A stretch of 51,506 nucleotides of DNA, counting the filler, from Stramenopiles sp. TOSAG23-6 (taxonomy: Eukaryota): NCBI GenBank assembly GCA_900128565.1. It is 2 parts of 2 records of this genome, joined end to end, with 100 filler letters (N's around TTAATTAATTAA, not from the genome) between each part and the next. Parts side by side here need not be neighbours in the genome. Positions count along the whole stretch, not along the records: positions 1 to 25,704 come from LT635992.1; positions 25,805 to 51,506 come from LT635993.1. The stretch is one strand, 5' to 3'. The notes below the pieces were generated by a model. It was not told the DNA's origin. It did not search any database and saw nothing but the letters and a program-made list of their open reading frames with translations. The translations under genes were made by a program, and so were the position numbers. Positions within the stretch are counted from its first letter, which is position 1; each line of letters starts with the position of its first letter. This document shows positions 1 through 51,506 of the stretch, piece by piece.

Positions 1-55
1 ATACGAAATTTCGTACCTAACGATTTTTTTGTTGAAATATTTTTTCACAATACTT
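1..55 (+). mobile_element. Introner-like non-canonical intron, 3' part (ends CACAATAC-TT)
   Basis: Core ATACGAAATTTCGTACCTAAC plus TTGAAATATTTTTTCACAATAC; coding frame opens right after. Confidence 0.8.
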
Positions 56-1922
56 CCGCTTTACAGTATAGAAAGTTCACTCCGGGTACAACAATATTCG
101 AAAGGAATACCAAAGGTTGCACAGCCTATTTAGTTTTGAATGGTTCAGTGAAACTTTCATTTGGTAACAGAAATATATCATATGTAGCTCCTGGCGAATG
201 TTTTGGAGAAGAAGTACGTTTCATTTCAATTTTGAATTTATTATTTTTTCAAAAAATCCTTTTAAAAACCAACAAAATATTTTGAATTTAAAATATTCTT
301 CACAATACGTGCTTTACTTACAATGAATTCAAAGAGAGAAACTGATGCCTATGCAGTTTTTAAAAACAATAAAGCGATTGAATGTCCTGAAAATGATGTA
401 AACAAAATTGTATCATTTGTGGAATGTGCGGAAATTTCAGTTGAAGATTATTTGCTGATACGTTTAGAATTGCGAAAATCAAGTCAACAATATTGTAATA
501 TTTTACAAACAAAATTTTCTTTATTTCAAAAATGGTCAAAACCACAAGTCTACCAAATAAGTAAGAAACTTCAAATAAATACTTATAAACCAGGTACAGT
601 AATTTATCGAGAAAAAGATGATGCTACAGCATTATTTTTAGTTTTTTCAGGTGAATTGAGTGGATTTTGCAAGTCAACATTTCGACAAAAAGTGTATGTT
701 TTCATTATGAATTTCATATTTGTTTGTTTTTTTCGTACTAAATTTTGTACCTAATGAAACATTTGAATTTTAAATATTTTTTCACAGTGTGAGCATTGGC
801 CAAAAGATCCAAAAAATAAAGGTAAAAATTATTCCACCCATAAAATAAGTCGATCGTTCAAGGTAGGTGCTTTTACACCTGGATTATTTTTTGGTCTTGA
901 AGGTTGTACATTTTCATCATTTGAATTTCGATTTTGTTTTGTTTTATTTTGTACCAAATTCTGTATTACCTAACGAAATTCAAATTTTTGAAATATTTTT
1001 CCACATTACTTGTAAATCTGAATTATCTCGACAAATTCAGCAGAATAAAGCAAAATATAGTACACAGGATACAGCAAACAAATTTTCTTTCAAAATGAGT
1101 AGTGAACTTTTAGAACTAATTGTGTCAGTGGATGAACTAACTGATAACCCTAACCCTAATGAAAAATTAAGAATAGAATCTGATGTAGATCAATCAACAA
1201 TGAGTTCATCATTTGAAGATAACGAATCAACCATCAGACGTGATTTTTCAGTTATTGCAAAAACAAGTGTCACAATTGCAAAATTTGATTACAAGAATTT
1301 TAAGATTCTCCCTACATCATTACTTCAGCAACTAGTCGATTTACACGATTCTCATTCGAAAAGATTAGAGATTATAAAGCACAGTACCAATCTTATACAA
1401 GAAGAAAAACGAAATAAAAAGCTTCTGCGGTTAGAATACGGTACAAAATATTGGAGTTCTAAAACTCGTGTTAAAGATTTCAGTAAAGTTGAAAAAAAAA
1501 AAAGTAATAATAAGAGAGGTTTTCGGGGTGAGATTCCTATAAATAAAATGCGTCCAATGACCTCAATTACGCCATATAGTAGTATTCGTAAGCTTAAGCA
1601 AAATAAATGTAATAAAATACGTCCAATGACGTCAATAGATCACTCTTCAAATCATTTGGAAATACTTCAATCAAAGCTGGCAATACTTCAAAACCAAGAT
1701 CTTGAAACTTCAATCAGAAAAATTCAAACAAGTCGACGTAAATTCATTTTGAAACGAAATAAAAATATGAAACAAAATATAGAAAAAAAATATACTTCTG
1801 AATGGGATGAAAAACTTAAAAATAGATCTCAATCGTCGCGTAGACGACTCATTGAAAGGAGGGGAAATTATTGGCGAAATGATGTTTTTTTTGTGGGTAC
1901 TTCAAAATCTCATGTAATTTAG
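56..1922 (+). CDS. Cyclic-nucleotide-binding (cNMP) domain protein, 5'-partial, spliced
   Basis: Exons 56-213, 311-693, 793-905, 1012-1922 give two cNMP-binding folds (KFTPGTTIFER...AYLVLNGSV...PGECFGEEALL; YKPGTVIYRE...LFLVFSGEL...PGLFFGLEG) once the repeat introns are removed. Confidence 0.75.
214..310 (+). mobile_element. Introner-like intron, GT...GT, 97 nt, degenerate core
   Basis: GTACGTTT...CACAATAC-GT; removal gives CFGEE|ALL. Confidence 0.8.
694..792 (+). mobile_element. Introner-like intron (family register GT...GA, or canonical GT-AG at 692-787)
   Basis: GTATGTTTTC, core CGTACTAAATTTTGTACCTAAT, end TTCACAGTGT; both registers keep the frame. Confidence 0.7.
906..1011 (+). mobile_element. 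Introner-like intron, GT...TT, 106 nt
   Basis: TT|GTACATTTT...TACCTAAC...CACATTAC-TT|; joins FFGLEG-C-KSEL in frame. Confidence 0.8.
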
Positions 1923-2293
1923 AAGCTTCAAAATAAAGAATTAATGAAATACTACGACTACAACAGATATTTTCAAAATATATAAATATAATTTCTTCGG
2001 TCCACGTTAACGTTACCCGGTACTTCGTTTCGGCGGTTACGTTTTTTTCTTCTTTTCCTTTTTTCNTTTTTTTCCTTTTCATTTCTCTTGTACTTTCATA
2101 CATATATAGTAAAGTCATTAGACTTACTAGATAGGCATAGTAAGTGTAAAGCCCATCCCCTTATCTAACGACTCAAAGGTAAAATAGATTGTTATTCTAC
2201 GGATTAAAACCCTTATCTTTGATCGGTGGTTTAGTCCGTTTCTTTTTGTTATAGAGGTTTAAAGCATTTTTTGCTTTAAATAAATTAAGAAAT

Positions 2294-5200
2294 ATGCTTT
2301 ACCCTGGAGCTACAGTAGACTGTACGTATGACTCGAAGTTTCGAGCAGCACGTCCAGATGAACCATACACATATCACGGACACATTACAAATATTGACGG
2401 TCCAAATATTTTCATTGATTTTGGAGCTGATGGGGTTTTTCGTTTCGAAAAATTAAGCTCAAAGAACAATACTTTAGTGGATATAGATGGTTTTGAAATA
2501 AAAGTTAAAACTCTAAATAGTCCTCTGGACAAAAGCCGACAACGTCAGTATGCACCTAAACCTTTAAAAGTAGAGAAAACGATAAAGGAGGATAAAAATA
2601 TTTTAGATTTGTTTCTTAAAACCACGGAAGATGAACTGAACCAAGAGATCAAAGTGGAACAAAGGAATACTAGGGATTTCACGATTCCAGAGCTATCTGC
2701 TTCCGTTGGCAGAGATGCTGAAAGTCCCTCTTCTACAATGGAGGATAAAAAATCACTTGCTAACTCAGGAAATCAATTACGTATATCACATAGTCCAATT
2801 TCTTTAAAATCCCAACTTCGCAGTAACTCAAAAGACATTTCCGTCGGGGATGCCATTTCAGTCTTATATTCTGAATCATTTCAACAGGAATTCCCAGGAG
2901 AGCCATACGATTATACAGGAATTGTCACGGCAATAGTTCCAGAAACTCAATTTGAAAATGGAGAACTGGTTATTGATTTTGGAGTTGAAGGAGAATTTGC
3001 ATACAAGAAAAAACGAGATTCATGTATATTTTATTTTTTTTCAAATTCGAATTTTTTTTTCGTACGAAACTTTGTACCTAACGAATTTTTTTTCAAATAT
3101 TTTTCCAAAATACATATTTCGATCCTGATGATTTCGAGGTCCGTGTGAAAATAGTCCCAAATTTATCCTCTGTCAATCAAATTTTAGTTGACGATAGAAA
3201 CTATTTTGCGACAGCAGGAAATGATACATTTAATGATTCACAAGGTTTCGCCAGTTCGCCATTTGAAAAGCAACAAAATAATAACTTAAATACAAATAGC
3301 CGACCAACCTCAAGACCTGTGCCGGGGGTCAAACCTGCGTTATGTCGCCGACCAGTTCAATTTGCTTCATTTGAAGAGGGAAAACGACTTCAGCGAGTTC
3401 CGGCAAATGATTCAAGTTCGGGAAATCCAGGTTCACTTGGTGATATGACGTATGCAATGTCTGAATTATCGAAAATGGAAATTCCAAATTGGAGGGATCA
3501 TTGTGATGCACTGAAGGAAGGAAAATGGCAGGGAAAACGAGCAGCTTTGGTTGCTATTCAAGAACAATGTGAACGGATGGGACCTAATATTGACAAATTT
3601 CACAGAGGCGTTTCTTCATTTTGTTATCAATTGACGAAAAAATTCACTGAGCGGAATTTTAACGTTATTGCTTCTGCAATCGATGTAATAACAGTAATAG
3701 CAATGGCAGGCAATGATAAACACAAGAAATTTCCTAGAGGTATTGCTGCTCTTATAATGCCAATACTTCTAAAACAGGTAGGAGATCGAAGAATTGGTGC
3801 TTCTATAAAATCACTTGCAGGTATCATTGGAGAGTGTTGCGGTGTAAAATGGATGATTCGTTTAATAACTGATACTAGTAAAAAGAAAAGCTTTAAAGAT
3901 CCAAAGGCACTTGCAGCTGTCCTCGATATAATTGCAACGTCATCCACTGAATTTGGTCCTAATGCCGTTGACCTTGATGCTGTTGTAAAATATGTATCAG
4001 GTCCGAAAGGAGTTGCACATCACCAAGGTCGTGTTGTAAATGGAGCGGCGGTAAAAGCATTAGGAGTTTTATATACCCTGGTAGGTCAACCAGTAAAAGA
4101 CATTCTTGAAGAAATGCAAACTTCGAATAAGATTATGAAACAGTTGAAAACTGCTTTTGAGGCTGGAGATGTTAATGCCAAAATAAAAGGAGGATTTACT
4201 CCAATAAACCGCAATAAATCATTAAATAAAAGTCTGAATGCTTCTAAACATAAGTCACCAAAGAAAAGTCACAGTCAACTTAGACGCTCTCTATCGAATC
4301 AGAGAAATAGTCCTACAAAACGCGGAGGTAGTTTTCTGGGATCAACACTTACTAGTTCTACTTCCAACAATTCCAATAGTACACCAGAAGAAGAAGAAAA
4401 GGCATCACAAAATGATGATATTGAGCGTATGGATATTTCACCATTTATTACAGATGATTTACTAAAGAATTTACTCGACTTCTCGAAAACGGATTCTTGG
4501 AAGCAGAGAAAGTTAGGGCTTGAAGAGTGTCATGAAATTATGACAAAAAGAGCCAAATATAGAATTATTGTAAATCGAACACTAGAAAAACTTATCAAAA
4601 TTTTAAAAGACCGTTCACTAGAAAAAAATGCAACACTTAAAATTAAAGCTCTGAAAATAATTGGCATTTTAGGATTGTCAATTGAACGGAATCATCCAAG
4701 ACGCAGTGAAATGACTCGATGGCTTGCACCTGCAATCGTAGAAACATTTGCAGACAAAAAGAGAGCTACTCTCGCAGCGGGAATATCGGCACTAAGTAGA
4801 TGGTCTTCTGGTCGATTTGGATTGTCAGGAATATTACCATCGACATGTGCATCTTTAGTAGACAAACCTGTCTCCCGTCCAGCTTTACTTGCATGGTTAT
4901 TAATACATATTCCAAAGGCAACCTCTGCTGGACATATCGATGGTACTCGCATGACAAAGTTATTAGTGAAACCATTGCTAATTTGTATGAACGACAAAAT
5001 GAAAGTGGTACAAAAACAAGCCGCAAGTGTCCTCGTAGAAGTTATTCGAGCTGATAAGTCTCACGCGAGACTCGCTGTTTCTGAAGCAGCGAGTAAATTC
5101 TCAAAAGCGATACAAAGGAGTATCGATATTGTTTTAGAACGTGTAGATACTGCTGTGGAATCGGGGAAATCTTTTAATTCGGTTGATCAGCAAGCAGCAA

Positions 5201-8200
5201 AAAAAGCTAGTGCTAAGTGGGGATCTACAAGGAAAGTTTTAGGTACCCGAAGAAAACTTTCCGGTGGTCGACGACGTATGGCTAGCCCTGTTGCCAGATC
5301 AGGAAGAACTGGGCTCCAAAAATCGTCCAAAAAAAAGGCTGATGATGTCATTACATTAGTATCTTCTCTGGATGCTTCATCTAAAATTGCTAGTATTGGT
5401 ATTCTTGACTGGAAAAAGCACAGTAATGTCTCAAAAGATAGTACGTGGCAGGAAAAGAAGGATGCTTTAACTGCTATTTGTAATTACTGTTCAAACGGTG
5501 AATCAAACGTAGAAAAAAATGTACATCCAATATATTGTTATTGTTATTATTTAACAAATAATTTCGTAGAAACAAATTTTAATGTTAATTTGAGTATGTT
5601 TCAGTTAATGATTTTACTAGCTAAAAAGAGCAAAGGCACATTCGCGAAAGGACATGCCAAGTTAATCATACCATTCTTAGTGAATAAACTCGGAGAACAA
5701 ATGGTTGCAGCGAAGGCTACTGAGCTAATCTTGATGCTTTCAACACGATGTGGTGCCAAATACATTATTGGTCTAATACTTGAAGCTGTAAGTTCAATAG
5801 ATACTTCTCTAATCCAAATAGCTGTTCTACGGTTGTTTGAAGTCATGATTTCAACTGTGGGAATTCGAACGTTTAATGTTGCAGCGGTAACAAGGCACGC
5901 GTCTGGGACGAAAGGAATGAGTAGTGATGTTAAAAGTGTTGTAAAAGCAGCATCAGTGATGTTGCAAGCCTTATACAAGCAACTTGGACCTCCGCTTGTT
6001 AACCTATTGCGCGCAGTTGAGGCAAGTAATGACGTCATAGAAAAGTTAGAAGCATCTTTTGATGTTTGCGGTTATGACATTAATGCATCTGCTGCAAACA
6101 CTAGTGTCATTCCCGAAGCATTAGCTGCAGCTGCCGCATCTTCACGAAATTCGCGCAGGCAGAATGTTGTTAATGTTTCATTTGATGATGCACCCCGTGC
6201 AGATATATCACAATACGTAACCCCCGAATTAATGGCTCTACTATCTGCCCAGGAGAGAAAAGATTCCTGGATCCAACGCAAACAAGGTTTGGATCAAATT
6301 GAGTCTATAATATTTGAACAGGCTCAACAGCGAATATCAATGAGCCCAGCAACAGAGAAGCTGATTCGATCACTTGCGGATAGAGCGCGCGAGAAAAATT
6401 TATCATTAAAATTACAGGCTTTGAAATTGCTTGCAGCTTTAGGAGGGGCAATTGATTCAGCACAATTACCTAGATTTAGCCCTGTGGTTGTTCCTCCAAT
6501 GATAGATGCACTCGCAGATAACAAAGTTAATGCTCGACGAGCTGGATTTGAAGCTCTTGAAGCTTGGTCAATTCCCCGAGACGGGCCTTATCAAGGGCGT
6601 TCTTATGGCTTTGCTTCCATAGTACCAAAGGTTAGAGGGCCACTAGTGAATAAGCCTACAGTGCGACCTGAATTATTAGCTTGGCTGTTGAAACATATTC
6701 CTGTGGCTGCATCTACGGGACTCATTGACAGTGCTCGTCTAACGAAACAATTAGTGAAACCATTGGTAGCATGTATGCAGGATAAAAAGAAAGTTGTCCA
6801 GAAACAGGCCGCAAGTGTCCTCATTGAAGTTGTACGAGCGGATCCTTCACGAGCAAGTTTTGCCTTGAGTGCTGCTGTCAGCAAGTTACCTCGAGCCGTG
6901 CAACGAGGTTTGCAGACAGATTTAGATAGAATACACACAGAAGGTAGAGCTGCCCTAAATAATGGAGAAGTGGGCACATCTCAGTCAAATCAAAAGGCAG
7001 TAACCGCACCACCTAAATTGAGACGTCATCGTAGTAGGAGCCTCGGTGGACGTAATAATGGAATAGAAGGTAAAGATGTTTTGGCTGTTGCTTTAGGTGG
7101 CGCTCTGAGCGGATATGCTGATGGTGATGAGAGATTTGATATTTCATTTCAACTGCGGCCTGAACTTATTGCTCAGATGCAAGATTGTACTGATAGAAAT
7201 AGTTGGACGGAAAGAAGAGATGCAATGATTGAGTTGGATAAAATATTAAAGAAAGCACATGCCTCTGGAGGGATATGTTTGACTAGAAAAGTTGCCGAAG
7301 TTCTTCGAGTACTGAAAGCTCGATGCTTAGAAAAGAATATGTTGTTGAGGGTTAAAGCATTACAATTAACAGCAGGATTTGGTCGATGTATTTCGCTTGA
7401 TCGAAGAAAAAAAGTTGTTGCTATTTGCACTCCTTCGATATGTGAAGCTGTCGCTGACATGAAGGCTTCAGTGAGGGATGCTGCCCTTGATGCACTTGAA
7501 GCATGGACAGTTGATGGAAATAATTCACCTGTCTGTCTCGGAGATATTCTCCCATGTGTGTGTGAGCCACTTCGAAAAAGGCCTGCCACACGTGGAGAGT
7601 TATTGCATTGGTGTCTTCATTGGTTACCTATTGCAATACGCCTGGAACGGGAACGTCTCAACATTGCACGGATTTGTAAAATCATGATAAAACCATTAGT
7701 TGTCTGCATGGAAGATAGATCGAAGGTTATAAATAGACAAGCTGCAAGTGTTTTAGTACATCTCATTAGAGCCGAACCCGTAGTTGGTAGATTATCACTC
7801 GCCACAGCAACAGCTAATATGAAGTCAGCAGTGTCTATGGCATTGCAACCTATGATGGGTGAAGTCCTCCGTATGGCATCGATACCATCAAGTGGAGATC
7901 CAAGTGAAGATGTACCAGCATTTGATACTCCACCACCCGTGAGAAAAAGACCTGGAGCATGGTCAAATGGAATCAGCCGTGTCAGACAAAAACTGGTAGA
8001 CGCAAGAGAAGGTGGTAGTCAACATAAATACGCGGCTGCGGCATCAGCTGCACGAAAAGCTTCCCGTCGGACGCGAGCAGCATCATCAAGAAACACGATT
8101 CGTAGAGCTCGAACTCGCTCAGCAGCGGCATCGGCAGCACAACGACGACGTTCACAAAAGAAGCGACGCTCACCGCTCAGAGGGCACCGTGGTCGCAAAA

Positions 8201-8619
8201 ATTCTGATTCTACTTCACCTTTTAGAATTGAAAATTTAAGTCCTAAGGTTTCCATTAAAACAGAAATGTCTAAACCAGATGATGTTTCTGATGTAGTAGA
8301 TATGTTGAGTGCAAAGGCAGAGATTGCTAGGTATAGACAAATGTTGAAGTCTTCACTTCGGCTATCCATGTCCACATCAGATATTGAAGACACGAAAAAG
8401 CATGAAAGAAAGACGAATGAAGAAAGCCCAACAAGACCAATATCTGACCCTTCTGGGTTTTTAATGGGTGTTGATCAAAATCTATTACAAGGTTTGAAAG
8501 GTGCTCAAAAAACTTCACCTCCACCAAAGAATAGTAGGGAGTCTCCGAAACAATTTTTAAAAAAGCCGAGAAGTCCACCTGGTAAATTAAAGCCATTGGT
8601 TGAAACAAAATCAAAATGA
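2294..8619 (+). CDS. Large TOG/HEAT-repeat protein (XMAP215/CKAP5/MOR1-related domains) with two N-terminal Tudor/SH3-like repeats
   Basis: ORFs 2294-3148 and 3145-8619 join across intron 3024-3115; TOG motifs KWQGKRAAL/ERNFNV, TWQEKKDAL/ETNFNV, DIS..IT..L...SWKQRK.GL. Confidence 0.75.
3024..3115 (+). mobile_element. Introner-like intron, GT...AT, 92 nt
   Basis: AT|GTATATTTT...CGTACGAAACTTTGTACCTAAC...CAAAATAC-AT|; fuses the two ORFs (RDS-Y-FDPDDFEV). Confidence 0.85.
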
Positions 8620-8684
8620 AGAAATAAAAAACAGTCTTACTTAAAATTATTTATTTTTTATATCATTTCAATGATCATTAGAAT

Positions 8685-11123
8685 TTAAAAACTAGAAATT
8701 GCAGAAAGTTCAAGTCTTTGACGATTCATCATTTCTATTGCAGCTGATCGATATTGACAAACAAGAGATTTCTGCGTAATATTACTCTTGTTTTGAACAT
8801 TTGATAGAAAATTTGCCCTACGATTTCGTTTTCGGTAATGCATGAGATCTCTACAAGCTGTGCGAAAGATAGACATCTTCCCTGAGATATTTTGTTTCAT
8901 CTGTTCATCAAATGAAGAACGTAAATTTTCCTGTTCAATCGCATGCTTGTAGGTTATTTGTTTAATTTGTTCACCATTACACTCTGAATGACTGATACTA
9001 ACACTTTTAAAAGGAGTCTTAAAATCGATATCATTATAACAGGCATGAGAAAATATCTTACAAGTAACACCGTCTATATTATTTTGTGAGTACTTTTTTG
9101 TTGTATTCAGCGATGCATTGTCCATTTTTTTTCGATACGTCTCTACATCAATAAACTCCATCTTTTTTCTCTGTTTTCGTATTTCTTTTAATTTATTTTG
9201 ATGAGAAGTTTGCAAAGATTTCGCGATATTCAATGCAACTTCTTTTAGAGATCTTACATCACCAACTGAGTTATTATATGGTAGAAATTTATTGGACAGT
9301 TCAATTTGAGATATATTATTTTCGCAAATCTCCTCAATGATAGGCAGTGCTACATGTTTTGACTTTTCTGTATTGGATGGATGTAGTGGTCTTGCTGTTG
9401 ATATTTTATCTGGAAGGCAATCAGGAGATACCATTGTGTTACGTATCGACACTCCTGAAATTGGAGTGTGTATTGTATTGAGATTGGATTGTTGAGGAGT
9501 ATTGAATGAGTCATTTAGAACCTTACGAGTAGGCTTTGGTGTAGCATTTAATGCAGAATGAGATAATATTGGAGTAGGCGGTGGCATCAAAGTATGTGGT
9601 CGAGGAGTGCTGGGGATGGAGTTCATTTCACAGGAGTTTATCGTAGATTTTTTATCTTTACAAAAGTGATGCAATTTTCGCCTTAACTTTGGATTTGAAA
9701 ATAGACAACGGGCAACAACAATAGCATCGTCATTGCGTTTCCTTTTCTTGATTTCTTTAGTAGTGAAAGTGCAGTGTTTTGACCCTGATACACGTCGGAC
9801 TTTATTATCTTTTGGAAAAATTTCATTCGTTGCCATTTTAGGGGCACTTCGTTTATTTGTCTTTTTATTTCGCATTTGTTGACGGAACCGACGACTTTTT
9901 CGGTTTTCTTCTAATGGCTTATCTAAAGGTGAAGTTGCTTTTACCGAGGGAGTTGAGTGTATTGCATTTGTAACAACATCTGGTGGTGAAGAATTTCGTT
10001 TTGGAGGTTTTGTTGCTGTTTTTTCGAAGGATTCCAGAGGATCACTTTGGATTTCTTTACTAGATTTCACAAAATTTTCTGTTTTTGGATTCGTCTGTAT
10101 TTTCTTCTTTGACTTTTGTGGTCGTGTAGATACTTTCCGTTGTATTGTTGATGTCTTTACAACTTGTGTTGGATTTTGTACAGATGTTGTTGTTTGAGAA
10201 ATAAACTGACTTTTTACACGAGTTTTTCGTTTGGTTCTCGTTTTCGTAACTAAAGAATTTTGACACATTCTTCGCCGTAATCGACATATTTTAACATGCT
10301 TTGACGTAAATCGAAGACCTAATGCACGGTATGTTTCGTCTAGAAGTTCGCCACTCTTTTTTTCTTTCAAAAGTGAACGATATAGCTTTTCGCACTGATT
10401 TCCTGTACGCCCAGGAATATGAAGAGAAAATAATCCCCATTTTGCACTGTCCTCAATGATGACTTTATCGACTGTATCGAAACGAACAATTGGATCCCAT
10501 GGTGGACGAGTTACCATTATTGCTTTAAATAATTCAATTTCATCATTTGTCCACTGAGCTGTTATCATACGTTCTCCTGGAGGGCAATATCGTTGATAGT
10601 AAAAGTTTGGATCTTCAGATAGCTTCTCCCAGGCGTTGCGACGTGTCGAGTTCCAACTGAGATGACATGGCGTTACTAGTTTCGATGGTAAACAAGATAA
10701 TTTTGTGGATTTTGGCGTTGTATTTCGAGTTTTAGACGTAGACGTGTGAGGTATTGGTGACTTTGAGCTTTCACGAAGACGTGTGCTCGGGGAGTTTTTT
10801 TTCATACTTGGAATTTCTACCTTCAAGTCTGATGAACCGCTTACAACAGAAGCCAAACTATTGGTATGACTTGTGATGACGTTGACTGATTGTTCATTCA
10901 ATTGTTTTTTCTCAGATTTTGCACTATGTCCTGTTAAGGTTTTCACATTCGTGCTCTTGCCCTTGGCTTCATTTTCTTTGTTTTCACTCAGAGACATTGC
11001 TACGGAAGGATCTCTGTTTTTACCTTTCAAAGTTACTAGCCTGGTATTCGAATTGGCCCTGGATACAGCACTCATCTGCATCGCATACGCAATTTGCTGC
11101 CTTTCAGTCATGCGAGGAAACAT
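8685..11123 (-). CDS. Myb/SANT-like domain protein with N-terminal UIM-like motif
   Basis: 812-aa ORF; QWTNDEIELF...KWGLFSLHIPGRTGNQCEKLYR is Myb-like; TERQQIAYAMQMS resembles a ubiquitin-interacting motif. Confidence 0.6.
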   Translation of the reverse strand: MFPRMTERQQIAYAMQMSAVSRANSNTRLVTLKGKNRDPSVAMSLSENKENEAKGKSTNVKTLTGHSAKSEKKQLNEQSVNVITSHTNSLASVVSGSSDLKVEIPSMKKNSPSTRLRESSKSPIPHTSTSKTRNTTPKSTKLSCLPSKLVTPCHLSWNSTRRNAWEKLSEDPNFYYQRYCPPGERMITAQWTNDEIELFKAIMVTRPPWDPIVRFDTVDKVIIEDSAKWGLFSLHIPGRTGNQCEKLYRSLLKEKKSGELLDETYRALGLRFTSKHVKICRLRRRMCQNSLVTKTRTKRKTRVKSQFISQTTTSVQNPTQVVKTSTIQRKVSTRPQKSKKKIQTNPKTENFVKSSKEIQSDPLESFEKTATKPPKRNSSPPDVVTNAIHSTPSVKATSPLDKPLEENRKSRRFRQQMRNKKTNKRSAPKMATNEIFPKDNKVRRVSGSKHCTFTTKEIKKRKRNDDAIVVARCLFSNPKLRRKLHHFCKDKKSTINSCEMNSIPSTPRPHTLMPPPTPILSHSALNATPKPTRKVLNDSFNTPQQSNLNTIHTPISGVSIRNTMVSPDCLPDKISTARPLHPSNTEKSKHVALPIIEEICENNISQIELSNKFLPYNNSVGDVRSLKEVALNIAKSLQTSHQNKLKEIRKQRKKMEFIDVETYRKKMDNASLNTTKKYSQNNIDGVTCKIFSHACYNDIDFKTPFKSVSISHSECNGEQIKQITYKHAIEQENLRSSFDEQMKQNISGKMSIFRTACRDLMHYRKRNRRANFLSNVQNKSNITQKSLVCQYRSAAIEMMNRQRLELSAISSF

Positions 11124-11441
11124 TTTTACAATTACCGTATAGGGGGCGGGACGTTCTCTTTTTTATATAAAGATTTATATATAGAACTTACATACACAAA
11201 GGAGATCAAGTAGAAGAAAAATGAAAAGGGCGCCAAAATATTTGGAAAAAGGCGCGTAAAAAAACATTCAAAAAAGAACACGAAATATCAGAAATTCAAA
11301 AAAAAGAAAATTTCCTGATTTAGATTATGAAATATCTTATTTCTCTGATGCTAATGTATTGACATTTTTCAAAGAATATACTCCTTATTACAACAAAGAA
11401 TTATATACTGTTTATGATTATATTTATTTTTTAAATTTTTT

Positions 11442-13459
11442 TTATAATTCTTTATCATTCATTCTTCTATCTTCAGGCATCGGGGAATACATTCGTAAGC
11501 CTTTGTTATCATTAATATTCAGAACCAATGTTTTTCTTCTATTTTTTGTAGCCTTTTCATTTTTAGTTTCCTCTTCAAAAATTGTATTTGCGGCTACAAC
11601 CATAGCGTTAGGCACTGTACCTGTCAGATTATTTTGATGTAAATCAATGACACGTAGCGTTTGAAGTTGACGAATATTTCCAATATGCTTTGGTATATTA
11701 CCTTGAAAGAAATTGGTCTGAAGGTATAACGATTCTAGATTGTATAGAAATCCAATTTCTTTGGGTAATTTGCCAGAAAACTGATTATTGTATAAACTTA
11801 ACCATTTCAACTTCTTTAATTTTCCAATATGAGCAGGTAAAGAAGAAGAAAAATTGTTATTTTGTAAAGCCAAATAAACTAAGTTTTCCAATTTACCTAT
11901 TGTAGGTGGCAAAGGACCATTAATCTTATTATTTGCCAAAGTCATTGTTCGGAGTGCGGTGAAGGCACCAAGAGGAAGTATTGTGAAAAAATATGTTACA
12001 TTTGAATTCTTTAGGTACAAAATTTTCAATGAAAAAAATAACTTTTACATTAAAGTGTATAACGTACAACAGTTGGTAAGTTTCCTTTCAGCCGATTATT
12101 AGATAAATCAATGCCAACAATTCTCCCTTCCTCGCACAATATTCCAGTCCAAATATATTATGAAAAAATATTTCAAAAAAAATCGTTAGGTACAAAATTT
12201 CGTACGAAACAAAAACGAATTTGAAAAAAAAATAAAACATACATATATCCTCGACTTTTATTAGCATATTTTGCAGTTGCAGCACCACCAGCATAACATG
12301 GATCTGAGTTACTTGCCATCCACCCTGAATTTGATATCCAATTTGGACCATCTAAAGCATAAAAAATTTCTAACAACGCTTTTTTTTCCTCGGGATGGCA
12401 CCGATTTCTATATCTGATTGCATCATCTATTTTTGGTAGTGTACCGGGCAAACTGTTTTCCTCTGGATTTGTAGCAGGGATAAGGAAATTGGACTGTGCA
12501 AATGCTTTGCCTGTACCTACTGCCGTCGTTGGAATTTCTTGACTGGGTGAAGCTGGTACAACTTCCCCCTTTTCTCTTTTTTCACGCCTCCACTCCGACA
12601 ACATGTTTAACGCTAATGCTTCTCCCCTATTACCTACAATTACAACATCCCGAGAGTCTTCTGCGCCATATCGGTAAATATTATAACCACCGTTGTCCCA
12701 CTTTACTCGCACCGCATATTTATCTCTAGCAACTTCACCACTCCACCAAGTCACTTCCATTACAATACCTTTTGGATACACAAACTGACCATCTTTTGAA
12801 AAATCGATACCTCCATCTTGATTGTCCCATTTCCAATCAGGTCCTCTGGTCACAGTACTACCAGCTTCGATGTCGTCATAATTATATTCCCTAGTTTGCA
12901 GATAAGCAAATATTGGGTTTTCTGGCGGTTGAAAAACGTCCAATCGTCTTTGTTGCATTAATACTCGGAGACGCTGTTGCTCCTGTTGTCGCAGGGTATG
13001 CGACTCCGCTGCAGCACCATGGTGAGCTACAGGACTAGTGAAACGTTCACTGTATTGTTCTTCTACGATATTTTCAGAAATTAAATTACCAACATTCGAA
13101 GTGCTTTCACTATCTTTATCGTTGGTTGGTGTCTGAATATCCAAAATATTCACAATATTATATTTACTCTTTTTGTTGTTTGTAGAGAGAGCATTTTCTT
13201 GCTCCCCAGGGAGCAAAGCATTATTCTCTGCATTTTTATGGGAACTTACTATAGTGGGATCTTGAAAGACAATCTCAGTAGGTTTCCCTTTCGGATACCA
13301 ATATGGTATATTATCTTCCAAACTACCCCTTACCCATTCTATGTCTTTTGAGATGGAAACTAAGTCATTTACAACTTCCAAGGGACTAGCTAGACATGTA
13401 GGGAGATAAGAAACTATACCGTGTCCAATGATGCTAAATAAAATAACTTTTAATCGCAT
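11442..13459 (-). CDS. Secreted protein: signal peptide + MIB/HERC2 domain + LRRNT + plant-type LRRs, spliced
   Basis: Exons 13459-12243, 12152-12068, 11975-11442; VTRGPDWKWDNQDGG...VRVKWDNG..NIYRYG; EKKALLEIF...W.G..C; LxxLxLxxNxFSGxLP repeats. Confidence 0.8.
11976..12067 (-). mobile_element. Introner-like intron, GT...TT, 92 nt
   Basis: TT|GTACGTT...TTTTGTACCTAAA...CACAATAC-TT|; gives LKGNLPTV|PLGAFTAL. Confidence 0.85.
12153..12242 (-). mobile_element. Introner-like intron, GT...AT, 90 nt
   Basis: AT|GTATGT...core...CATAATAT-AT|; restores GY-I-WTGILC of the LRRNT. Confidence 0.85.
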
Positions 13460-13667
13460 GGTTAAAAAATAACACAGTTCTCTTTTTACATCATATTATC
13501 TGAAATTGTCGCGACTCTAAAATGGTCTCGCTAAAGTGTAATTGTTGACATCAAATCGATAAAAAAAAAGCTTAAAAATTAAAAATGTAACTGCCGAATA
13601 TTTTTTGTACTTTATAATATTTTCATGTTACAAAATTAAGAAATTGAAAAAAACCCTCAGAAGAATG

Positions 13668-14582
13668 TTAAATAATTGCTTCTGGTTGTTCTTCCAGATA
13701 TAAGTCAACGACAATAGGTTCAACTAGAGGCACTGATGTACAAAAGCCATGATGTGAGCAACGAATACAGCCACTTTTTGATACGCAATCTTCATTAGAA
13801 AAACATTTTGGCCCTTTTTTATTTTTTACACAAATCTTTTTAGATGGGTGTTTAGGGTTAGGGTTAGGTGTTGAGTTGGCTTTTTTAATGAAAACTTTTT
13901 CTTCTGCGTCGCAACTATTTCCTTCAGGAGAGTCGACGGAAATATCACAACTCACTCGTTTTAACTGCATGTCATAGCACACACCAACTTCGGAGAGATA
14001 CTGTGTGGAGTCATCAAATTTACAGCCCATAGTTACCCGGAAACCTGTTCCTGCTTCAAATACGGTGGAAAGTGCGTCTAAAGAATAGCTTTTACCAACA
14101 ACAATTTCATTTTTGACCATTAATTGTTTGAGGTTTGCTTCTGAACGTAATTTTAGAGCAGTGGAGAAATAGTCAAGTTCACTTTTGATACTAGGAAGAT
14201 TTTCATAAAGAGCGCAAGTACCGTGTTTAGTCCATTCGTGACTCCAGAAACCAGAGTTTGAATGAATTGGCAACGTTGAAAAAGATGGCCAGTATTCCTC
14301 CATATCATGCATGATTGGTTTTAATTTACTTACATTAAATGGATCATTCTCACAATTACACGGGTAACTCTTCACTCTCTTGCCCTCCCTCGAAGGCCAG
14401 AGACCGTGCAAAGTAAAGTGAGCAATGTTTTGTGAAAATGCGGGTGGGTACTGCATCACAAGTTCGAAATAGTTAAATGATTTGTCATCGGAAGTGCAAC
14501 CATGTGGAAAGCCTGAGCGTAAACTAATCCCATTTACTGAAGCTGCACAAAGCACAAAAACAATTGAAATGAGCGAAGTCAT
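13668..14582 (-). CDS. Ribonuclease T2 family, secreted, with small Cys-rich C-terminal module
   Basis: CAS I FTLHGLWP and CAS II FWSHEWTKHGTC; signal peptide from ATG 14582. Confidence 0.93.
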   Translation of the reverse strand: MTSLISIVFVLCAASVNGISLRSGFPHGCTSDDKSFNYFELVMQYPPAFSQNIAHFTLHGLWPSREGKRVKSYPCNCENDPFNVSKLKPIMHDMEEYWPSFSTLPIHSNSGFWSHEWTKHGTCALYENLPSIKSELDYFSTALKLRSEANLKQLMVKNEIVVGKSYSLDALSTVFEAGTGFRVTMGCKFDDSTQYLSEVGVCYDMQLKRVSCDISVDSPEGNSCDAEEKVFIKKANSTPNPNPKHPSKKICVKNKKGPKCFSNEDCVSKSGCIRCSHHGFCTSVPLVEPIVVDLYLEEQPEAII

Positions 14583-14947
14583 TCGTTCCTTATTTTTTGT
14601 AATATTCTTGTTCTTGTCGAAAAAACGTTTGTGTTTAATTAATCGTCGTTCAATCGCGTGGACAAGAAAATTGCCGCCAAATGAATTTTGTACCTTTGAA
14701 TTTTGTTTTGGCGGCAAATTTCGGACTATTTTTTATTATATTCGGTTTTCGTGTTCTTCAGTCAAAAAAAAAGATATTTTTATGTCAACATCATCATGAC
14801 ATGCATGTCCTATAAAGCATAAAGAACCAAGTGTAGTTTCTTACAAAGGAATATTATAGTGATGAAATCGACGAGTTTCTTGTGAATGGACTCATTTTGA
14901 TGTATTGATTATGTTTTTTATTGTTTTTAAATTGGTTTGTTTACAAA

Positions 14948-16124
14948 ATGCCACCAACAACTAGATCTCAAGTGCTAAAGCAGCTCAGTGAACGGATTGA
15001 GGAAATTTCAGATCACAATGATAGAAACTGTCGTGTTTTGCATAATACCCGCACAATCATTGCTGGAATTACATCTGAATTAGAAAAAGCTAATAGTAAG
15101 TATAATAGTACTGAGCGAAGTAAAACTCGCGCGCGTGGATACCGGGGAAACTATGACACTCGGTACCAAAAGCGGACAAAGTATAACACAGGTCATGGAA
15201 GAGGTCGGGGAAAAGGACGTGGGAGAGGTCGGGGAAGAGGTCGTGGGAGAGGACGTGGAAGAGGACGTGGTAGAGGTACTGGAAGATATACTGGAAGAGG
15301 GTGTGCTAGAACGCACCGAGGATCTAGTGGTAGTTGTAATTCGGTGAAAAATCCGAGGAAAATAGGAAATACTGGAAATTTAGTCTGGATTGCACCAAAA
15401 AAAGGCAGTCGTACTTCTCCAACTGATTTTAATAATAGTTTTATAGAAAAAAAAAAAAAAAACGCAACAATATTGTACATTTTACTGCCGATATGGTCGT
15501 TGTGCTAAAGCGGGTAAGTGTGAATTTATACACGATGCCGCAAAAGTTGTACGTTTTCATTTCAACTTCAATTATTTTTTCATACGAAATTTTGTACCTA
15601 ACAAATTTAAGTTTTTTTTTTTTGAAATATTTCTTTACAATACTTGCAGTTTGTAAAAAATTTTTGAGAGGTAGTTGCAAAGATAAGAATTGTCTATTAT
15701 CTCATAAAATATCTCCAGAGAAAATGCCTGTTTGTATATTTTATCTCTCTGGGGTATGCCCTAAAGGCAAGTCAAAATGTCCATATTCGCATGTGAGGGT
15801 AAATCCTAGTGCTCCCATCTGTGTAGATTTTAATAATGCCGGTGGTTGTCGATTAGGTGTTGTACGTTTTATTTTTTTTTTTAGTAAATATTTTTTTTTC
15901 ATACGAAATTTTGTACCTAACGAATTAAATTTTTTTTTTTTTTCACAATACATTTGTGCCCTCATCGACATATAGTACAGTCAAAAAAGCGACAAATTCA
16001 AAATAAATCTAATGGAAACCGTCTTTCAAATAACCCTAACAAACGTATGAAAACTGAAACAAGCACAAGTTGGGATATAAAAATAGATGATAGTATGAAA
16101 GTTCGACCACAATTCGCAAGATGA
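14948..16124 (+). CDS. CCCH zinc-finger protein (ZC3H3-like) with RG repeat, spliced; apparent 1-nt frameshift in an A16 run
   Basis: Tandem CCCH fingers YCTFYCRYGRC...HDAAKV|AVCKKFLRGSC...KMPVC...CPYSHV...CRLGV|LCPHRH; introns 15549-15645 and 15862-15953; poly-A at 15447-15462. Confidence 0.8.
15195..15300 (+). repeat. (Gly-Arg)n coding repeat
   Basis: GRGRGKGRGRGRGRGRGRGRGRGRG. Confidence 0.9.
15549..15645 (+). mobile_element. Introner-like intron, GT...TT, 97 nt
   Basis: TT|GTACGTTTTC...TACAATAC-TT|; restores HD..KV|AVC. Confidence 0.9.
15862..15953 (+). mobile_element. Introner-like intron, GT...AT, 92 nt
   Basis: Removal restores C-x5-C-x3-H spacing (CRLGV|LCPHRH). Confidence 0.9.
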
Positions 16125-16644
16125 ATTATTATCATAAATATAACCCTAACCCTAATTCGCAAGAAATTGTTATCATAAATAATAAATTGAACACTACAAT
16201 GATTACACACCATTTTTCTTTTTCTGGAATACTACAAAAACAAAAAACATAAAGATTCAACAGATACATGAAAGAAACATAAACATGCCTGAGTGAAGTA
16301 AATCCGGTCATCGAAAAAAAAGATGGAAAATAAAAATGTCAAAGAGAAAATTAAAAGTTTATAGACAACGACTTCGAATTTCAATGGAGACTACTACAAT
16401 CATCTACTAAATTACTGTTGAATGTATACGCATAATAAGATTCCTTACCAGAAAAATGTACAGAATGGTTGTACAGAAAATTGTACAGAATAACAATATA
16501 TGTGTACTACAACATGTATCAAAAGAACGATAAAATATAAATAAAAATTGACGATCTCAACAGTGCATCATTATGCATGATTCCTGAACTTCCACTACTT
16601 GTTGTTCCAGCGATTAATGTTTGTACAATTTGGAATATGATCAA

Positions 16645-17256
16645 TTAGTCAACGTAATCAAAATCTGCGTCCATTCCTATGTATTTGTCAATCTCTTTCG
16701 ATGTCCTGTTGAACTTCTTGATTATAAATGACTTTATCGCCCAGCAGTTATCTGTCCAGCGATTCACTGATTCTTTCGCAATTATACTTTGTTGTTTTAA
16801 CTCTAACAAGACACTTGGGTCATTCAATTGAAGAATTTGAAGATCCTTTTCCAGTGATATTTTTTTTGACTTTAGTTTAGCCCACTCTTGTAATGATTCC
16901 TTTCTCTCATTTGTGTCTCCTCGTTGCAGGCGAAGTGTTTCTACTTTAGCAGTGAGTGTTTCTATATCACTCTGTACACTAGCAATTGAAGTTTTAAAGT
17001 TACTGATCTTGGATGTCTTTGTTACAGTCACAGCCGAAGGGAAGGACCAAAAAATATTCTGAGAACCTACCTTATCTTGATTTACATTATTATCATCGAC
17101 AAGACTCTGCAATACTTCTTTAATGGTCTGTGTAACAATGCCCGCTTTGCTTCCTTTCTTTTCCAACTCCTTGAGATTAAACACCGTATTCTCCTCCCGA
17201 ATTATCCGCAAAAGGCGAGCCTTCTTCTCATCAAAAGATAGACCTTTGCGTCCCAT
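16645..17256 (-). CDS. MND1: Meiotic nuclear division protein 1
   Basis: KGLSFDEKK...VFNLKELEK...IKEVLQSLVDD...KVGSQNIFWSFPS...NRWTDN; 203 aa, intronless. Confidence 0.93.
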   Translation of the reverse strand: MGRKGLSFDEKKARLLRIIREENTVFNLKELEKKGSKAGIVTQTIKEVLQSLVDDNNVNQDKVGSQNIFWSFPSAVTVTKTSKISNFKTSIASVQSDIETLTAKVETLRLQRGDTNERKESLQEWAKLKSKKISLEKDLQILQLNDPSVLLELKQQSIIAKESVNRWTDNCWAIKSFIIKKFNRTSKEIDKYIGMDADFDYVD

Positions 17257-17695
17257 AGCAATGCGTTATACTCGTGCCGATTATAATATTTTAGATTTCA
17301 TGGACAATTATAAAAGATTATTTTGTGAATCGCACACCAAACCTTGAGACGTCGGCGAAGTAAAAAAACAACAATTATTTTGGAAAATTGATGTTTGAAA
17401 ATTTGATTTCATTTCAAGCGTTTTTGAAATTTTTCGTCAAGACGTTTAAGTACGAAAAAAATAGTACGGAATGGAATATCACAATGCAACACTAAATGGA
17501 CACATTTAGCGACATTTTGTAGAAAAACACTAAAAAAATGGTAAAAACAGGATATTAATACATTCACTACATAAAAAGAATCATTTGGAGTAAAAAGTTT
17601 AACGATACAAATCAAGTCATGTTATGTTAACCTCATAAATCTCATAAATCATAACTACTAAAAAAAAAAAGCACATTTTTTTTTAGGTTTAGCTT

Positions 17696-18451
17696 CTACA
17701 TAATTACTGCAGCAACAAATAGGACTATCATGGAAACTGTAGCAGAAATATATCTTGTAGAGCCTGTATTTTGCTTCTTTGGATTTCGCTTCTTTTCAGC
17801 AACAGTATCTCCACCATCACCAGTATCTCCACCACCACCAGTATCTCCACCACCACCAGTATCTCCACCGCCACCAGTATCTCCACCATCACCAGTATCT
17901 CCACCTCCACCAGTATCTCCACCACCAGTATTCCCACCAACATGAGCACTAGCAACAAGAGCATTAGCTGGACGCAGCTGTGCTTGAACTGTGTTTTCTT
18001 TTTTCGCTTTTGCTTCTGGTTCTTGTCGAACAGCTTTTAAACTTTTTTCAATCGACGGTTGTATATTCTGATCTAAACGCTTCCGTGCTTTTTTTTGAAG
18101 TTCTTTTGTGTCTTCTGCTGCACCAATATAGGATAATAAAATATTTTCAATCGTCTCTTCTTTTCGTGGTGTTTTGACATTAAAAGCGAACTCTGTTCCT
18201 CCATTAAAAAAATCTGGAAAAACTTGAATTCCTTCTTCTCCATTCTGTATCTCCTCTCCTCTACTTCTTGCAAATTTTGTGATGTTTTTTTTTTCTTTAC
18301 TATAATCCTTTGTATGGTCAAATTCAATATCATCCCTCGTTGTAGAGATATTTTCAGCCAATGACAAAGGGGCGCTCTGTGTGGCTTTGACATGATGAAA
18401 CATTGTGTGCAATAGACCACTTAAAAGAATTACGCTTTGAATAGATATCAT
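17696..18451 (-). CDS. Putative surface protein (signal peptide, GGGDTG repeats, hydrophobic C-terminus/GPI-like)
   Basis: N-terminal hydrophobic stretch; C-terminal ISATVSMIVLFVAAVIM. Confidence 0.6.
   Translation of the reverse strand: MISIQSVILLSGLLHTMFHHVKATQSAPLSLAENISTTRDDIEFDHTKDYSKEKKNITKFARSRGEEIQNGEEGIQVFPDFFNGGTEFAFNVKTPRKEETIENILLSYIGAAEDTKELQKKARKRLDQNIQPSIEKSLKAVRQEPEAKAKKENTVQAQLRPANALVASAHVGGNTGGGDTGGGGDTGDGGDTGGGGDTGGGGDTGGGGDTGDGGDTVAEKKRNPKKQNTGSTRYISATVSMIVLFVAAVIM
17803..17930. repeat. 18-bp tandem repeat (CCAGTATCTCCACCRYCW), about 7 copies
   Basis: Encodes (GGGDTG/DGGDTG)n on the minus strand. Confidence 0.9.
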
Positions 18452-18715
18452 TTTCTTGAGTATCTTGCTTTGTTCGGTTTTGTGTATTCGCTTTGTGGTT
18501 TTCTTCTGACCGGAACGACGAATATTTTCAAAATTTTAACGTATAATACAAATTTGAACGCGGTATGTATCCCGGTTCTTCGTCTTTTCTTCATTATTGT
18601 GTTGAAAAGTTCCAAAAGTTCCTCTCAAGTTCGTCGCTGTGTTCCATCACTGTTCCGCAATTAATTCGAAATATTGACTGAAAATATAGTTGTCCAATGA
18701 TAATAGAAACTCCCC

Positions 18716-20050
18716 ATGGCAGATGAAAATCGGTTAACTACCGAGTTTCCTGGAACTTCTGGGAAGTTAAAATTACTTCACCTAAACATATTTCTGAGAA
18801 CTCCTTCTTTTATTTTGAGAGACCATCAAGAGANTCGATTTCAGTGGTTCTGTCGAAATGTAATAGACAGTTGTGAGTATGACGTTATTGCTCTGCAAGA
18901 ATGTTTCGGAACTTTTACCACTCGTAGACGCCGGCTTGTAAAGAGAGCTTGTAAACTTGGCTATTCTGCTGTTGTATCTCCTAGAGGATGTTGCAAAGTT
19001 GTCGACGGGGGTATAATGATCTTATCTCGGTACCCCATAGAGGAAAGTGCGTATCATATTTTTAGGTCAGGTGTCGGCATTGATCGTATTGCTTCTAAAG
19101 GTGTCGCATATGCTCGTATTGTGCTAGACAATGGTCGCAGAATACACCTATGTGTTACGCACCTACAGTCTTCCTATACCCTTTGGCCCTCTGATGCTAC
19201 AGTGAAAGCTCGAGAAATGCAAGTTGCAGAACTCGCCGATTTTTTGCAGTCGAAAATGCTTGACTCTCCTACAAATTGGCCTTTGTTAATTTCTGGAGAC
19301 TTAAACATGGATGCTTTCTTGCAAAAAGGTAGAGACGAACTAACATTGGCACATAAGGTGTTAAATAATGCTATTCCACAACAATCCGATACAGAAAATC
19401 AAAAAAGAAAATTAATTCATGTACTTTTTCATCATTCACTTCAAATTAAAAAAAAAAAATTTCATAGAAAATTTTGTACCTAACGATTTTTTTCGAAATA
19501 TTTTTTCACAAAATATGCAGGACTTTCTTTTTTTGGAAAACATATTCCTACGACTTTACCCTTTTTATTTAAACGAAGTGCACTTGGCGAAGAAATGATA
19601 GGTACTACTGCAATATTTAGAACAGACCCAGTGCCTATTGAAGATGGCGATTATGTATTATCTTGCTGTAGAGAAGAAATCCAGGAACAAAAAACTCCTT
19701 TTGAGGAGAAAACTCTGAAAACAGGAAAAATAGCATCGGATATTCCTCAACAAAAAACACTTACGCGACCTCGCATGTTATCGCGTGAGTTGACTGAAAC
19801 TCAACTTAGTCCAAAATCAAAGCACTATGGAACTGATACTGATTCATTAATGATTTCAGAAAATCAATTTTATGCTCAAATGGCTCTAGATCATATTTTT
19901 TTCGAAGAGGTAGGCCTTTCATTAACCAAGATGAAACTTGAAAAGTTTTTTGCTGAACCTGTCACTGACTCATCAAATAAGTTGAAAGAATTCCCATTTA
20001 GACAGTTATCAGATCATCATGGACTTGTTCTTGAATTTGATGTCACTTAA
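18716..20050 (+). CDS. EEP-superfamily phosphodiesterase, neutral sphingomyelinase-like, spliced
   Basis: YDVIALQECF, DGGIMILSRYPI, ASKGV, THLQS, GDLN, LDHIF, LSDH; intron 19421-19516. Confidence 0.85.
19421..19516 (+). mobile_element. Introner-like intron, GT...AT, 96 nt
   Basis: AT|GTACTTTT...TTTTGTACCTAAC...CACAAAAT-AT|; joins LIH|AGLSFFG in frame with ORF 19595. Confidence 0.8.
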
Positions 20051-20403
20051 AGTTTTTATAAAAAAATTATCAGAAACAGTTTTTGACTTCCACAAATCTT
20101 TATTGGATATTTTTTCAATTAACTTTGCCATCTTTAAGTAACAAATGTTGGTTTTCACTTGCTACTTTTATTTTAAAAGAAATAAATTTAACCGATACAT
20201 ACGTTAAATCGGAATTAACGGTTTCGTTTCGAGGACCTGCCTGGTATAAATAATAATAATATAATATAACACAATGGCTACGTCGTATACGTACATATTA
20301 TAAAGGAAGGGAACAATTTTCTTGTTGTGAATTAGATATGAACCTATCCTCTAATATAGTGTACACTTAAATATCGCTTTGCTTTATACAAAGGTTGACG
20401 TAA

Positions 20404-22363
20404 ATGTCTTCATCATTCGATGATAGGTCTGAAGGTCCAAAATGGCGTGAGATACGTCAAGGGGACGGCGGTCGTGTTGTCTACATGAATACTGAAACTG
20501 AGGAGATATCTTTAGAAAGACCAGAGGAAATGATTGATACAGAACCAAAACATGGCGATGAAGGTGATTGCATGGAAGCCCCTCCAGAAAATTTCAATTG
20601 GGAAAAGTTTCGATATAAACCACCAGTTGGTTTTGAGCATGTACCATTTGAAGCCCGACCCCTTGAGGTCCTTCAACCAACCGGTGAAAAGACGTTAATG
20701 TACAAAGGTGAAACAATTTCTTCTGCTTGCTACAAAAGGGATCCATACAAATTGAATATTCTTTTGGCATTTGGAGGAGATTTGAACTTTAAAGATGAAT
20801 ATGGTCAAACTGCTTTACACATGTATGTTTTATTTTTTTGAAAATTTGATTGTTTTTTTTTCGTACGAAATTTTGTACCTAACAAATATTTTTAGATTTT
20901 TTTTAAATATTTTTCCAGAATACATAGCAGCTTCAGCAGGGGCAACGAACGCAGTGAAGATGCTCATTGAAAAAGGTGCTGATTTAAATGTCCAAGATGA
21001 ATTTCGGAATACCCCACTCCACTGTGCTGCTGATGTTGGGTCTATCGGATGTTGTAAAGCTCTAGTTTTTGCGGAGGCTGATTTGCTTATTCGAAGTCCC
21101 TATGCAGGTCCTCAAATGTGTAATGTCGGTGCTCGAGGTGGTACGGCGGCTGACCTAGCTAAATCTAAAGGATTTCGTACCCTTTTTAAGTTTCTAAAGT
21201 CTCAAGAAGAGAAACTTTCAGAAATCGCAAATGCGGAAAAGAATGCACGAGATGCCGTTCGTGCAGCCAATGACCCTGTCTTTAAGTTAAAATTAATCAT
21301 TGAAAAATGTATTGAATTAGGCGAAGCCTCTGCCGATAAAACTACTTTTGATACATGTCTCTTAAACATTGAAGAGCGAAGCTGGGAAGGATACGATGTG
21401 GAACATTATATAAAGCTATGGTCACGACGACTACAGGAATGTAAGGATGATTTAGAAATGGATGAATTGGACGAAGAGGCCGCGGAGGAAGAGGCGCGAA
21501 GAGCAGCAATGTGTCGCACAGAAAATTGTGATTCGCCAATATACATGGTGCAGCCGAATGGATTTTGTACAAAATGTAATTTAAAAAAAACTCAAGAGGG
21601 TACAAAAGTATTGACTTCTAAAGAAGCCATCGCTTCTGCATTTACTGTATCCACACAGGCTTCCTTGGCGGCTTCTGTAGCCATGAATGAAGCTGTAGCA
21701 GCGCCTTGGATAGCCACAAGGGGATTTCTGTTGATACATTATATCAAGACAAGTACAAGTGGTCTTTCTGAGGATGACTATCGAAAAATTGTCTTTGAAG
21801 AAATGTCAAAGAAAGAAGTCCTAGCCGCATGTCAAAAGGAAGGTGTTACAACACACATCTCAATTATGAGATCATCTGGTTTTTCCGTCGAAGATGAAAA
21901 TGATGGTATTGATCTTACTATTAGTGAGAGTTCAATGTTTGATAGAGCAGAAATGGAAAATAAAGCCGAAAAGCGCAAAATAGAGATTGAGGTTTCAAAA
22001 TGGAAAAAAAGAGTAGAACCAAGATCCAATCGCGTATACTGGATTCATTCAGATAGTGGCAAAAGAACATGGAAAGATCCAAGAATAGAAATAGAAGATA
22101 GAATGATGGCTGAACGTGAAGCATCGAAAATAGCTAAAGAAAAATCAAATTCAACGAAAGCTAACTGGGAGTTGTCAGATGATGATAATGACGAAAATGG
22201 TGCAGGGTTCAATCTCATGAAAGCAAGGCGAAAAGCCCTTTTAGAATGTTATCTCGCTGATGCTGACGCGGATGTAGACCCAATGGATTTTAGAGATATG
22301 ATTACAGAAATGAATGACGAAGAAGTTCAAGAAGCATGCGAAGAAGAAGATTTGGATATTTAA
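20404..22363 (+). CDS. WW-like + ankyrin-repeat protein with Cys4 finger-like motif, spliced
   Basis: WREIRQGDGGRVVYMN, YGQTALH-I-AASAG, NTPLHCAA, CRTENC...FCTKC, WKKRVEPRSNRVYW...TWKDP. Confidence 0.75.
20823..20925 (+). mobile_element. Introner-like intron, GT...AT, 103 nt
   Basis: Restores ankyrin consensus TALHIAA; nearby AGs all give frameshifts. Confidence 0.9.
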
Positions 22364-22532
22364 ATAAAAACATTAATATTTTGATCAATTGCACAGAATA
22401 AAATATTTTACAATCATTTNTTGTTTTCCAACACGAACAAAGTTGTTTCTATACATAAACATAAACTGTATCCACATTTCGCACCTAAAACAATTCAACT
22501 TTTCTGAGTGTCAACGCCTCTGATATCACCTT

Positions 22533-25500
22533 TCAACATACAAAAAGTTCCACGACACGGTGACTCCAATATTTCATACCATTACATAGTAAACAGGTTG
22601 CTATTGCAAACTCGCCAGATTTCAAAAATCTTGCGTAGATTTGATGCTTGAATATTTCCCCAGGTAGTATACTACCTAATGAAATGTTTCGACACCCCGT
22701 GAGAAGAACATCCTCAGAAATTCCAAATTGATTCATCGAATCAAAACATCGAATCCATTCGTTGCGGCTACCACGACATAAAAGAATTACCGATAACATT
22801 TCGATACATTCACTCTTAGCATTCATTGTATTTTTTATATCTATTTGTACAGTATAAGATTTTCCGCGAATGATTTGAAGGGTATTTGCTTTCTCTTTTT
22901 TATTTAATTCATGATTATTTTCTATGTTCAGCAAGGTAACATTAAATGTAAACCGAGAAGACATGAGCAAAGTATGTTGCAATGCAAAAAGAGATTCTTG
23001 AGATTTGTGAGGAGATATGAGTCTTTCATCATTCTTATCACTAATTTTCTTATCAATAGTGTAATCACAGGGACCTACAATAGGGATAATCGTTGTTCCT
23101 ATACGAGCATTTTTATAGTCACCTAATTTCCAATTTATATAAACACACCAGCCTTCTTTAATATTTTTACAGTAGGCAATTTCAGATTTTGGAATAGTTC
23201 TGTCTTCGAACCGAGAATTTCGATAAGTAAGAATTTCAACGCGAGATGAAGAACCAGGGTAAATAACTTTGGTGACAGTGCAAATTGATTTTTTAGTGAT
23301 AGTACGCAAGACATTTTTAGTAGTAGTAGTAGTAGTATTCATACAATCATTACTTTTACTTTTTGTATCATTATTTGCAGCATTTTGACAGTATAGCACA
23401 TCACAGTTTACTACCATTGCACATAATAAATTATTATTTATTTCAACTGTTACCTTGCATGTTTCACTATCGGTATCAACAAAAAATGAACTATTTCTTA
23501 CATCTTTTGTCATTTTATTTAAATGATTTGAGATTTTGCATTGAATCATATCAATAGAAAGATTAGGCAAGACTGGACAAATATTGAGCGACTCTAACTT
23601 GAAATGATCTCTATTTTGTAATAAAAGATCTATGGTAGAAACTCTTTTCATAGGATCTGCAAAAACGGTAGATGTATTTTGAAGAATATCAATATTATCA
23701 GTGTAATGGAATTTAATTAAAATTCGAGCCACATCAATTTCAGCAGAAAGTAAAGCATTCATTTTAAATGCAGCACCTGGCATTAGAGGTAATTTATTTG
23801 ATATTTCTTGTATTGATTTGAAGGACCATGCTATTGATCCTGTTACTACTTTACCATTAAACATATGCGATTCTGTTTTTGCCACTACTTTGCCATTTGA
23901 GATAGAAAAATTAAATAATTCGTACTTTTTCTTAGAAATATATGACGTCATAACACTAGTGCGATGAATAGATTCTATTTCAACAGTACACTGAAGATAT
24001 GATAATGAAATAGAACCTATATTTTCCGCAAGAATTGCTATTGGTTTAATTTCACCTTTTAAAAGCTCTATAGAAGTGACACCCTCTATTAACAATAAAG
24101 GATTCAGTTGCGGCGATTCGGATGCATTTAATTGATGTATAGAAACTTTATTAGCCATCGACGAATTATGTTTACTACGGAGAACTAAAAGTGGCATTTT
24201 CTTATAGACAATCATCTCTAGAGGACATGCTTTGCTTGCTCTATTTGGATCCATGCATAACGACTGTACTTTTCGTACAGATGTACGGCGTGGTGATAGC
24301 TGTATATTTGGTATTGTACTATCATTCATTGATCTGAATATGTGAGAACTCCTTCGTAATTGAATGAACGAATACCCAAGGGTAAGCATCTGACAACCTG
24401 TGATTTCAACACGACCTGGCATCAAGGCTTTCGCAGATAAGACAATTGTCATTGTCGTTTTTGCATTTATTGTAAACGCAACAACGAAAGCCTCTACAGG
24501 CGCTCCACCTTCTGCATATGACATTTGTAAAGAATCAACAGGTAGGGCAATACTTAAAGGATTATACAAAGTAACTTCAACATTAAACACTTCATCTGTT
24601 ACCCATTGTACTGTTTTAGTTTTTTTTACTTTTTTATGAGACTGAAATGGATTATATTCAAGTACACGGGGTTTATTATTCGCACACTGTTCTGGAAGAT
24701 CCATACTTCCATTATTTGAGATATCACCGCCGACATTGGATTTATCAGTATTTATAGGCATTGGTTGATGATTTTTTCTAATATGACAGAACTCAAAGCC
24801 AAGTAAAATTGGAATACCATTAAATCCATTTTGATGATCAAGAATATTCTTTCTTTCATCGAAGCTTTCCTTTTGTGTTTTATCTACGTTTTTATCTATA
24901 ATTATCTCTTCTTTGAAATGATAATTGTAACACATTGAGTATGTTTTGTAGGAAGATAGATGTATAGAACAATGGCGTAACTCTCTGAAAATACTTTTTT
25001 GCTTAGCCGTATTTAAAACTTCGCTAATTGAGCCAAGTTTTAAAAGCCGCATCCCATGGGCTATCACTAAATTATATTTAGCAAGTGACCAAGCTAAATT
25101 CATTAACGATCTCAACAACAAACATTGCAACGAAGGTGAGCCAAGATTATTGTAATAATTTTTACATGTATAGTGAAAAAATATATATTTTCTAAATTTG
25201 TTAGGTACGAAATTTCGTAGGAAAAAAAAGTTCGAAATTGAAAAACAATAATTCTTACATGTTTTGTGCATTTTATCGCTTTGTTTTGTACTGCTGATAT
25301 CTTTCAATATTTGATTTTCTTCAACAATTTTGGATGTTTCTAATTCAATTGTAGGAATAGCTGCACATTGAATGGCAACAGACATTTCTAAAGCATATGC
25401 TCGAGATATTCGTATTGTATCACTCATCTTTAAATTTTTACTCTGTACAATTAATGAATTGCGTTTTTGAAGGGTAAAACTTGGAGAACTCTTGAACGAT

Positions 25501-25704
25501 TTGACAGACACAACACTACCAGAATTTTTAGTTATAGTATTGAAATTTTCTGGTATATTTTCATTCACGTTTGAATGTGTTGAATGTAAAATTTTGCGAG
25601 ATAAAATATGTACGGCAATGTGTTTAAAAAGTGCAAATCTTTTCATCATTTTTAATTTTTTTGATTCTTCTGCGCAGATTAATGCAACTTCGACCATATC
25701 ACTA
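22533..25704 (-). CDS. TRAPPC9: TRAPP II subunit TRAPPC9/Trs120-like, 5'-partial at contig edge
   Basis: YNPF...QWVTDE...VEVTLYNPL...L...PGRVEITGC resembles the Trs120 region; intron 25166-25258 is read through in frame by the ORF track. Confidence 0.6.
25166..25258 (-). mobile_element. Introner-like intron, GT...AT, 93 nt, in frame
   Basis: Core CCTACGAAATTTCGTACCTAAC; end CACTATAC-AT. Confidence 0.8.
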
Positions 25705-25804
25705 NNNNNNNNNNNNNNNNNNNNNNNNNNNNNNNNNNNNNNNNNNNNTTAATTAATTAANNNNNNNNNNNNNNNNNNNNNNNNNNNNNNNNNNNNNNNN
25801 NNNN
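25705..25804. other. Artificial contig spacer (N44-TTAATTAATTAA-N44)
   Basis: 100-nt N run containing a linker with stops in all six frames; flanking contigs are 25,704 and 25,702 bp, consistent with size-sorted concatenation. Confidence 0.92.
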
Positions 25805-25857
25805 TTGTACCTAACAAATTTTAGTTTTTTTTTTTGAAATATTTTTCCAAAATACAT
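25805..25857 (+). mobile_element. Introner-like intron, 3' part (mirrored at 51454-51506)
   Basis: TTGTACCTAAC...TTTGAAATATTTTTCCAAAATAC-AT. Confidence 0.8.
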
Positions 25858-26196
25858 GTCATTGTTGATGCATTGCATCGTGGGGACGTCCTCGCAGCAT
25901 TATGCCAAGAAACATTTGTACGTTGTCCATTGTACTTTGAATTTTTGATTATGAAAATTTCGTACGTACCTGACGAAGTTTTTTTTTACCGAAAAAAAAA
26001 ATATTTTTTCACAATACATATTTGTTTTATTTTTTTGAATTTTGAATTTATTTTTTTTCCGTACCAAATTTTATACCTAACAAAAAAACAAAAAAACAAA
26101 ATATTTTTTACAATACTTGGCGATCATAGCATTGTTCAACGGAAAGAATTATCGACTTTGGAAGTTTCAACACCACAAGGCCCTTCAAAAATATAG
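25858..26196 (+). CDS. 3' end of an unknown gene (exons 25858-25917 and 26119-26196); mirrored at 51115-51453 (-)
   Basis: VIVDALHRGDVLAALCQETF|GDHSIVQRKELSTLEVSTPQGPSKI* after removing the tandem introner. Confidence 0.5.
   Translation, partial: VIVDALHRGDVLAALCQETFVRCPLYFEFLIMKISYVPDEVFFYRKKKYFFTIHICFIFLNFEFIFFPYQILYLTKKQKNKIFFTILGDHSIVQRKELSTLEVSTPQGPSKI
25918..26118 (+). mobile_element. Two introner copies head-to-tail (25918-26019 and 26020-26118) forming one GT...TT intron
   Basis: Two complete core and (C/T)ACAATAC ends with no exon between; TT on both outer flanks. Confidence 0.75.
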
Positions 26197-26276
26197 TGTA
26201 AAGTTTAATTTTTTGGTTTTGTTTAGGTACAAAAAATCGTAGGAAAAAAAAAAAAACGTGTAAAGTTTAAACGAAA
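26191..26276 (-). mobile_element. Degenerate introner copy downstream (presumed 3' UTR) of the WW/EF-hand gene; mirrored at 51035-51120
   Basis: CCTACGATTTTTTGTACCTAAAC...TACACTAT-AT on the minus strand; donor end eroded. Confidence 0.55.
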
Positions 26277-26355
26277 TAAATTTATTTTTTTGTCTGAAAA
26301 TATTTGCTAAAAGCACATCTTCGAATTTATCTTTTACATTTCTTTAATTTTGAAT

Positions 26356-29300
26356 CTATGACAAAGTAAATGAAGGATTCCCGAAACTACTTAGGCCCAT
26401 CTTTGAAGCCAATTTTCGACCTTCATCGGATCCAAATGTCGGACGATTTCGTGCTCCAAAGCGACGATTTTTTTTCCTTTGATTTATTTTAACCTGTTTC
26501 GGAAATGGTTTTTTACAAGTGTCATGTATTACAGGGCGTATTGCAGGTAAATAATATTTATCTGGTTGTTGTATATTCAATATTTTTCCTGTATATTTTG
26601 GTTTTCTACTTTGGCGACGTCGTGATTTCGTGTGTATAAATGTATTGTCTTTAGGATCTGCATCTGATTTTAATTTTTTAAGTCTCAAACGAGTCAACAT
26701 ACCACGAGCTAATGACTGTATACATGAAGCAACTTTATTATGTAATGCAGTCTTCTCTCGCGACATTCTCATACATCTCAATTGACCAATTGGAGATAGT
26801 TCAGCCCAGTCTAATCCAAATTCCATTGAAAGTATTGTGTTTATTGTAGAAAATGATATTGGTTTCAGCTTTTCTTTTAATATAAAAGAAGGATGTGCTT
26901 TAGATTGATGATTTCTTCTGAAAAAACTAGCATTGTCAACATCTTTAATATTGAAAGCTTTATCGGTATTAAGATTATCAATACATTGGTCATTTTGTTG
27001 AAGTTTTTGTCTTGATTTTTGCAATAACATCATTTCCCTCGCTTTTTCTGCCCCAAATTTCAAAAGTTTCATACGGGCTTCATCTTTCAATAATAATGGT
27101 CCAGGTTTCATATACGTTTTTTCATTTGTAGTTTTGTTAATGTAGTAATACCGCATCTTCTTGTGATTATAAATTTCGCGCCATTTTGATGTATTCTGGA
27201 AACTACTAATCTCTGCTTTGATATACACCAAAACTTGTTCTGCATATTTGAATGCACGTCGTGCCGCTCGAGCTGCAATTCGAGCGGCTCTTGCAGCATT
27301 TTGCAGTTCTTGTCTACGCACTTTCTTTACGCGGATTGCTTCTGAAATTGCTAAAGAACTTTTTGTAGATGCAAATGAAGCTGCATCACATGAAATAATT
27401 ACAGCTCTTTGTATTGCTACAGTAATAGCTTCTTGGCGTATACGTAATTCCTCTTGCACTTTATCATTAGCATTAGCTGCAATATTCGAAAAGTGACGAG
27501 CAATTGTTGAACCAACATATGCCATTGCTACTGCTGAAGATAAGGCGCTACTCAATGCACTTTGGTAGCATACCGTGGCAGCATCTGCCATAGATTTGCC
27601 ACACTGTCGTTCTTCAATTTTTAAAGCTACAACATGTCTACGATATGCATCTTGGTTACTTTTGATACAATCTAAAACAAAATGATCAGCTCGGTGTCTT
27701 TCCCGTCGTGCTATTAATAAAGCACTAGCAGATACGTATGCGGCTTTCGCTAATATTGGTCGAAGTCGATGCTTTGCACTTACAATACTCTGTATCGCGT
27801 TTTTTGATAATTTAAATGAATATACAGCTGCTCCTGCTGCAACATACGCCGCTATCGCTACTTCTTTACTACACTCTATCTGAATCTTTCGTTTCCGTGC
27901 TAATATTACACTGGATTTGCATAAATTAAACATAAACATAGCTTCAACTGTGGCAGATGAAGCTACAGTCGCAGCAACCTTAGCACGAGCTTTTGCCATA
28001 GCTTTTTCTCTCCATTCTTGTTGCTGTTTTACCCGCTTGATTCGACTTGCTTCCTTGGCTTTCTCTCGAGCATCTTTTTCTGCTTGTTGTGCTTTCGCGT
28101 TACGTGCATCAATCGCATTGTCATATTCTGCTTTTCTTTTATGGCGATCGATTCGTCTTTTTTCAGATATGCTTCGACTAGTTTTACATCTATCATTACT
28201 ACTAGAGTCCCACGCAACACGGGCAGCTAATGCTTCAGAATGATGGAGTACACTATTTTTCAGTTGTTCTTTCACTTTTTCATGTTCCTTTACCGCGTTT
28301 TCTAATAATGCAGTTTGAGTTTCTTCAGAATCATGTCTTACAATAGCAGCAGAAGAAAATTCATTTGCCCATTTTACATTAATTTTTCTGAATTCTTCTT
28401 CAGCTTGTTTTGCAGCAGAAATAGCTTGGATTTCTTCATGGGCAGCAGTCTCAATTAATGTCATTGCTAACATTATCTCAGCTTTAATGTAACATTGTAG
28501 TGCTGCTTCACTGGCAGTTGCTGCGATATACCAAGCAATACTTGATGTTTTATCTCCTATAGTATTTTCCACAGCCAATTGTGATGCTTTTACAACTTTA
28601 TTATAATCATCTTTTGCGTTCTGATACATTTCATGTTTTAGCCTTGAATTTGTTTCAACATTCTCTAGAGTTTTTATAGCAGCAACTTTTGCTGCATTCT
28701 TTATATTACACTGCCATTCAAGTTGCTGTCGTAAATGAGATAGTTTACTCTTTTGAATACTTGCTCTCAATTTAGCTTTCCTTGCCGATGCTTCCAACGC
28801 CTTTTTTTGTGCACATACCTGTAGATAGGAATGTATTTCTTCTTCCTCAAGTTTTTTTACATTGTACATTGCATTTGCAGCGTCATAATCCAGCGAGGAA
28901 ATAGCTAATGCTTCTTTTGCATTTCTCAATTCTTCTTCCTTTAAAGTAGTTTTTTGCTTTGCAAAGTTTACCTCCTCATTTAAATTTTGAGTTGTTTCAA
29001 ATTCTAGAGCAGTCAATTTTTTTAAATTTTCCGATATTTTGTCAAAAACAGCTGCAGCTTCAGGCTTATTAGAATCCAATGTACTTTGAAGATATCCGTG
29101 TGCAGCAGTGGCTTCTGCTTCGACTTCTAGACGCCTTTGTCGCTTCATTGCTAATATTTCATCTCGGGAACATTCTGTTTGAATTTCAAAAGCTACTGCA
29201 GAAGCCTCCTCTTCTTTAATACGTTGAAGTGTAGCTGATAAACTCTCACGTATTTTCGCTGCATTTTCTACATTAGCTTTGGCATTCGTGCGCTCTAATT

Positions 29301-32300
29301 TTGCAGTTTCTATTCGTTTTTTAAGAGCAGCAGCTTCTTCTTCTGCTACTCTTTTGGCAGCAGCTGCCTCTTCTGCTTTCTTGCATGCAATACGCTTTGC
29401 CTCCCACGCCGCTTTTGCATGTTTAGCTTCTTCCTTTGCTTTACGAAGTTCTTCTTCGGCAGCTTCTATCTCGATAATTTCTTTCTCGGTTGCTTCGTTT
29501 TCAACATTATCTATCTCTGTAGTTTTCTTTTTCATTTCATTTACATCATCTATATGTTCATCATGTAATCTCATAGTTCCAATGTCAGTTTTGTTTTGTC
29601 TGTCTTCACCAATTGTTCTTCCTTCTGTATGATCTAAAATTTGCGATTGTTTTCTTAATCGCTTCAACTTTTCAGCTGCTATATTACAGGTTTTATTCAA
29701 TGAAAATGCTGTGAATGCTAAATGATCTCTTTCATTTTCTAACTCAACTTGTTGCATAATTGTATTACGACTCGATTGTATAGCTTCTTCTTCCTTAAAT
29801 GCTTGCTGTTTTGCATTCGTCACATTCGTGAGTTTTTGATTCGCATCATTTTGTGCTGCTTCCCAATCTTTTTGAACTTTTGTACATTTTAAAGCAACCT
29901 TTTTTGATTCATTCTCTGTTTGTTGAAGATCCTTTTTGGCAGATAATACATCAGCACTATTACTTGTGCACATAGATTTAATTCGCTGTCGCTCTGTCTC
30001 AATCGCTATTAACTCTTCTTCAATGCGAGACTGTAACTTTTCTGTTTCTCTAGCACCAACAACATGAAAGCTTTCAATTTTCAAAGTTTCTACGTTTGCT
30101 TCACGTTTGGATAATTTTATTGTTGTCAAACGAACTTTTTCCTCAACTTTTACTATTGCATTCGACAGAATATTTTGAGCATCACACACGTTGTTTTCAC
30201 ATATACTCAATTCAGATTGTAGGGATTCGACTTCGTGACGAAGACTTTCTTCTTTCTGAGCTGCAAGTTCGCAATCTTCTTTTACCCTTGATATCCATGC
30301 AGATGATACTGATTTTGCTTTCATTGCATTCTTGAGCAATATTTTCAAAGCACCGTTTTTTTTCACCGGACGCTCGCTTTCGACAGTATACGCCTGTGCT
30401 TTCATTATTGCGTGATTTATTGATGTTTCAGTTTCATCTAAAACTAGCTTTATTGCAATAGATGCTGTGATTGCGACATTGGCAGACTCTTGGATATATT
30501 GAGCTAAACATATTTTCTTCTTTTCGATTTCTATAAAATTCTCTATCTCTACAATATCTCTCTCAAGTGTAGATGCAAATTCTGTGACACAGTTTGCAAT
30601 GGATTTAGCTATGATAATTGCATTTTTCATAACCAACTTGTCTTCCGTTTCATCTTTAGGAGTAACATTACCTGATTTGTATGTTCTGGTTTTCAACTTG
30701 CAACGGTGACCTAATAATTTTCTAAACATTTGAAGAATAAAGTAATTTTCATCAATTTTGATTAAATCAACGCGACTACCTAAATTTTTCAGCAGTGATA
30801 GCACATGCTCATGTTCATCAATCCCATTGATTTCACTACTTTCACCAATCGCACGAGAACTATTAATCTCATCAATCGAAATAATTTTTGCCACAACATT
30901 TTCTTCTCCTATTGATTCAGTGGCATCTATTTTACTATTGTCTACATCACTGATCTTTGTCTCTATTGAATCAACGATACTATTGTCTACATCACTGATC
31001 TTTGTCTCTATTGAATCAACGACACTATTGTCTACATCACTGATCTTTGTCTTTATTGAATCAACGAAATCTAGCTCTGTTTCATTGATAGTTTCAGTAT
31101 CAGTATCATTTTTTACATTTTCTACTTTCGGCACAACATTTTTCAAAATATTTCCATGCAAGCCCACCAACTTCATTTTGTTCAGCGCAGATTTTATTGC
31201 TGTTGGCGGGTTTCTTTGTTTTTGAAACCACTCTTCAACATATTTATACGTTATTTTCGCTGCCTCTACGATACTAACTTTTCCATCTGCATTTGAATCT
31301 GCAGAAGAAAGCAACGCGTCAAGTTGTTCATCATTCATCGGAATGATTTTACCATCTATTTTAAAAGCGTCTTTTACCTGCATATCAAATATAACTTGCT
31401 GAAATTCACTACTTGATATAAAACCATTATTATCAGCATCATACGAAGTAAATAAAGATTGTATATGTTTTTGTCGTTCTATTGAATTTAATTTACCATC
31501 AATTTTTTTGAGTAATTCCACTGGCACATCTGGTTTGTTCCATTGACACTGGCCAGTAACAATGCACCAATAATAAGTATGACCATCAGCATCAATGTGC
31601 TCTTCCCATTCGTGTTTTTGGGGTTGCTTTATTAAAGGCGCGGAGGTACCACTTGGTTTTGTAAAACCCATTATTTTGAGTTTTTTCATTGCCGATTGCA
31701 TCGCTTTTGGTGGTTCTCGATTATTGCTTGCAAGCCAATGTTCTACTTTTGTCTTTGTTAAAAGTGTTGCTTCATCTATACTAACCTTTCCATCACCATT
31801 ACCCATTTTATCTGCCATTAACAATAACTGTTCTAGCTCATTGTCAGGTATTGAAAGAGCAAATGCAATTTGCATATCTTGTAGTGCAGCGCGAAACTCT
31901 CCAGGGGATATAAAGGAACTATTATCTTTATCATACTTTTGAAATAATGTTTTGAGTAGAATTTGTCTTTCTTCCTCAGTTTCTTCATGTTTTCGAAGCA
32001 TCAAATGTTTTGGTATCCCAGCAGGATACTCCCATTGACTTGTATTTGTGTCTGTATTGAAGAAGAAAAGTGTTCCATCTTCAGCTTTATGCTCTTCCCA
32101 CTTTCCTAGTAAACTTCCCCCAGCTTTAGCAAAATCAAATTCGCTCAATCCCCAAACATTCATCTTACTTATTGAAGATTTTATCACATCCTTTACAGAA
32201 TATTGCCTAGATTTGAGCCAAACTTTGATTACATTATGTGTCAGCTGTGTTGCTTCCACCAGATCGACCTTACCATCATTATTAGTGTCTGAAAATGACA

Positions 32301-35226
32301 TCAATTCTTCCAATTCATCATTAGAAAGTCTCAGTGCAAAAGAAATTTGCATATCCCGCAACGCCTCGCGAAATTCACCGGGCGATATGAAACCATTACT
32401 ATCAGTATCATACCCCCGAAAAAGTGAAGTCAAATGTTTCTGCATCACTTCAAAACTTTCCCTTTCTTCGATAGAAACAATAAGATGATCTTCTACACTA
32501 GGCTTTTCCCATACACACACTCCAGTTGCAATTTCCCAATAATAAGGATAACCATCCTCACTCATATGTTCTTCCCATGTGTGAGGAATACGAGCAAGCG
32601 CTGCGGCTTCTGGGTCAACATTTGTTCCAAGTTTTATATTTGTTATTATATCTATTTCTAGATTTGATTCTTTTTCAAATGATTGTATTGTTTCTTGGGT
32701 CACTTTATTGGATACTTCACTTGTTGATTTATCACTAATATTCAAACCACCTGCTAATTTCATTAACTTTAGTTTTTTCATTGCCGATTGCATCGCTTTT
32801 GGTGGTTCTCGCTTATTGCTTGCAAGCCAATGTTCTACTTTTGTCTTTGTTAAAAGTGTAGCTTCATCTATACTAACCTTTCCATCACCATTACCCATTT
32901 TATCTGCCATTAACAATAACTGTTCTAGCTCATTGTCAGGTATTGAAAGAGCAAATGCAATTTGCATATCTTGTAGTGCAGCGCGAAACTCTCCAGGGGA
33001 TATAAAGGAACTATTATCTTTATCATACTTTTGAAATAATGTTTTGAGTAGAATTTGTCTTTCTTCCTCAGTTTCTTCATGTTTTCGAAGCATCAAATGT
33101 TTTGGTATCCCAGCAGGATACTCCCATTGACTTGTATTTGTGTCTGTATTGAAGAAGAAAAGTGTTCCATCTTCAGCTTTATGCTCTTCCCATTCCCCGA
33201 GTTTTGTTGTGTCTCCAACACTGACAACACGAATTCTATTCATTATTTTTCGTATCTTTGAAACTCTTTGCGATTTCACTTTTATTTTTTCCTGTGCATC
33301 ATGCGCTATAAGCCACTCTTCAATAGTTTTAAGCGACAGATTGAGAATCTCTGAGATACTCACTTTACCATCACCATTTTTATCAGCAGTACTAAGAAGA
33401 GATTGTATTTGTTCATCAGATAATGACACAGAAAGTTTTGCTATATCTATTTTGTGTAAGTCTTTCAAACAATTCTTAAACTCTTGAATTGATATTTCTC
33501 CACTATGATCTTCATCGTAAACACGAAATAAACCTTCTAAACGATGTTGTCGTTGTAAAATCCCGGCATTTCCTTCCTTTGCAATTTTTTCTGGTAACAC
33601 ATCCGCTGGAGGGTGCCAAAGAGAGTTTTCTGTCAAAATATTATAGTAGAATACACCGCCTTTGCCATCTTCACATGTATTATGAAAACAAAATTTAAAA
33701 ATTCGAAATTCGTTAGGTATAGAATCTTTGGATTTGGTATGAAAAAAAATAAATTTGAAATTATAAATTAGGGTTTTAAATGAAAACGTACATTCTTCCC
33801 AAGAAACAGGAATTTGTGCAAATATATTTGGGGCAGATTTTGAACTATTAAAAGCTGATTTATGTGCGCGTATAGCAACAACAGATGCATCATATGCAAA
33901 GTATGCAGCATCTGAAGCAGATTTCGCTGCTTTTACTTTTTCCCTATCAAAAGCCCCTAGTTGATGAAGTTCTGCCTCTGCACGGCCTACACTTAATTTA
34001 GCATTTTCACATTCTTCCTGTAAAGCATTCAATTTTATTTTTTGTGAATTCAGTTTTAATTTTATTCTATTCAATTTCAATAATTGTTTTTGAACATTTT
34101 CCTCCGCTTTTACAATATTTGTTTCGAGTATTTTAATATTTTTCCTTGCACTGGTAATGGCAACTTTATTAGATTTAAAAGTTTGACCCCGACTGATAAG
34201 AGTCTGGAGGCGCTCAATTTCAGCATTATTTGCATCAAAATCGTCCTTTGCGTTTCGTTTTATATTTTCAGCATTTTCATATTTTATAGTTTCTGTTGTG
34301 ACCTCATTTTTGATGTTATCGAATATTTTTTGTGCTTTTAAAACGCGTTTTTGTAATTGCTCATATTTAGATTTATTCTGTGATATTGTTTTCATTGCAA
34401 CTTTTTCGGACTCTCCACACAATTCAAGATAGGCTTGTAATTCTCCAGCTGCATGAATTATGAAAAAATATTTCAAAAAAAATATTTTTTCGTTAGGTAC
34501 AAAATTTCGTACGTAAAAAAAAGATAAAAAATTGAAATGAAAACGTACATCTATTGATTCAAAGAGAACTCTGTCGTGTTCGACTTTGAGTTCATTGTAC
34601 AGTTTTGTCATTCCTTCCAGTTTTTGTTTAGATTTTGATAACTTTGCTTCTCTTTTTGATATTTGGTTTTGAACTATTTCTATTTTTTTATCACATTTTT
34701 TGAGCTTCTTTTTCTTTGCGTTTTCAGTCTTCAATTCCGTTTTTTCTGTGTTGAGTTGTTCCAGAGCAGCGATTGATTCATTGTACACACCAAGGATAAG
34801 AGAATGTTCTTGTTGACTTTCTTCCATATTTTGCTTTGCTGTCAATAACTTTTGAGCTGCCTTGGCATGAAGCGAGGCTATTTTTTTATGAGCTTTCGCG
34901 GCAATTCGACTAGCTTTAGCAGCTGCTTTCTGGTCAACCTTTTCGTCTCTTAAATACTGAAGAAAATCGCTCTTTCGCCTGTTAAATCTTTTCATCTGTA
35001 TTTCTTCTGGCGACAATCTACTATTTTCTGAGAGTTTCACTTGTACTTTCATTTTCCTGAATAATTTACCGAGGCGCTTGGCAGGTGCCTCGACTATACT
35101 TGAACCATCTGCTTTTAAAATAAGCCACGGTTTAACGCCTTGAGGCGCTTCCCACTGAGAAGAATTTGTTTCCGAGTCAAAATAAAATACACCTCCTTCG
35201 CCATCATCATGAATTTCCCACACCAT
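26356..35226 (-). CDS. Giant multi-WW / EF-hand / coiled-coil / IQ protein, spliced
   Basis: Repeated WEEH...YY.N..T..SQWE.P and YDxDxSGxIS...D.NGDGKVS modules; IQ motif CIQSLARGMLTR; introns 33675-33791 and 34453-34548. Confidence 0.85.
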   Translation of the reverse strand: MVWEIHDDGEGGVFYFDSETNSSQWEAPQGVKPWLILKADGSSIVEAPAKRLGKLFRKMKVQVKLSENSRLSPEEIQMKRFNRRKSDFLQYLRDEKVDQKAAAKASRIAAKAHKKIASLHAKAAQKLLTAKQNMEESQQEHSLILGVYNESIAALEQLNTEKTELKTENAKKKKLKKCDKKIEIVQNQISKREAKLSKSKQKLEGMTKLYNELKVEHDRVLFESIDVRFHFNFLSFFYVRNFVPNEKIFFLKYFFIIHAAGELQAYLELCGESEKVAMKTISQNKSKYEQLQKRVLKAQKIFDNIKNEVTTETIKYENAENIKRNAKDDFDANNAEIERLQTLISRGQTFKSNKVAITSARKNIKILETNIVKAEENVQKQLLKLNRIKLKLNSQKIKLNALQEECENAKLSVGRAEAELHQLGAFDREKVKAAKSASDAAYFAYDASVVAIRAHKSAFNSSKSAPNIFAQIPVSWEECTFSFKTLIYNFKFIFFHTKSKDSIPNEFRIFKFCFHNTCEDGKGGVFYYNILTENSLWHPPADVLPEKIAKEGNAGILQRQHRLEGLFRVYDEDHSGEISIQEFKNCLKDLHKIDIAKLSVSLSDEQIQSLLSTADKNGDGKVSISEILNLSLKTIEEWLIAHDAQEKIKVKSQRVSKIRKIMNRIRVVSVGDTTKLGEWEEHKAEDGTLFFFNTDTNTSQWEYPAGIPKHLMLRKHEETEEERQILLKTLFQKYDKDNSSFISPGEFRAALQDMQIAFALSIPDNELEQLLLMADKMGNGDGKVSIDEATLLTKTKVEHWLASNKREPPKAMQSAMKKLKLMKLAGGLNISDKSTSEVSNKVTQETIQSFEKESNLEIDIITNIKLGTNVDPEAAALARIPHTWEEHMSEDGYPYYWEIATGVCVWEKPSVEDHLIVSIEERESFEVMQKHLTSLFRGYDTDSNGFISPGEFREALRDMQISFALRLSNDELEELMSFSDTNNDGKVDLVEATQLTHNVIKVWLKSRQYSVKDVIKSSISKMNVWGLSEFDFAKAGGSLLGKWEEHKAEDGTLFFFNTDTNTSQWEYPAGIPKHLMLRKHEETEEERQILLKTLFQKYDKDNSSFISPGEFRAALQDMQIAFALSIPDNELEQLLLMADKMGNGDGKVSIDEATLLTKTKVEHWLASNNREPPKAMQSAMKKLKIMGFTKPSGTSAPLIKQPQKHEWEEHIDADGHTYYWCIVTGQCQWNKPDVPVELLKKIDGKLNSIERQKHIQSLFTSYDADNNGFISSSEFQQVIFDMQVKDAFKIDGKIIPMNDEQLDALLSSADSNADGKVSIVEAAKITYKYVEEWFQKQRNPPTAIKSALNKMKLVGLHGNILKNVVPKVENVKNDTDTETINETELDFVDSIKTKISDVDNSVVDSIETKISDVDNSIVDSIETKISDVDNSKIDATESIGEENVVAKIISIDEINSSRAIGESSEINGIDEHEHVLSLLKNLGSRVDLIKIDENYFILQMFRKLLGHRCKLKTRTYKSGNVTPKDETEDKLVMKNAIIIAKSIANCVTEFASTLERDIVEIENFIEIEKKKICLAQYIQESANVAITASIAIKLVLDETETSINHAIMKAQAYTVESERPVKKNGALKILLKNAMKAKSVSSAWISRVKEDCELAAQKEESLRHEVESLQSELSICENNVCDAQNILSNAIVKVEEKVRLTTIKLSKREANVETLKIESFHVVGARETEKLQSRIEEELIAIETERQRIKSMCTSNSADVLSAKKDLQQTENESKKVALKCTKVQKDWEAAQNDANQKLTNVTNAKQQAFKEEEAIQSSRNTIMQQVELENERDHLAFTAFSLNKTCNIAAEKLKRLRKQSQILDHTEGRTIGEDRQNKTDIGTMRLHDEHIDDVNEMKKKTTEIDNVENEATEKEIIEIEAAEEELRKAKEEAKHAKAAWEAKRIACKKAEEAAAAKRVAEEEAAALKKRIETAKLERTNAKANVENAAKIRESLSATLQRIKEEEASAVAFEIQTECSRDEILAMKRQRRLEVEAEATAAHGYLQSTLDSNKPEAAAVFDKISENLKKLTALEFETTQNLNEEVNFAKQKTTLKEEELRNAKEALAISSLDYDAANAMYNVKKLEEEEIHSYLQVCAQKKALEASARKAKLRASIQKSKLSHLRQQLEWQCNIKNAAKVAAIKTLENVETNSRLKHEMYQNAKDDYNKVVKASQLAVENTIGDKTSSIAWYIAATASEAALQCYIKAEIMLAMTLIETAAHEEIQAISAAKQAEEEFRKINVKWANEFSSAAIVRHDSEETQTALLENAVKEHEKVKEQLKNSVLHHSEALAARVAWDSSSNDRCKTSRSISEKRRIDRHKRKAEYDNAIDARNAKAQQAEKDAREKAKEASRIKRVKQQQEWREKAMAKARAKVAATVASSATVEAMFMFNLCKSSVILARKRKIQIECSKEVAIAAYVAAGAAVYSFKLSKNAIQSIVSAKHRLRPILAKAAYVSASALLIARRERHRADHFVLDCIKSNQDAYRRHVVALKIEERQCGKSMADAATVCYQSALSSALSSAVAMAYVGSTIARHFSNIAANANDKVQEELRIRQEAITVAIQRAVIISCDAASFASTKSSLAISEAIRVKKVRRQELQNAARAARIAARAARRAFKYAEQVLVYIKAEISSFQNTSKWREIYNHKKMRYYYINKTTNEKTYMKPGPLLLKDEARMKLLKFGAEKAREMMLLQKSRQKLQQNDQCIDNLNTDKAFNIKDVDNASFFRRNHQSKAHPSFILKEKLKPISFSTINTILSMEFGLDWAELSPIGQLRCMRMSREKTALHNKVASCIQSLARGMLTRLRLKKLKSDADPKDNTFIHTKSRRRQSRKPKYTGKILNIQQPDKYYLPAIRPVIHDTCKKPFPKQVKINQRKKNRRFGARNRPTFGSDEGRKLASKMGLSSFGNPSFTLS
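30930..31068. repeat. 42-bp tandem repeat, about 3 copies (DSIETKISDVDNSI)
   Basis: TACTATTGTCTACATCACTGATCTTTGTCTCTATTGAATCAACGA repeated. Confidence 0.9.
31679..33192. repeat. Near-identical ~420-bp internal direct repeat (31679-32100 and 32771-33192) encoding a WW + EF-hand-pair module
   Basis: Offset 1092 bp, very few mismatches; KWEEHKAEDG...MKKLK repeated in the protein. Confidence 0.9.
33675..33791 (-). mobile_element. Introner-like intron, GT...AT, 117 nt, in frame
   Basis: Removal gives WEECEDGKGGVFYY, colinear with the N-terminal WW (WEIHDDGEGGVFYF). Confidence 0.9.
34453..34548 (-). mobile_element. Introner-like intron, GT...AT, 96 nt, in frame
   Basis: AT|GTACGTTTTC...CGTACGAAATTTTGTACCTAAC...CATAATTC-AT|. 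Confidence 0.85.
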
Positions 35227-35539
35227 GGTCAGCTATTTTGATCCAGCTGTAGTGTTTTCATAATATTCTAAAACTTTAAATTGCTTGTTTGGAGAGTACT
35301 AAAAAAATAAGATGGTGAACTGACCAGTGTGACATTTTTGTAACTGTGGAGAATATTGCGAATGGAACAAACCTGAAACCTGAAATATATTTTTTCGATT
35401 ATATGCGCGCGAGCTCAGTCGAGCTCTTCTTCTTCTTTTTGTCACACACACAGCAGAGAAGAAGTGTTTTTCATTTTTATAGAGTACGACCAACCGTAAT
35501 TGTTAGACTTCAGCGTTTTATTTCGCAAATTAATAGCAC

Positions 35540-35866
35540 ATGGCAGGGGCTGGTGCGCGTACACATAAGCTATTGGGTCCAGAGGTTAATCGATGCTTGT
35601 ATGTTCGTAATTTGCCTTTCAAAATCACAGCAGAGGAAATGTATGACATTTTCGGTAAATATGGAGCTTTGCGACAAGTACGTATAGGTAATGCGAACAA
35701 TACTCGTGGTACGGCGTATGTAGTATATGAAGATATCTATGATGCAAAAAACGCAGTAGATCATTTATCAGGATTTAATGTCTGCGGGCGATATCTAATA
35801 GTTTTGTACTTTCAACAGACTAAAGGTAAAAGGCAGACTGTCCGGTCAAGGAAACCTAAAACATGA
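35540..35866 (+). CDS. SF3B6: Splicing factor 3B subunit 6 (p14, branch-site-associated RRM protein)
   Basis: [32 protein letters not shown]....[29 protein letters not shown]. Confidence 0.95.
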
Positions 35867-36444
35867 TAATGTTTCTATATGGCGACGACACAGTATAATA
35901 AAAAGAATAATATAAGCGTTTTTATTGCATTAATATTTCCAGTTTTGGTTCCTTTTTCTCATGTGAGAAAATTTCAGTGAACTAATTTCTTTTCATTTTC
36001 GACAATGTATTGGCACGGAATCCAATACTATTTTTTCAACAAAGTATTGATACGGAATCCAATATTATTTTAACGCTTTAAGCACATTATTTTTCAAAAA
36101 ATCTTTAAAAAGTCGTTCACAACAGTATCAGTATATCCAGGGACATAGTAAAGTGTAATTCAGCATCATCAACACAAAAGAAATACTACATCTTCGAAAA
36201 AGACACTACATCTTTGGATACTAAAAAAATCGCATATTTCGTGTTTTTTCTGCATATTTTGTAATTTTTGAAAACAAAACAAGTAATTCATTTGAAAAGG
36301 GAAGGAAAAACAACAAGAAAAAAGTGATGTGGGACATATTGCTTTTGACTTATCTCATATTTTTAAAAAGATGAAATGAAATTTAATGGTATTGAAATGA
36401 AACATTATCTTGTTGAAGGGCATAATATCCATGATTTAGATAAT

Positions 36445-36515
36445 GGAGTTTTCAAAACATTGAAATTTGTTAGGTACGAAATTTTCATACAAAAATAAAA
36501 AAAAATCGGAGATTT
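36445..36515 (-). mobile_element. Intergenic relic of the introner core
   Basis: TTTTGTATGAAAATTTCGTACCTAACAAATTT on the minus strand, without recognisable ends. Confidence 0.55.
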
Positions 36516-36678
36516 TCGATCTTTGAAGAAGGTTTTTGAATTTTATCGATCCGACGATATAATAAATTTATCGATCCTCGCGTACTACACTGATCAATAT
36601 TCAAATTGTATATATTTTACGATACTTCTTTTGAGTTATTCAGGAATAATCTACTTAAATCTTTCACTCAAACAGACA

Positions 36679-38569
36679 ATGAATCGTCTTTCTTGCTTTT
36701 CTGTAAGTATGTCAAAGCACCTAATTGGAATTTTGGTCTCATTATTTCTCCCCATAATTGTTCTCGGCACACATAGTGATGGACCAAGTGGAGGACGGAG
36801 TAAGGAAGTTTTGAACATGATGAGCGACTTCTCTTCAAAGTTGGCAAATATTGATGAAAGTATGCCAATCGGGTTAGATGATTTCTCGAATAGATTTAGA
36901 GGCTCTAGTGAGAGAGATTCCGGGATACAAATAACGATAAAGGAAAAAGAACTTCCTCAAAAAAATTTCCCCTTTTTATCATTTGATCCGCTTACATTAC
37001 TCGAAGACCAAAGCACTAACAAAACTCATCCTCAAACCAACAATACTCAACCTCAAGCCAGTAGCATAACTCAACCTCAAGCCAGCAACACAACTGATGT
37101 GCGTTTTCAAAATCAATTTCGATTTTTATTTATACCAAATTTTGTGCCTAACGATTTTTTTACTGATTTTTTTTTCACAATACATCAAGCACAGGGATTA
37201 AATTCAACCCAAATCCAAGGATTGCATGGGAATTCTACTATAACAGAGCCTTTTGTATTGGACTCTCATCGAGCACCAGGAGTTCCATATTATCATGCAA
37301 CTAAGTCAACAGATCTTTCTTCTTCTTCTTCTTCGGAAGATAACTGTTGCTCAGATAGCTTGGCACCAGGAATCCCAGGTTGGACTTCGGATTTAGATAT
37401 AATTGATGAGAATGCCATTCGAGCAATGGAAGGTGCCATGTACGTTTTCAAAATTTATTATTCTTATCTATTTTTGTTGTTGCAAAAATTGAACTCAACT
37501 TTCATACAAAAAAGAAATATTTCTTCACAATATAGTAAGCCTGTGATGAGACGAGCTGAACAAGATAAGCAAGTTGCAGATTTGATGACGGAACAAGCCA
37601 AGCTCTTTCAAGAGAAGGCTTTGGGTAGTCAGAAAGTGGCTCAAGAGACAAAAGAAAAGGTTGATAAATTGACATCTGCTGTACGAGCTAAACAAGATAT
37701 ATTTATTGCAACGGGACTCCATCAAGATGTACGTCTTCCATCATTTTAAATTTTAAATTTATTTTTTTGAAAAACATCTGTACCCTATGTTAACAAAAAA
37801 ATCAAATTTGAAATATTTTTTCACAATACATGCAGTGAGAGCACAATATATCACAAAAGCCCAATTGAAAGCTCAGGAAGCAACAGTAAAGCACCTACGG
37901 AAAAAATCAGAAGAAGCCGATGAAGCTCAAAAAAAATCATCGGAACGACTAGACAAAGTAGTACAGCAGTTTAAAAGTATTTCGAACCAACTACCTAGTG
38001 TCTTCATGGCACAAAAACTAGCTCAGAGGGCAGAAGATGCAGTTGGTAAACCTGAAATGAATGGTTTAATCGAAACATGGAATTTGCAGGGCATGGATCC
38101 GGACTCTCATGAAAATACAAGAGATACAAAGAATTCAGTGACAGTCGAAATTTCACCAACTCCATGCAAAGCTTCAAGTGAACCTTGCGGTGAATCGAGA
38201 CCAGCGGACGCAGCAGAAGCAGACACAGCAGACCCATCAGCACCAGCACCAACACCGCCAAATCCACCAACAACACAAGCAAACGCAGAAGCAGTACCGG
38301 CAGCAATAACAGAAGATTTAGCAGAAGCAAAAGCAAACGCAGCAACAGCTGGCACATTGGTGGAGTCAAACGCACATTCCGCGGAAAGCAGAGGAGACTT
38401 CGAGCGTTTGAAGGAAAGCCTCGAGAATAGTATTCAACGGGAGGCAGAGCGTGTGAAAAAACGCCTCGAGAATATCGAGAAAATACAAAATTCAATTACA
38501 AAGGAAATTTCTTCACCAGTGAAAGGTGAAAAAGAGGGAATGACTCAAAAAAGTGAGCCTATAGTATAA
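36679..38569 (+). CDS. Secreted coiled-coil protein A of unknown function, 3 introns
   Basis: Signal peptide; exons 36679-37098, 37186-37439, 37536-37728, 37832-38569; paralogous to 40096-41520. Confidence 0.7.
37099..37185 (+). mobile_element. Introner-like intron, GT...AT, 87 nt, in frame
   Basis: AT|GTGCGTTTTC...TTTTGTGCCTAAC...CACAATAC-AT|. Confidence 0.8.
37440..37535 (+). mobile_element. Introner-family intron with canonical GT...AG ends and eroded core, 96 nt
   Basis: AT|GTACGTTTTC...CACAATAT-AG|; AG lies exactly at the family's terminal NN position. Confidence 0.8.
37729..37831 (+). mobile_element. Introner-like intron, GT...AT, 103 nt
   Basis: Joins ORFs 36523 and 37787; spliced product is colinear with the intronless paralog. 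Confidence 0.88.
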
Positions 38570-39215
38570 CAAAATTTAATAGTAAAATAAATTACAACGA
38601 CAAAAACATTAGTAGCTTGAGTACTCTATTAAAAGAATAACCCCCACACTTTGAATTCTGTTTCATCCCCAGTTGCATTTTTATCAGTGTGTACCGCAAA
38701 GAGTTTTGCGCAGCATGCAGACTTCACATCTTTGACTATAGGATTTGGCTCTGTTGTGGGGTTTACTCGAAGAGCTTTGAGGTTCCTGAGCGTTGCGTTT
38801 GCTCCAATATTTCTAAGGTTTCTGAAAAATACTGTTCCATAATAGCATGGTTGTCATTGAACAAATAAAATTCCTATTGATAAATTGCTGACAGCTGCAA
38901 CTTTAGGGTACGGGCATAGGGTATAGGGTCATGAATTAGCTACCGAAATTACCGGATAATCATCATCCGTACGTTACTTTTTTTCGAAAGCAAAGCAAAG
39001 AAAATCTTCTTCGCTCGATCTAGATCGCGAAGTCACCGTTGATGATACTGTTAAGACAATATCGTGTAACATTTTTGATCGAACTATTACTTAAAACTTT
39101 CTAACGTGAAGACTCGATTCACTATCTTAATTCAGATTGTTTAAAATTATATTGGAAATTATACTAGTTTAATTTTCAGTGTTCAACCCAAAGCATCCTT
39201 TACCCAATCAAACCT

Positions 39216-39758
39216 ATGATGATGCCATCTTTAAATATGTCAAAGCACGTTACTCTTCTGGGGGTTATATTGATACTATTCCAATCCAAAAATTTCAATT
39301 GCTATGCTACGCTGATTTCCGTCAAGAGTGTTCAAGCTTTGACAGACAGTCCCGAGGACCGTATAAATGAAGCTGTTCAAGGTATGTCAGACAGTGCTGT
39401 GAATGCTCGGAAATTTCTTCAGAAATATCCTTCCAATTACAGTTCTGCTAACCCCATTGTGGCTGAATCTTTGAAACAATTACAAAGTGATGTATCAAGG
39501 ATTGTAGCTTTGCATGAAGCACATGATCATAATGGTTATAATCATTATAATGTTGATTCGGATTATCAACATATGATACAAGATGCACAGGGGGAGATTT
39601 TCAATAGAGTTACGATGAAAGCTTTGGAAAATGGAACAAATGCAAGTTTAAATGGATTCAATCAAGAAGAAAAAATTCACGAAAAGGTTGCTCATGTGGC
39701 GGACAATGCACGCGAAAAAGTGACTGGGTTACAACAGAACCTTCGAAGTAACATTTAG
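39216..39758 (+). CDS. Secreted protein B of unknown function
   Basis: 180-aa ORF with signal peptide MMMPSLNMSKHVTLLGVILILF. Confidence 0.65.
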   Translation: MMMPSLNMSKHVTLLGVILILFQSKNFNCYATLISVKSVQALTDSPEDRINEAVQGMSDSAVNARKFLQKYPSNYSSANPIVAESLKQLQSDVSRIVALHEAHDHNGYNHYNVDSDYQHMIQDAQGEIFNRVTMKALENGTNASLNGFNQEEKIHEKVAHVADNAREKVTGLQQNLRSNI

Positions 39759-40095
39759 AATATACTGTAGGGTATCATCATTCCTGTTTTTAAAAATAAA
39801 ATTTAAATTGCAAATTCATTTCGATTTTTTTCTTTTTCAAATTTAAAAATTTTTCAAAACTTGCTGCGATCTAGATCTCGATCCTGAGATAGCTAGAGAT
39901 CGATCGACCGTATCTTAGTACAACAATTAATTGGATTGGATCTTCTACCATACCTTCCAATTTTTTAATTAAAACAGACTAAACACCACTATCCAAATTT
40001 GCGTAATTTAAGCATAACTGTTGAGTAGAGGTAGATTAGTCTAATTTTTAGTGTTGAACTCACCGTATTCTTTCTTTAACACTGTCAGGTCTACG

Positions 40096-41520
40096 ATGAG
40101 TCCTCCATCTTTGAATATTTCAAAGTACCTACTAGTTGTTATGATATTTACGTTAATTTCCCCTAAAACGGTTTTCTGCGCAAAACAGCATAAGGTAAAA
40201 CTGAGGAATGTGTTAGAAATGCCTAGTGACTCAAAAAATAATCAAAGGGTGTCCATACACGGAGGACTGCAATCTAATAGATTTACAGATATCGAAACAA
40301 TGAACACCGCTTCTGGAAAACAACAAGTTATGTCTCTAAATAGATTCAGAGGTACCCACGAGAACACTACGATTGCTTGTGGCAAAGAAAACAGTGTTAC
40401 TCCTTGTGGTGAGGTACCCCAGGAAAATCCGGTTGAGTATTATACAGTAAGCAAGGGCTCAGGATCTGCTGAAGGGTGTTGTTCGACGGCGGCTGATGAC
40501 GCTATTATAGAACAAGCAGAAAGGGATAAACTTGCAGCTGATTTAGCCTTGAAAAATGCAAAAATACTTGAAGAAAATGCAAAAAAGAGTGCAGATGCTG
40601 CAAAGAGTGCAATATCTAAAAGAGATGATTTAAACAGTAGAATTAGAGTGAAGACAATCTTAGATGAAGCAAAAAAGAAACATCTTAGAGCAACTGAAAG
40701 ATACGGAATCACGAAGGCACAACTTCGAGCTCAGGAAGCAGCAGTAAAACACTTAAGTATAGATGCGAAAAATGCAAAGCAGTCATTAGAAGAATCAACT
40801 GAAGAATTGGATAAAGCATTCGCGGCCTTTAGAAGTCTCGCGACTAAATTGCCTAGTGTTACATTGGCAGAGAACTTAGCAGAAGAGGCTGAGAATGCAA
40901 TTGGTAAACCAGAGATGAATGATTTAATTCAGACGTGGAATTCGGCCAAATCAAATTTGGACAAAAATTCAACACCATGTAACTCTTCGGGAAATCCTTG
41001 TGAAAATCATAACAACGAGGTAAAGCCGTGTAACTCAACAGATAAAGGATGTGGTGTCCCAAAGGAAAGTGGAGATGATACCCTGCACGAATTTGCTACA
41101 GACAACGATGTAGAAATCGATATATCTACAGAAAAAATTGGTTCAAATATGAAAAACTTAAAAATTCCTGCTCCAGAGAAGGCATCTTTACAAGGCAATT
41201 CAAGTGATGATACCCAGCANGANTTTGCTACAGGCAACGATGTAGAAATCGAGATATCTACAGAAGACATTGGTTCAAATATGAAAACCTTGAAAATGCC
41301 AACTCCAGAGAAGACATTGGTAGCTCCATGTGATTCTTCTGTCAAACCTTGTACGAAGAATATTACAGATACATTAACTCTGGTTGATCCATGCAACTTT
41401 TCGGAAGCTGGTTGTGTCTCCGGAGAACATCAAGATCATAAAAGTGACACTGCTGTTTTAAGTACTAGTTCTAAAGATTTAATAGCTGATTTTGTAAACG
41501 ACACAAAGGAAAATTCATAA
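40096..41520 (+). CDS. Secreted coiled-coil protein C, intronless paralog of A, with internal ~130-bp duplication
   Basis: Shares ITKAQL.AQEA.VKHL...LPSV..A..LA..AE.A.GKPEMN.LI.TWN with A; FAT.NDVEI.ISTE.IGSNMK.LK occurs twice. Confidence 0.7.
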   Translation: MSPPSLNISKYLLVVMIFTLISPKTVFCAKQHKVKLRNVLEMPSDSKNNQRVSIHGGLQSNRFTDIETMNTASGKQQVMSLNRFRGTHENTTIACGKENSVTPCGEVPQENPVEYYTVSKGSGSAEGCCSTAADDAIIEQAERDKLAADLALKNAKILEENAKKSADAAKSAISKRDDLNSRIRVKTILDEAKKKHLRATERYGITKAQLRAQEAAVKHLSIDAKNAKQSLEESTEELDKAFAAFRSLATKLPSVTLAENLAEEAENAIGKPEMNDLIQTWNSAKSNLDKNSTPCNSSGNPCENHNNEVKPCNSTDKGCGVPKESGDDTLHEFATDNDVEIDISTEKIGSNMKNLKIPAPEKASLQGNSSDDTQXXFATGNDVEIEISTEDIGSNMKTLKMPTPEKTLVAPCDSSVKPCTKNITDTLTLVDPCNFSEAGCVSGEHQDHKSDTAVLSTSSKDLIADFVNDTKENS

Positions 41521-41553
41521 TAAAAAGCATTTCATTCTAATGTTTATAGTTTA

Positions 41554-43615
41554 TTATATCGAAACTTTGGTTGACTGATCTTTCTTTATACAGTCATTGT
41601 CCGAGCTAAGAAAAACGGGTGTTTTGTAGCATCTGCCTTGGACTAACTTTGAAAGCCCTTCGCCACTGAAACTTAATTTGGCAGACACTTCACATAAATC
41701 TTCACCAACTACAGTAGCACCTGCCGCTATCAACCATTTTCTATGTAGGTTTGACGTCATGAGTCTAGCTGTTTCTGGCGAGTCATTTCCCGTCGCGTTC
41801 TTGACTGGCGAAAATTCATTCTCACGATTCACTTCAAGTACTACAAGGTTACTTGCTATAGGGAACAAATCAAATATGAATGACTCTAATTTTATACCAT
41901 TTCTTTCTCTCGGGTTTGGATCATCGACACAAGGAATCACACAATGTGAAAAAATATATTTTTTTTTGGCTGAAAAAAAATCGTTAATTACAACATTTGG
42001 TACAAATAAAAAAACAAAAAAAAATTCAACTTTTGAAACGAACACTTTCTTTGCAATATGGTATTTACGAGGCAAATTATTCGGTGCACAGTTATTTTTA
42101 AGAAAATCAAAAGAGTAGTAGTGTATGCAAACGTTACCTGCACGAAAAGTAAGTTGACCGTTCAAATCACACTTTTTTAATAATTCTGGTTTCATATCAG
42201 AATATTCCACGACGCAAGTGATGTATTGTGAAAAAAAAAAATTGTTTTTAGTAAAAAAAATCAGTTAGGTACGAAATTTCGTATGAAAAATATATACTGA
42301 AAATATTCAATTTTGAAAACGTTCATTCCGGAGCGACGACAGAGTACACCCACTTTCTCTTCTGGGTTAGTTTTCGACACAACTTTGTTACCTACATCTG
42401 CATTTCGATCTCGGCAATAGCCTACAAATACTGGATCTCCCACTTTACTCATTGCATTATCAATTGCACCACACCAAATATGTATTGTGAAAAAACATTG
42501 TTTTTTGGAGAAAAATCGTTAGGTACGAAATTTCGTATGAAAAAATTGAAATTTAATTTTGAAAACGTACACTCGACACTCCTTTACGTTGCATATGACT
42601 AATTGGGGATTCCGTGCCTAATGTTGATCCACAACCATGTAGGGCTCGATAGATCCCACCATTACCGTCTGGTGCAGTCGCTACTTCAAACTTAGATTTA
42701 AGAAGAATTTTACCATCCGGTGAGAGACAAGGTAAAGTATTGTGAAAAATATATTTTTTTTTTTTTGTAAAATAAAAAAAATTGTTAGGTACGAAATTCC
42801 GTACGAAAAAAAAATAGGTAAAAAAAATTCAATTTTGAAAACGTACAAGTGCCTTGCTTGAAAAACACGACTTGATCTTCAGCTAAGCCAAAGTTATTAT
42901 TAGCTTTGAAATATTTTACTGTATCATCATATATTGTCAAATAATATGGTTGAAGTTTGAAATTCGTTAATTTTTGGAAGAGTACAAAAATTGGATTTAA
43001 TTTGGGTAGTAAATATACAAAAAAACTCAAAAAAAATGCTAGGTACGAAATTTTCTACGAAGAAAAAAAGTAAATTTGAAATTCATCATGAAAACGTACA
43101 TCAGTCATTGGACTCGTCATTACATATAACCAGACTTTTGGCTGCACATTTGAAATTTCAGGAAAGTTCATTTTCGCAAGTTCTTGTAGTTTGAGTATGC
43201 GTTCACACTGCAACTGGAAAAGACTCTTTTTGCTCAAGAGACCAATGTTAAATTCTCCTTTTGGACGATTGGATTTCAAACGTGTACCTTGACCTCCCGC
43301 CATAATGATGACACCTAATTCTTGCATTGCAACAGCTTTCAAGCCATTGTTGCGCCATGCTTCAGTTTGGTCATTTGGGACGTCACTTAAAACAGTAACC
43401 GATTCGCAAGGTTGGAGGGTTCCACCAGTTCCACTCTCAGTAGCAAGACCATCCATCGTTGCTTTATAAATATTGTTGACGTACTCAGGGTCGTGTTCGC
43501 CTAATTGTTCTAAGAACATCTTCAACTCAATGTTTGATGAATCCTTTTCACAAAATCGCATGACATGTCCCTGTTTGGCATCTGCATAACGCTTCTGCTG
43601 AATAGAAAAATTCAT
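41554..43615 (-). CDS. UAP1: UDP-N-acetylglucosamine pyrophosphorylase, 5 introns
   Basis: [46 protein letters not shown]...[33 protein letters not shown]. Confidence 0.95.
41939..42043 (-). mobile_element. Introner-like intron, GT...GT, 105 nt, in frame
   Basis: GT|GTTCGTTT...CACATTGT-GT|; restores HIAKK-V-IPCVD. Confidence 0.85.
42221..42324 (-). mobile_element. Introner-like intron, GA...AT, 104 nt
   Basis: AT|GAACGTTTTC...CACAATAC-AT|; restores [17 protein letters not shown]. Confidence 0.88.
42480..42570 (-). mobile_element. Introner-like intron, GT...AT, 91 nt
   Basis: Gives [13 protein letters not shown] with the usual G-to-DN spacing of UAP. Confidence 0.88.
42735..42846 (-). mobile_element. 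Introner-like intron, GT...TT, 112 nt
   Basis: Restores conserved QGT-L-PC. Confidence 0.92.
42929..43099 (-). mobile_element. Composite introner intron, GT...AT, 171 nt (truncated copy plus a second degenerate copy)
   Basis: Restores MTSPMTD|DDTVKYF; a second TT-GTATATTT start lies near 43018. Confidence 0.8.
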
Positions 43616-43700
43616 ATTTAGTCAGATGATTTCAAAAGCACTTGTGGGCTACCTAAAAATTGCCATCAGTAGGTAGACGTTGTTGACCAGTAGTAGGTAT

Positions 43701-43727
43701 TAACCCTAACCCTAACCTTAACCCTAA
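43701..43727 (+). repeat. Interstitial telomere-like (CCCTAA)n tract in the divergent UAP1/GlnRS intergenic region
   Basis: TAACCCTAACCCTAACCTTAACCCTAA. Confidence 0.7.
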
Positions 43728-43923
43728 TTTAACTATATCAAGTCCACGACACGTGTGTGAGCAGTCACAAATTCACAAGTCATGATGTGTACCAACAACA
43801 ACAACAACAACAACAACAGCAAAACATTGTATTAGTTTATTTTGAGTAAATATTTCAAGATGGTACGATACCTCGATACAGTTTAATCTAACAGAAAGGC
43901 TTGTAAAACATAATAGCATATTA

Positions 43924-46080
43924 ATGAGTGAATTAGCTTTATTTCGTACTTCTTTACGTCTACAACTGAAACACTTTTCAAGAGTTTCGAATATTCCCAA
44001 CAGTCATTTTGCTTTTTCCACGGCTACTCCTTCAAACTTTGTGCGTTCACTTGTAGCATCAGATGTAGCAAATGGAAAGTTTGGTGGTCGAGTTCAGACA
44101 AGATTTCCACCAGAGCCAAGCGGCTACTTGCATATTGGACATGCAAAAGCCATGTGTATCAACTTTGGAATAGCCAGTGATTATCGCGGCGGTTTATGTA
44201 ACTTGAGATTGGACGATACAAATCCGGCTAACGTTAAGGAAGATTACGTCGCTGCAATTGCTGCTGATGTAAAATGGTTAGGATATAATTGGGATGGCGA
44301 TATACTCTATGCATCAGATTATTTTGATGATTTGTTTAATTTTGCTAAAGCTCTTATTAAGAGTGGCAAAGCTTATGTCTGTGAAGTCTCGCAGGATGAG
44401 TGGCATAAAGGAGGACACGCTGGAACTTTAACAACTCCTGGTGTACCATGTAAATATCGCAATAGACCAATAGACGAGAGTTTACAACGATTTAATGAAA
44501 TGCGTGATGGAGTTCATCCGGAGGGTTCAATTGTTCTTCGTGCAAAAATCGATTTATCATCGTCGAATATGCACATGAGAGACCCTATGAACGTTTTATT
44601 TTTTTTTACAAAAAAATCGATTTTTTTTTCGTACGAAATTTCGTACCTAACAAATTTTACAATTTTTTTTTTTCACAATGTATACTATATAGAGTGTTGA
44701 AAAAAAATCACTTTCGCACGGGCTCTACATGGAAAATTTATCCGACATATGATTATGCGCACGGTATTTCCGATGCGATAGAAGGTGTTACACACTCTTT
44801 ATGTACTTTAGAGTTTGAAGAACATCGTGCTTTATATAATTGGTTTGTTGATGCGGTTGGTGTTGGAACTGGACTTTGGCATTCAGACGATGATGGCGAT
44901 GTGATGAAACGCCAGCCTGAACAAACAGAGTTTTCTAGACTAAATATATCCAATTCAATTACATCAAAACGTTGGCTTCGTGCTCTCATTGATGCAGATA
45001 TTTTATCGGGTTGGGATGATCCTCGTATTCTAACGATTGCTGGGATGAGAAGACGTGGTTACCCGGCTCCCGCAATTAGAGGTTTTTGTAATGGTACAGG
45101 TTTTAATCGCACATCTGAGGGGGTAGTTGATATGAAAATGTTAGAATCATTTGTCCGTGATGAATTAGATAAAAATGCTCCTCGTGCTATGGGAGTTTTA
45201 TACCCCTTGAAAGTTATCATTGAAAATTTTGATGATGCGTTTCGAAGTTATGGTTCAAAGAATAACCCTAACCCTAGTTCAAATGAGAATCTTGGTGGTA
45301 ATAGTGCTACTCTTTGTATTCCAAATCATCCCAAGAATCCTGATATGGGCACGAGAGCGGTGCCAATTTCGAAGGAAATATTTATTGATAGAAATGATTT
45401 TAAAATTGAGGCGAACAAAAAGTTCAAGCGCATGTATGTTTTCACATTTTAAATTTTGATTTTTTTTTCATAGTAAATTTTGTACCTAACGATTTTTGAT
45501 TTTTTTTTTGAAATCTTTTTCACAATACATGACAATGAAACAAAGTGTTCGTCTCCGAGGATCCTTTATCATTCGTTGCAAAAAGGTAATTACAGATAAA
45601 GTTACTGGTGAGCCTATAGAATTGCACTGTGTTGCAGACGAGAATTCAATCGGCAATAACCCTGATCTTAAAAATGGGCCGAAACCAAAAGGAGTTGTAC
45701 ACTGGGTTTGTGGAAGCAGTTCTGTTCCAGCAGAGGTTCGACTGTACAGTAATTTATTTATTGAAGATTGCGAAGATCCAGTAGCTGCTGCAATGGAAGC
45801 CTCGAAATTGCATGAATGTAATAATGATAATAGCAATGCTTTACCAGATGTGTCGTTTTTTGAACCATTTTTGAATAAAACTTCGAAAATTGTGATTTCG
45901 GATTGTCGCGTGGAAACAAGTATTTCACAGGCTACCCACGGAAGTGTGTTACAATTTGAACGCGAAGGATATTTTGTTATTGATGATGATTCTAAGTATA
46001 CGAACGATGGGAAACTAAGTAGTCTTGTGTTGAACAAAACGATTGGTTTAAAGGCAGGGAAGGGATTTGCTCGGAAATAA
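43924..46080 (+). CDS. glnS: Glutaminyl-tRNA synthetase (short, bacterial-like, with putative organellar transit peptide), 2 introns
   Basis: TRFPPEPSGYLHIGHAKA, LRLDDTNP, MRDP-I-LYR, IYPTYDYAH, THSLCTLEF, GWDDPR, PKGVVHWV, QFEREGYF. Confidence 0.93.
44589..44683 (+). mobile_element. Introner-like intron, GA...AT, 95 nt
   Basis: AT|GAACGTTTT...CGTACGAAATTTCGTACCTAAC...CACAATGT-AT|; restores conserved MRDP-I-LYR. Confidence 0.92.
45434..45530 (+). mobile_element. Introner-like intron, GT...AT, 97 nt
   Basis: Restores KFKR-M-TMKQSVRLR, matching GlnRS KR-to-VRLR spacing. Confidence 0.9.
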
Positions 46081-46158
46081 CGCAGGGATTTGCTCGGAAA
46101 TATTAATATATAATTTCGATAAAGTACAACTTATAATTTATTTGCAAAGTTTCCATTT

Positions 46159-46568
46159 TTATTCAGATGAACCAGATGCGTCCATCATGAGTGTAATGTT
46201 ATCTCCCTTTAGCAATATTCGCCCAAGTTTACGTCGCGTCTCCTTTTTTACGTCAAGTTCTTCTGCTTCATCAAGAGTAAGGTTCATATACTCGTCAAAT
46301 CCCTGTAGTATTTGTAATATATTGGAAACAATAAAGACTTCATTTAGATGATATATTAAATATAATGGATATTGAAATACATAGATAACGAATGATATAT
46401 AACATCAAATGGAAACATTGAATAGAAGTATGAACGTACGATAATTTTTCCCTCAATGCGAGTGTTAGTCTGCTCGTAAAGCCAGATTTGAACTCTGGAC
46501 TTATTTTGCAAAAATCTAAAGATCAGATTGATCGGCTGGGTCATAACTTTCTTAACTTTCGATGCCAT
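46159..46568 (-). CDS. SNRPE: Small nuclear ribonucleoprotein SmE with one canonical GT-AG intron
   Basis: [15 protein letters not shown]...IWLYE...[20 protein letters not shown]...[13 protein letters not shown]. Confidence 0.95.
46303..46439 (-). other. Canonical spliceosomal intron (GTACGT...TACAG, 137 nt) lacking the introner core
   Basis: Joins EGKII|GFDEY exactly. Confidence 0.92.
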
Positions 46569-46857
46569 TTTCCTGTAAGAATATCAAATTACACTTTTAC
46601 TTTGATCTCTATTGTCTAAATATTGGATAGAGTTTTATCTCTGGAAGTTCCGAACTTCCGACTTGGGACTTGCGAGGTTTCTCTCGCTGCGATTGGAGGC
46701 GCTGCTGGCATTTTTGACCCACAAAAATCACGAAATCCGCGTATTTTTTTAGATGATCAAGAAGAAGTGAACATCAAGATCAGATCGACTCGACATCTTG
46801 CTTGGTGGTTATTACAATTTATATAGAGTCGACACTCGGTATATTTGATATTTGATA

Positions 46858-49800
46858 ATGTCTTCACCTAATTTCGATATTGAATCTGACCATTACGATG
46901 ATTATTTCGATGCAGAGGAATATGGTTCTCCAACTAAAAATAGCCTTGTCAAGTCTCCGAAGTTACTTTCTTCGCCTGTCTTTCATGAAAGGCATAAGCC
47001 TGATGGACAAGAAAATGTTGGTGGACAGGTTCAACAAAACTTGAAAACCAAATCACCTTTATATTATGAAAATTCGAACAAGATAGGTTCGTCTGATAAT
47101 CTTGACTGTGTTACTAGAAAACGTGTTTCTGTACTAGGTATCATATCTCCAGTAGTCAAGACAGTTACGGACGATTCTAAAGTTGAATCTATTCCAGTTA
47201 AAGGATCACCAGTAGTCAAATCACCAACAGATGCAAAAAATGAAGAAAGAAAGTCAAGTTTGTATACACCTGAAAAACCTCCGCCATTACCTTGCCGTTC
47301 GCTAAAGCCTACTCCAACGCCCCCCAAAATTAAATCTATGTGCACAAGTAATAGTGCTGATGTATTATCTGCCAAAAAGGATCTTCAACAAACAGAGAAT
47401 GAATCAAAAAAGGTTGCTTTAAAATGTACAAAAGTTCAAAAAGATTGGGAAGCAGCACAAAATGATGCGAATCAAAAACTCACGAATGTGACGAATGCAA
47501 AACAGCAAGCATTTAAGGAAGAAGAAGCTATACAATCGAGTCGTAATACAATTATGCAACAAGTTGAGTTAGAAAATGAAAGAGATCATTTAGCATTCAC
47601 AGCATTTTCATTGAATAAAACCTGTAATATAGCAGCTGAAAAGTTGAAGCGATTAAGAAAACAATCGCAAATTTTAGATCATACAGAAGGAAGAACAATT
47701 GGTGAAGACAGACAAAACAAAACTGACATTGGAACTATGAGATTACATGATGAACATATAGATGATGTAAATGAAATGAAAAAGAAAACTACAGAGATAG
47801 ATAATGTTGAAAACGAAGCAACCGAGAAAGAAATTATCGAGATAGAAGCTGCCGAAGAAGAACTTCGTAAAGCAAAGGAAGAAGCTAAACATGCAAAAGC
47901 GGCGTGGGAGGCAAAGCGTATTGCATGCAAGAAAGCAGAAGAGGCAGCTGCTGCCAAAAGAGTAGCAGAAGAAGAAGCTGCTGCTCTTAAAAAACGAATA
48001 GAAACTGCAAAATTAGAGCGCACGAATGCCAAAGCTAATGTAGAAAATGCAGCGAAAATACGTGAGAGTTTATCAGCTACACTTCAACGTATTAAAGAAG
48101 AGGAGGCTTCTGCAGTAGCTTTTGAAATTCAAACAGAATGTTCCCGAGATGAAATATTAGCAATGAAGCGACAAAGGCGTCTAGAAGTCGAAGCAGAAGC
48201 CACTGCTGCACACGGATATCTTCAAAGTACATTGGATTCTAATAAGCCTGAAGCTGCAGCTGTTTTTGACAAAATATCGGAAAATTTAAAAAAATTGACT
48301 GCTCTAGAATTTGAAACAACTCAAAATTTAAATGAGGAGGTAAACTTTGCAAAGCAAAAAACTACTTTAAAGGAAGAAGAATTGAGAAATGCAAAAGAAG
48401 CATTAGCTATTTCCTCGCTGGATTATGACGCTGCAAATGCAATGTACAATGTAAAAAAACTTGAGGAAGAAGAAATACATTCCTATCTACAGGTATGTGC
48501 ACAAAAAAAGGCGTTGGAAGCATCGGCAAGGAAAGCTAAATTGAGAGCAAGTATTCAAAAGAGTAAACTATCTCATTTACGACAGCAACTTGAATGGCAG
48601 TGTAATATAAAGAATGCAGCAAAAGTTGCTGCTATAAAAACTCTAGAGAATGTTGAAACAAATTCAAGGCTAAAACATGAAATGTATCAGAACGCAAAAG
48701 ATGATTATAATAAAGTTGTAAAAGCATCACAATTGGCTGTGGAAAATACTATAGGAGATAAAACATCAAGTATTGCTTGGTATATCGCAGCAACTGCCAG
48801 TGAAGCAGCACTACAATGTTACATTAAAGCTGAGATAATGTTAGCAATGACATTAATTGAGACTGCTGCCCATGAAGAAATCCAAGCTATTTCTGCTGCA
48901 AAACAAGCTGAAGAAGAATTCAGAAAAATTAATGTAAAATGGGCAAATGAATTTTCTTCTGCTGCTATTGTAAGACATGATTCTGAAGAAACTCAAACTG
49001 CATTATTAGAAAACGCGGTAAAGGAACATGAAAAAGTGAAAGAACAACTGAAAAATAGTGTACTCCATCATTCTGAAGCATTAGCTGCCCGTGTTGCGTG
49101 GGACTCTAGTAGTAATGATAGATGTAAAACTAGTCGAAGCATATCTGAAAAAAGACGAATCGATCGCCATAAAAGAAAAGCAGAATATGACAATGCGATT
49201 GATGCACGTAACGCGAAAGCACAACAAGCAGAAAAAGATGCTCGAGAGAAAGCCAAGGAAGCAAGTCGAATCAAGCGGGTAAAACAGCAACAAGAATGGA
49301 GAGAAAAAGCTATGGCAAAAGCTCGTGCTAAGGTTGCTGCGACTGTAGCTTCATCTGCCACAGTTGAAGCTATGTTTATGTTTAATTTATGCAAATCCAG
49401 TGTAATATTAGCACGGAAACGAAAGATTCAGATAGAGTGTAGTAAAGAAGTAGCGATAGCGGCGTATGTTGCAGCAGGAGCAGCTGTATATTCATTTAAA
49501 TTATCAAAAAACGCGATACAGAGTATTGTAAGTGCAAAGCATCGACTTCGACCAATATTAGCGAAAGCCGCATACGTATCTGCTAGTGCTTTATTAATAG
49601 CACGACGGGAAAGACACCGAGCTGATCATTTTGTTTTAGATTGTATCAAAAGTAACCAAGATGCATATCGTAGACATGTTGTAGCTTTAAAAATTGAAGA
49701 ACGACAGTGTGGCAAATCTATGGCAGATGCTGCCACGGTATGCTACCAAAGTGCATTGAGTAGCGCCTTATCTTCAGCAGTAGCAATGGCATATGTTGGT

Positions 49801-50955
49801 TCAACAATTGCTCGTCACTTTTCGAATATTGCAGCTAATGCTAATGATAAAGTGCAAGAGGAATTACGTATACGCCAAGAAGCTATTACTGTAGCAATAC
49901 AAAGAGCTGTAATTATTTCATGTGATGCAGCTTCATTTGCATCTACAAAAAGTTCTTTAGCAATTTCAGAAGCAATCCGCGTAAAGAAAGTGCGTAGACA
50001 AGAACTGCAAAATGCTGCAAGAGCCGCTCGAATTGCAGCTCGAGCGGCACGACGTGCATTCAAATATGCAGAACAAGTTTTGGTGTATATCAAAGCAGAG
50101 ATTAGTAGTTTCCAGAATACATCAAAATGGCGCGAAATTTATAATCACAAGAAGATGCGGTATTACTACATTAACAAAACTACAAATGAAAAAACGTATA
50201 TGAAACCTGGACCATTATTATTGAAAGATGAAGCCCGTATGAAACTTTTGAAATTTGGGGCAGAAAAAGCGAGGGAAATGATGTTATTGCAAAAATCAAG
50301 ACAAAAACTTCAACAAAATGACCAATGTATTGATAATCTTAATACCGATAAAGCTTTCAATATTAAAGATGTTGACAATGCTAGTTTTTTCAGAAGAAAT
50401 CATCAATCTAAAGCACATCCTTCTTTTATATTAAAAGAAAAGCTGAAACCAATATCATTTTCTACAATAAACACAATACTTTCAATGGAATTTGGATTAG
50501 ACTGGGCTGAACTATCTCCAATTGGTCAATTGAGATGTATGAGAATGTCGCGAGAGAAGACTGCATTACATAATAAAGTTGCTTCATGTATACAGTCATT
50601 AGCTCGTGGTATGTTGACTCGTTTGAGACTTAAAAAATTAAAATCAGATGCAGATCCTAAAGACAATACATTTATACACACGAAATCACGACGTCGCCAA
50701 AGTAGAAAACCAAAATATACAGGAAAAATATTGAATATACAACAACCAGATAAATATTATTTACCTGCAATACGCCCTGTAATACATGACACTTGTAAAA
50801 AACCATTTCCGAAACAGGTTAAAATAAATCAAAGGAAAAAAAATCGTCGCTTTGGAGCACGAAATCGTCCGACATTTGGATCCGATGAAGGTCGAAAATT
50901 GGCTTCAAAGATGGGCCTAAGTAGTTTCGGGAATCCTTCATTTACTTTGTCATAG
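46858..50955 (+). CDS. Probable chimeric ORF: unique Ser/Pro-rich ~157-aa N-terminus fused in frame to the duplicated C-terminal part of the WW/EF-hand gene
   Basis: Identity to 26356-29983 begins abruptly at 47328 (…PTPPK|IKSMCTS). Confidence 0.45.
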   Translation: MSSPNFDIESDHYDDYFDAEEYGSPTKNSLVKSPKLLSSPVFHERHKPDGQENVGGQVQQNLKTKSPLYYENSNKIGSSDNLDCVTRKRVSVLGIISPVVKTVTDDSKVESIPVKGSPVVKSPTDAKNEERKSSLYTPEKPPPLPCRSLKPTPTPPKIKSMCTSNSADVLSAKKDLQQTENESKKVALKCTKVQKDWEAAQNDANQKLTNVTNAKQQAFKEEEAIQSSRNTIMQQVELENERDHLAFTAFSLNKTCNIAAEKLKRLRKQSQILDHTEGRTIGEDRQNKTDIGTMRLHDEHIDDVNEMKKKTTEIDNVENEATEKEIIEIEAAEEELRKAKEEAKHAKAAWEAKRIACKKAEEAAAAKRVAEEEAAALKKRIETAKLERTNAKANVENAAKIRESLSATLQRIKEEEASAVAFEIQTECSRDEILAMKRQRRLEVEAEATAAHGYLQSTLDSNKPEAAAVFDKISENLKKLTALEFETTQNLNEEVNFAKQKTTLKEEELRNAKEALAISSLDYDAANAMYNVKKLEEEEIHSYLQVCAQKKALEASARKAKLRASIQKSKLSHLRQQLEWQCNIKNAAKVAAIKTLENVETNSRLKHEMYQNAKDDYNKVVKASQLAVENTIGDKTSSIAWYIAATASEAALQCYIKAEIMLAMTLIETAAHEEIQAISAAKQAEEEFRKINVKWANEFSSAAIVRHDSEETQTALLENAVKEHEKVKEQLKNSVLHHSEALAARVAWDSSSNDRCKTSRSISEKRRIDRHKRKAEYDNAIDARNAKAQQAEKDAREKAKEASRIKRVKQQQEWREKAMAKARAKVAATVASSATVEAMFMFNLCKSSVILARKRKIQIECSKEVAIAAYVAAGAAVYSFKLSKNAIQSIVSAKHRLRPILAKAAYVSASALLIARRERHRADHFVLDCIKSNQDAYRRHVVALKIEERQCGKSMADAATVCYQSALSSALSSAVAMAYVGSTIARHFSNIAANANDKVQEELRIRQEAITVAIQRAVIISCDAASFASTKSSLAISEAIRVKKVRRQELQNAARAARIAARAARRAFKYAEQVLVYIKAEISSFQNTSKWREIYNHKKMRYYYINKTTNEKTYMKPGPLLLKDEARMKLLKFGAEKAREMMLLQKSRQKLQQNDQCIDNLNTDKAFNIKDVDNASFFRRNHQSKAHPSFILKEKLKPISFSTINTILSMEFGLDWAELSPIGQLRCMRMSREKTALHNKVASCIQSLARGMLTRLRLKKLKSDADPKDNTFIHTKSRRRQSRKPKYTGKILNIQQPDKYYLPAIRPVIHDTCKKPFPKQVKINQRKKNRRFGARNRPTFGSDEGRKLASKMGLSSFGNPSFTLS

Positions 50956-51506
50956 ATTCAAAATTAAAGAAATGTAAAAGATAAATTCGAAGATGTGCTT
51001 TTAGCAAATATTTTCAGACAAAAAAATAAATTTATTTCGTTTAAACTTTACACGTTTTTTTTTTTTTCCTACGATTTTTTGTACCTAAACAAAACCAAAA
51101 AATTAAACTTTACACTATATTTTTGAAGGGCCTTGTGGTGTTGAAACTTCCAAAGTCGATAATTCTTTCCGTTGAACAATGCTATGATCGCCAAGTATTG
51201 TAAAAAATATTTTGTTTTTTTGTTTTTTTGTTAGGTATAAAATTTGGTACGGAAAAAAAATAAATTCAAAATTCAAAAAAATAAAACAAATATGTATTGT
51301 GAAAAAATATTTTTTTTTTCGGTAAAAAAAAACTTCGTCAGGTACGTACGAAATTTTCATAATCAAAAATTCAAAGTACAATGGACAACGTACAAATGTT
51401 TCTTGGCATAATGCTGCGAGGACGTCCCCACGATGCAATGCATCAACAATGACATGTATTTTGGAAAAATATTTCAAAAAAAAAAACTAAAATTTGTTAG
51501 GTACAA
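47328..51506. repeat. Inverted duplication, copy 2
   Basis: Reverse complement of 25805-29983, ending exactly at the contig end. Confidence 0.95.

What the first reader, a model, noticed from the sequence alone, without database searches (positions are those of the whole stretch)
214..45530. Abundant introner-like intron family with non-AG 3' ends (GT-AT, GT-TT, GT-GT, GA-AT)
Seen: 24 complete ~87-117 nt introns (two are longer composites) plus partial copies of one sequence family interrupt 12 genes, always in the host's sense orientation. Consensus: T|GTAYGTTTT...TTTCGTACGAAATTTYGTACCTAAC...TTTGAAATATTTTTTCACAATAC-NN|. Conserved motifs (UAP1 QGT-L-PC, GlnRS MRDP-I-LYR, ankyrin TALH-I-AA, CCCH spacing, WW) are restored only by this excision length. 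By my count the terminal NN is AT 15, TT 5, GT 2, AG 1, GA 1. The donor (GTAYGT) and branch-like CTAAC look spliceosomal, but the acceptor AG is absent. Known: introners with canonical ends occur in Micromonas, Aureococcus and dothideomycete fungi; non-canonical introns occur in Fritillaria, Amoebophrya and euglenozoans. I am not aware of this particular GT...CACAATAC-NT family being described. Inference: this lineage has AG-independent 3' splice-site definition serving a mobile intron family, even in essential genes.
Basis: partly seen in the sequence, partly recalled or inferred. Interest (0 to 1): 0.95.

Follow-up and report, generated by a model that had tools for sequence, protein, structure and literature searches.

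The report
Repeat-family introns without AG ends
A marine protist's genes are interrupted by many copies of one short mobile-element-like intron that apparently has to be cut out at a site lacking the almost universal AG end signal, and an existing public gene model of one of these genes missed them.

Summary
Between 214 and 45530 I find 23 introns of one ~90-117 nt family (one is a tandem double, one is 171 nt) in 12 genes, all in the sense orientation.

Cutting from G(T/A)AYGT to two bases past the conserved CACAATAC block gives gapless alignments to homologues at 7 of 7 junctions in UAP1 and GlnRS. It joins the long reading frames at 19 of 22 elements tested.

Terminal dinucleotides are AT 15, TT 5, GT 2 and GA 1. 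No boundary register that leaves the mRNA unchanged is GT-AG (0 of 23).

New here: the two bases before the intron repeat its last two bases in 19 of 23 copies, like a 2-bp target-site duplication. True cut sites are therefore ambiguous by 1-4 nt, and AT-AC is possible in 8 of 23.

Depth in one environmental DNA run suggests thousands of copies. A public gene model of the UAP1 locus translates pieces of the elements.

RNA support is thin. One polyA contig leaves the genome at one predicted donor, and the elements are depleted in polyA libraries. No acceptor junction was seen. A canonical GT-AG intron is spliced nearby, so AG introns coexist.

Best reading: a transposon-derived introner with non-AG 3' ends, a new variant of a known kind.

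The parts
214..310 (+). family intron, 97 nt, GT..GT; flank gaa|GTACGT..CACAATAC GT|gct (no flank repeat)
694..792 (+). family intron, 99 nt, GT..GA; 3' block CACAGTGT. A GT..AG alternative 3 nt longer exists.
906..1011 (+). family intron, 106 nt, GT..TT; tt flank repeat
3024..3115 (+). family intron, 92 nt, GT..AT, in the TOG/CLASP-domain gene
11976..12067 (-). family intron, 92 nt, GT..TT
12153..12242 (-). family intron, 90 nt, GT..AT, in the MIB_HERC2-domain gene
15549..15645 (+). family intron, 97 nt, GT..TT, in the CCCH gene. The ORF test is ambiguous and a same-length +4 GT..AG alternative exists.
15862..15953 (+). family intron, 92 nt, GT..AT, in the CCCH gene. Excision gives C-x5-C-x3-H spacing; only 1 nt of flank repeat.
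19421..19516 (+). family intron, 96 nt, GT..AT
20823..20925 (+). family intron, 103 nt, GT..AT, in the ankyrin/WW gene (TALH|IAAS)
25166..25258 (-). family intron, 93 nt, GTAAGA..AT; length 3n and stop-free in frame
25918..26118 (+). tandem double element, 201 nt, GT..TT, in the contig-end gene. Weakest case: only 26 and 40 open codons flank it and there is no homology support.
33675..33791 (-). family intron, 117 nt, GT..AT, inside a WW domain (SWEE|CEDGKGG); length 3n and stop-free
34453..34548 (-). family intron, 96 nt, GT..AT; length 3n and stop-free; a same-length +4 GT..AG alternative exists
37099..37185 (+). family intron, 87 nt, GTGCGT..AT; length 3n and stop-free
37729..37831 (+). family intron, 103 nt, GT..AT; degenerate core
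41939..42043 (-). UAP1 intron E, 105 nt, GTTCGT..CACATTGT GT; gt flank repeat. Homologues have a gap exactly here.
42221..42324 (-). UAP1 intron D, 104 nt, GAACGT..AT; junction [12 protein letters not shown] is gapless against homologues; no canonical alternative
42480..42570 (-). UAP1 intron C, 91 nt, GT..AT; junction [12 protein letters not shown] is gapless; no canonical alternative
42735..42846 (-). UAP1 intron B, 112 nt, GT..TT; junction KQGT|LPCL is gapless; no canonical alternative
42929..43099 (-). UAP1 intron A, 171 nt, GTACGT..GACAATAT AT; junction MTD|DDTVKYF is gapless. A polyA RNA contig leaves the genome at this donor.
44589..44683 (+). GlnRS intron 1, 95 nt, GAACGT..CACAATGT AT; junction MRDP|ILYR is gapless; no canonical alternative
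45434..45530 (+). GlnRS intron 2, 97 nt, GTATGT..AT; junction KKFKR|MTMKQSVRLRG is gapless
1..55 (+). 3' part of a copy, cut by the contig start (..CACAATAC TT|)
25805..25857 (+). 3' part of a copy at the start of the second contig; recurs inverted at 51454-51506
51193..51393 (-). inverted duplicate of the tandem double at 25918-26118 (contig-end duplication, probably from assembly)
36451..36501 (-). partial core copy without family ends, upstream of an ATG of a minus-strand ORF
46303..46439 (-). non-family canonical intron GTACGT..ACAG, 137 nt, joined in a polyA RNA contig (comparison case)

Best explanation
These are copies of a high-copy, non-autonomous, transposon-derived intron family (an 'introner') in the nuclear genome of a marine stramenopile-like protist.

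Each copy brings three conserved parts: a donor (GTAYGT), a branch region (a small palindrome followed by CTAAC) and a T-rich 3' block ending in CACAATAC.

Insertion appears to duplicate 2 bp of the target (mostly AT, also TT or GT). RNA splicing then removes the element plus exactly one copy of that duplication, which restores the original coding sequence.

Because the duplicated bases are NT and not AG, the 3' cut cannot follow an AG. I infer that the cut is placed by the conserved 3' block, at a fixed +2 from CACAATAC. The equivalent reading is a cut right after ..AC with the 5' cut 2 nt before GTAYGT.

Shown: the family, its flank repeats, and the exact length that must be removed. Inferred: removal by the spliceosome, the chemistry at the 3' end, and the transposon origin.
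For: Family and copy number:
- The core motif has 16 hits against 0 in shuffles, and the profile search gives 35 hits.
- Conservation is concentrated in three blocks: 5' T|GTAYGTTTT, the core ..CRTACGAAATTTYGTACCTAAC, and 3' TTTTTTCACAATAC-NT.
- Summed contig depth over element bins in environmental DNA run X2 is 3,300-18,600, against about 7 over unique bins. The tool warns that these sums are not copy numbers.
- One further copy with the same ends lies in an unrelated metagenome contig, L001.

Exact excision:
- The +2 offset class joins the long ORFs in 19 of 22 elements.
- 7 of 7 junctions in GlnRS and UAP1 are gapless against homologues. I used 8 of 120 listed GlnRS hits. I searched with 10 UAP1 hits and printed 4.
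- The first AG after the branch motif keeps the frame in only 6 of 23.
- No equivalent register is GT-AG, 0 of 23.
- 10 of 23 have no frame-preserving GT/GC..AG alternative nearby.
- If retained, 18 of 23 would break the frame or introduce stops.

Target-duplication signature: the 2 nt upstream equal the last 2 nt in 19 of 23. The permutation mean is 10.06, and 0 of 50,000 permutations reach 19. The TT and GT cases show the repeat is direct, not inverted.

RNA (all):
- PolyA contig X10 record 2 aligns 43099-43312 with 12 unmatched letters beyond. That is the predicted donor of intron A plus one shared G. It is not the position (43096) that the GT-AG alternative requires.
- Element bins in polyA run X8 have depth 0-7, about the same as single exons (0.7-4.7), although they are 470-2,600 times enriched in DNA.

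Not an amplification artefact: DNA contigs of X2 carry exons and elements contiguously (records 8-12).
Against: - No RNA contig shown bridges an element, so no acceptor is confirmed (291 joints and 9,035 pieces were not displayed).
- RNA run X5 has an element-to-exon depth ratio like that of DNA, and one contig (record 17) reads into intron A. This means unspliced RNA or DNA in that library.
- Element depth in polyA run X10 is still 17-174.
- X10 record 1 covers 42330-42473 with 8 and 5 unmatched letters, 5-6 nt inside the predicted ends of UAP1 exon 4. I can only suggest adaptor read-through. Adaptor sequence does appear in X8 and X10 loose ends.
- 13 of 23 introns have some frame-preserving GT/GC..AG alternative, and 4 have one of the same length.
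- 5 of 23 are 3n and stop-free, so they could be retained.
- Terminal inverted repeats are at best 4-7 nt and imperfect, and no transposase was seen.
- No genome was available to look for altered U2AF, Slu7, Prp18, Prp8 or snRNAs.
- The depth figures are summed contig means, which the tool warns are poor measures.
Confidence: 0.7

Rival explanations
1. Same introns, different register. The spliceosome cuts 2 nt upstream of GTAYGT and directly after the conserved ..AC. The introns are then NT..AC, mostly AT-AC, the terminal pair already known to be tolerated in U2-type and U12-type AT-AC introns. They would not be GT..NT.
For: - The mRNA is identical in both registers for the 19 of 23 introns with a 2-nt flank repeat.
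- AT-AC is an allowed register in 8 of 23.
- The base before the NT is conserved as ..AC in 17 of 23.
- The two 'GA' donors (42324, 44589) stop being anomalous, because both then start with AT.
- Recalled knowledge: A at the first position and C at the last are a compatible pair in AT-AC introns.
Against: - It makes the 5' end variable: AT 13, TT 6, GT 3 and AA 1 by upstream dinucleotide.
- It places the conserved GTAYGT at +3, where no known U1/U6 pairing puts it.
- The 5' motif does not match the U12-type ATATCCTT (recalled consensus).
- The branch motif lies 33-50 nt from the 3' end, not the 10-20 nt recalled for U12-type introns.
- In 4 introns without the flank repeat, this register predicts a different codon that cannot be checked here.
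Confidence: 0.2
2. Ordinary GT-AG splicing at nearby cryptic sites, as the existing public gene model assumes. The family ends would then be irrelevant.
For: - 13 of 23 introns have a frame-preserving GT/GC..AG alternative, and 4 have one of the same length, shifted by +4.
- The public model P0122 is built this way.
- A canonical intron is spliced in the same window.
Against: - 10 of 23 have no such alternative, including 4 of the 7 junctions in UAP1 and GlnRS.
- The alternatives at the other 3 conserved junctions delete 2, 5 or 10 residues relative to the family-rule product, which aligns gaplessly to homologues.
- P0122 contains element-derived peptides such as [18 protein letters not shown] that no homologue has.
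- X10 record 2 stops at 43099, not at the 43096 that the GT-AG donor of intron A requires.
Confidence: 0.06
3. RNA-level removal by something other than the spliceosome, for example structure-guided excision like the nonconventional introns of euglenids.
For: - The borders are non-canonical and variable.
- The intron ends carry short complementary bases (GUA..UAC).
- A small palindrome lies in the core.
Against: - The conserved GTAYGT donor, CTAAC branch motif and T-rich tract are the classical spliceosomal signals.
- RNAalifold finds no consensus structure at all in 22 copies: 0 pairs.
Confidence: 0.06
4. The elements are not removed from RNA at all. Either the interrupted genes are pseudogenes or tolerate the insert, or the elements are cut out of the DNA in an expressed nucleus, like ciliate IESs.
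For: - 5 of 23 are in frame and stop-free.
- RNA library X5 contains element sequence at high depth.
Against: - 18 of 23 would destroy the frame.
- All 12 host genes otherwise keep long intact ORFs, including the conserved UAP1 and GlnRS genes.
- All 23 copies are in the sense orientation, which is the signature of selection for splicing.
- Environmental DNA contigs carry the elements. No element-sized deletion joint over the 7 elements in UAP1 and GlnRS appeared among the 15 joints shown, though 291 were not shown.
- The standard genetic code gives long ORFs, and the borders are not TA.
Confidence: 0.04

Closest known systems
Introner elements of Micromonas, Aureococcus and Pelagomonas (DNA-transposon-derived introns)
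   Same: - One sequence family in many copies, forming short introns in unrelated genes in the sense orientation.
- Flanking direct repeats, so that the element plus one repeat copy is removed.
- One splice signal is carried by the element.
- The host lineage is also a marine stramenopile, as for Aureococcus and Pelagomonas.
   Different: - In Pelagomonas, the putative introner elements have AG acceptors in all cases and conserved terminal inverted repeats (passage of 10.1101/2021.10.25.465678). Here the acceptor is never AG in any equivalent register.
- The inverted termini here are only about 4-7 nt and imperfect.
- The duplication here is only 2 bp, whereas 3-9 bp is stated for known families (PMC9860276 passage).
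Non-canonical introner elements of Amoebophrya (Syndiniales)
   Same: Repeated introns with non-GT-AG borders, and short direct repeats overlapping the exon/intron boundaries that make the borders ambiguous (PMC7789003 passages).
   Different: - Amoebophrya elements have 8-20 nt inverted repeats forming a hairpin that joins the ends, 3-5 nt direct repeats, and no common dinucleotide signature.
- Here there is a strong GTAYGT donor, a CTAAC branch motif, a fixed 3' block and no consensus hairpin.
Non-canonical introns of Fritillaria borealis and related tunicates
   Same: A spliceosome that handles non-AG 3' ends on a genomic scale. [quoted passage not shown] This is a plausible model for how the present 3' block could be read.
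   Different: - Animal lineage.
- Both ends are non-canonical there, whereas the donor here is canonical in 21 of 23.
- Here a single repeat family is involved and canonical introns coexist with it.
- U2AF could not be examined here.
U2-type and U12-type AT-AC introns
   Same: In the alternative register, 8 of 23 introns read AT..AC.
   Different: There is no ATATCCTT-like donor, and the branch motif is 33-50 nt from the 3' end. The other copies would be TT..AC, GT..AC and so on.
Euglenid nonconventional introns and ciliate IESs
   Same: Short, precisely excised inserts in coding sequence with unusual borders.
   Different: There is no end-joining secondary structure. The borders are not TA, the standard code applies, and the elements are present in environmental DNA.

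Membership tests
Introner (transposon-derived intron family) | Many near-identical copies in unrelated genes | tested here: met
   23 introns in 12 genes. The core motif has 16 hits against 0 in shuffles. DNA depth is about 10^3 times the unique depth. One extra copy lies in L001.
Introner (transposon-derived intron family) | Each copy coincides with an intron that is removed precisely | tested here: inconclusive
   Homology supports it at 7 of 7 junctions and reading frames at 19 of 22 elements. RNA shows one donor boundary and depletion in polyA libraries only.
Introner (transposon-derived intron family) | Transposon hallmarks: target-site duplication and/or terminal inverted repeats | tested here: inconclusive
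   A 2-nt direct flank repeat occurs in 19 of 23 (0 of 50,000 permutations reach 19). Inverted termini are only GTA..TAC, extendable imperfectly. No transposase was seen, and no empty site is available.
Canonical U2-type spliceosomal intron | GT (or GC) donor with extended consensus | tested here: met
   GT in 21 of 23 and GA in 2. The GTAYGTTTT columns are nearly invariant.
Canonical U2-type spliceosomal intron | Branch motif upstream of a pyrimidine tract | tested here: met
   A CTAAC-like core (CTAAC, or CTAAT, CTAAA, TTAAC) is found in 18 of 23, with the branch A 33-50 nt from the 3' end, followed by T-rich sequence. In the other 5 the scan picked a different weak motif.
Canonical U2-type spliceosomal intron | AG at the 3' end | tested here: not met
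   0 of 23 are GT-AG in any register that leaves the mRNA unchanged. One of 23 has a register ending in AG, and that one is TA-AG.
U12-type (minor) intron | Rigid (A/G)TATCCTT donor and a TCCTTAAC branch site 10-20 nt from the 3' end (recalled consensus) | tested here: not met
   The donor is GTAYGTTTT. The branch region is GTACCTAAC, 33-50 nt from the end.
Amoebophrya-type non-canonical introner | 8-20 nt inverted repeats at the two ends forming a hairpin, plus 3-5 nt direct repeats over the borders (PMC7789003) | tested here: not met
   RNAalifold predicts 0 pairs on 22 copies. The direct repeat here is 2 nt.
Ciliate-type internal eliminated sequence | TA-bounded, removed from DNA, element-free somatic DNA exists (recalled) | tested here: not met
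   The borders are NT|GT..NT. Environmental DNA contigs carry the elements (records 8-12). Absence of element-free DNA cannot be proved from contigs.

The most novel reading that the evidence does not exclude
This protist's spliceosome may set the 3' cut by a ruler: a fixed two bases past a conserved intronic block (T-tract plus CACAATAC), whatever those two bases are, instead of by an AG. That would let a transposon with a 2-bp target duplication excise itself perfectly from mRNA. It could then colonise coding exons, including those of conserved enzyme genes, by the thousands. It would be a second, independent route, beside the tunicate and Amoebophrya cases, to genome-scale non-AG splicing, with canonical AG introns still in use in the same cell.
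Probability: 0.45. Interest if true: 0.85.

Novelty: new variant of a known kind. Interest (0 to 1): 0.75.

Why it matters
- Gene models. If annotation of this uncultured marine lineage assumes GT-AG, it will mis-model every gene that carries such an intron. One public model of UAP1 already translates pieces of three elements. This would corrupt protein sets used for phylogenomics and for mapping metatranscriptomes.
- Introner surveys. Surveys start from annotated introns, and one states that it discards families with unfamiliar splice sites unless transcripts confirm them (PMC12130899 passage). A family like this one would therefore be invisible to them.
- Mechanism. A family with a canonical donor and branch site but a non-AG, block-defined 3' end would be a clean natural system for two questions: what the second catalytic step really needs, and how a transposon becomes a neutral intron.

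Tried and rejected
- The whole genome was not available. No genome-wide census and no search for U2AF, Prp8, Slu7, Prp18 or snRNA genes was possible.
I repeated it on 41224-51506, so introns before 41224 were never laid on reads.
- I looked for transcript-derived proteins that would show the junctions. GlnRS exon 2 gave a best identity of 51%. The P0122 region 100-320 against shorter proteins gave a best identity of 59%. No near-identical fragment exists in that collection.
- The single metagenome scan with the 25-nt core gave only one locus. That is too few for wider statistics or for finding empty sites.
- Consensus RNA folding of 22 copies gave no structure.
- Rfam at gathering thresholds and tRNA scans of the window found nothing.
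- Earlier notes of this scan held nothing by place, sequence or words.
- Parts of the stretch without RNA cover are not used as evidence.
- Literature searches: 'introner' with 'non-canonical' (29 papers); MAST-3, single-cell, introns, splice; uncultured stramenopiles, MAST-3; GT-AT, non-canonical introns, stramenopile. None describes this family.
  - The main text of PMC5778133 has 'intron' twice and no 'splice' or 'canonical'.
  - PMC12614181 has none of these words.
- I considered and rejected a helitron-like insertion between A and T. The variable base travels with the upstream flank, which is the behaviour of a duplication.
- I also considered that the recurrent GCAG at the start of 4 downstream exons marks a true AG acceptor. 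With the GTAYGT donor it would shift the frame. It works only with a weak GTTTTC donor 4 nt further in.

Full report
WHAT THE WINDOW IS

The 51.5-kb window is AT-rich (29-44% G+C in 2-kb bins). It consists of two contigs joined by an N/TTAATTAATTAA/N linker at 25705-25804. The start of the second contig (25805-26320) recurs inverted at its end (51149-51506). No whole genome is held for it.

It is eukaryotic nuclear DNA. Under the standard code it has long ORFs. The genes include a TOG/CLASP-domain protein, a MIB_HERC2-domain protein, an RNase T2, a CCCH zinc-finger protein and an ankyrin/WW protein, plus UDP-N-acetylglucosamine pyrophosphorylase (UAP1) and a bacterial-type glutaminyl-tRNA synthetase (GlnRS).

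The best named UAP1 relatives are stramenopiles: oomycetes, a diatom and Cafeteria. One public gene model, which a source names GSMAST32.ASY1.ANO1.2261.1 (P0122), is identical in its exons to the UAP1 locus here.

The stretch is held by one small 2015 DNA run (93% of sampled words), by three 2024 seawater metagenomes (40-71%), and in small shares by marine metatranscriptomes.

THE OBSERVATION

The family is real. The 25-nt core has 16 matches at up to 3 mismatches, against none in 100 shuffles. A profile built from 10 copies gives 35 hits.

Conservation is concentrated in three blocks:
- T|GTAYGTTTT at the 5' end.
- ..TTTTTTTCRTACGAAATTTYGTACCTAAC in the middle.
- (G)AAATATTTTTTCACAATAC-NT at the 3' end.
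The sequence between the blocks is variable in both content and length.

I place 23 introns between 214 and 45530, in 12 genes. Their lengths are 87-117 nt, plus one of 171 nt with a degenerate 3' half and one 201-nt tandem double. Each lies on the strand of the ORFs that flank it. The introns are 20% G+C, against 36% for the window.

Last dinucleotides are AT 15, TT 5, GT 2 and GA 1. First dinucleotides are GT 21 and GA 2. I find that only as an equivalent TA-AG register of intron 694.

IS THE STATED EXCISION LENGTH RIGHT?

Four tests bear on this.

1. Reading frames. For 19 of 22 elements, the offset class containing '+2 after CACAATAC' is the one that joins the long upstream and downstream ORFs. 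Three are ambiguous: 15549, and the two halves of the tandem double.

2. GlnRS homology. I compared the conceptual GlnRS product, spliced by this rule, with 8 bacterial-type homologues, chosen from 120 listed because they were long enough. The alignment has no gap at MRDP|ILYR or at KKFKR|MTMKQSVRLRG.

3. UAP1 homology. I ran tblastn with 10 UAP1 homologues against the locus and printed 4 of them. Homologue coordinates are continuous at [30 protein letters not shown] and [12 protein letters not shown]. The homologues have a gap exactly over the fifth element (HIAKK|VIPC). Together with GlnRS, that makes 7 of 7 junctions.

4. Alternatives.
   - Using the first AG after the branch motif keeps the frame in only 6 of 23, which is what chance gives.
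   - I searched for any frame-preserving, stop-free GT/GC..AG pair within 15 nt of the donor and -15 to +30 nt of the acceptor. None exists for 10 of 23, including 4 of the 7 junctions in the two conserved genes. In the other three conserved junctions, the alternatives delete 2, 5 or 10 residues relative to the family-rule product.
   - Four introns (15549, 34548, 37099, 37729) do have a same-length GT..AG alternative. It uses a GTTTTC donor 4 nt inside the element, and I cannot exclude it.
   - Retention is not a general option. Only 5 of 23 are 3n and stop-free in frame.

The two bases before the intron equal its last two bases in 19 of 23 copies. The permutation mean is 10.06, and none of 50,000 permutations reaches 19. 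The TT and GT cases show that the repeat is direct, not inverted. This is the signature of a 2-bp target-site duplication. The copy in the independent contig L001 has it too (cat|GTATG..CACAATAC AT|gg).

This has two consequences. First, the geometry is that of known transposon-derived introners: the element plus one copy of the duplication is removed, which restores the coding sequence. Second, the chemical cut sites are undetermined within 1-4 nt. GT..NT, TG..CN and NT..AC give the same mRNA, and the last of these reads AT-AC in 8 of 23. In no register is any intron GT-AG.

RNA AND DNA EVIDENCE (laid on 41224-51506 only)

- Environmental DNA contigs of X2 carry exons and elements contiguously (records 8-12). 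The elements are therefore not an amplification or assembly artefact of the source.
- Summed depth over element bins in X2 is 3,300-18,600, against about 7 over unique bins. This suggests thousands of copies, with the tool's caveat that depths are summed over contigs and organisms.
- In polyA run X8, the same bins have depth 0-7, no more than single exons (0.7-4.7). In polyA run X10 they have 17-174. In the non-polyA run X5 they have 600-3,700, a ratio like that of DNA.
- PolyA contig X10 record 2 aligns from 43312 down to 43099 and then has 12 letters that do not fit the intron. That position is the predicted donor of UAP1 intron A plus one base (G) shared with the predicted next exon. The GT-AG alternative used by the public model would need the match to run on to 43096.
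- X10 record 4 joins 46301 to 46439. Read on the minus strand, this is a canonical GTACGT..ACAG intron. AG-ended introns are therefore spliced in the same organism.

Against my reading:
- No displayed RNA contig bridges a family intron.
- X5 record 17 reads into intron A.
- X10 record 1 (157 nt) matches 42330-42473 only, with 8 and 5 loose letters, 5-6 nt inside the predicted ends of exon 4. Adaptor read-through of a 144-nt insert would explain it, since adaptor sequence is visible in X8 and X10 loose ends. I could not see the letters.

MECHANISM

I commit to the following, at about 0.7. The family is a non-autonomous DNA-transposon derivative. It carries a U1/U6-type donor and a U2-type branch site. 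It is removed by the major spliceosome.

The first step needs no AG. The second-step cut is positioned by the conserved T-tract/CACAATAC block at a fixed distance. The last base is almost always U (22 of 23) and the base before it is free.

The main uncertainty is the register, GT..NU against NU..AC. The following are all inferred: the role of the 3' block as a binding site (for a U2AF-like factor, as in the tunicate case), the transposon superfamily, and the copy number. From recall, a 2-bp duplication is typical of Tc1/mariner and ISL2EU elements.

There is no consensus secondary structure (0 pairs). This separates the family from the hairpin-guided Amoebophrya and euglenid introns.

COMPARISON WITH WHAT IS KNOWN, AND NOVELTY

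- Introners with duplications and canonical ends are known in Micromonas, Aureococcus and Pelagomonas. In Pelagomonas the acceptor is AG in all cases (passage).
- Repeated non-canonical introns with boundary direct repeats and 8-20 nt terminal hairpins are known in Amoebophrya (passages).
- Genome-wide non-GT/AG splicing with divergent U2AF is known in Fritillaria (abstract).
- The large introner surveys do not mention MAST or stramenopile in their main text. One of them states that families with unfamiliar splice sites were dropped unless transcripts confirmed them (passages).
- The paper on single-cell genomes of uncultured stramenopiles has no passage on splice sites in its main text.
- Four literature searches turned up no description of this family. 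Supplements were closed.

I therefore rate it a new variant of a known kind, of high interest. It still needs junction-level RNA evidence.

VERDICT

- Observation: confirmed.
- Interpretation: partly supported.
- Interest: 0.75.

Noticed in passing
window 41557-43615 (minus strand), protein P0122: The public gene model that a source names GSMAST32.ASY1.ANO1.2261.1 is this UAP1 locus. Its exons are identical to the window. It was built with GT-AG sites, so it translates pieces of three elements (for example [18 protein letters not shown] and [18 protein letters not shown]) and drops real exon parts.
   Followed up: yes
window 1148-1158, 13853-13863, 16144-16154, 43704-43726, 45266-45276: Short interstitial telomere-like repeats (CCCTAACCCTA) occur 5 times exactly, against 0 in 100 shuffles. 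At least two lie in frame inside coding sequence, read as ..NPNP... The one in GlnRS sits inside a roughly 20-residue insertion that all 8 aligned homologues lack. Intron 33675-33791 also contains AAACCCTAA.
   Followed up: partly
window 25705-25804; 25805-26320 versus 51149-51506: The window is two contigs joined by an N/TTAATTAATTAA/N linker. The first 516 nt of the second contig recur as an inverted copy at its far end, which is probably an assembly artefact at a repeat.
   Followed up: partly
window 43926-46082 (+): The GlnRS is of bacterial type. Its best hits are about 50% identical proteins named as gammaproteobacterial. It has an N-terminal extension before the catalytic core and contains two family introns, so it is a nuclear gene. 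It may be organelle-targeted or of bacterial origin.
   Followed up: no
first exon bases after introns 15549, 19421, 34548 and 37729: Four of 23 downstream exons begin with the same GCAG, and 13 of 23 begin with G. This may be an insertion-site preference or a relic of an AG acceptor. With the weak GTTTTC donor at +4, it gives a same-length GT..AG alternative in three of these four, plus 37099.
   Followed up: partly
core of the element, e.g. window 44627-44651: The conserved core holds a 16-nt palindrome (GTACGAAATTTCGTAC) immediately before the CTAAC branch motif. nhmmer therefore also hits it on the opposite strand. RNAalifold does not support it as a conserved hairpin. Its role is unknown; it could be a protein-binding site or a transposon relic.
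   Followed up: partly
window 42330-42473 (RNA run X10, record 1): A 157-nt polyA RNA contig matches only 144 nt inside UAP1 exon 4, with 8 and 5 unmatched letters at its ends, 5-6 nt short of both predicted exon ends. It may be adaptor read-through. The letters were not shown.
   Followed up: no
window 47337-47345: DNA contigs of X2 break here (records 13 and 14), and an RNA contig of X5 (record 19, 361 nt) matches only up to 47337. This suggests a strain difference or a small variable segment inside the 1368-residue ORF at 46849-50955.
   Followed up: no

Follow-up and report, generated by a model that had tools for sequence, protein, structure and literature searches.

How do introns come to end in the same two bases that precede them in the exon, and what carries them from gene to gene? 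The window analysed here, a stretch of 51,506 nucleotides of Stramenopiles sp. TOSAG23-6, raises this question for one short mobile intron family, present in thousands of copies in the genes of this marine protist genome. A sequence-only reading of the window had traced the introns to a MITE or another DNA transposon. We propose that the family is probably a non-autonomous introner of about 90-110 nt, inserted at the DNA level with a 2-bp duplication and removed by U1-matched splicing. To our knowledge, few published cases show an snRNA change matching an altered splice site. According to the part of PMC12130899 available to us, about 72% of introner elements are unclassified, and how most of them move is unknown. 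[quoted passage not shown] The genome makes two questions directly testable, namely whether spliceosome evolution can be driven by a transposon and why ordinary introns share one dinucleotide at the exon end and the intron end.

The intron family

The copies in the window are as follows, with the exon dinucleotide before the intron and the last two intron bases written as a pair.

1..55, + strand: 3' part of a family copy, ends TT, clipped by the window edge
214..310, + strand: family intron, unequal flanks AA/GT, frame restored
694..789, + strand: family intron after GT, unequal; its last bases may be TG or GA, or the intron may read as a shifted GT-AG
906..1011, + strand: family intron TT/TT
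3024..3115, + strand: family intron AT/AT
11976..12067, - strand: family intron TT/TT, LRR gene
12153..12242, - strand: family intron AT/AT
15549..15645, + strand: family intron TT/TT, CCCH zinc-finger gene
15862..15953, + strand: family intron, unequal flanks TT/AT
19421..19516, + strand: family intron AT/AT
20823..20925, + strand: family intron AT/AT, within an ankyrin repeat
25166..25258, - strand: family intron AT/AT
25805..25857, + strand: 3' part of a family copy, ends AT, directly after the N gap
25918..26118, + strand: tandem copy pair, TT-copy-AT-degenerate copy-TT, taken as a single intron
about 51193-51393, - strand: mirror of the tandem pair 25918-26118
33675..33791, - strand: family intron AT/AT
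34453..34548, - strand: family intron AT/AT, 96 nt, without in-frame stop
36469..36488, - strand: core motif only, lacking intron ends, about 190 nt upstream of a start codon
37099..37185, + strand: family intron AT/AT, 87 nt, without in-frame stop
37440..37535, + strand: family intron, unequal AT/AG, a canonical AG end
37729..37831, + strand: family intron AT/AT
41939..42043, - strand: family intron GT/GT, UDPGP-family pyrophosphorylase gene, found in independent DNA run X2 too
42221..42324, - strand: family intron AT/AT, found in X2 too
42480..42570, - strand: family intron, unequal flanks GT/AT
42735..42846, - strand: family intron TT/TT
42929..43099, - strand: long family intron AT/AT, 171 nt, read from sequence and frames
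44589..44683, + strand: family intron AT/AT, glutaminyl-tRNA synthetase; public gene model P0001 runs into it
45434..45530, + strand: family intron AT/AT, glutaminyl-tRNA synthetase

A recount agrees with the sequence-only reading that 19 of 24 introns end in the preceding exon dinucleotide (AT/AT 13, TT/TT 5, GT/GT 1) and that a T stands directly before the intron in 23 of 24. The listing itself gave 23 introns and 18 matches, with the tandem pair scored as one TT/TT; the 171-nt intron at 43099-42929 adds one AT/AT. The unequal copies are those at 214, 694, 15862, 37440, and 42570-42480.

Genome-wide, the core pattern gave 10,264 matches, duplicated contigs counted in, against 2 in the control. 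Similar introns lie at unrelated loci, and full-length pairs are at most 95.6% identical. The introns are about 90-110 nt long. They open with a GTAYGTTT donor and close with a fixed ...ATAY; a CCTAAC motif resembling a branch site lies about 39 nt before the end, and a T tract is also present. Nearly all copies lie sense-wise within genes, in exons, and the core motif is also found upstream of genes. Removal of the element with one copy of the repeat would be seamless, as had been proposed: the frame is restored in 137 of 152 frame-clear copies. A flank-independent sample was taken from 340 cores, of which 142 were discarded for weak end scores, leaving 198 copies; 5 of these end in AG. One canonical GT-AG intron was found (L063). 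The minor (U12-type) AT-AC class was rejected, as the donor is GTAYGTTT and lacks ATATCC or GTATCC. Of the marks of major (U2-type) introns, the pairing of the donor with U1 and of the branch site with U2 is present, as judged by sequence only, and the terminal AG is missing. At L032 two copies adjoin with no exon between them (AT-copy-AT-copy-AT). The public gene models of this organism can err at family introns, as P0001 does.

The duplicated dinucleotide

Does each locus set its own intron end, or is a motif fixed at both ends? Flank matching no higher than that of a fixed motif had been named as the outcome that would count against a duplication, and an excess was found. In the sample, 141 of 198 copies have matching flanks against 100.3 expected, with a maximum of 115 in 10,000 shuffles; for the frame-validated copies the figures are 102 of 137 and 74.2. 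The match is locus-specific across the genome. GT-preceded copies end in GT in 54 of 157 cases and TT-preceded copies end in TT in 82 of 163, while the 1,544 AT-preceded copies include 20 GT ends and at most 62 TT ends (odds ratios 40 and 24; chi-square 835). CT/CT was seen 3 times in the first 20 of 51 CT-preceded rows. A fixed splicing motif without duplication, with a U1-driven AT on the exon side and AT at the intron end, accounts for the AT/AT majority (1,461 of 1,864 genome-wide pattern matches) and for the T at -1, but it cannot yield the GT/GT, TT/TT, and CT/CT copies. It is refuted as the whole explanation and survives only to account for the AT bias; a history with no duplication at all is highly improbable.

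The match is exactly 2 bp. Covariation with the intron end is limited to exon positions -2 and -1, with none at -3 to -8; position +4 also matches (50 vs. 39, p 0.006, one of 14 tests), which is unexplained. The nearest neighbours of 14 TT/TT copies end in AT (9), TT (3), and GT (2), and copies 94-95% identical differ in their flanks (CT/CT vs. AT/AT, or GT/GT vs. GT/AT), so the end dinucleotide is not inherited with the element. The young subfamily was defined as the donor followed by TATATGAATTTC. In the homogeneous subfamily, a by-eye count of the first 100 of 136 rows gave AT 43, GT 32, TT 15, and other 10 as the preceding dinucleotide, and of its 19 copies that follow GT or TT and have a known end, 13 match. 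Copies with matched flanks have closer relatives (0.815 vs. 0.766, p 0.007). About half of the TT-preceded and 62% of the GT-preceded copies end in AT, so the duplication reading needs a later change at these ends. One intron-less paralog (L080, compared with L042) has the dinucleotide once; the empty copy reads CT and the intron ends in AT, which fits either drift or an element-borne AT. The family thus shows the locus-specific matching position that serves as the introner criterion for target duplication in Gozashti 2022, and its fixed length of 2 bp is also what is asked of a MITE.

Could an intermediate, either RNA or single-stranded, have carried the family, with repair or target-primed synthesis inserting it at staggered breaks and no transposase recognising it? 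The conserved parts are mostly splice signals, nearly all copies share a sense orientation within genes, there are no real inverted ends, and the commonest core variant retains a G-U pair (94 G-T, 32 G-C), all of which suit such a route. However, the duplication length is constant at 2 bp; repair and retrotransposition yield variable lengths, and plain reverse splicing leaves no duplication. The copies also lack a poly(A) tail and fold weakly (median z -0.9, 118 copies). We consider this route unlikely.

Under the introner reading that we prefer, the element would insert at the DNA level by a 2-nt staggered cut, as cut-and-paste transposases do, although its ends lack a diagnostic terminal inverted repeat. 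Splicing by the major spliceosome would then excise everything from the G through the duplicated NT. Mainly NT sites would be retained, AT best, owing to U1 pairing together with a preference at the 3' end; older copies would drift to AT at the 3' end, and the exon copy would drift at synonymous sites. The usual splice consensus is CAG|GT...YAG|G, and this would have been turned into CAT|GT...YAT|G.

Chrysochromulina-type introners, as described in the available part of PMC9860276, likewise have a target duplication without terminal inverted repeats, bring the 5' splice site, co-opt the 3' site from the duplication, and leave mRNA length unchanged. Their duplication is 4 bp (3-9 bp in earlier families), and GY/AG sites are expected there, whereas the TOSAG23-6 duplication is 2 bp and supplies AT, TT, GT, or CT, in keeping with the original remark that the duplicated site used as the 3' end is not AG.

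Two RNA and two DNA runs were compared with positions 41230-51506, and repeat-matching contigs dominated the result. No intron-skipping joint was among the 15 listed of 340 in this comparison, which was swamped by the repeat, and no empty orthologous site or polymorphic copy emerged from it. One RNA-run contig spans an exon-intron boundary unspliced, and the independent DNA run X2 retains the family introns that it spans. A search of metagenome contigs gave no relative of the pyrophosphorylase exon. The core pattern had 0 matches in viral contigs and occurs in one metagenome contig (L173), as one AT/AT copy 94% like copies of the present genome (G000), with flanks absent from G000.

Splice register and a U1 candidate

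The exact register had been called ambiguous in most copies. Some ambiguity stands, but less than stated: GT...NT is favoured by U1 geometry, one stop codon, and codon-position data. Register -2 gives a stop in L107 (EWW vs. E*W) and disrupts an NH motif in L088. Mismatches at -2 are enriched at third codon positions (15/40 vs. 13/97, p 0.002); those at -1 are not (6/54 vs. 11/83), so register -1 is excluded by U1 geometry only.

The U1 snRNA candidate of this genome, located at G000:C1146, starts AAACGUACAUG, and its first 11 bases are exactly complementary to CAU|GUACGUUU. It pairs with the copies at a mean of 9.99 of 11 positions, compared with 7.23 for the Rfam consensus, and the duplex is -9.0 vs. 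-1.8 kcal/mol. Its score of 54 bits lies below the Rfam cut-off of 69.5, and a standard U1 may be absent from the incomplete assembly. The base that pairs with exon position -1 is also changed (CCUG to CAUG). Much of the AT bias is explained by splicing, since the candidate is complementary to CAU. It pairs with exactly these exon positions, so neither the AT majority nor the T preceding the intron is clean evidence of target choice. Exon-side pairing showed no compensation for weaker intron-side pairing (rho 0.11, p 0.11). The idea that the U1 5' end derives from an antisense family copy was considered and rejected, as the U2-U1 gap is only about 25 nt, without an element body.

Entamoeba and Mastigamoeba balamuthi also have a U1 pairing arm altered to match the donor, as far as described in bioRxiv 10.1101/2022.06.08.495308; the M. 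balamuthi U1 shares ACGUAC with the present candidate, and the Entamoeba U1 shares the extra A for +7. The changes described there are on the intron side only, whereas TOSAG23-6 alters the exon-pairing -1 base too, and its U1-matching introns are one mobile family. Fritillaria borealis offers another parallel: transposon-like, MITE-derived introns whose ends are not AG were gained in mass there, and an adapted major spliceosome removes them. In the available parts of PMC11282704 and PMC13326754, most of those introns are AG-AC or AG-AT and carry inverted repeats, and the reported adaptation concerns U2AF paralogs and m6A; in TOSAG23-6, by contrast, a GT donor is used and it is the U1 sequence that shows a change.

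Element ends and possible mobilising systems

The inverted GTA(T)...(A)TAC ends of the sequence-only reading are present, but they are only 3-4 bases long. Among 198 copies, the perfect run is 4 in 58, at least 3 in 111, and at least 5 in none, below the 6-base criterion for terminal inverted repeats given in the available part of Gozashti 2022 (PMC9860276). The proposed subterminal pairing does not occur within copies: 5' TTTTCAAAA is in 13 of 198 and 3' TTTTGAAA in 85, with co-occurrence in 0 of 198 (Fisher p 0.0007). A MITE origin is therefore not supported by the inverted ends. Covariation between the ends was convincing in none of 16 pairs tested (best p 0.02, uncorrected).

If the family were a true MITE whose terminal repeats (GTAT...ATAC) are eroded and very short, and if a DDE transposase that duplicates 2 bp (ISL2EU-like AT, or CACTA-like) moved it, this would explain why the inverted bases start precisely at the duplication boundary, why 6 of the first 7 pairs match in 35 of 198 copies, and why true end pairs slightly exceed permuted ones (4.33 vs. 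4.27, p 0.005). The C-AT-G flanks come close to a palindrome, with C at -3 in 36% and G at +1 in 48%, and ISL2EU duplicates AT (PMC4482050, as far as available). However, no inverted run exceeds 4 bases, and U1 pairing or the YAG-type rule for intron 3' ends accounts for GTA, for the T at +4, and for the Y at -3. The available part of PMC4482050 gives ISL2EU ends of 6-259 bp that are usually GG, a target A|AT|T, a YqaJ partner gene, and, in its surveyed set, animal hosts only. ISL2EU membership was rejected, as the GG termini, the target, and the YqaJ gene are all lacking here. Overall, a true MITE seems improbable.

A longer transposase element with the same termini, which the sequence-only reading had proposed to look for, was found in none of five transposon-protein families searched in this incomplete assembly. 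The genome search gave no match for YqaJ and none for CACTA Transposase_21, for which the control was also silent. Where ends were located they differ from those of the introns: a DDE_Tnp_4 element has a TAA duplication and GGCCG ends. No family-like ends were located at the DDE_3 loci L114 and L115 or at the DDE_Tnp_4 locus L111.

Other readings of the ends were tried and rejected. Compensated inverted ends, with an A start and T at -3, occur in 6 of 20, near the 23% background. First- and last-base covariation (A...C or A...A) was 3/11 vs. 8/186 in the sample (p 0.017), but it recurred in only 2 of the next 20 A-start copies after AT, out of 57 such copies. An inner TA duplication, as in mariner, requires the empty site to hold six more bases and leaves the NT covariation unexplained. 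As for an end-to-end RNA hairpin, only 25 of 118 folds, from the first 120 of 198 copies, had their ends paired.

What, then, could move the introns? Their conserved central motif also lies inside both ends of a resident pogo-like transposon family, the shared subterminal motif expected of a pogo/Fot-like MITE. Through this putative link, the resident family is the best lead for the mobilising system. Its element G000:C439 is about 3.8 kb long, with DDE_1, DD35D spacing, and a TA duplication. For a pogo-like transposase, binding to repeated motifs in subterminal position has been reported (available parts of PMC7386202 and PMC1636448); unlike the Fot-like elements and MITEs described there, the introns have a single central motif copy, other termini, and an NT duplication. 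Membership as a pogo/Fot-like MITE was rejected: NT is duplicated, not TA (or TAA, TAAA), and the GGAAGT...ACTTCC ends of the resident family are lacking. We tentatively raise a wider possibility, in which one mobile element, built on the pogo subterminal binding block and moved without terminal inverted repeats, supplied nearly all introns; U1 would have rewritten three pairing bases, including the exon-facing one, and the target duplication would set the 3' splice dinucleotide. The spliceosome would thereby have been driven to adapt to the element, turning the near-universal CAG|GT...YAG|G into CAT|GT...YAT|G. The identity of the central motif is 23-28 of 30 at the MITE and left element ends and 19 of 30 at the autonomous right end.

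Flank matching and the 2-bp duplication

With up to 2 mismatches allowed, the 21-Mb assembly has 10,264 occurrences of the intron family's core, TACGAAATTTYGTACCTAAC, and 2 of the control; genome-wide counts are raw because the assembly contains duplicated and mirrored contigs. The sequence-only reading had reported that the two exon bases before the intron equal its last two bases in 19 of 24 window introns (AT 13, TT 5, GT 1) and that T precedes 23 of 24. Both counts were borne out, with a 171-nt intron read from the same sequence output included. Copies were then called in 929 kb of the assembly with weight matrices that took no account of the exon bases or of the intron's final dinucleotide; among 340 distinct cores, 198 with both ends well scored were kept and 142 dropped. 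The flanks match in 141 of the 198 copies, while 100.3 would be expected from a fixed motif, and the maximum in 10,000 shuffles was 115. Excising GT through anchor+2 brought 137 of 152 frame-clear copies back into frame, and 102 of these 137 match (74.2 expected), or 92 of 124 (67.7 expected) with the window left out. The signal is carried by position −2 (109 vs 83.7 expected), with a slight excess at −1 (120 vs 115). No excess was seen at −3 to −8 in the frame-restored copies, and an odd excess at +4 (50 vs 39) is without explanation.

Intron ends by preceding exon dinucleotide, genome-wide (raw counts; strict pattern, T-ending copies only, listed rows split by eye)
After AT: end AT 1,461, GT 20, TT 62 (about 40 of them matches to an internal motif), CT 1
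After GT: end AT 97, GT 54, TT 5, CT 1
After TT: end AT 78, GT 3, TT 82 (at least 2 of them matches to the internal motif)

The odds ratios for locus-specific matching in this tally are 40 and 24. C or G is the last base of 13 further matches after TT, and among the first 20 of 51 CT-preceded matches, 3 end in CT and 15 in AT.

The nearest neighbours of 14 TT/TT copies end in AT (9), TT (3), or GT (2), and copy pairs that are 94–95% identical differ in their ends, each end tracking its own flank. In one subfamily, whose first 28 bases are nearly invariant, the first 100 of 136 rows, read by eye, show a preceding AT in 43, GT in 32, TT in 15, and another dinucleotide in 10; where the end is known, 13 of 19 subfamily copies after GT or TT match, compared with 136 of 320 family-wide. 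Relatives are closer for matched copies than for unmatched ones (p = 0.007); restricted to non-AT sites, this is not significant (p = 0.12). At locus L032, two copies stand without an exon between them, AT bounding each, and a kinase paralog that lacks the intron has the dinucleotide once. A locus-specific matching position is the criterion for target duplication in PMC9860276, and the matching found here is of that kind, though it does not prove mobility. Neither an empty allele nor a spliced junction appeared among the joints listed for DNA and RNA read contigs over the repeat-swamped 41230–51506, and a metagenome-contig search with the pyrophosphorylase exon gave no empty allele. We regard the 2-bp target duplication as solid.

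Introns with two or three tandem cores occur at L030/L061, L073, L084, L090, and L109, from internal duplication or re-insertion. A metagenome contig (L173, MDTB01012742.1) holds one AT/AT copy, 94% identical to copies in the assembly, in a host gene not found there.

A candidate U1 and the splice register

An Rfam search of the assembly, with 41 of 253 candidates scored, gave a single U1 candidate (E = 8e-12), present on two contigs of identical sequence. Its score of 54 bits is below the 69.5 cut-off; it has an Sm site and sits in a tight snRNA cluster.

L177:9–645 (contig C1146): U5, U2, U1, and U4 snRNA genes, head to tail within 640 bases
L180:953–1056: U6 snRNA, standard ACAGAGA box, on a separate contig
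L063:8181 (plus strand): canonical GT-AG intron outside the family, its branch site TACTAAC, a type rare in the sample
L090:6363 (minus strand): family copy whose ends are fully canonical, TAG|GTAAGT...AG, possibly converted to or from an ordinary intron

The candidate departs from the Rfam consensus in its 70K- and U1A-binding loops. Three changes set its 5′ end, AAACGUACAUGG, apart from the consensus, AUACUUACCUGG. Their pairing partners are the U at −1, the C or U at +4, and the U at +7, so positions 1–11 of the candidate are exactly complementary to CAU|GUACGUUU. Over the 198 junctions, it pairs at 9.99 of 11 positions, compared with 7.23 for the consensus, with a duplex energy of −9.0 vs −1.8 kcal/mol. 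The standard sequence is kept in U5 loop 1, in the branch-pairing arm of U2, and in the ACAGAGA box of U6. The introns carry CCTAAC about 39 nt from their end, followed by a purine in 97%, a motif that fits predicted U2 pairing. Given the candidate's predicted pairing with CAU, target preference is not a sufficient reading of the T at −1, the A at −2, and the C at −3; this U1 pairing would explain much of the flank bias. Of the whole system, the matched U1 is what surprises most. U1 arms that coevolved with donors are described for Entamoeba and Mastigamoeba in the available text of bioRxiv 10.1101/2022.06.08.495308, with intron-side changes only, whereas here the exon-facing base pairing with −1 has changed too. 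A standard U1 may also be present in this genome, since one canonical AAG|GTAAGT...CAG intron, that at L063, was found among 13 candidates of a crude search.

The geometry of U1 pairing favours a cut before the G, giving the GT...NT register. The sequence-only reading had left the register ambiguous in most copies. Independently of U1, the NTG..AC register is disfavoured because it puts a stop in the gene at L107, which we take to be a MATE transporter, and loses NH in a presumably SET-like motif at L088, a GC-AG copy, and because −2 mismatches concentrate at third codon positions (15/40 vs 13/97, p = 0.002). This evidence bears on NTG..AC only; TG..N is set aside by U1 geometry alone.

We suggest that a putative enzyme inserts the element at NT with a 2-nt stagger, giving the observed duplication, and that copies would survive in the sense orientation only, at U1-readable sites. 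The major spliceosome would then excise G through the duplicated NT, as the frame and the predicted U1 and U2 pairing indicate. Later, judging from the end asymmetry and age trend, the 3′ copy would drift to AT and the exon copy would drift at synonymous sites.

Inverted ends and the search for a mobilising element

A MITE or DNA-transposon origin had been proposed from the 2-bp duplication-like flanks and the short GTA...TAC inverted ends. Perfect inverted runs reach at most 4 bases in the 198 copies, below the 6-base threshold in PMC9860276, so the ends are not a MITE signature. The proposed pairing of TTTTCAAAA with TTTTGAAA also failed, as 0 of 198 copies hold both. Convincing covariation was absent across the 16 end pairs tested, and folding of the copies is weak. 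True end pairs are slightly above permuted ones (4.33 vs 4.27 of 7), probably through subfamily structure. The family falls outside the MITE, pogo-MITE, and ISL2EU groups, and the MITE label, unlike the duplication, is not solid. The family works like a Chrysochromulina-type introner, and its non-AG ends resemble those of Fritillaria. No published account of it was found in the largely open-access literature searched on introners, MAST-3 introns, and U1 coevolution.

Of the five transposon-protein families searched for in the assembly, DDE_Tnp_4 gave five matches (two distinct loci read), DDE_3 two, and DDE_1 one; Transposase_21 and YqaJ gave zero. A longer element with the introns' termini, a search the sequence-only reading had proposed, was not found among these five families, and the ends located differ. 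The Harbinger-like element (L112) has a TAA duplication and GGCCG ends.

L112:1060–1110: shortened family-like copy with full core, between two convergent ORFs of the Harbinger-like element, which is on at least four identical contigs
L114, L115: two DDE_3 transposase genes of IS630/Tc1-like type, both convergent with a second ORF, no element ends located; the gene at L114 contains an AT...AC family intron

The DDE_1 element (contig C439) is about 3.8 kb, with an open frame of about 1,060 aa, DD35D spacing, and termini TA|GGAAGT...ACTTCC|TA, such as Fot-like pogo elements may have (PMC7386202). Short derivatives, at least two in number and about 450 bp long (contigs C10, C171), carry the intron core and T tract inside both ends, pointing inward, with 23–28 of 30 bases identical; for the autonomous copy the figures are 23/30 at the left end and 19/30 at the right. 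In the pogo-family ends, CCTAA is followed by G or T; in introns the next base is C in 92%, as the branch site needs. Subterminal repeats are reportedly bound by a pogo-like transposase (PMC1636448). The introns and the pogo family differ in termini and duplication. The putative link between the cores is either real homology or a shared binding site, and may run in either direction. A host DNA-binding protein that recognises the core is a fair alternative, because about 6 core copies lie about 120–250 nt upstream of start codons; these are possibly a promoter element or old insertions.

Window 36469–36488; L064, L078, L084, L092, L099: core without intron ends, upstream of start codons
L090, L119, L117: short CCCTAA telomere-like repeats, found inside some introns, inside the pogo element's right end, and, in L117, ahead of the Harbinger-like element on its upstream side

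Host and window

The window DNA is eukaryotic and AT-rich. The top protein match to an exon of the glutaminyl-tRNA synthetase gene carries a MAST-3 stramenopile label, and the matched protein runs into one intron.

Window 25805–26300 and 51000–51506: start and end of the second contig, the same sequence in opposite orientation; several contigs of the assembly are mirrored or duplicated, which inflates counts
Window 43846–46080: glutaminyl-tRNA synthetase with an N-terminal extension; past the own-label match, the relatives listed are about 50% identical, the named ones bacterial
Window 36499–41520: three genes in tandem, their N-termini signal-peptide-like; genes one and three are apparently paralogous, with family introns in gene one only

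Follow-up and report, generated by a model that had tools for sequence, protein, structure and literature searches.

At the ends of introns, GT/AG is nearly universal, and the few lineages that have abandoned it (Fritillaria, Amoebophrya and Euglena) provide the main material on what a spliceosome needs. Duplicated or divergent U2AF occurs in Fritillaria. As an alternative to the usual termini, only A(+1) paired with C(-1) is known to be usable by both spliceosomes, and U12-type introns carry an ATATCC or GTATCC 5′ site with a branch site about 10–20 nt from the 3′ end. Huff, Zilberman and Roy reportedly described in 2016 a non-autonomous introner that bears splice signals and leaves together with one copy of its target-site duplication, so that insertion into an exon is tolerated. 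In Fritillaria borealis and F. pellucida most introns escape GT/AG: they have 3′ ends of AT (34–44%) or AC, a YAY triplet before the 5′ site and again at the intron end, borders set by convention, and a retained T-rich tract, and their splicing is ascribed to the major spliceosome (PMC13326754). The introner elements of Amoebophrya are described as transposon-like repeated introns with 3–5 nt direct repeats over their borders, 8–20 nt terminal inverted repeats forming a hairpin, non-canonical sites without a fixed terminal motif, and an effect on gene prediction; the introners of Micromonas pusilla and Aureococcus anophagefferens are mentioned there as well (PMC7789003). Euglena nonconventional introns have non-GT/AG borders, junctions made 'slidable' by direct repeats, and a CAG near the 5′ end that pairs with a CTG near the 3′ end (PMC12501133).

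The introns considered here lie in the window, by which we mean the whole 51,506-nt stretch of DNA that was analysed, and belong to an introner-like family, of which these 51.5 kb contain about 25 distinct copies. Members are about 90–115 nt long and share one layout. They open with GTACGT at the 5′ end, continue with a palindromic core containing the branch box TACCTAAC and with a T-run, and close at the 3′ end with TTTTCACAATAC and two further nucleotides. A search of the window with nhmmer gave 28 matches at E<=1e-3, three of them in a duplicated block, which leaves 25 distinct copies. Matches to the core motif number 26 where 0.17 would be expected, and none of 100 shuffles reached 26; for the 3′ box, 17 were observed and 1.03 expected. 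With the Micromonas and Aureococcus introners the family shares numerous sense-oriented copies that carry splice signals; those introners splice at canonical GT-AG, whereas the family here is without AG. Like the Fritillaria introns (PMC13326754), it combines non-GT/AG ends, a 3′ end of AT or AC, a short repeat at both borders and a T-rich tract. The dominant 5′ end there is AG (AG/AC, AG/AT), found on many unrelated sequences, in contrast to the single family seen here with its canonical-looking GTACGT, strict branch box and fixed 12-nt 3′ box. The lineage differs as well, since the source label of the only near-identical database protein, P0001, contains 'MAST3' and thereby indicates a stramenopile rather than a tunicate. 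Transposon-like repetition, direct repeats over the borders, non-canonical sites and an effect on gene prediction are shared with the Amoebophrya elements (PMC7789003). Unlike them, the family has no terminal hairpin, an inverted repeat of at most about 3–7 nt, a direct repeat of 2 nt and strongly conserved spliceosomal signals. A search of the literature found no description of the family.

Among the 21 copies scored by script, the 5′ hexamer reads GTACGT in 10, GTATGT in 3 and GAACGT in 2, and a CTAAC-type box followed by a T-run is present in 20. Of the 20 copies scored for the position of the branch box, 19 have it 33–50 nt from the intron end. The family thus shows features of a canonical U2-type intron, namely GT in a 5′ hexamer compatible with U1/U6, then a branch site and a pyrimidine tract; a 3′ AG occurs in one of the 21 copies (37440-37535). 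All elements are in sense orientation, and GC content is 21% in introns versus 39% in exons. The second base of the element is T in 22 of the 24 copies with a visible 5′ end, and the last base, T(-1) in the GT-start register, is likewise conserved in 22 of 24. The sequence-only reading had held that the first G alone is invariant; this is correct for the terminal bases (24/24), but the branch-box A and several positions of the 3′ box are invariant in the alignment of copies too. The 2 nt before the element repeat its last 2 nt (AT, TT or GT) in 18 of the 21 scripted copies, which one in 20,000 shuffles reaches, and in 19 of 24 when three copies read by eye are included. This flanking repeat resembles a target-site duplication, and because of it the borders of the element can slide.

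Two neighbouring genes show what becomes of the coding sequence when the elements are taken out. The UAP1 gene (41554..43615, minus strand), identified by Pfam UDPGP and by solved UAP1 structures at E 6e-10, has six exons and encodes 492 aa after five introns are cut. Besides intron 4, which is treated below, these are, all on the minus strand, intron 1 (42929..43099; 171 nt, GTACGT...GACAATAT+AT, flanked by AT), intron 2 (42735..42846; 112 nt, GTACGT...CACAATAC+TT, flanked by TT), intron 3 (42480..42570; 91 nt, GTACGT...CACAATAC+AT, with GT before it and thus unequal flanks) and intron 5 (41939..42043; 105 nt, GTTCGT...CACATTGT+GT, flanked by GT). The bacterial-type GlnRS gene (43924..46080, plus strand; Pfam PF00749, PF03950 and PF20974) has three exons and encodes 654 aa after two introns are cut, the second of which (45434..45530, plus strand; 97 nt, GTATGT...CACAATAC+AT) is flanked by AT. 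All seven introns are copies of the family. With the elements removed, all seven junctions run straight through against homologues, and the Pfam profile positions are unbroken across the GlnRS introns. The family supplies every intron seen in the two genes, and apparently most or all of the introns in the window.

The GlnRS protein is 44–51% identical to bacterial GlnRS among the 120 matches listed of 1799 in a search with exon 2, these matches being mostly bacterial. Since a bacterial-type gene cannot have started out with introns, the two it carries here were gained, and the case is one of intron gain by a mobile element in such a gene. For UAP1, a search of longer proteins with exon 4 gave 9 matches among 13 candidates, of which the only close one is P0001, the public genomic gene model. 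This model is flawed: it runs on into two of these introns and omits genuine exon sequence.

Two of the seven introns start with GA. UAP1 intron 4 (42221..42324, minus strand; 104 nt) reads GAACGTTTTC...CACAATACAT, with GAACGT at its 5′ end, CACAATAC+AT at its 3′ end and AT also before it. GlnRS intron 1 (44589..44683, plus strand; 95 nt) reads GAACGTTTTA...CACAATGTAT, again with GAACGT at the 5′ end, CACAATGT+AT at the 3′ end and AT before it. Both carry the core GAAATTTCGTACCTAAC, that is half a palindrome plus the branch-site-like TACCTAAC, with 0 mismatches (42264..42280, minus strand, and 44635..44651, plus strand, respectively). Neither length is a multiple of 3. Once the element is cut out, the UAP1 junction RRSG|ITCVVEY aligns without gaps to five UAP1 homologues and the GlnRS junction MRDP|ILYRV to seven GlnRS homologues; across the latter, exon 1 ends at profile position 161 of PF00749 and exon 2 resumes at 164. 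The earlier description of both copies as starting with GAACGT and ending in AT inside conserved coding sequence is thus borne out by the sequence and the homologue alignments alike, and the gapless junctions support its argument from length that the elements have to be removed. A different placement, with the 5′ cut at the GT within GAACGT and the 3′ cut shifted by 4 nt, yields an equally long protein with termini that are no better, and was rejected on reading.

As to the A itself, the one at 44590 is also found in an independent seawater-metagenome contig (X2 record 4, covering 43841-44614), whose five differences to the window are all listed and all lie elsewhere. X2 record 1 spans 42323 with eight differences, none of them among the rows listed, and the A at 42323 comes from the assembly only. 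Confirmation of the GA had been suggested from raw reads; an independent contig supplies it at 44590. The two GA copies are 74% alike; to GT copies they come closer, at 82% and 81%. The two are not a special class; they are members of one introner-like family, and they are independent T>A variants from two subfamilies, with the caveat on 42323 just given. By themselves they are a small detail: they mean that A is tolerated at +2, or no more than that position +4 varies.

We read these introns as members of a mobile, MITE-like introner family from which the U2-type machinery would cut before the G of GTACGT, so that the two copies would be GA..AT introns (probability roughly 0.45). The element carries its own signals, namely a yeast-like GTACGT 5′ site, the branch box TACCTAAC in the palindromic core and a T-rich tract, together with the conserved 3′ box TTTTCACAATAC and, behind it, a dinucleotide that repeats the one preceding the element. 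The major spliceosome would make the first cut before the G of GTACGT and the second after the 2 nt beyond the 3′ box. As the element would leave with one copy of the repeat, the reading frame from before the insertion would be restored; as the second cut would follow the 2 nt beyond a conserved box, the 3′ site would be set by this box and not by AG. In the GA copies, an independent T>A change at +2 would be tolerated next to a perfect ACGT at +3 to +6. In this placement GTACGT occupies the position at which U1 and U6 recognise a canonical 5′ site. The copy in a cNMP-binding domain (214..310, plus strand) has AA and not NT before it and no flanking repeat, yet its end is GT, and its removal connects FGEE|ALL in that domain. 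These observations favour the register that starts with GT or GA, as does the retention of G(+1) and T(-1) in 24 and 22 of 24 copies, respectively. Against it, 2 of 24 copies lack T at +2, more than one would expect of a genuine +2 position, and we know of no spliceosome documented to pair G(+1) with U(-1).

The 2-nt direct repeat leaves room for a second placement of the cuts. Given that AT also stands before both GA copies, a shift of the borders by 1 or 2 nt leaves the mRNA unchanged, and the termini may equally be AT..AC in the 42221 copy and AT..GT in the 44589 copy, with the variant A at +4. In this alternative the same family would be removed from RNA with the cut two bases upstream: the upstream copy of the repeat would leave with the element, the introns would end in ...ATAC, and the A would change no splice-site dinucleotide. 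Most members would then be AT..AC and others TT..AC or GT..AC. We regard this as a serious contender, at odds somewhat worse than even. For 19 of 24 copies the two registers yield one and the same mRNA, and the terminal pair A(+1)/C(-1) would be workable in both spliceosomes. T at +2 would be invariant in the 21 scripted copies, the last two bases would be A plus a pyrimidine in 18 of them, and T>A changes in 2 of 24 are unremarkable at +4. The junction that best separates the registers lies in a ZC3H3-like CCCH protein (15862..15953, plus strand; TT before, AT at the end), where the GT-start register gives C-RLGVL-C in the CCCH finger and the AT-start register C-RLGDL-C. Of 150 orthologues fetched, 60 fit the pattern and 59 of these have the 5-residue spacer; at the position in question they carry D in 19 cases, E in 18 and V in 1. 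The aspartate is hence the orthologue-typical residue, and this junction favours the upstream cut. The CCCH finger in the window is atypical at two other positions, which weakens the evidence from this junction. The junction of UAP1 intron 3 (S versus N) is uninformative, as five homologues carry Y, Y, W, W and T there and the solved-structure alignments stop before it.

The same upstream placement would put GTACGT at +3 to +8, a position that fits no known way in which U1 and U6 read a 5′ site; 6 of 21 members would begin with T, and the copy at 214-310 would begin with AA. The predominance of AT..AC termini that it implies resembles the U12-type AT-AC class, but the features of that class are absent: the 5′ end is (AT)GTACGT and not ATATCC-like, and a branch box 33–50 nt from the end is too far away. 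In all three possible registers, none of the seven UAP1 and GlnRS introns has a 3′ AG. Of the proposal that neither GT nor AG is obligatory, the part on AG therefore stands, while G-A is not established as the first two intron bases.

In a comparison with the reads, no intron-bridging contig was present among the contigs listed for three RNA runs. The cDNA-junction check that had been suggested accordingly returned neither cDNA nor a spliced contig from among those listed, and we infer removal from the homology. Protein searches with UAP1 exon 4 and with GlnRS exon 2 (the latter among the 120 matches listed of 1799) likewise returned no spliced product. X5 record 10 (43016-43285) runs from exon 1 for 84 nt into UAP1 intron 1, and the joints listed are cross-joins between family cores. 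As for copy number, the family core has a depth in the thousands versus about 7 over unique exons (18641 versus about 7 in DNA run X2), and RNA run X5 shows the same order of ratio (3731 versus about 2–4). Given this similarity, the RNA runs may hold DNA or unspliced RNA.

A sceptical account, which we hold to be very unlikely, is that the genes are not expressed as assumed, the A's being amplification or assembly errors or the gene copies being dead. The window does have at least one assembly artefact, a 4179-nt inverted duplicate, and the A at 42323 is known from the assembly only. On the other side stand the A at 44590 in an independent metagenome contig, exons that are open and conserved across all junctions, and RNA-run contigs that cover exons of both genes with 0–2 differences, among them a polyA run over GlnRS exon 1. 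Moreover, even with T restored at both sites, the introns would still be without AG.

The environmental DNA also bears on the idea, to which we give the least credence of all, that the elements are cut from DNA in a somatic genome in the manner of ciliate IESs, the sampled DNA being the unprocessed form. In its favour are the 2-nt direct repeat, one copy of which has to remain, and the fact that the elements are short, AT-rich and situated within coding sequence. The independent environmental contigs (X2 records 1, 4 and 5) keep the elements in place, and no element-free DNA joint appears among the rows listed, unlike ciliate-type IESs, for which element-free DNA is dominant. The repeats are AT, TT or GT and not the TA of IES boundaries, the elements carry spliceosomal signals, and all are sense-oriented.

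Removal from RNA by something other than the spliceosome, as has been proposed for Euglena nonconventional introns and Amoebophrya introner elements, would make the terminal dinucleotides irrelevant. It would suit introns without an AG end and a palindromic core, and the borders slide on a direct repeat as they do in those two systems (PMC12501133, PMC7789003). Pairing, by contrast, is lacking: 0 consensus pairs are predicted across the 21 aligned copies, only 3–7 of 12 terminal positions match, the self-complementarity z is -1.7 to 3.3, and the terminal inverted repeat amounts to GTA...TAC or an imperfect 7-nt GTAYGT / ACAATAC. In the alignment read by eye, the Euglena signature (CAG at +4..+6 and CTG near the 3′ end; PMC12501133) is absent. 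A conserved 5′ hexamer, a branch box and a T tract are the classic spliceosomal layout. We consider this unlikely compared with spliceosomal removal of the introner family.

We put it at about an even chance that the introns of this marine, stramenopile-like protist have been taken over by one AG-less element, with the 3′ site chosen by the major spliceosome through a fixed 12-nt box, either with G(+1)..T ends or with near-universal AT-AC, and with A tolerated at +2. If so, this would be another independent case in which GT/AG has been abandoned. As one family combines canonical-looking 5′ and branch sites with a fixed AG-less 3′ box, the 3′-site rule becomes directly testable. Existing gene catalogues of the lineage would also contain systematic errors, among them low counts of genes and seeming pseudogenes. 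In view of the flawed model P0001, the gene sets, counts and 'pseudogene' calls of such genomes need re-annotation with a family-aware intron model.

Several smaller observations concern the window and the family. The inverted duplicate in the assembly is exact, and independent contigs do not follow its join. The window gave no match when scanned for Rfam families and tRNAs. A metagenome scan with the 17-nt core gave 77 loci, with one real copy (L052, on an unrelated marine contig) and six weak matches at the level of the core only; a scan of viral contigs for the core gave six loci, none of them real. Finally, 5′ positions 2-3 may covary with AC>GT variants at the 3′ end (2/2 versus 1/19 in a 2x2 table; Fisher p = 0.06), an association that is suggestive only.

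The gene at 41554-43615 (-) encodes UDP-N-acetylglucosamine pyrophosphorylase (UAP1), with exons that match Pfam UDPGP and one exon that matches solved UAP1 structures (E 6e-10). The gene at 43924-46080 (+) encodes glutaminyl-tRNA synthetase (GlnRS; PF00749, PF03950, PF20974). After removal of 44589-44683 and 45434-45530, the GlnRS translation aligns without gaps to seven homologues at both junctions (...NMHMRDP/ILYRV... and ...KKFKR/MTMKQSVRLR..., slash at the junction), and in the PF00749 profile exon 1 stops at position 161 while exon 2 restarts at 164. For UAP1, removal of 43099-42929, 42846-42735, 42570-42480, 42324-42221 and 42043-41939 allows all five junctions to align through against five homologues, whose sequence at one of them is ...SKSG/RPCIVEYS.... 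Thus, by homology, a functional protein would require the exact removal of the seven elements. The sequence-only reading had held that two of them must be removed; the need for removal stands on the homologue alignments, and that it takes place at the RNA level is what we infer.

Among the 120 matches listed for GlnRS exon 2, identities are 44-51%, and the named ones are almost all bacterial glutamine-tRNA ligases; the protein is also without the eukaryotic N-terminal domain. Since a bacterial-type gene cannot inherit spliceosomal introns, both GlnRS introns are gains, acquired through insertions of the family element. It should also be noted that the GlnRS N-terminus has an extension of ~55 residues, which may be a targeting peptide.

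All seven introns of UAP1 and GlnRS are copies of one family. Its core motif occurs 26 times in the window at ≤3 mismatches (0.17 expected) and its 3' box, TTTTCACAATAC, 17 times (1.03 expected). A profile built from seven copies gives 28 matches at E≤1e-3, three of which lie inside an exact duplicate block, leaving 25 distinct copies within the 51.5 kb. In the alignment of 21 copies, the element runs from GTACGT or GTATGT through a variable A/T-rich stretch and the palindrome CGTACGAAATTTCGTAC into CCTAAC, followed by a T-run, TTTTCACAATAC and two bases. CCTAAC is a yeast-like branch box; of 20 copies scored, 19 have it 33-50 nt from the intron end and one, owing to a second motif, at 27, and a further copy did not fit the pattern. 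The introns have a G+C content of 21%, versus 39% in exons. L052, an unrelated contig from a marine metagenome, holds a further copy with the same ends. Moreover, seawater metagenome contig depth reaches thousands over the core versus ~7 over unique exons, so the sampled organisms must hold very many copies of the family.

At 25918-26118 (+), two copies stand head to tail with no spacer (201 nt, flanks TT/TT). The second copy has a decayed 5' site, ATTTGT, a change to be expected if the pair is removed jointly as one intron, or recursively. Four other copies, 33675-33791 (-), 34453-34548 (-), 37099-37185 (+) and 37440-37535 (+), have lengths that are multiples of three and no stop in the host frame; hence, long ORFs read through them (e.g. 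26356-35232), and their retention would add 29-39 residues to an unbroken protein.

None of the seven UAP1 and GlnRS introns ends in AG in any of the three registers checked. Their last two bases are AT, TT, AT, AT, GT, AT and AT; moving the border by one base gives CA, CT, CA, CA, TG, TA and CA, and by two bases AT, AC, AC, AC, GT, GT and AC. Among 21 copies located by script, only 37440-37535 (+) ends in AG (...CACAATATAG), where a T>G change creates the canonical dinucleotide. The copy at 694-793 (+) ends CACAGTGTGAG and can equally be read in frame as a GT-AG intron of 102 nt at 692-793. Judging from these sequences, the family can apparently drift toward canonical ends. The family-wide absence of a 3' AG is more striking than the two GA copies, and the AG-less family as a whole merits follow-up more than those two singly.

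The ends and lengths claimed for the GA copies are correct: 42324 down to 42221 on the minus strand (UAP1 intron 4) reads GAACGTTTTCAAAATTG...TTTTCACAATACAT (104 nt), and 44589-44683 on the plus strand (GlnRS intron 1) reads GAACGTTTTATTTT...TTTTCACAATGTAT (95 nt). The A at 44590 is real, as an independent contig from seawater-metagenome DNA (X2 record 4) spans 43841-44614 with five differences, all away from this base. The 42221 copy is covered by X2 record 1, but none of the eight differences of that record is among those listed, so the A at 42323 is a provisional base call. Among 24 copies with a visible 5' end (the 21 scripted ones plus 214-310, 694-793 and 37729-37831, read by eye), every one has G at position 1, and 22 have T at position 2, the other two having A. 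Both GA copies retain a perfect ACGT at positions 3-6 and share the 17-mer GAAATTTCGTACCTAAC with no mismatch. The two are 74% alike, while the nearest relative of the 42221 copy is the 42480 copy (82%) and that of the 44589 copy is the 15862 copy (81%); by sequence, they belong to different subfamilies. With each GA copy nearer to a GT copy than to the other, two independent T>A changes are indicated rather than a GA lineage. The GA copies are thus best described as two point variants inside a new AG-less introner family.

The two bases preceding the element equal its last two in 18 of the 21 scripted copies, and in 19 of 24 when the three read by eye are included. The upstream dinucleotide in the scripted set is AT in 13, TT in six and GT in two; random re-pairing of the flanks gives a mean of 10.2 equal pairs and reached 18 in 1 of 20000 trials. 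On sequence grounds, the repeat resembles a target-site duplication of 2 bp, and the element that it flanks has GTA...TAC ends but an otherwise weak terminal inverted repeat (3-7 of 12 positions match). Because of this repeat, identical mRNA results from cutting before the G of the element, one base upstream or two bases upstream. Hence, of the original interpretation, obligatory intervening sequences lacking AG hold up, by homology and by the ends of all seven introns, while GA as a terminal dinucleotide hinges on the 2-nt register.

The cut before the G (G/...T/), adopted in the sequence-only reading, is our leading candidate at a probability of roughly 0.45. It would place GTACGT exactly where U1 and U6 read a canonical 5' site, and G(+1) is invariant. 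The copy at 214-310 (+), which is without the flank repeat and lies inside an FGE-x-AL motif of a cNMP-binding domain, has AA in front and still ends in GT, joining FGEE/ALL. The cut two bases upstream (AT/GTACGT...ATAC/) is a tentative second possibility, with other explanations sharing what these two leave. It would make the 42221 and 44589 copies AT..AC and AT..GT introns with the variant A at +4, where failure of T in 2 of 24 copies is more natural than at +2; introns are also known to work with A(+1)/C(-1) as the terminal pair. A ZC3H3-like tandem-CCCH protein at 15439-16000 (+) has two family introns, 15549-15645 and 15862-15953, both crossed stop-free by one frame (ORF 15439-15975). The junction of 15862-15953 (TT before, AT end) lies in its fourth CCCH finger and gives C-RLGDL-C with the upstream cut versus C-RLGVL-C with the cut before the G. 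Among 59 homologues with a 5-residue spacer (150 representative homologues fetched, 60 fitting the pattern, the other 90 uncounted), 19 have D at finger position 4, 18 have E, five have A and one has V. This favors the upstream cut, although atypical residues at positions 1 and 5 of the finger encoded here weaken the argument. In the homologue alignment, the UAP1 junction at 42480-42570 (S vs N) is uninformative on the register.

Contigs from three metatranscriptome runs and from one DNA run were aligned to 41224-51506. The exons of both genes are covered by short RNA-run contigs with 0-2 differences; one of them, record 26 from a polyA run, lies on GlnRS exon 1 (43963-44299). No intron-bridging contig is present among the records listed from the three RNA runs; the joints listed are cross-joins between family cores. 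One RNA contig (X5 record 10, 43016-43285) extends from exon 1 into UAP1 intron 1, and the RNA and DNA runs have core:exon depth ratios of similar magnitude. These two observations speak against efficient splicing or, more likely, for DNA or pre-mRNA in the libraries; splicing is neither shown nor refuted by the contigs listed. Independent contigs of environmental DNA retain the elements, which makes excision at the DNA level unlikely.

No consensus structure (0 pairs) was obtained from the 21 aligned copies, and no pairing of the element ends was found. The signature of Euglena nonconventional introns, as given in the accessible text of PMC12501133, is absent from the same alignment. Amoebophrya elements are described, in the accessible text of PMC7789003, with terminal inverted repeats of 8-20 nt and direct repeats of 3-5 nt; such repeats were not found in the window family. 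A full-text search of the main texts of openly available papers found no description of the family. In the text available, a single-cell genomes paper on such lineages names introns in its methods only (PMC5778133), two large introner surveys rest on annotated introns with MAST and stramenopiles unmentioned (PMC12130899, PMC9860276), and the search listing for the genome paper of a cultured relative has no occurrence of 'intron' (PMC12614181).

The only near-identical protein in a large database is P0001, whose source label contains 'MAST3' (95% identity over 80% of the queried UAP1 exon). It is a wrong model of the UAP1 locus 41554-43615 (-): it carries the translated starts of introns 42846-42735 and 42324-42221, has false splice sites and misses real exon sequence. 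Evidently, the annotation pipeline is unable to model this intron family.

UAP1 and GlnRS diverge from a short spacer that contains CCCTAA runs of telomere-like sequence together with a (CAA)n run, at 43711-43727 and 43790-43817, and contig L052 has CCCTAA and TTAGGG runs downstream of its gene (~140-215). Runs of this type may serve the lineage as a regulatory motif or as a terminator.

Finally, 25805-29983 and 47328-51506 are exact reverse complements (4179 nt) adjoining the N gap at 25705-25804. Among independent contigs, X2 record 6, X5 record 12 and X6 record 22 exit the window at 47337, and X6 record 23 enters at 47328; hence, the join at the inverted duplicate is probably a chimeric, inverted assembly join. 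The ORF at 46849-50955 is probably a chimera with the giant EF-hand/WW gene at 26356-35232 (-).
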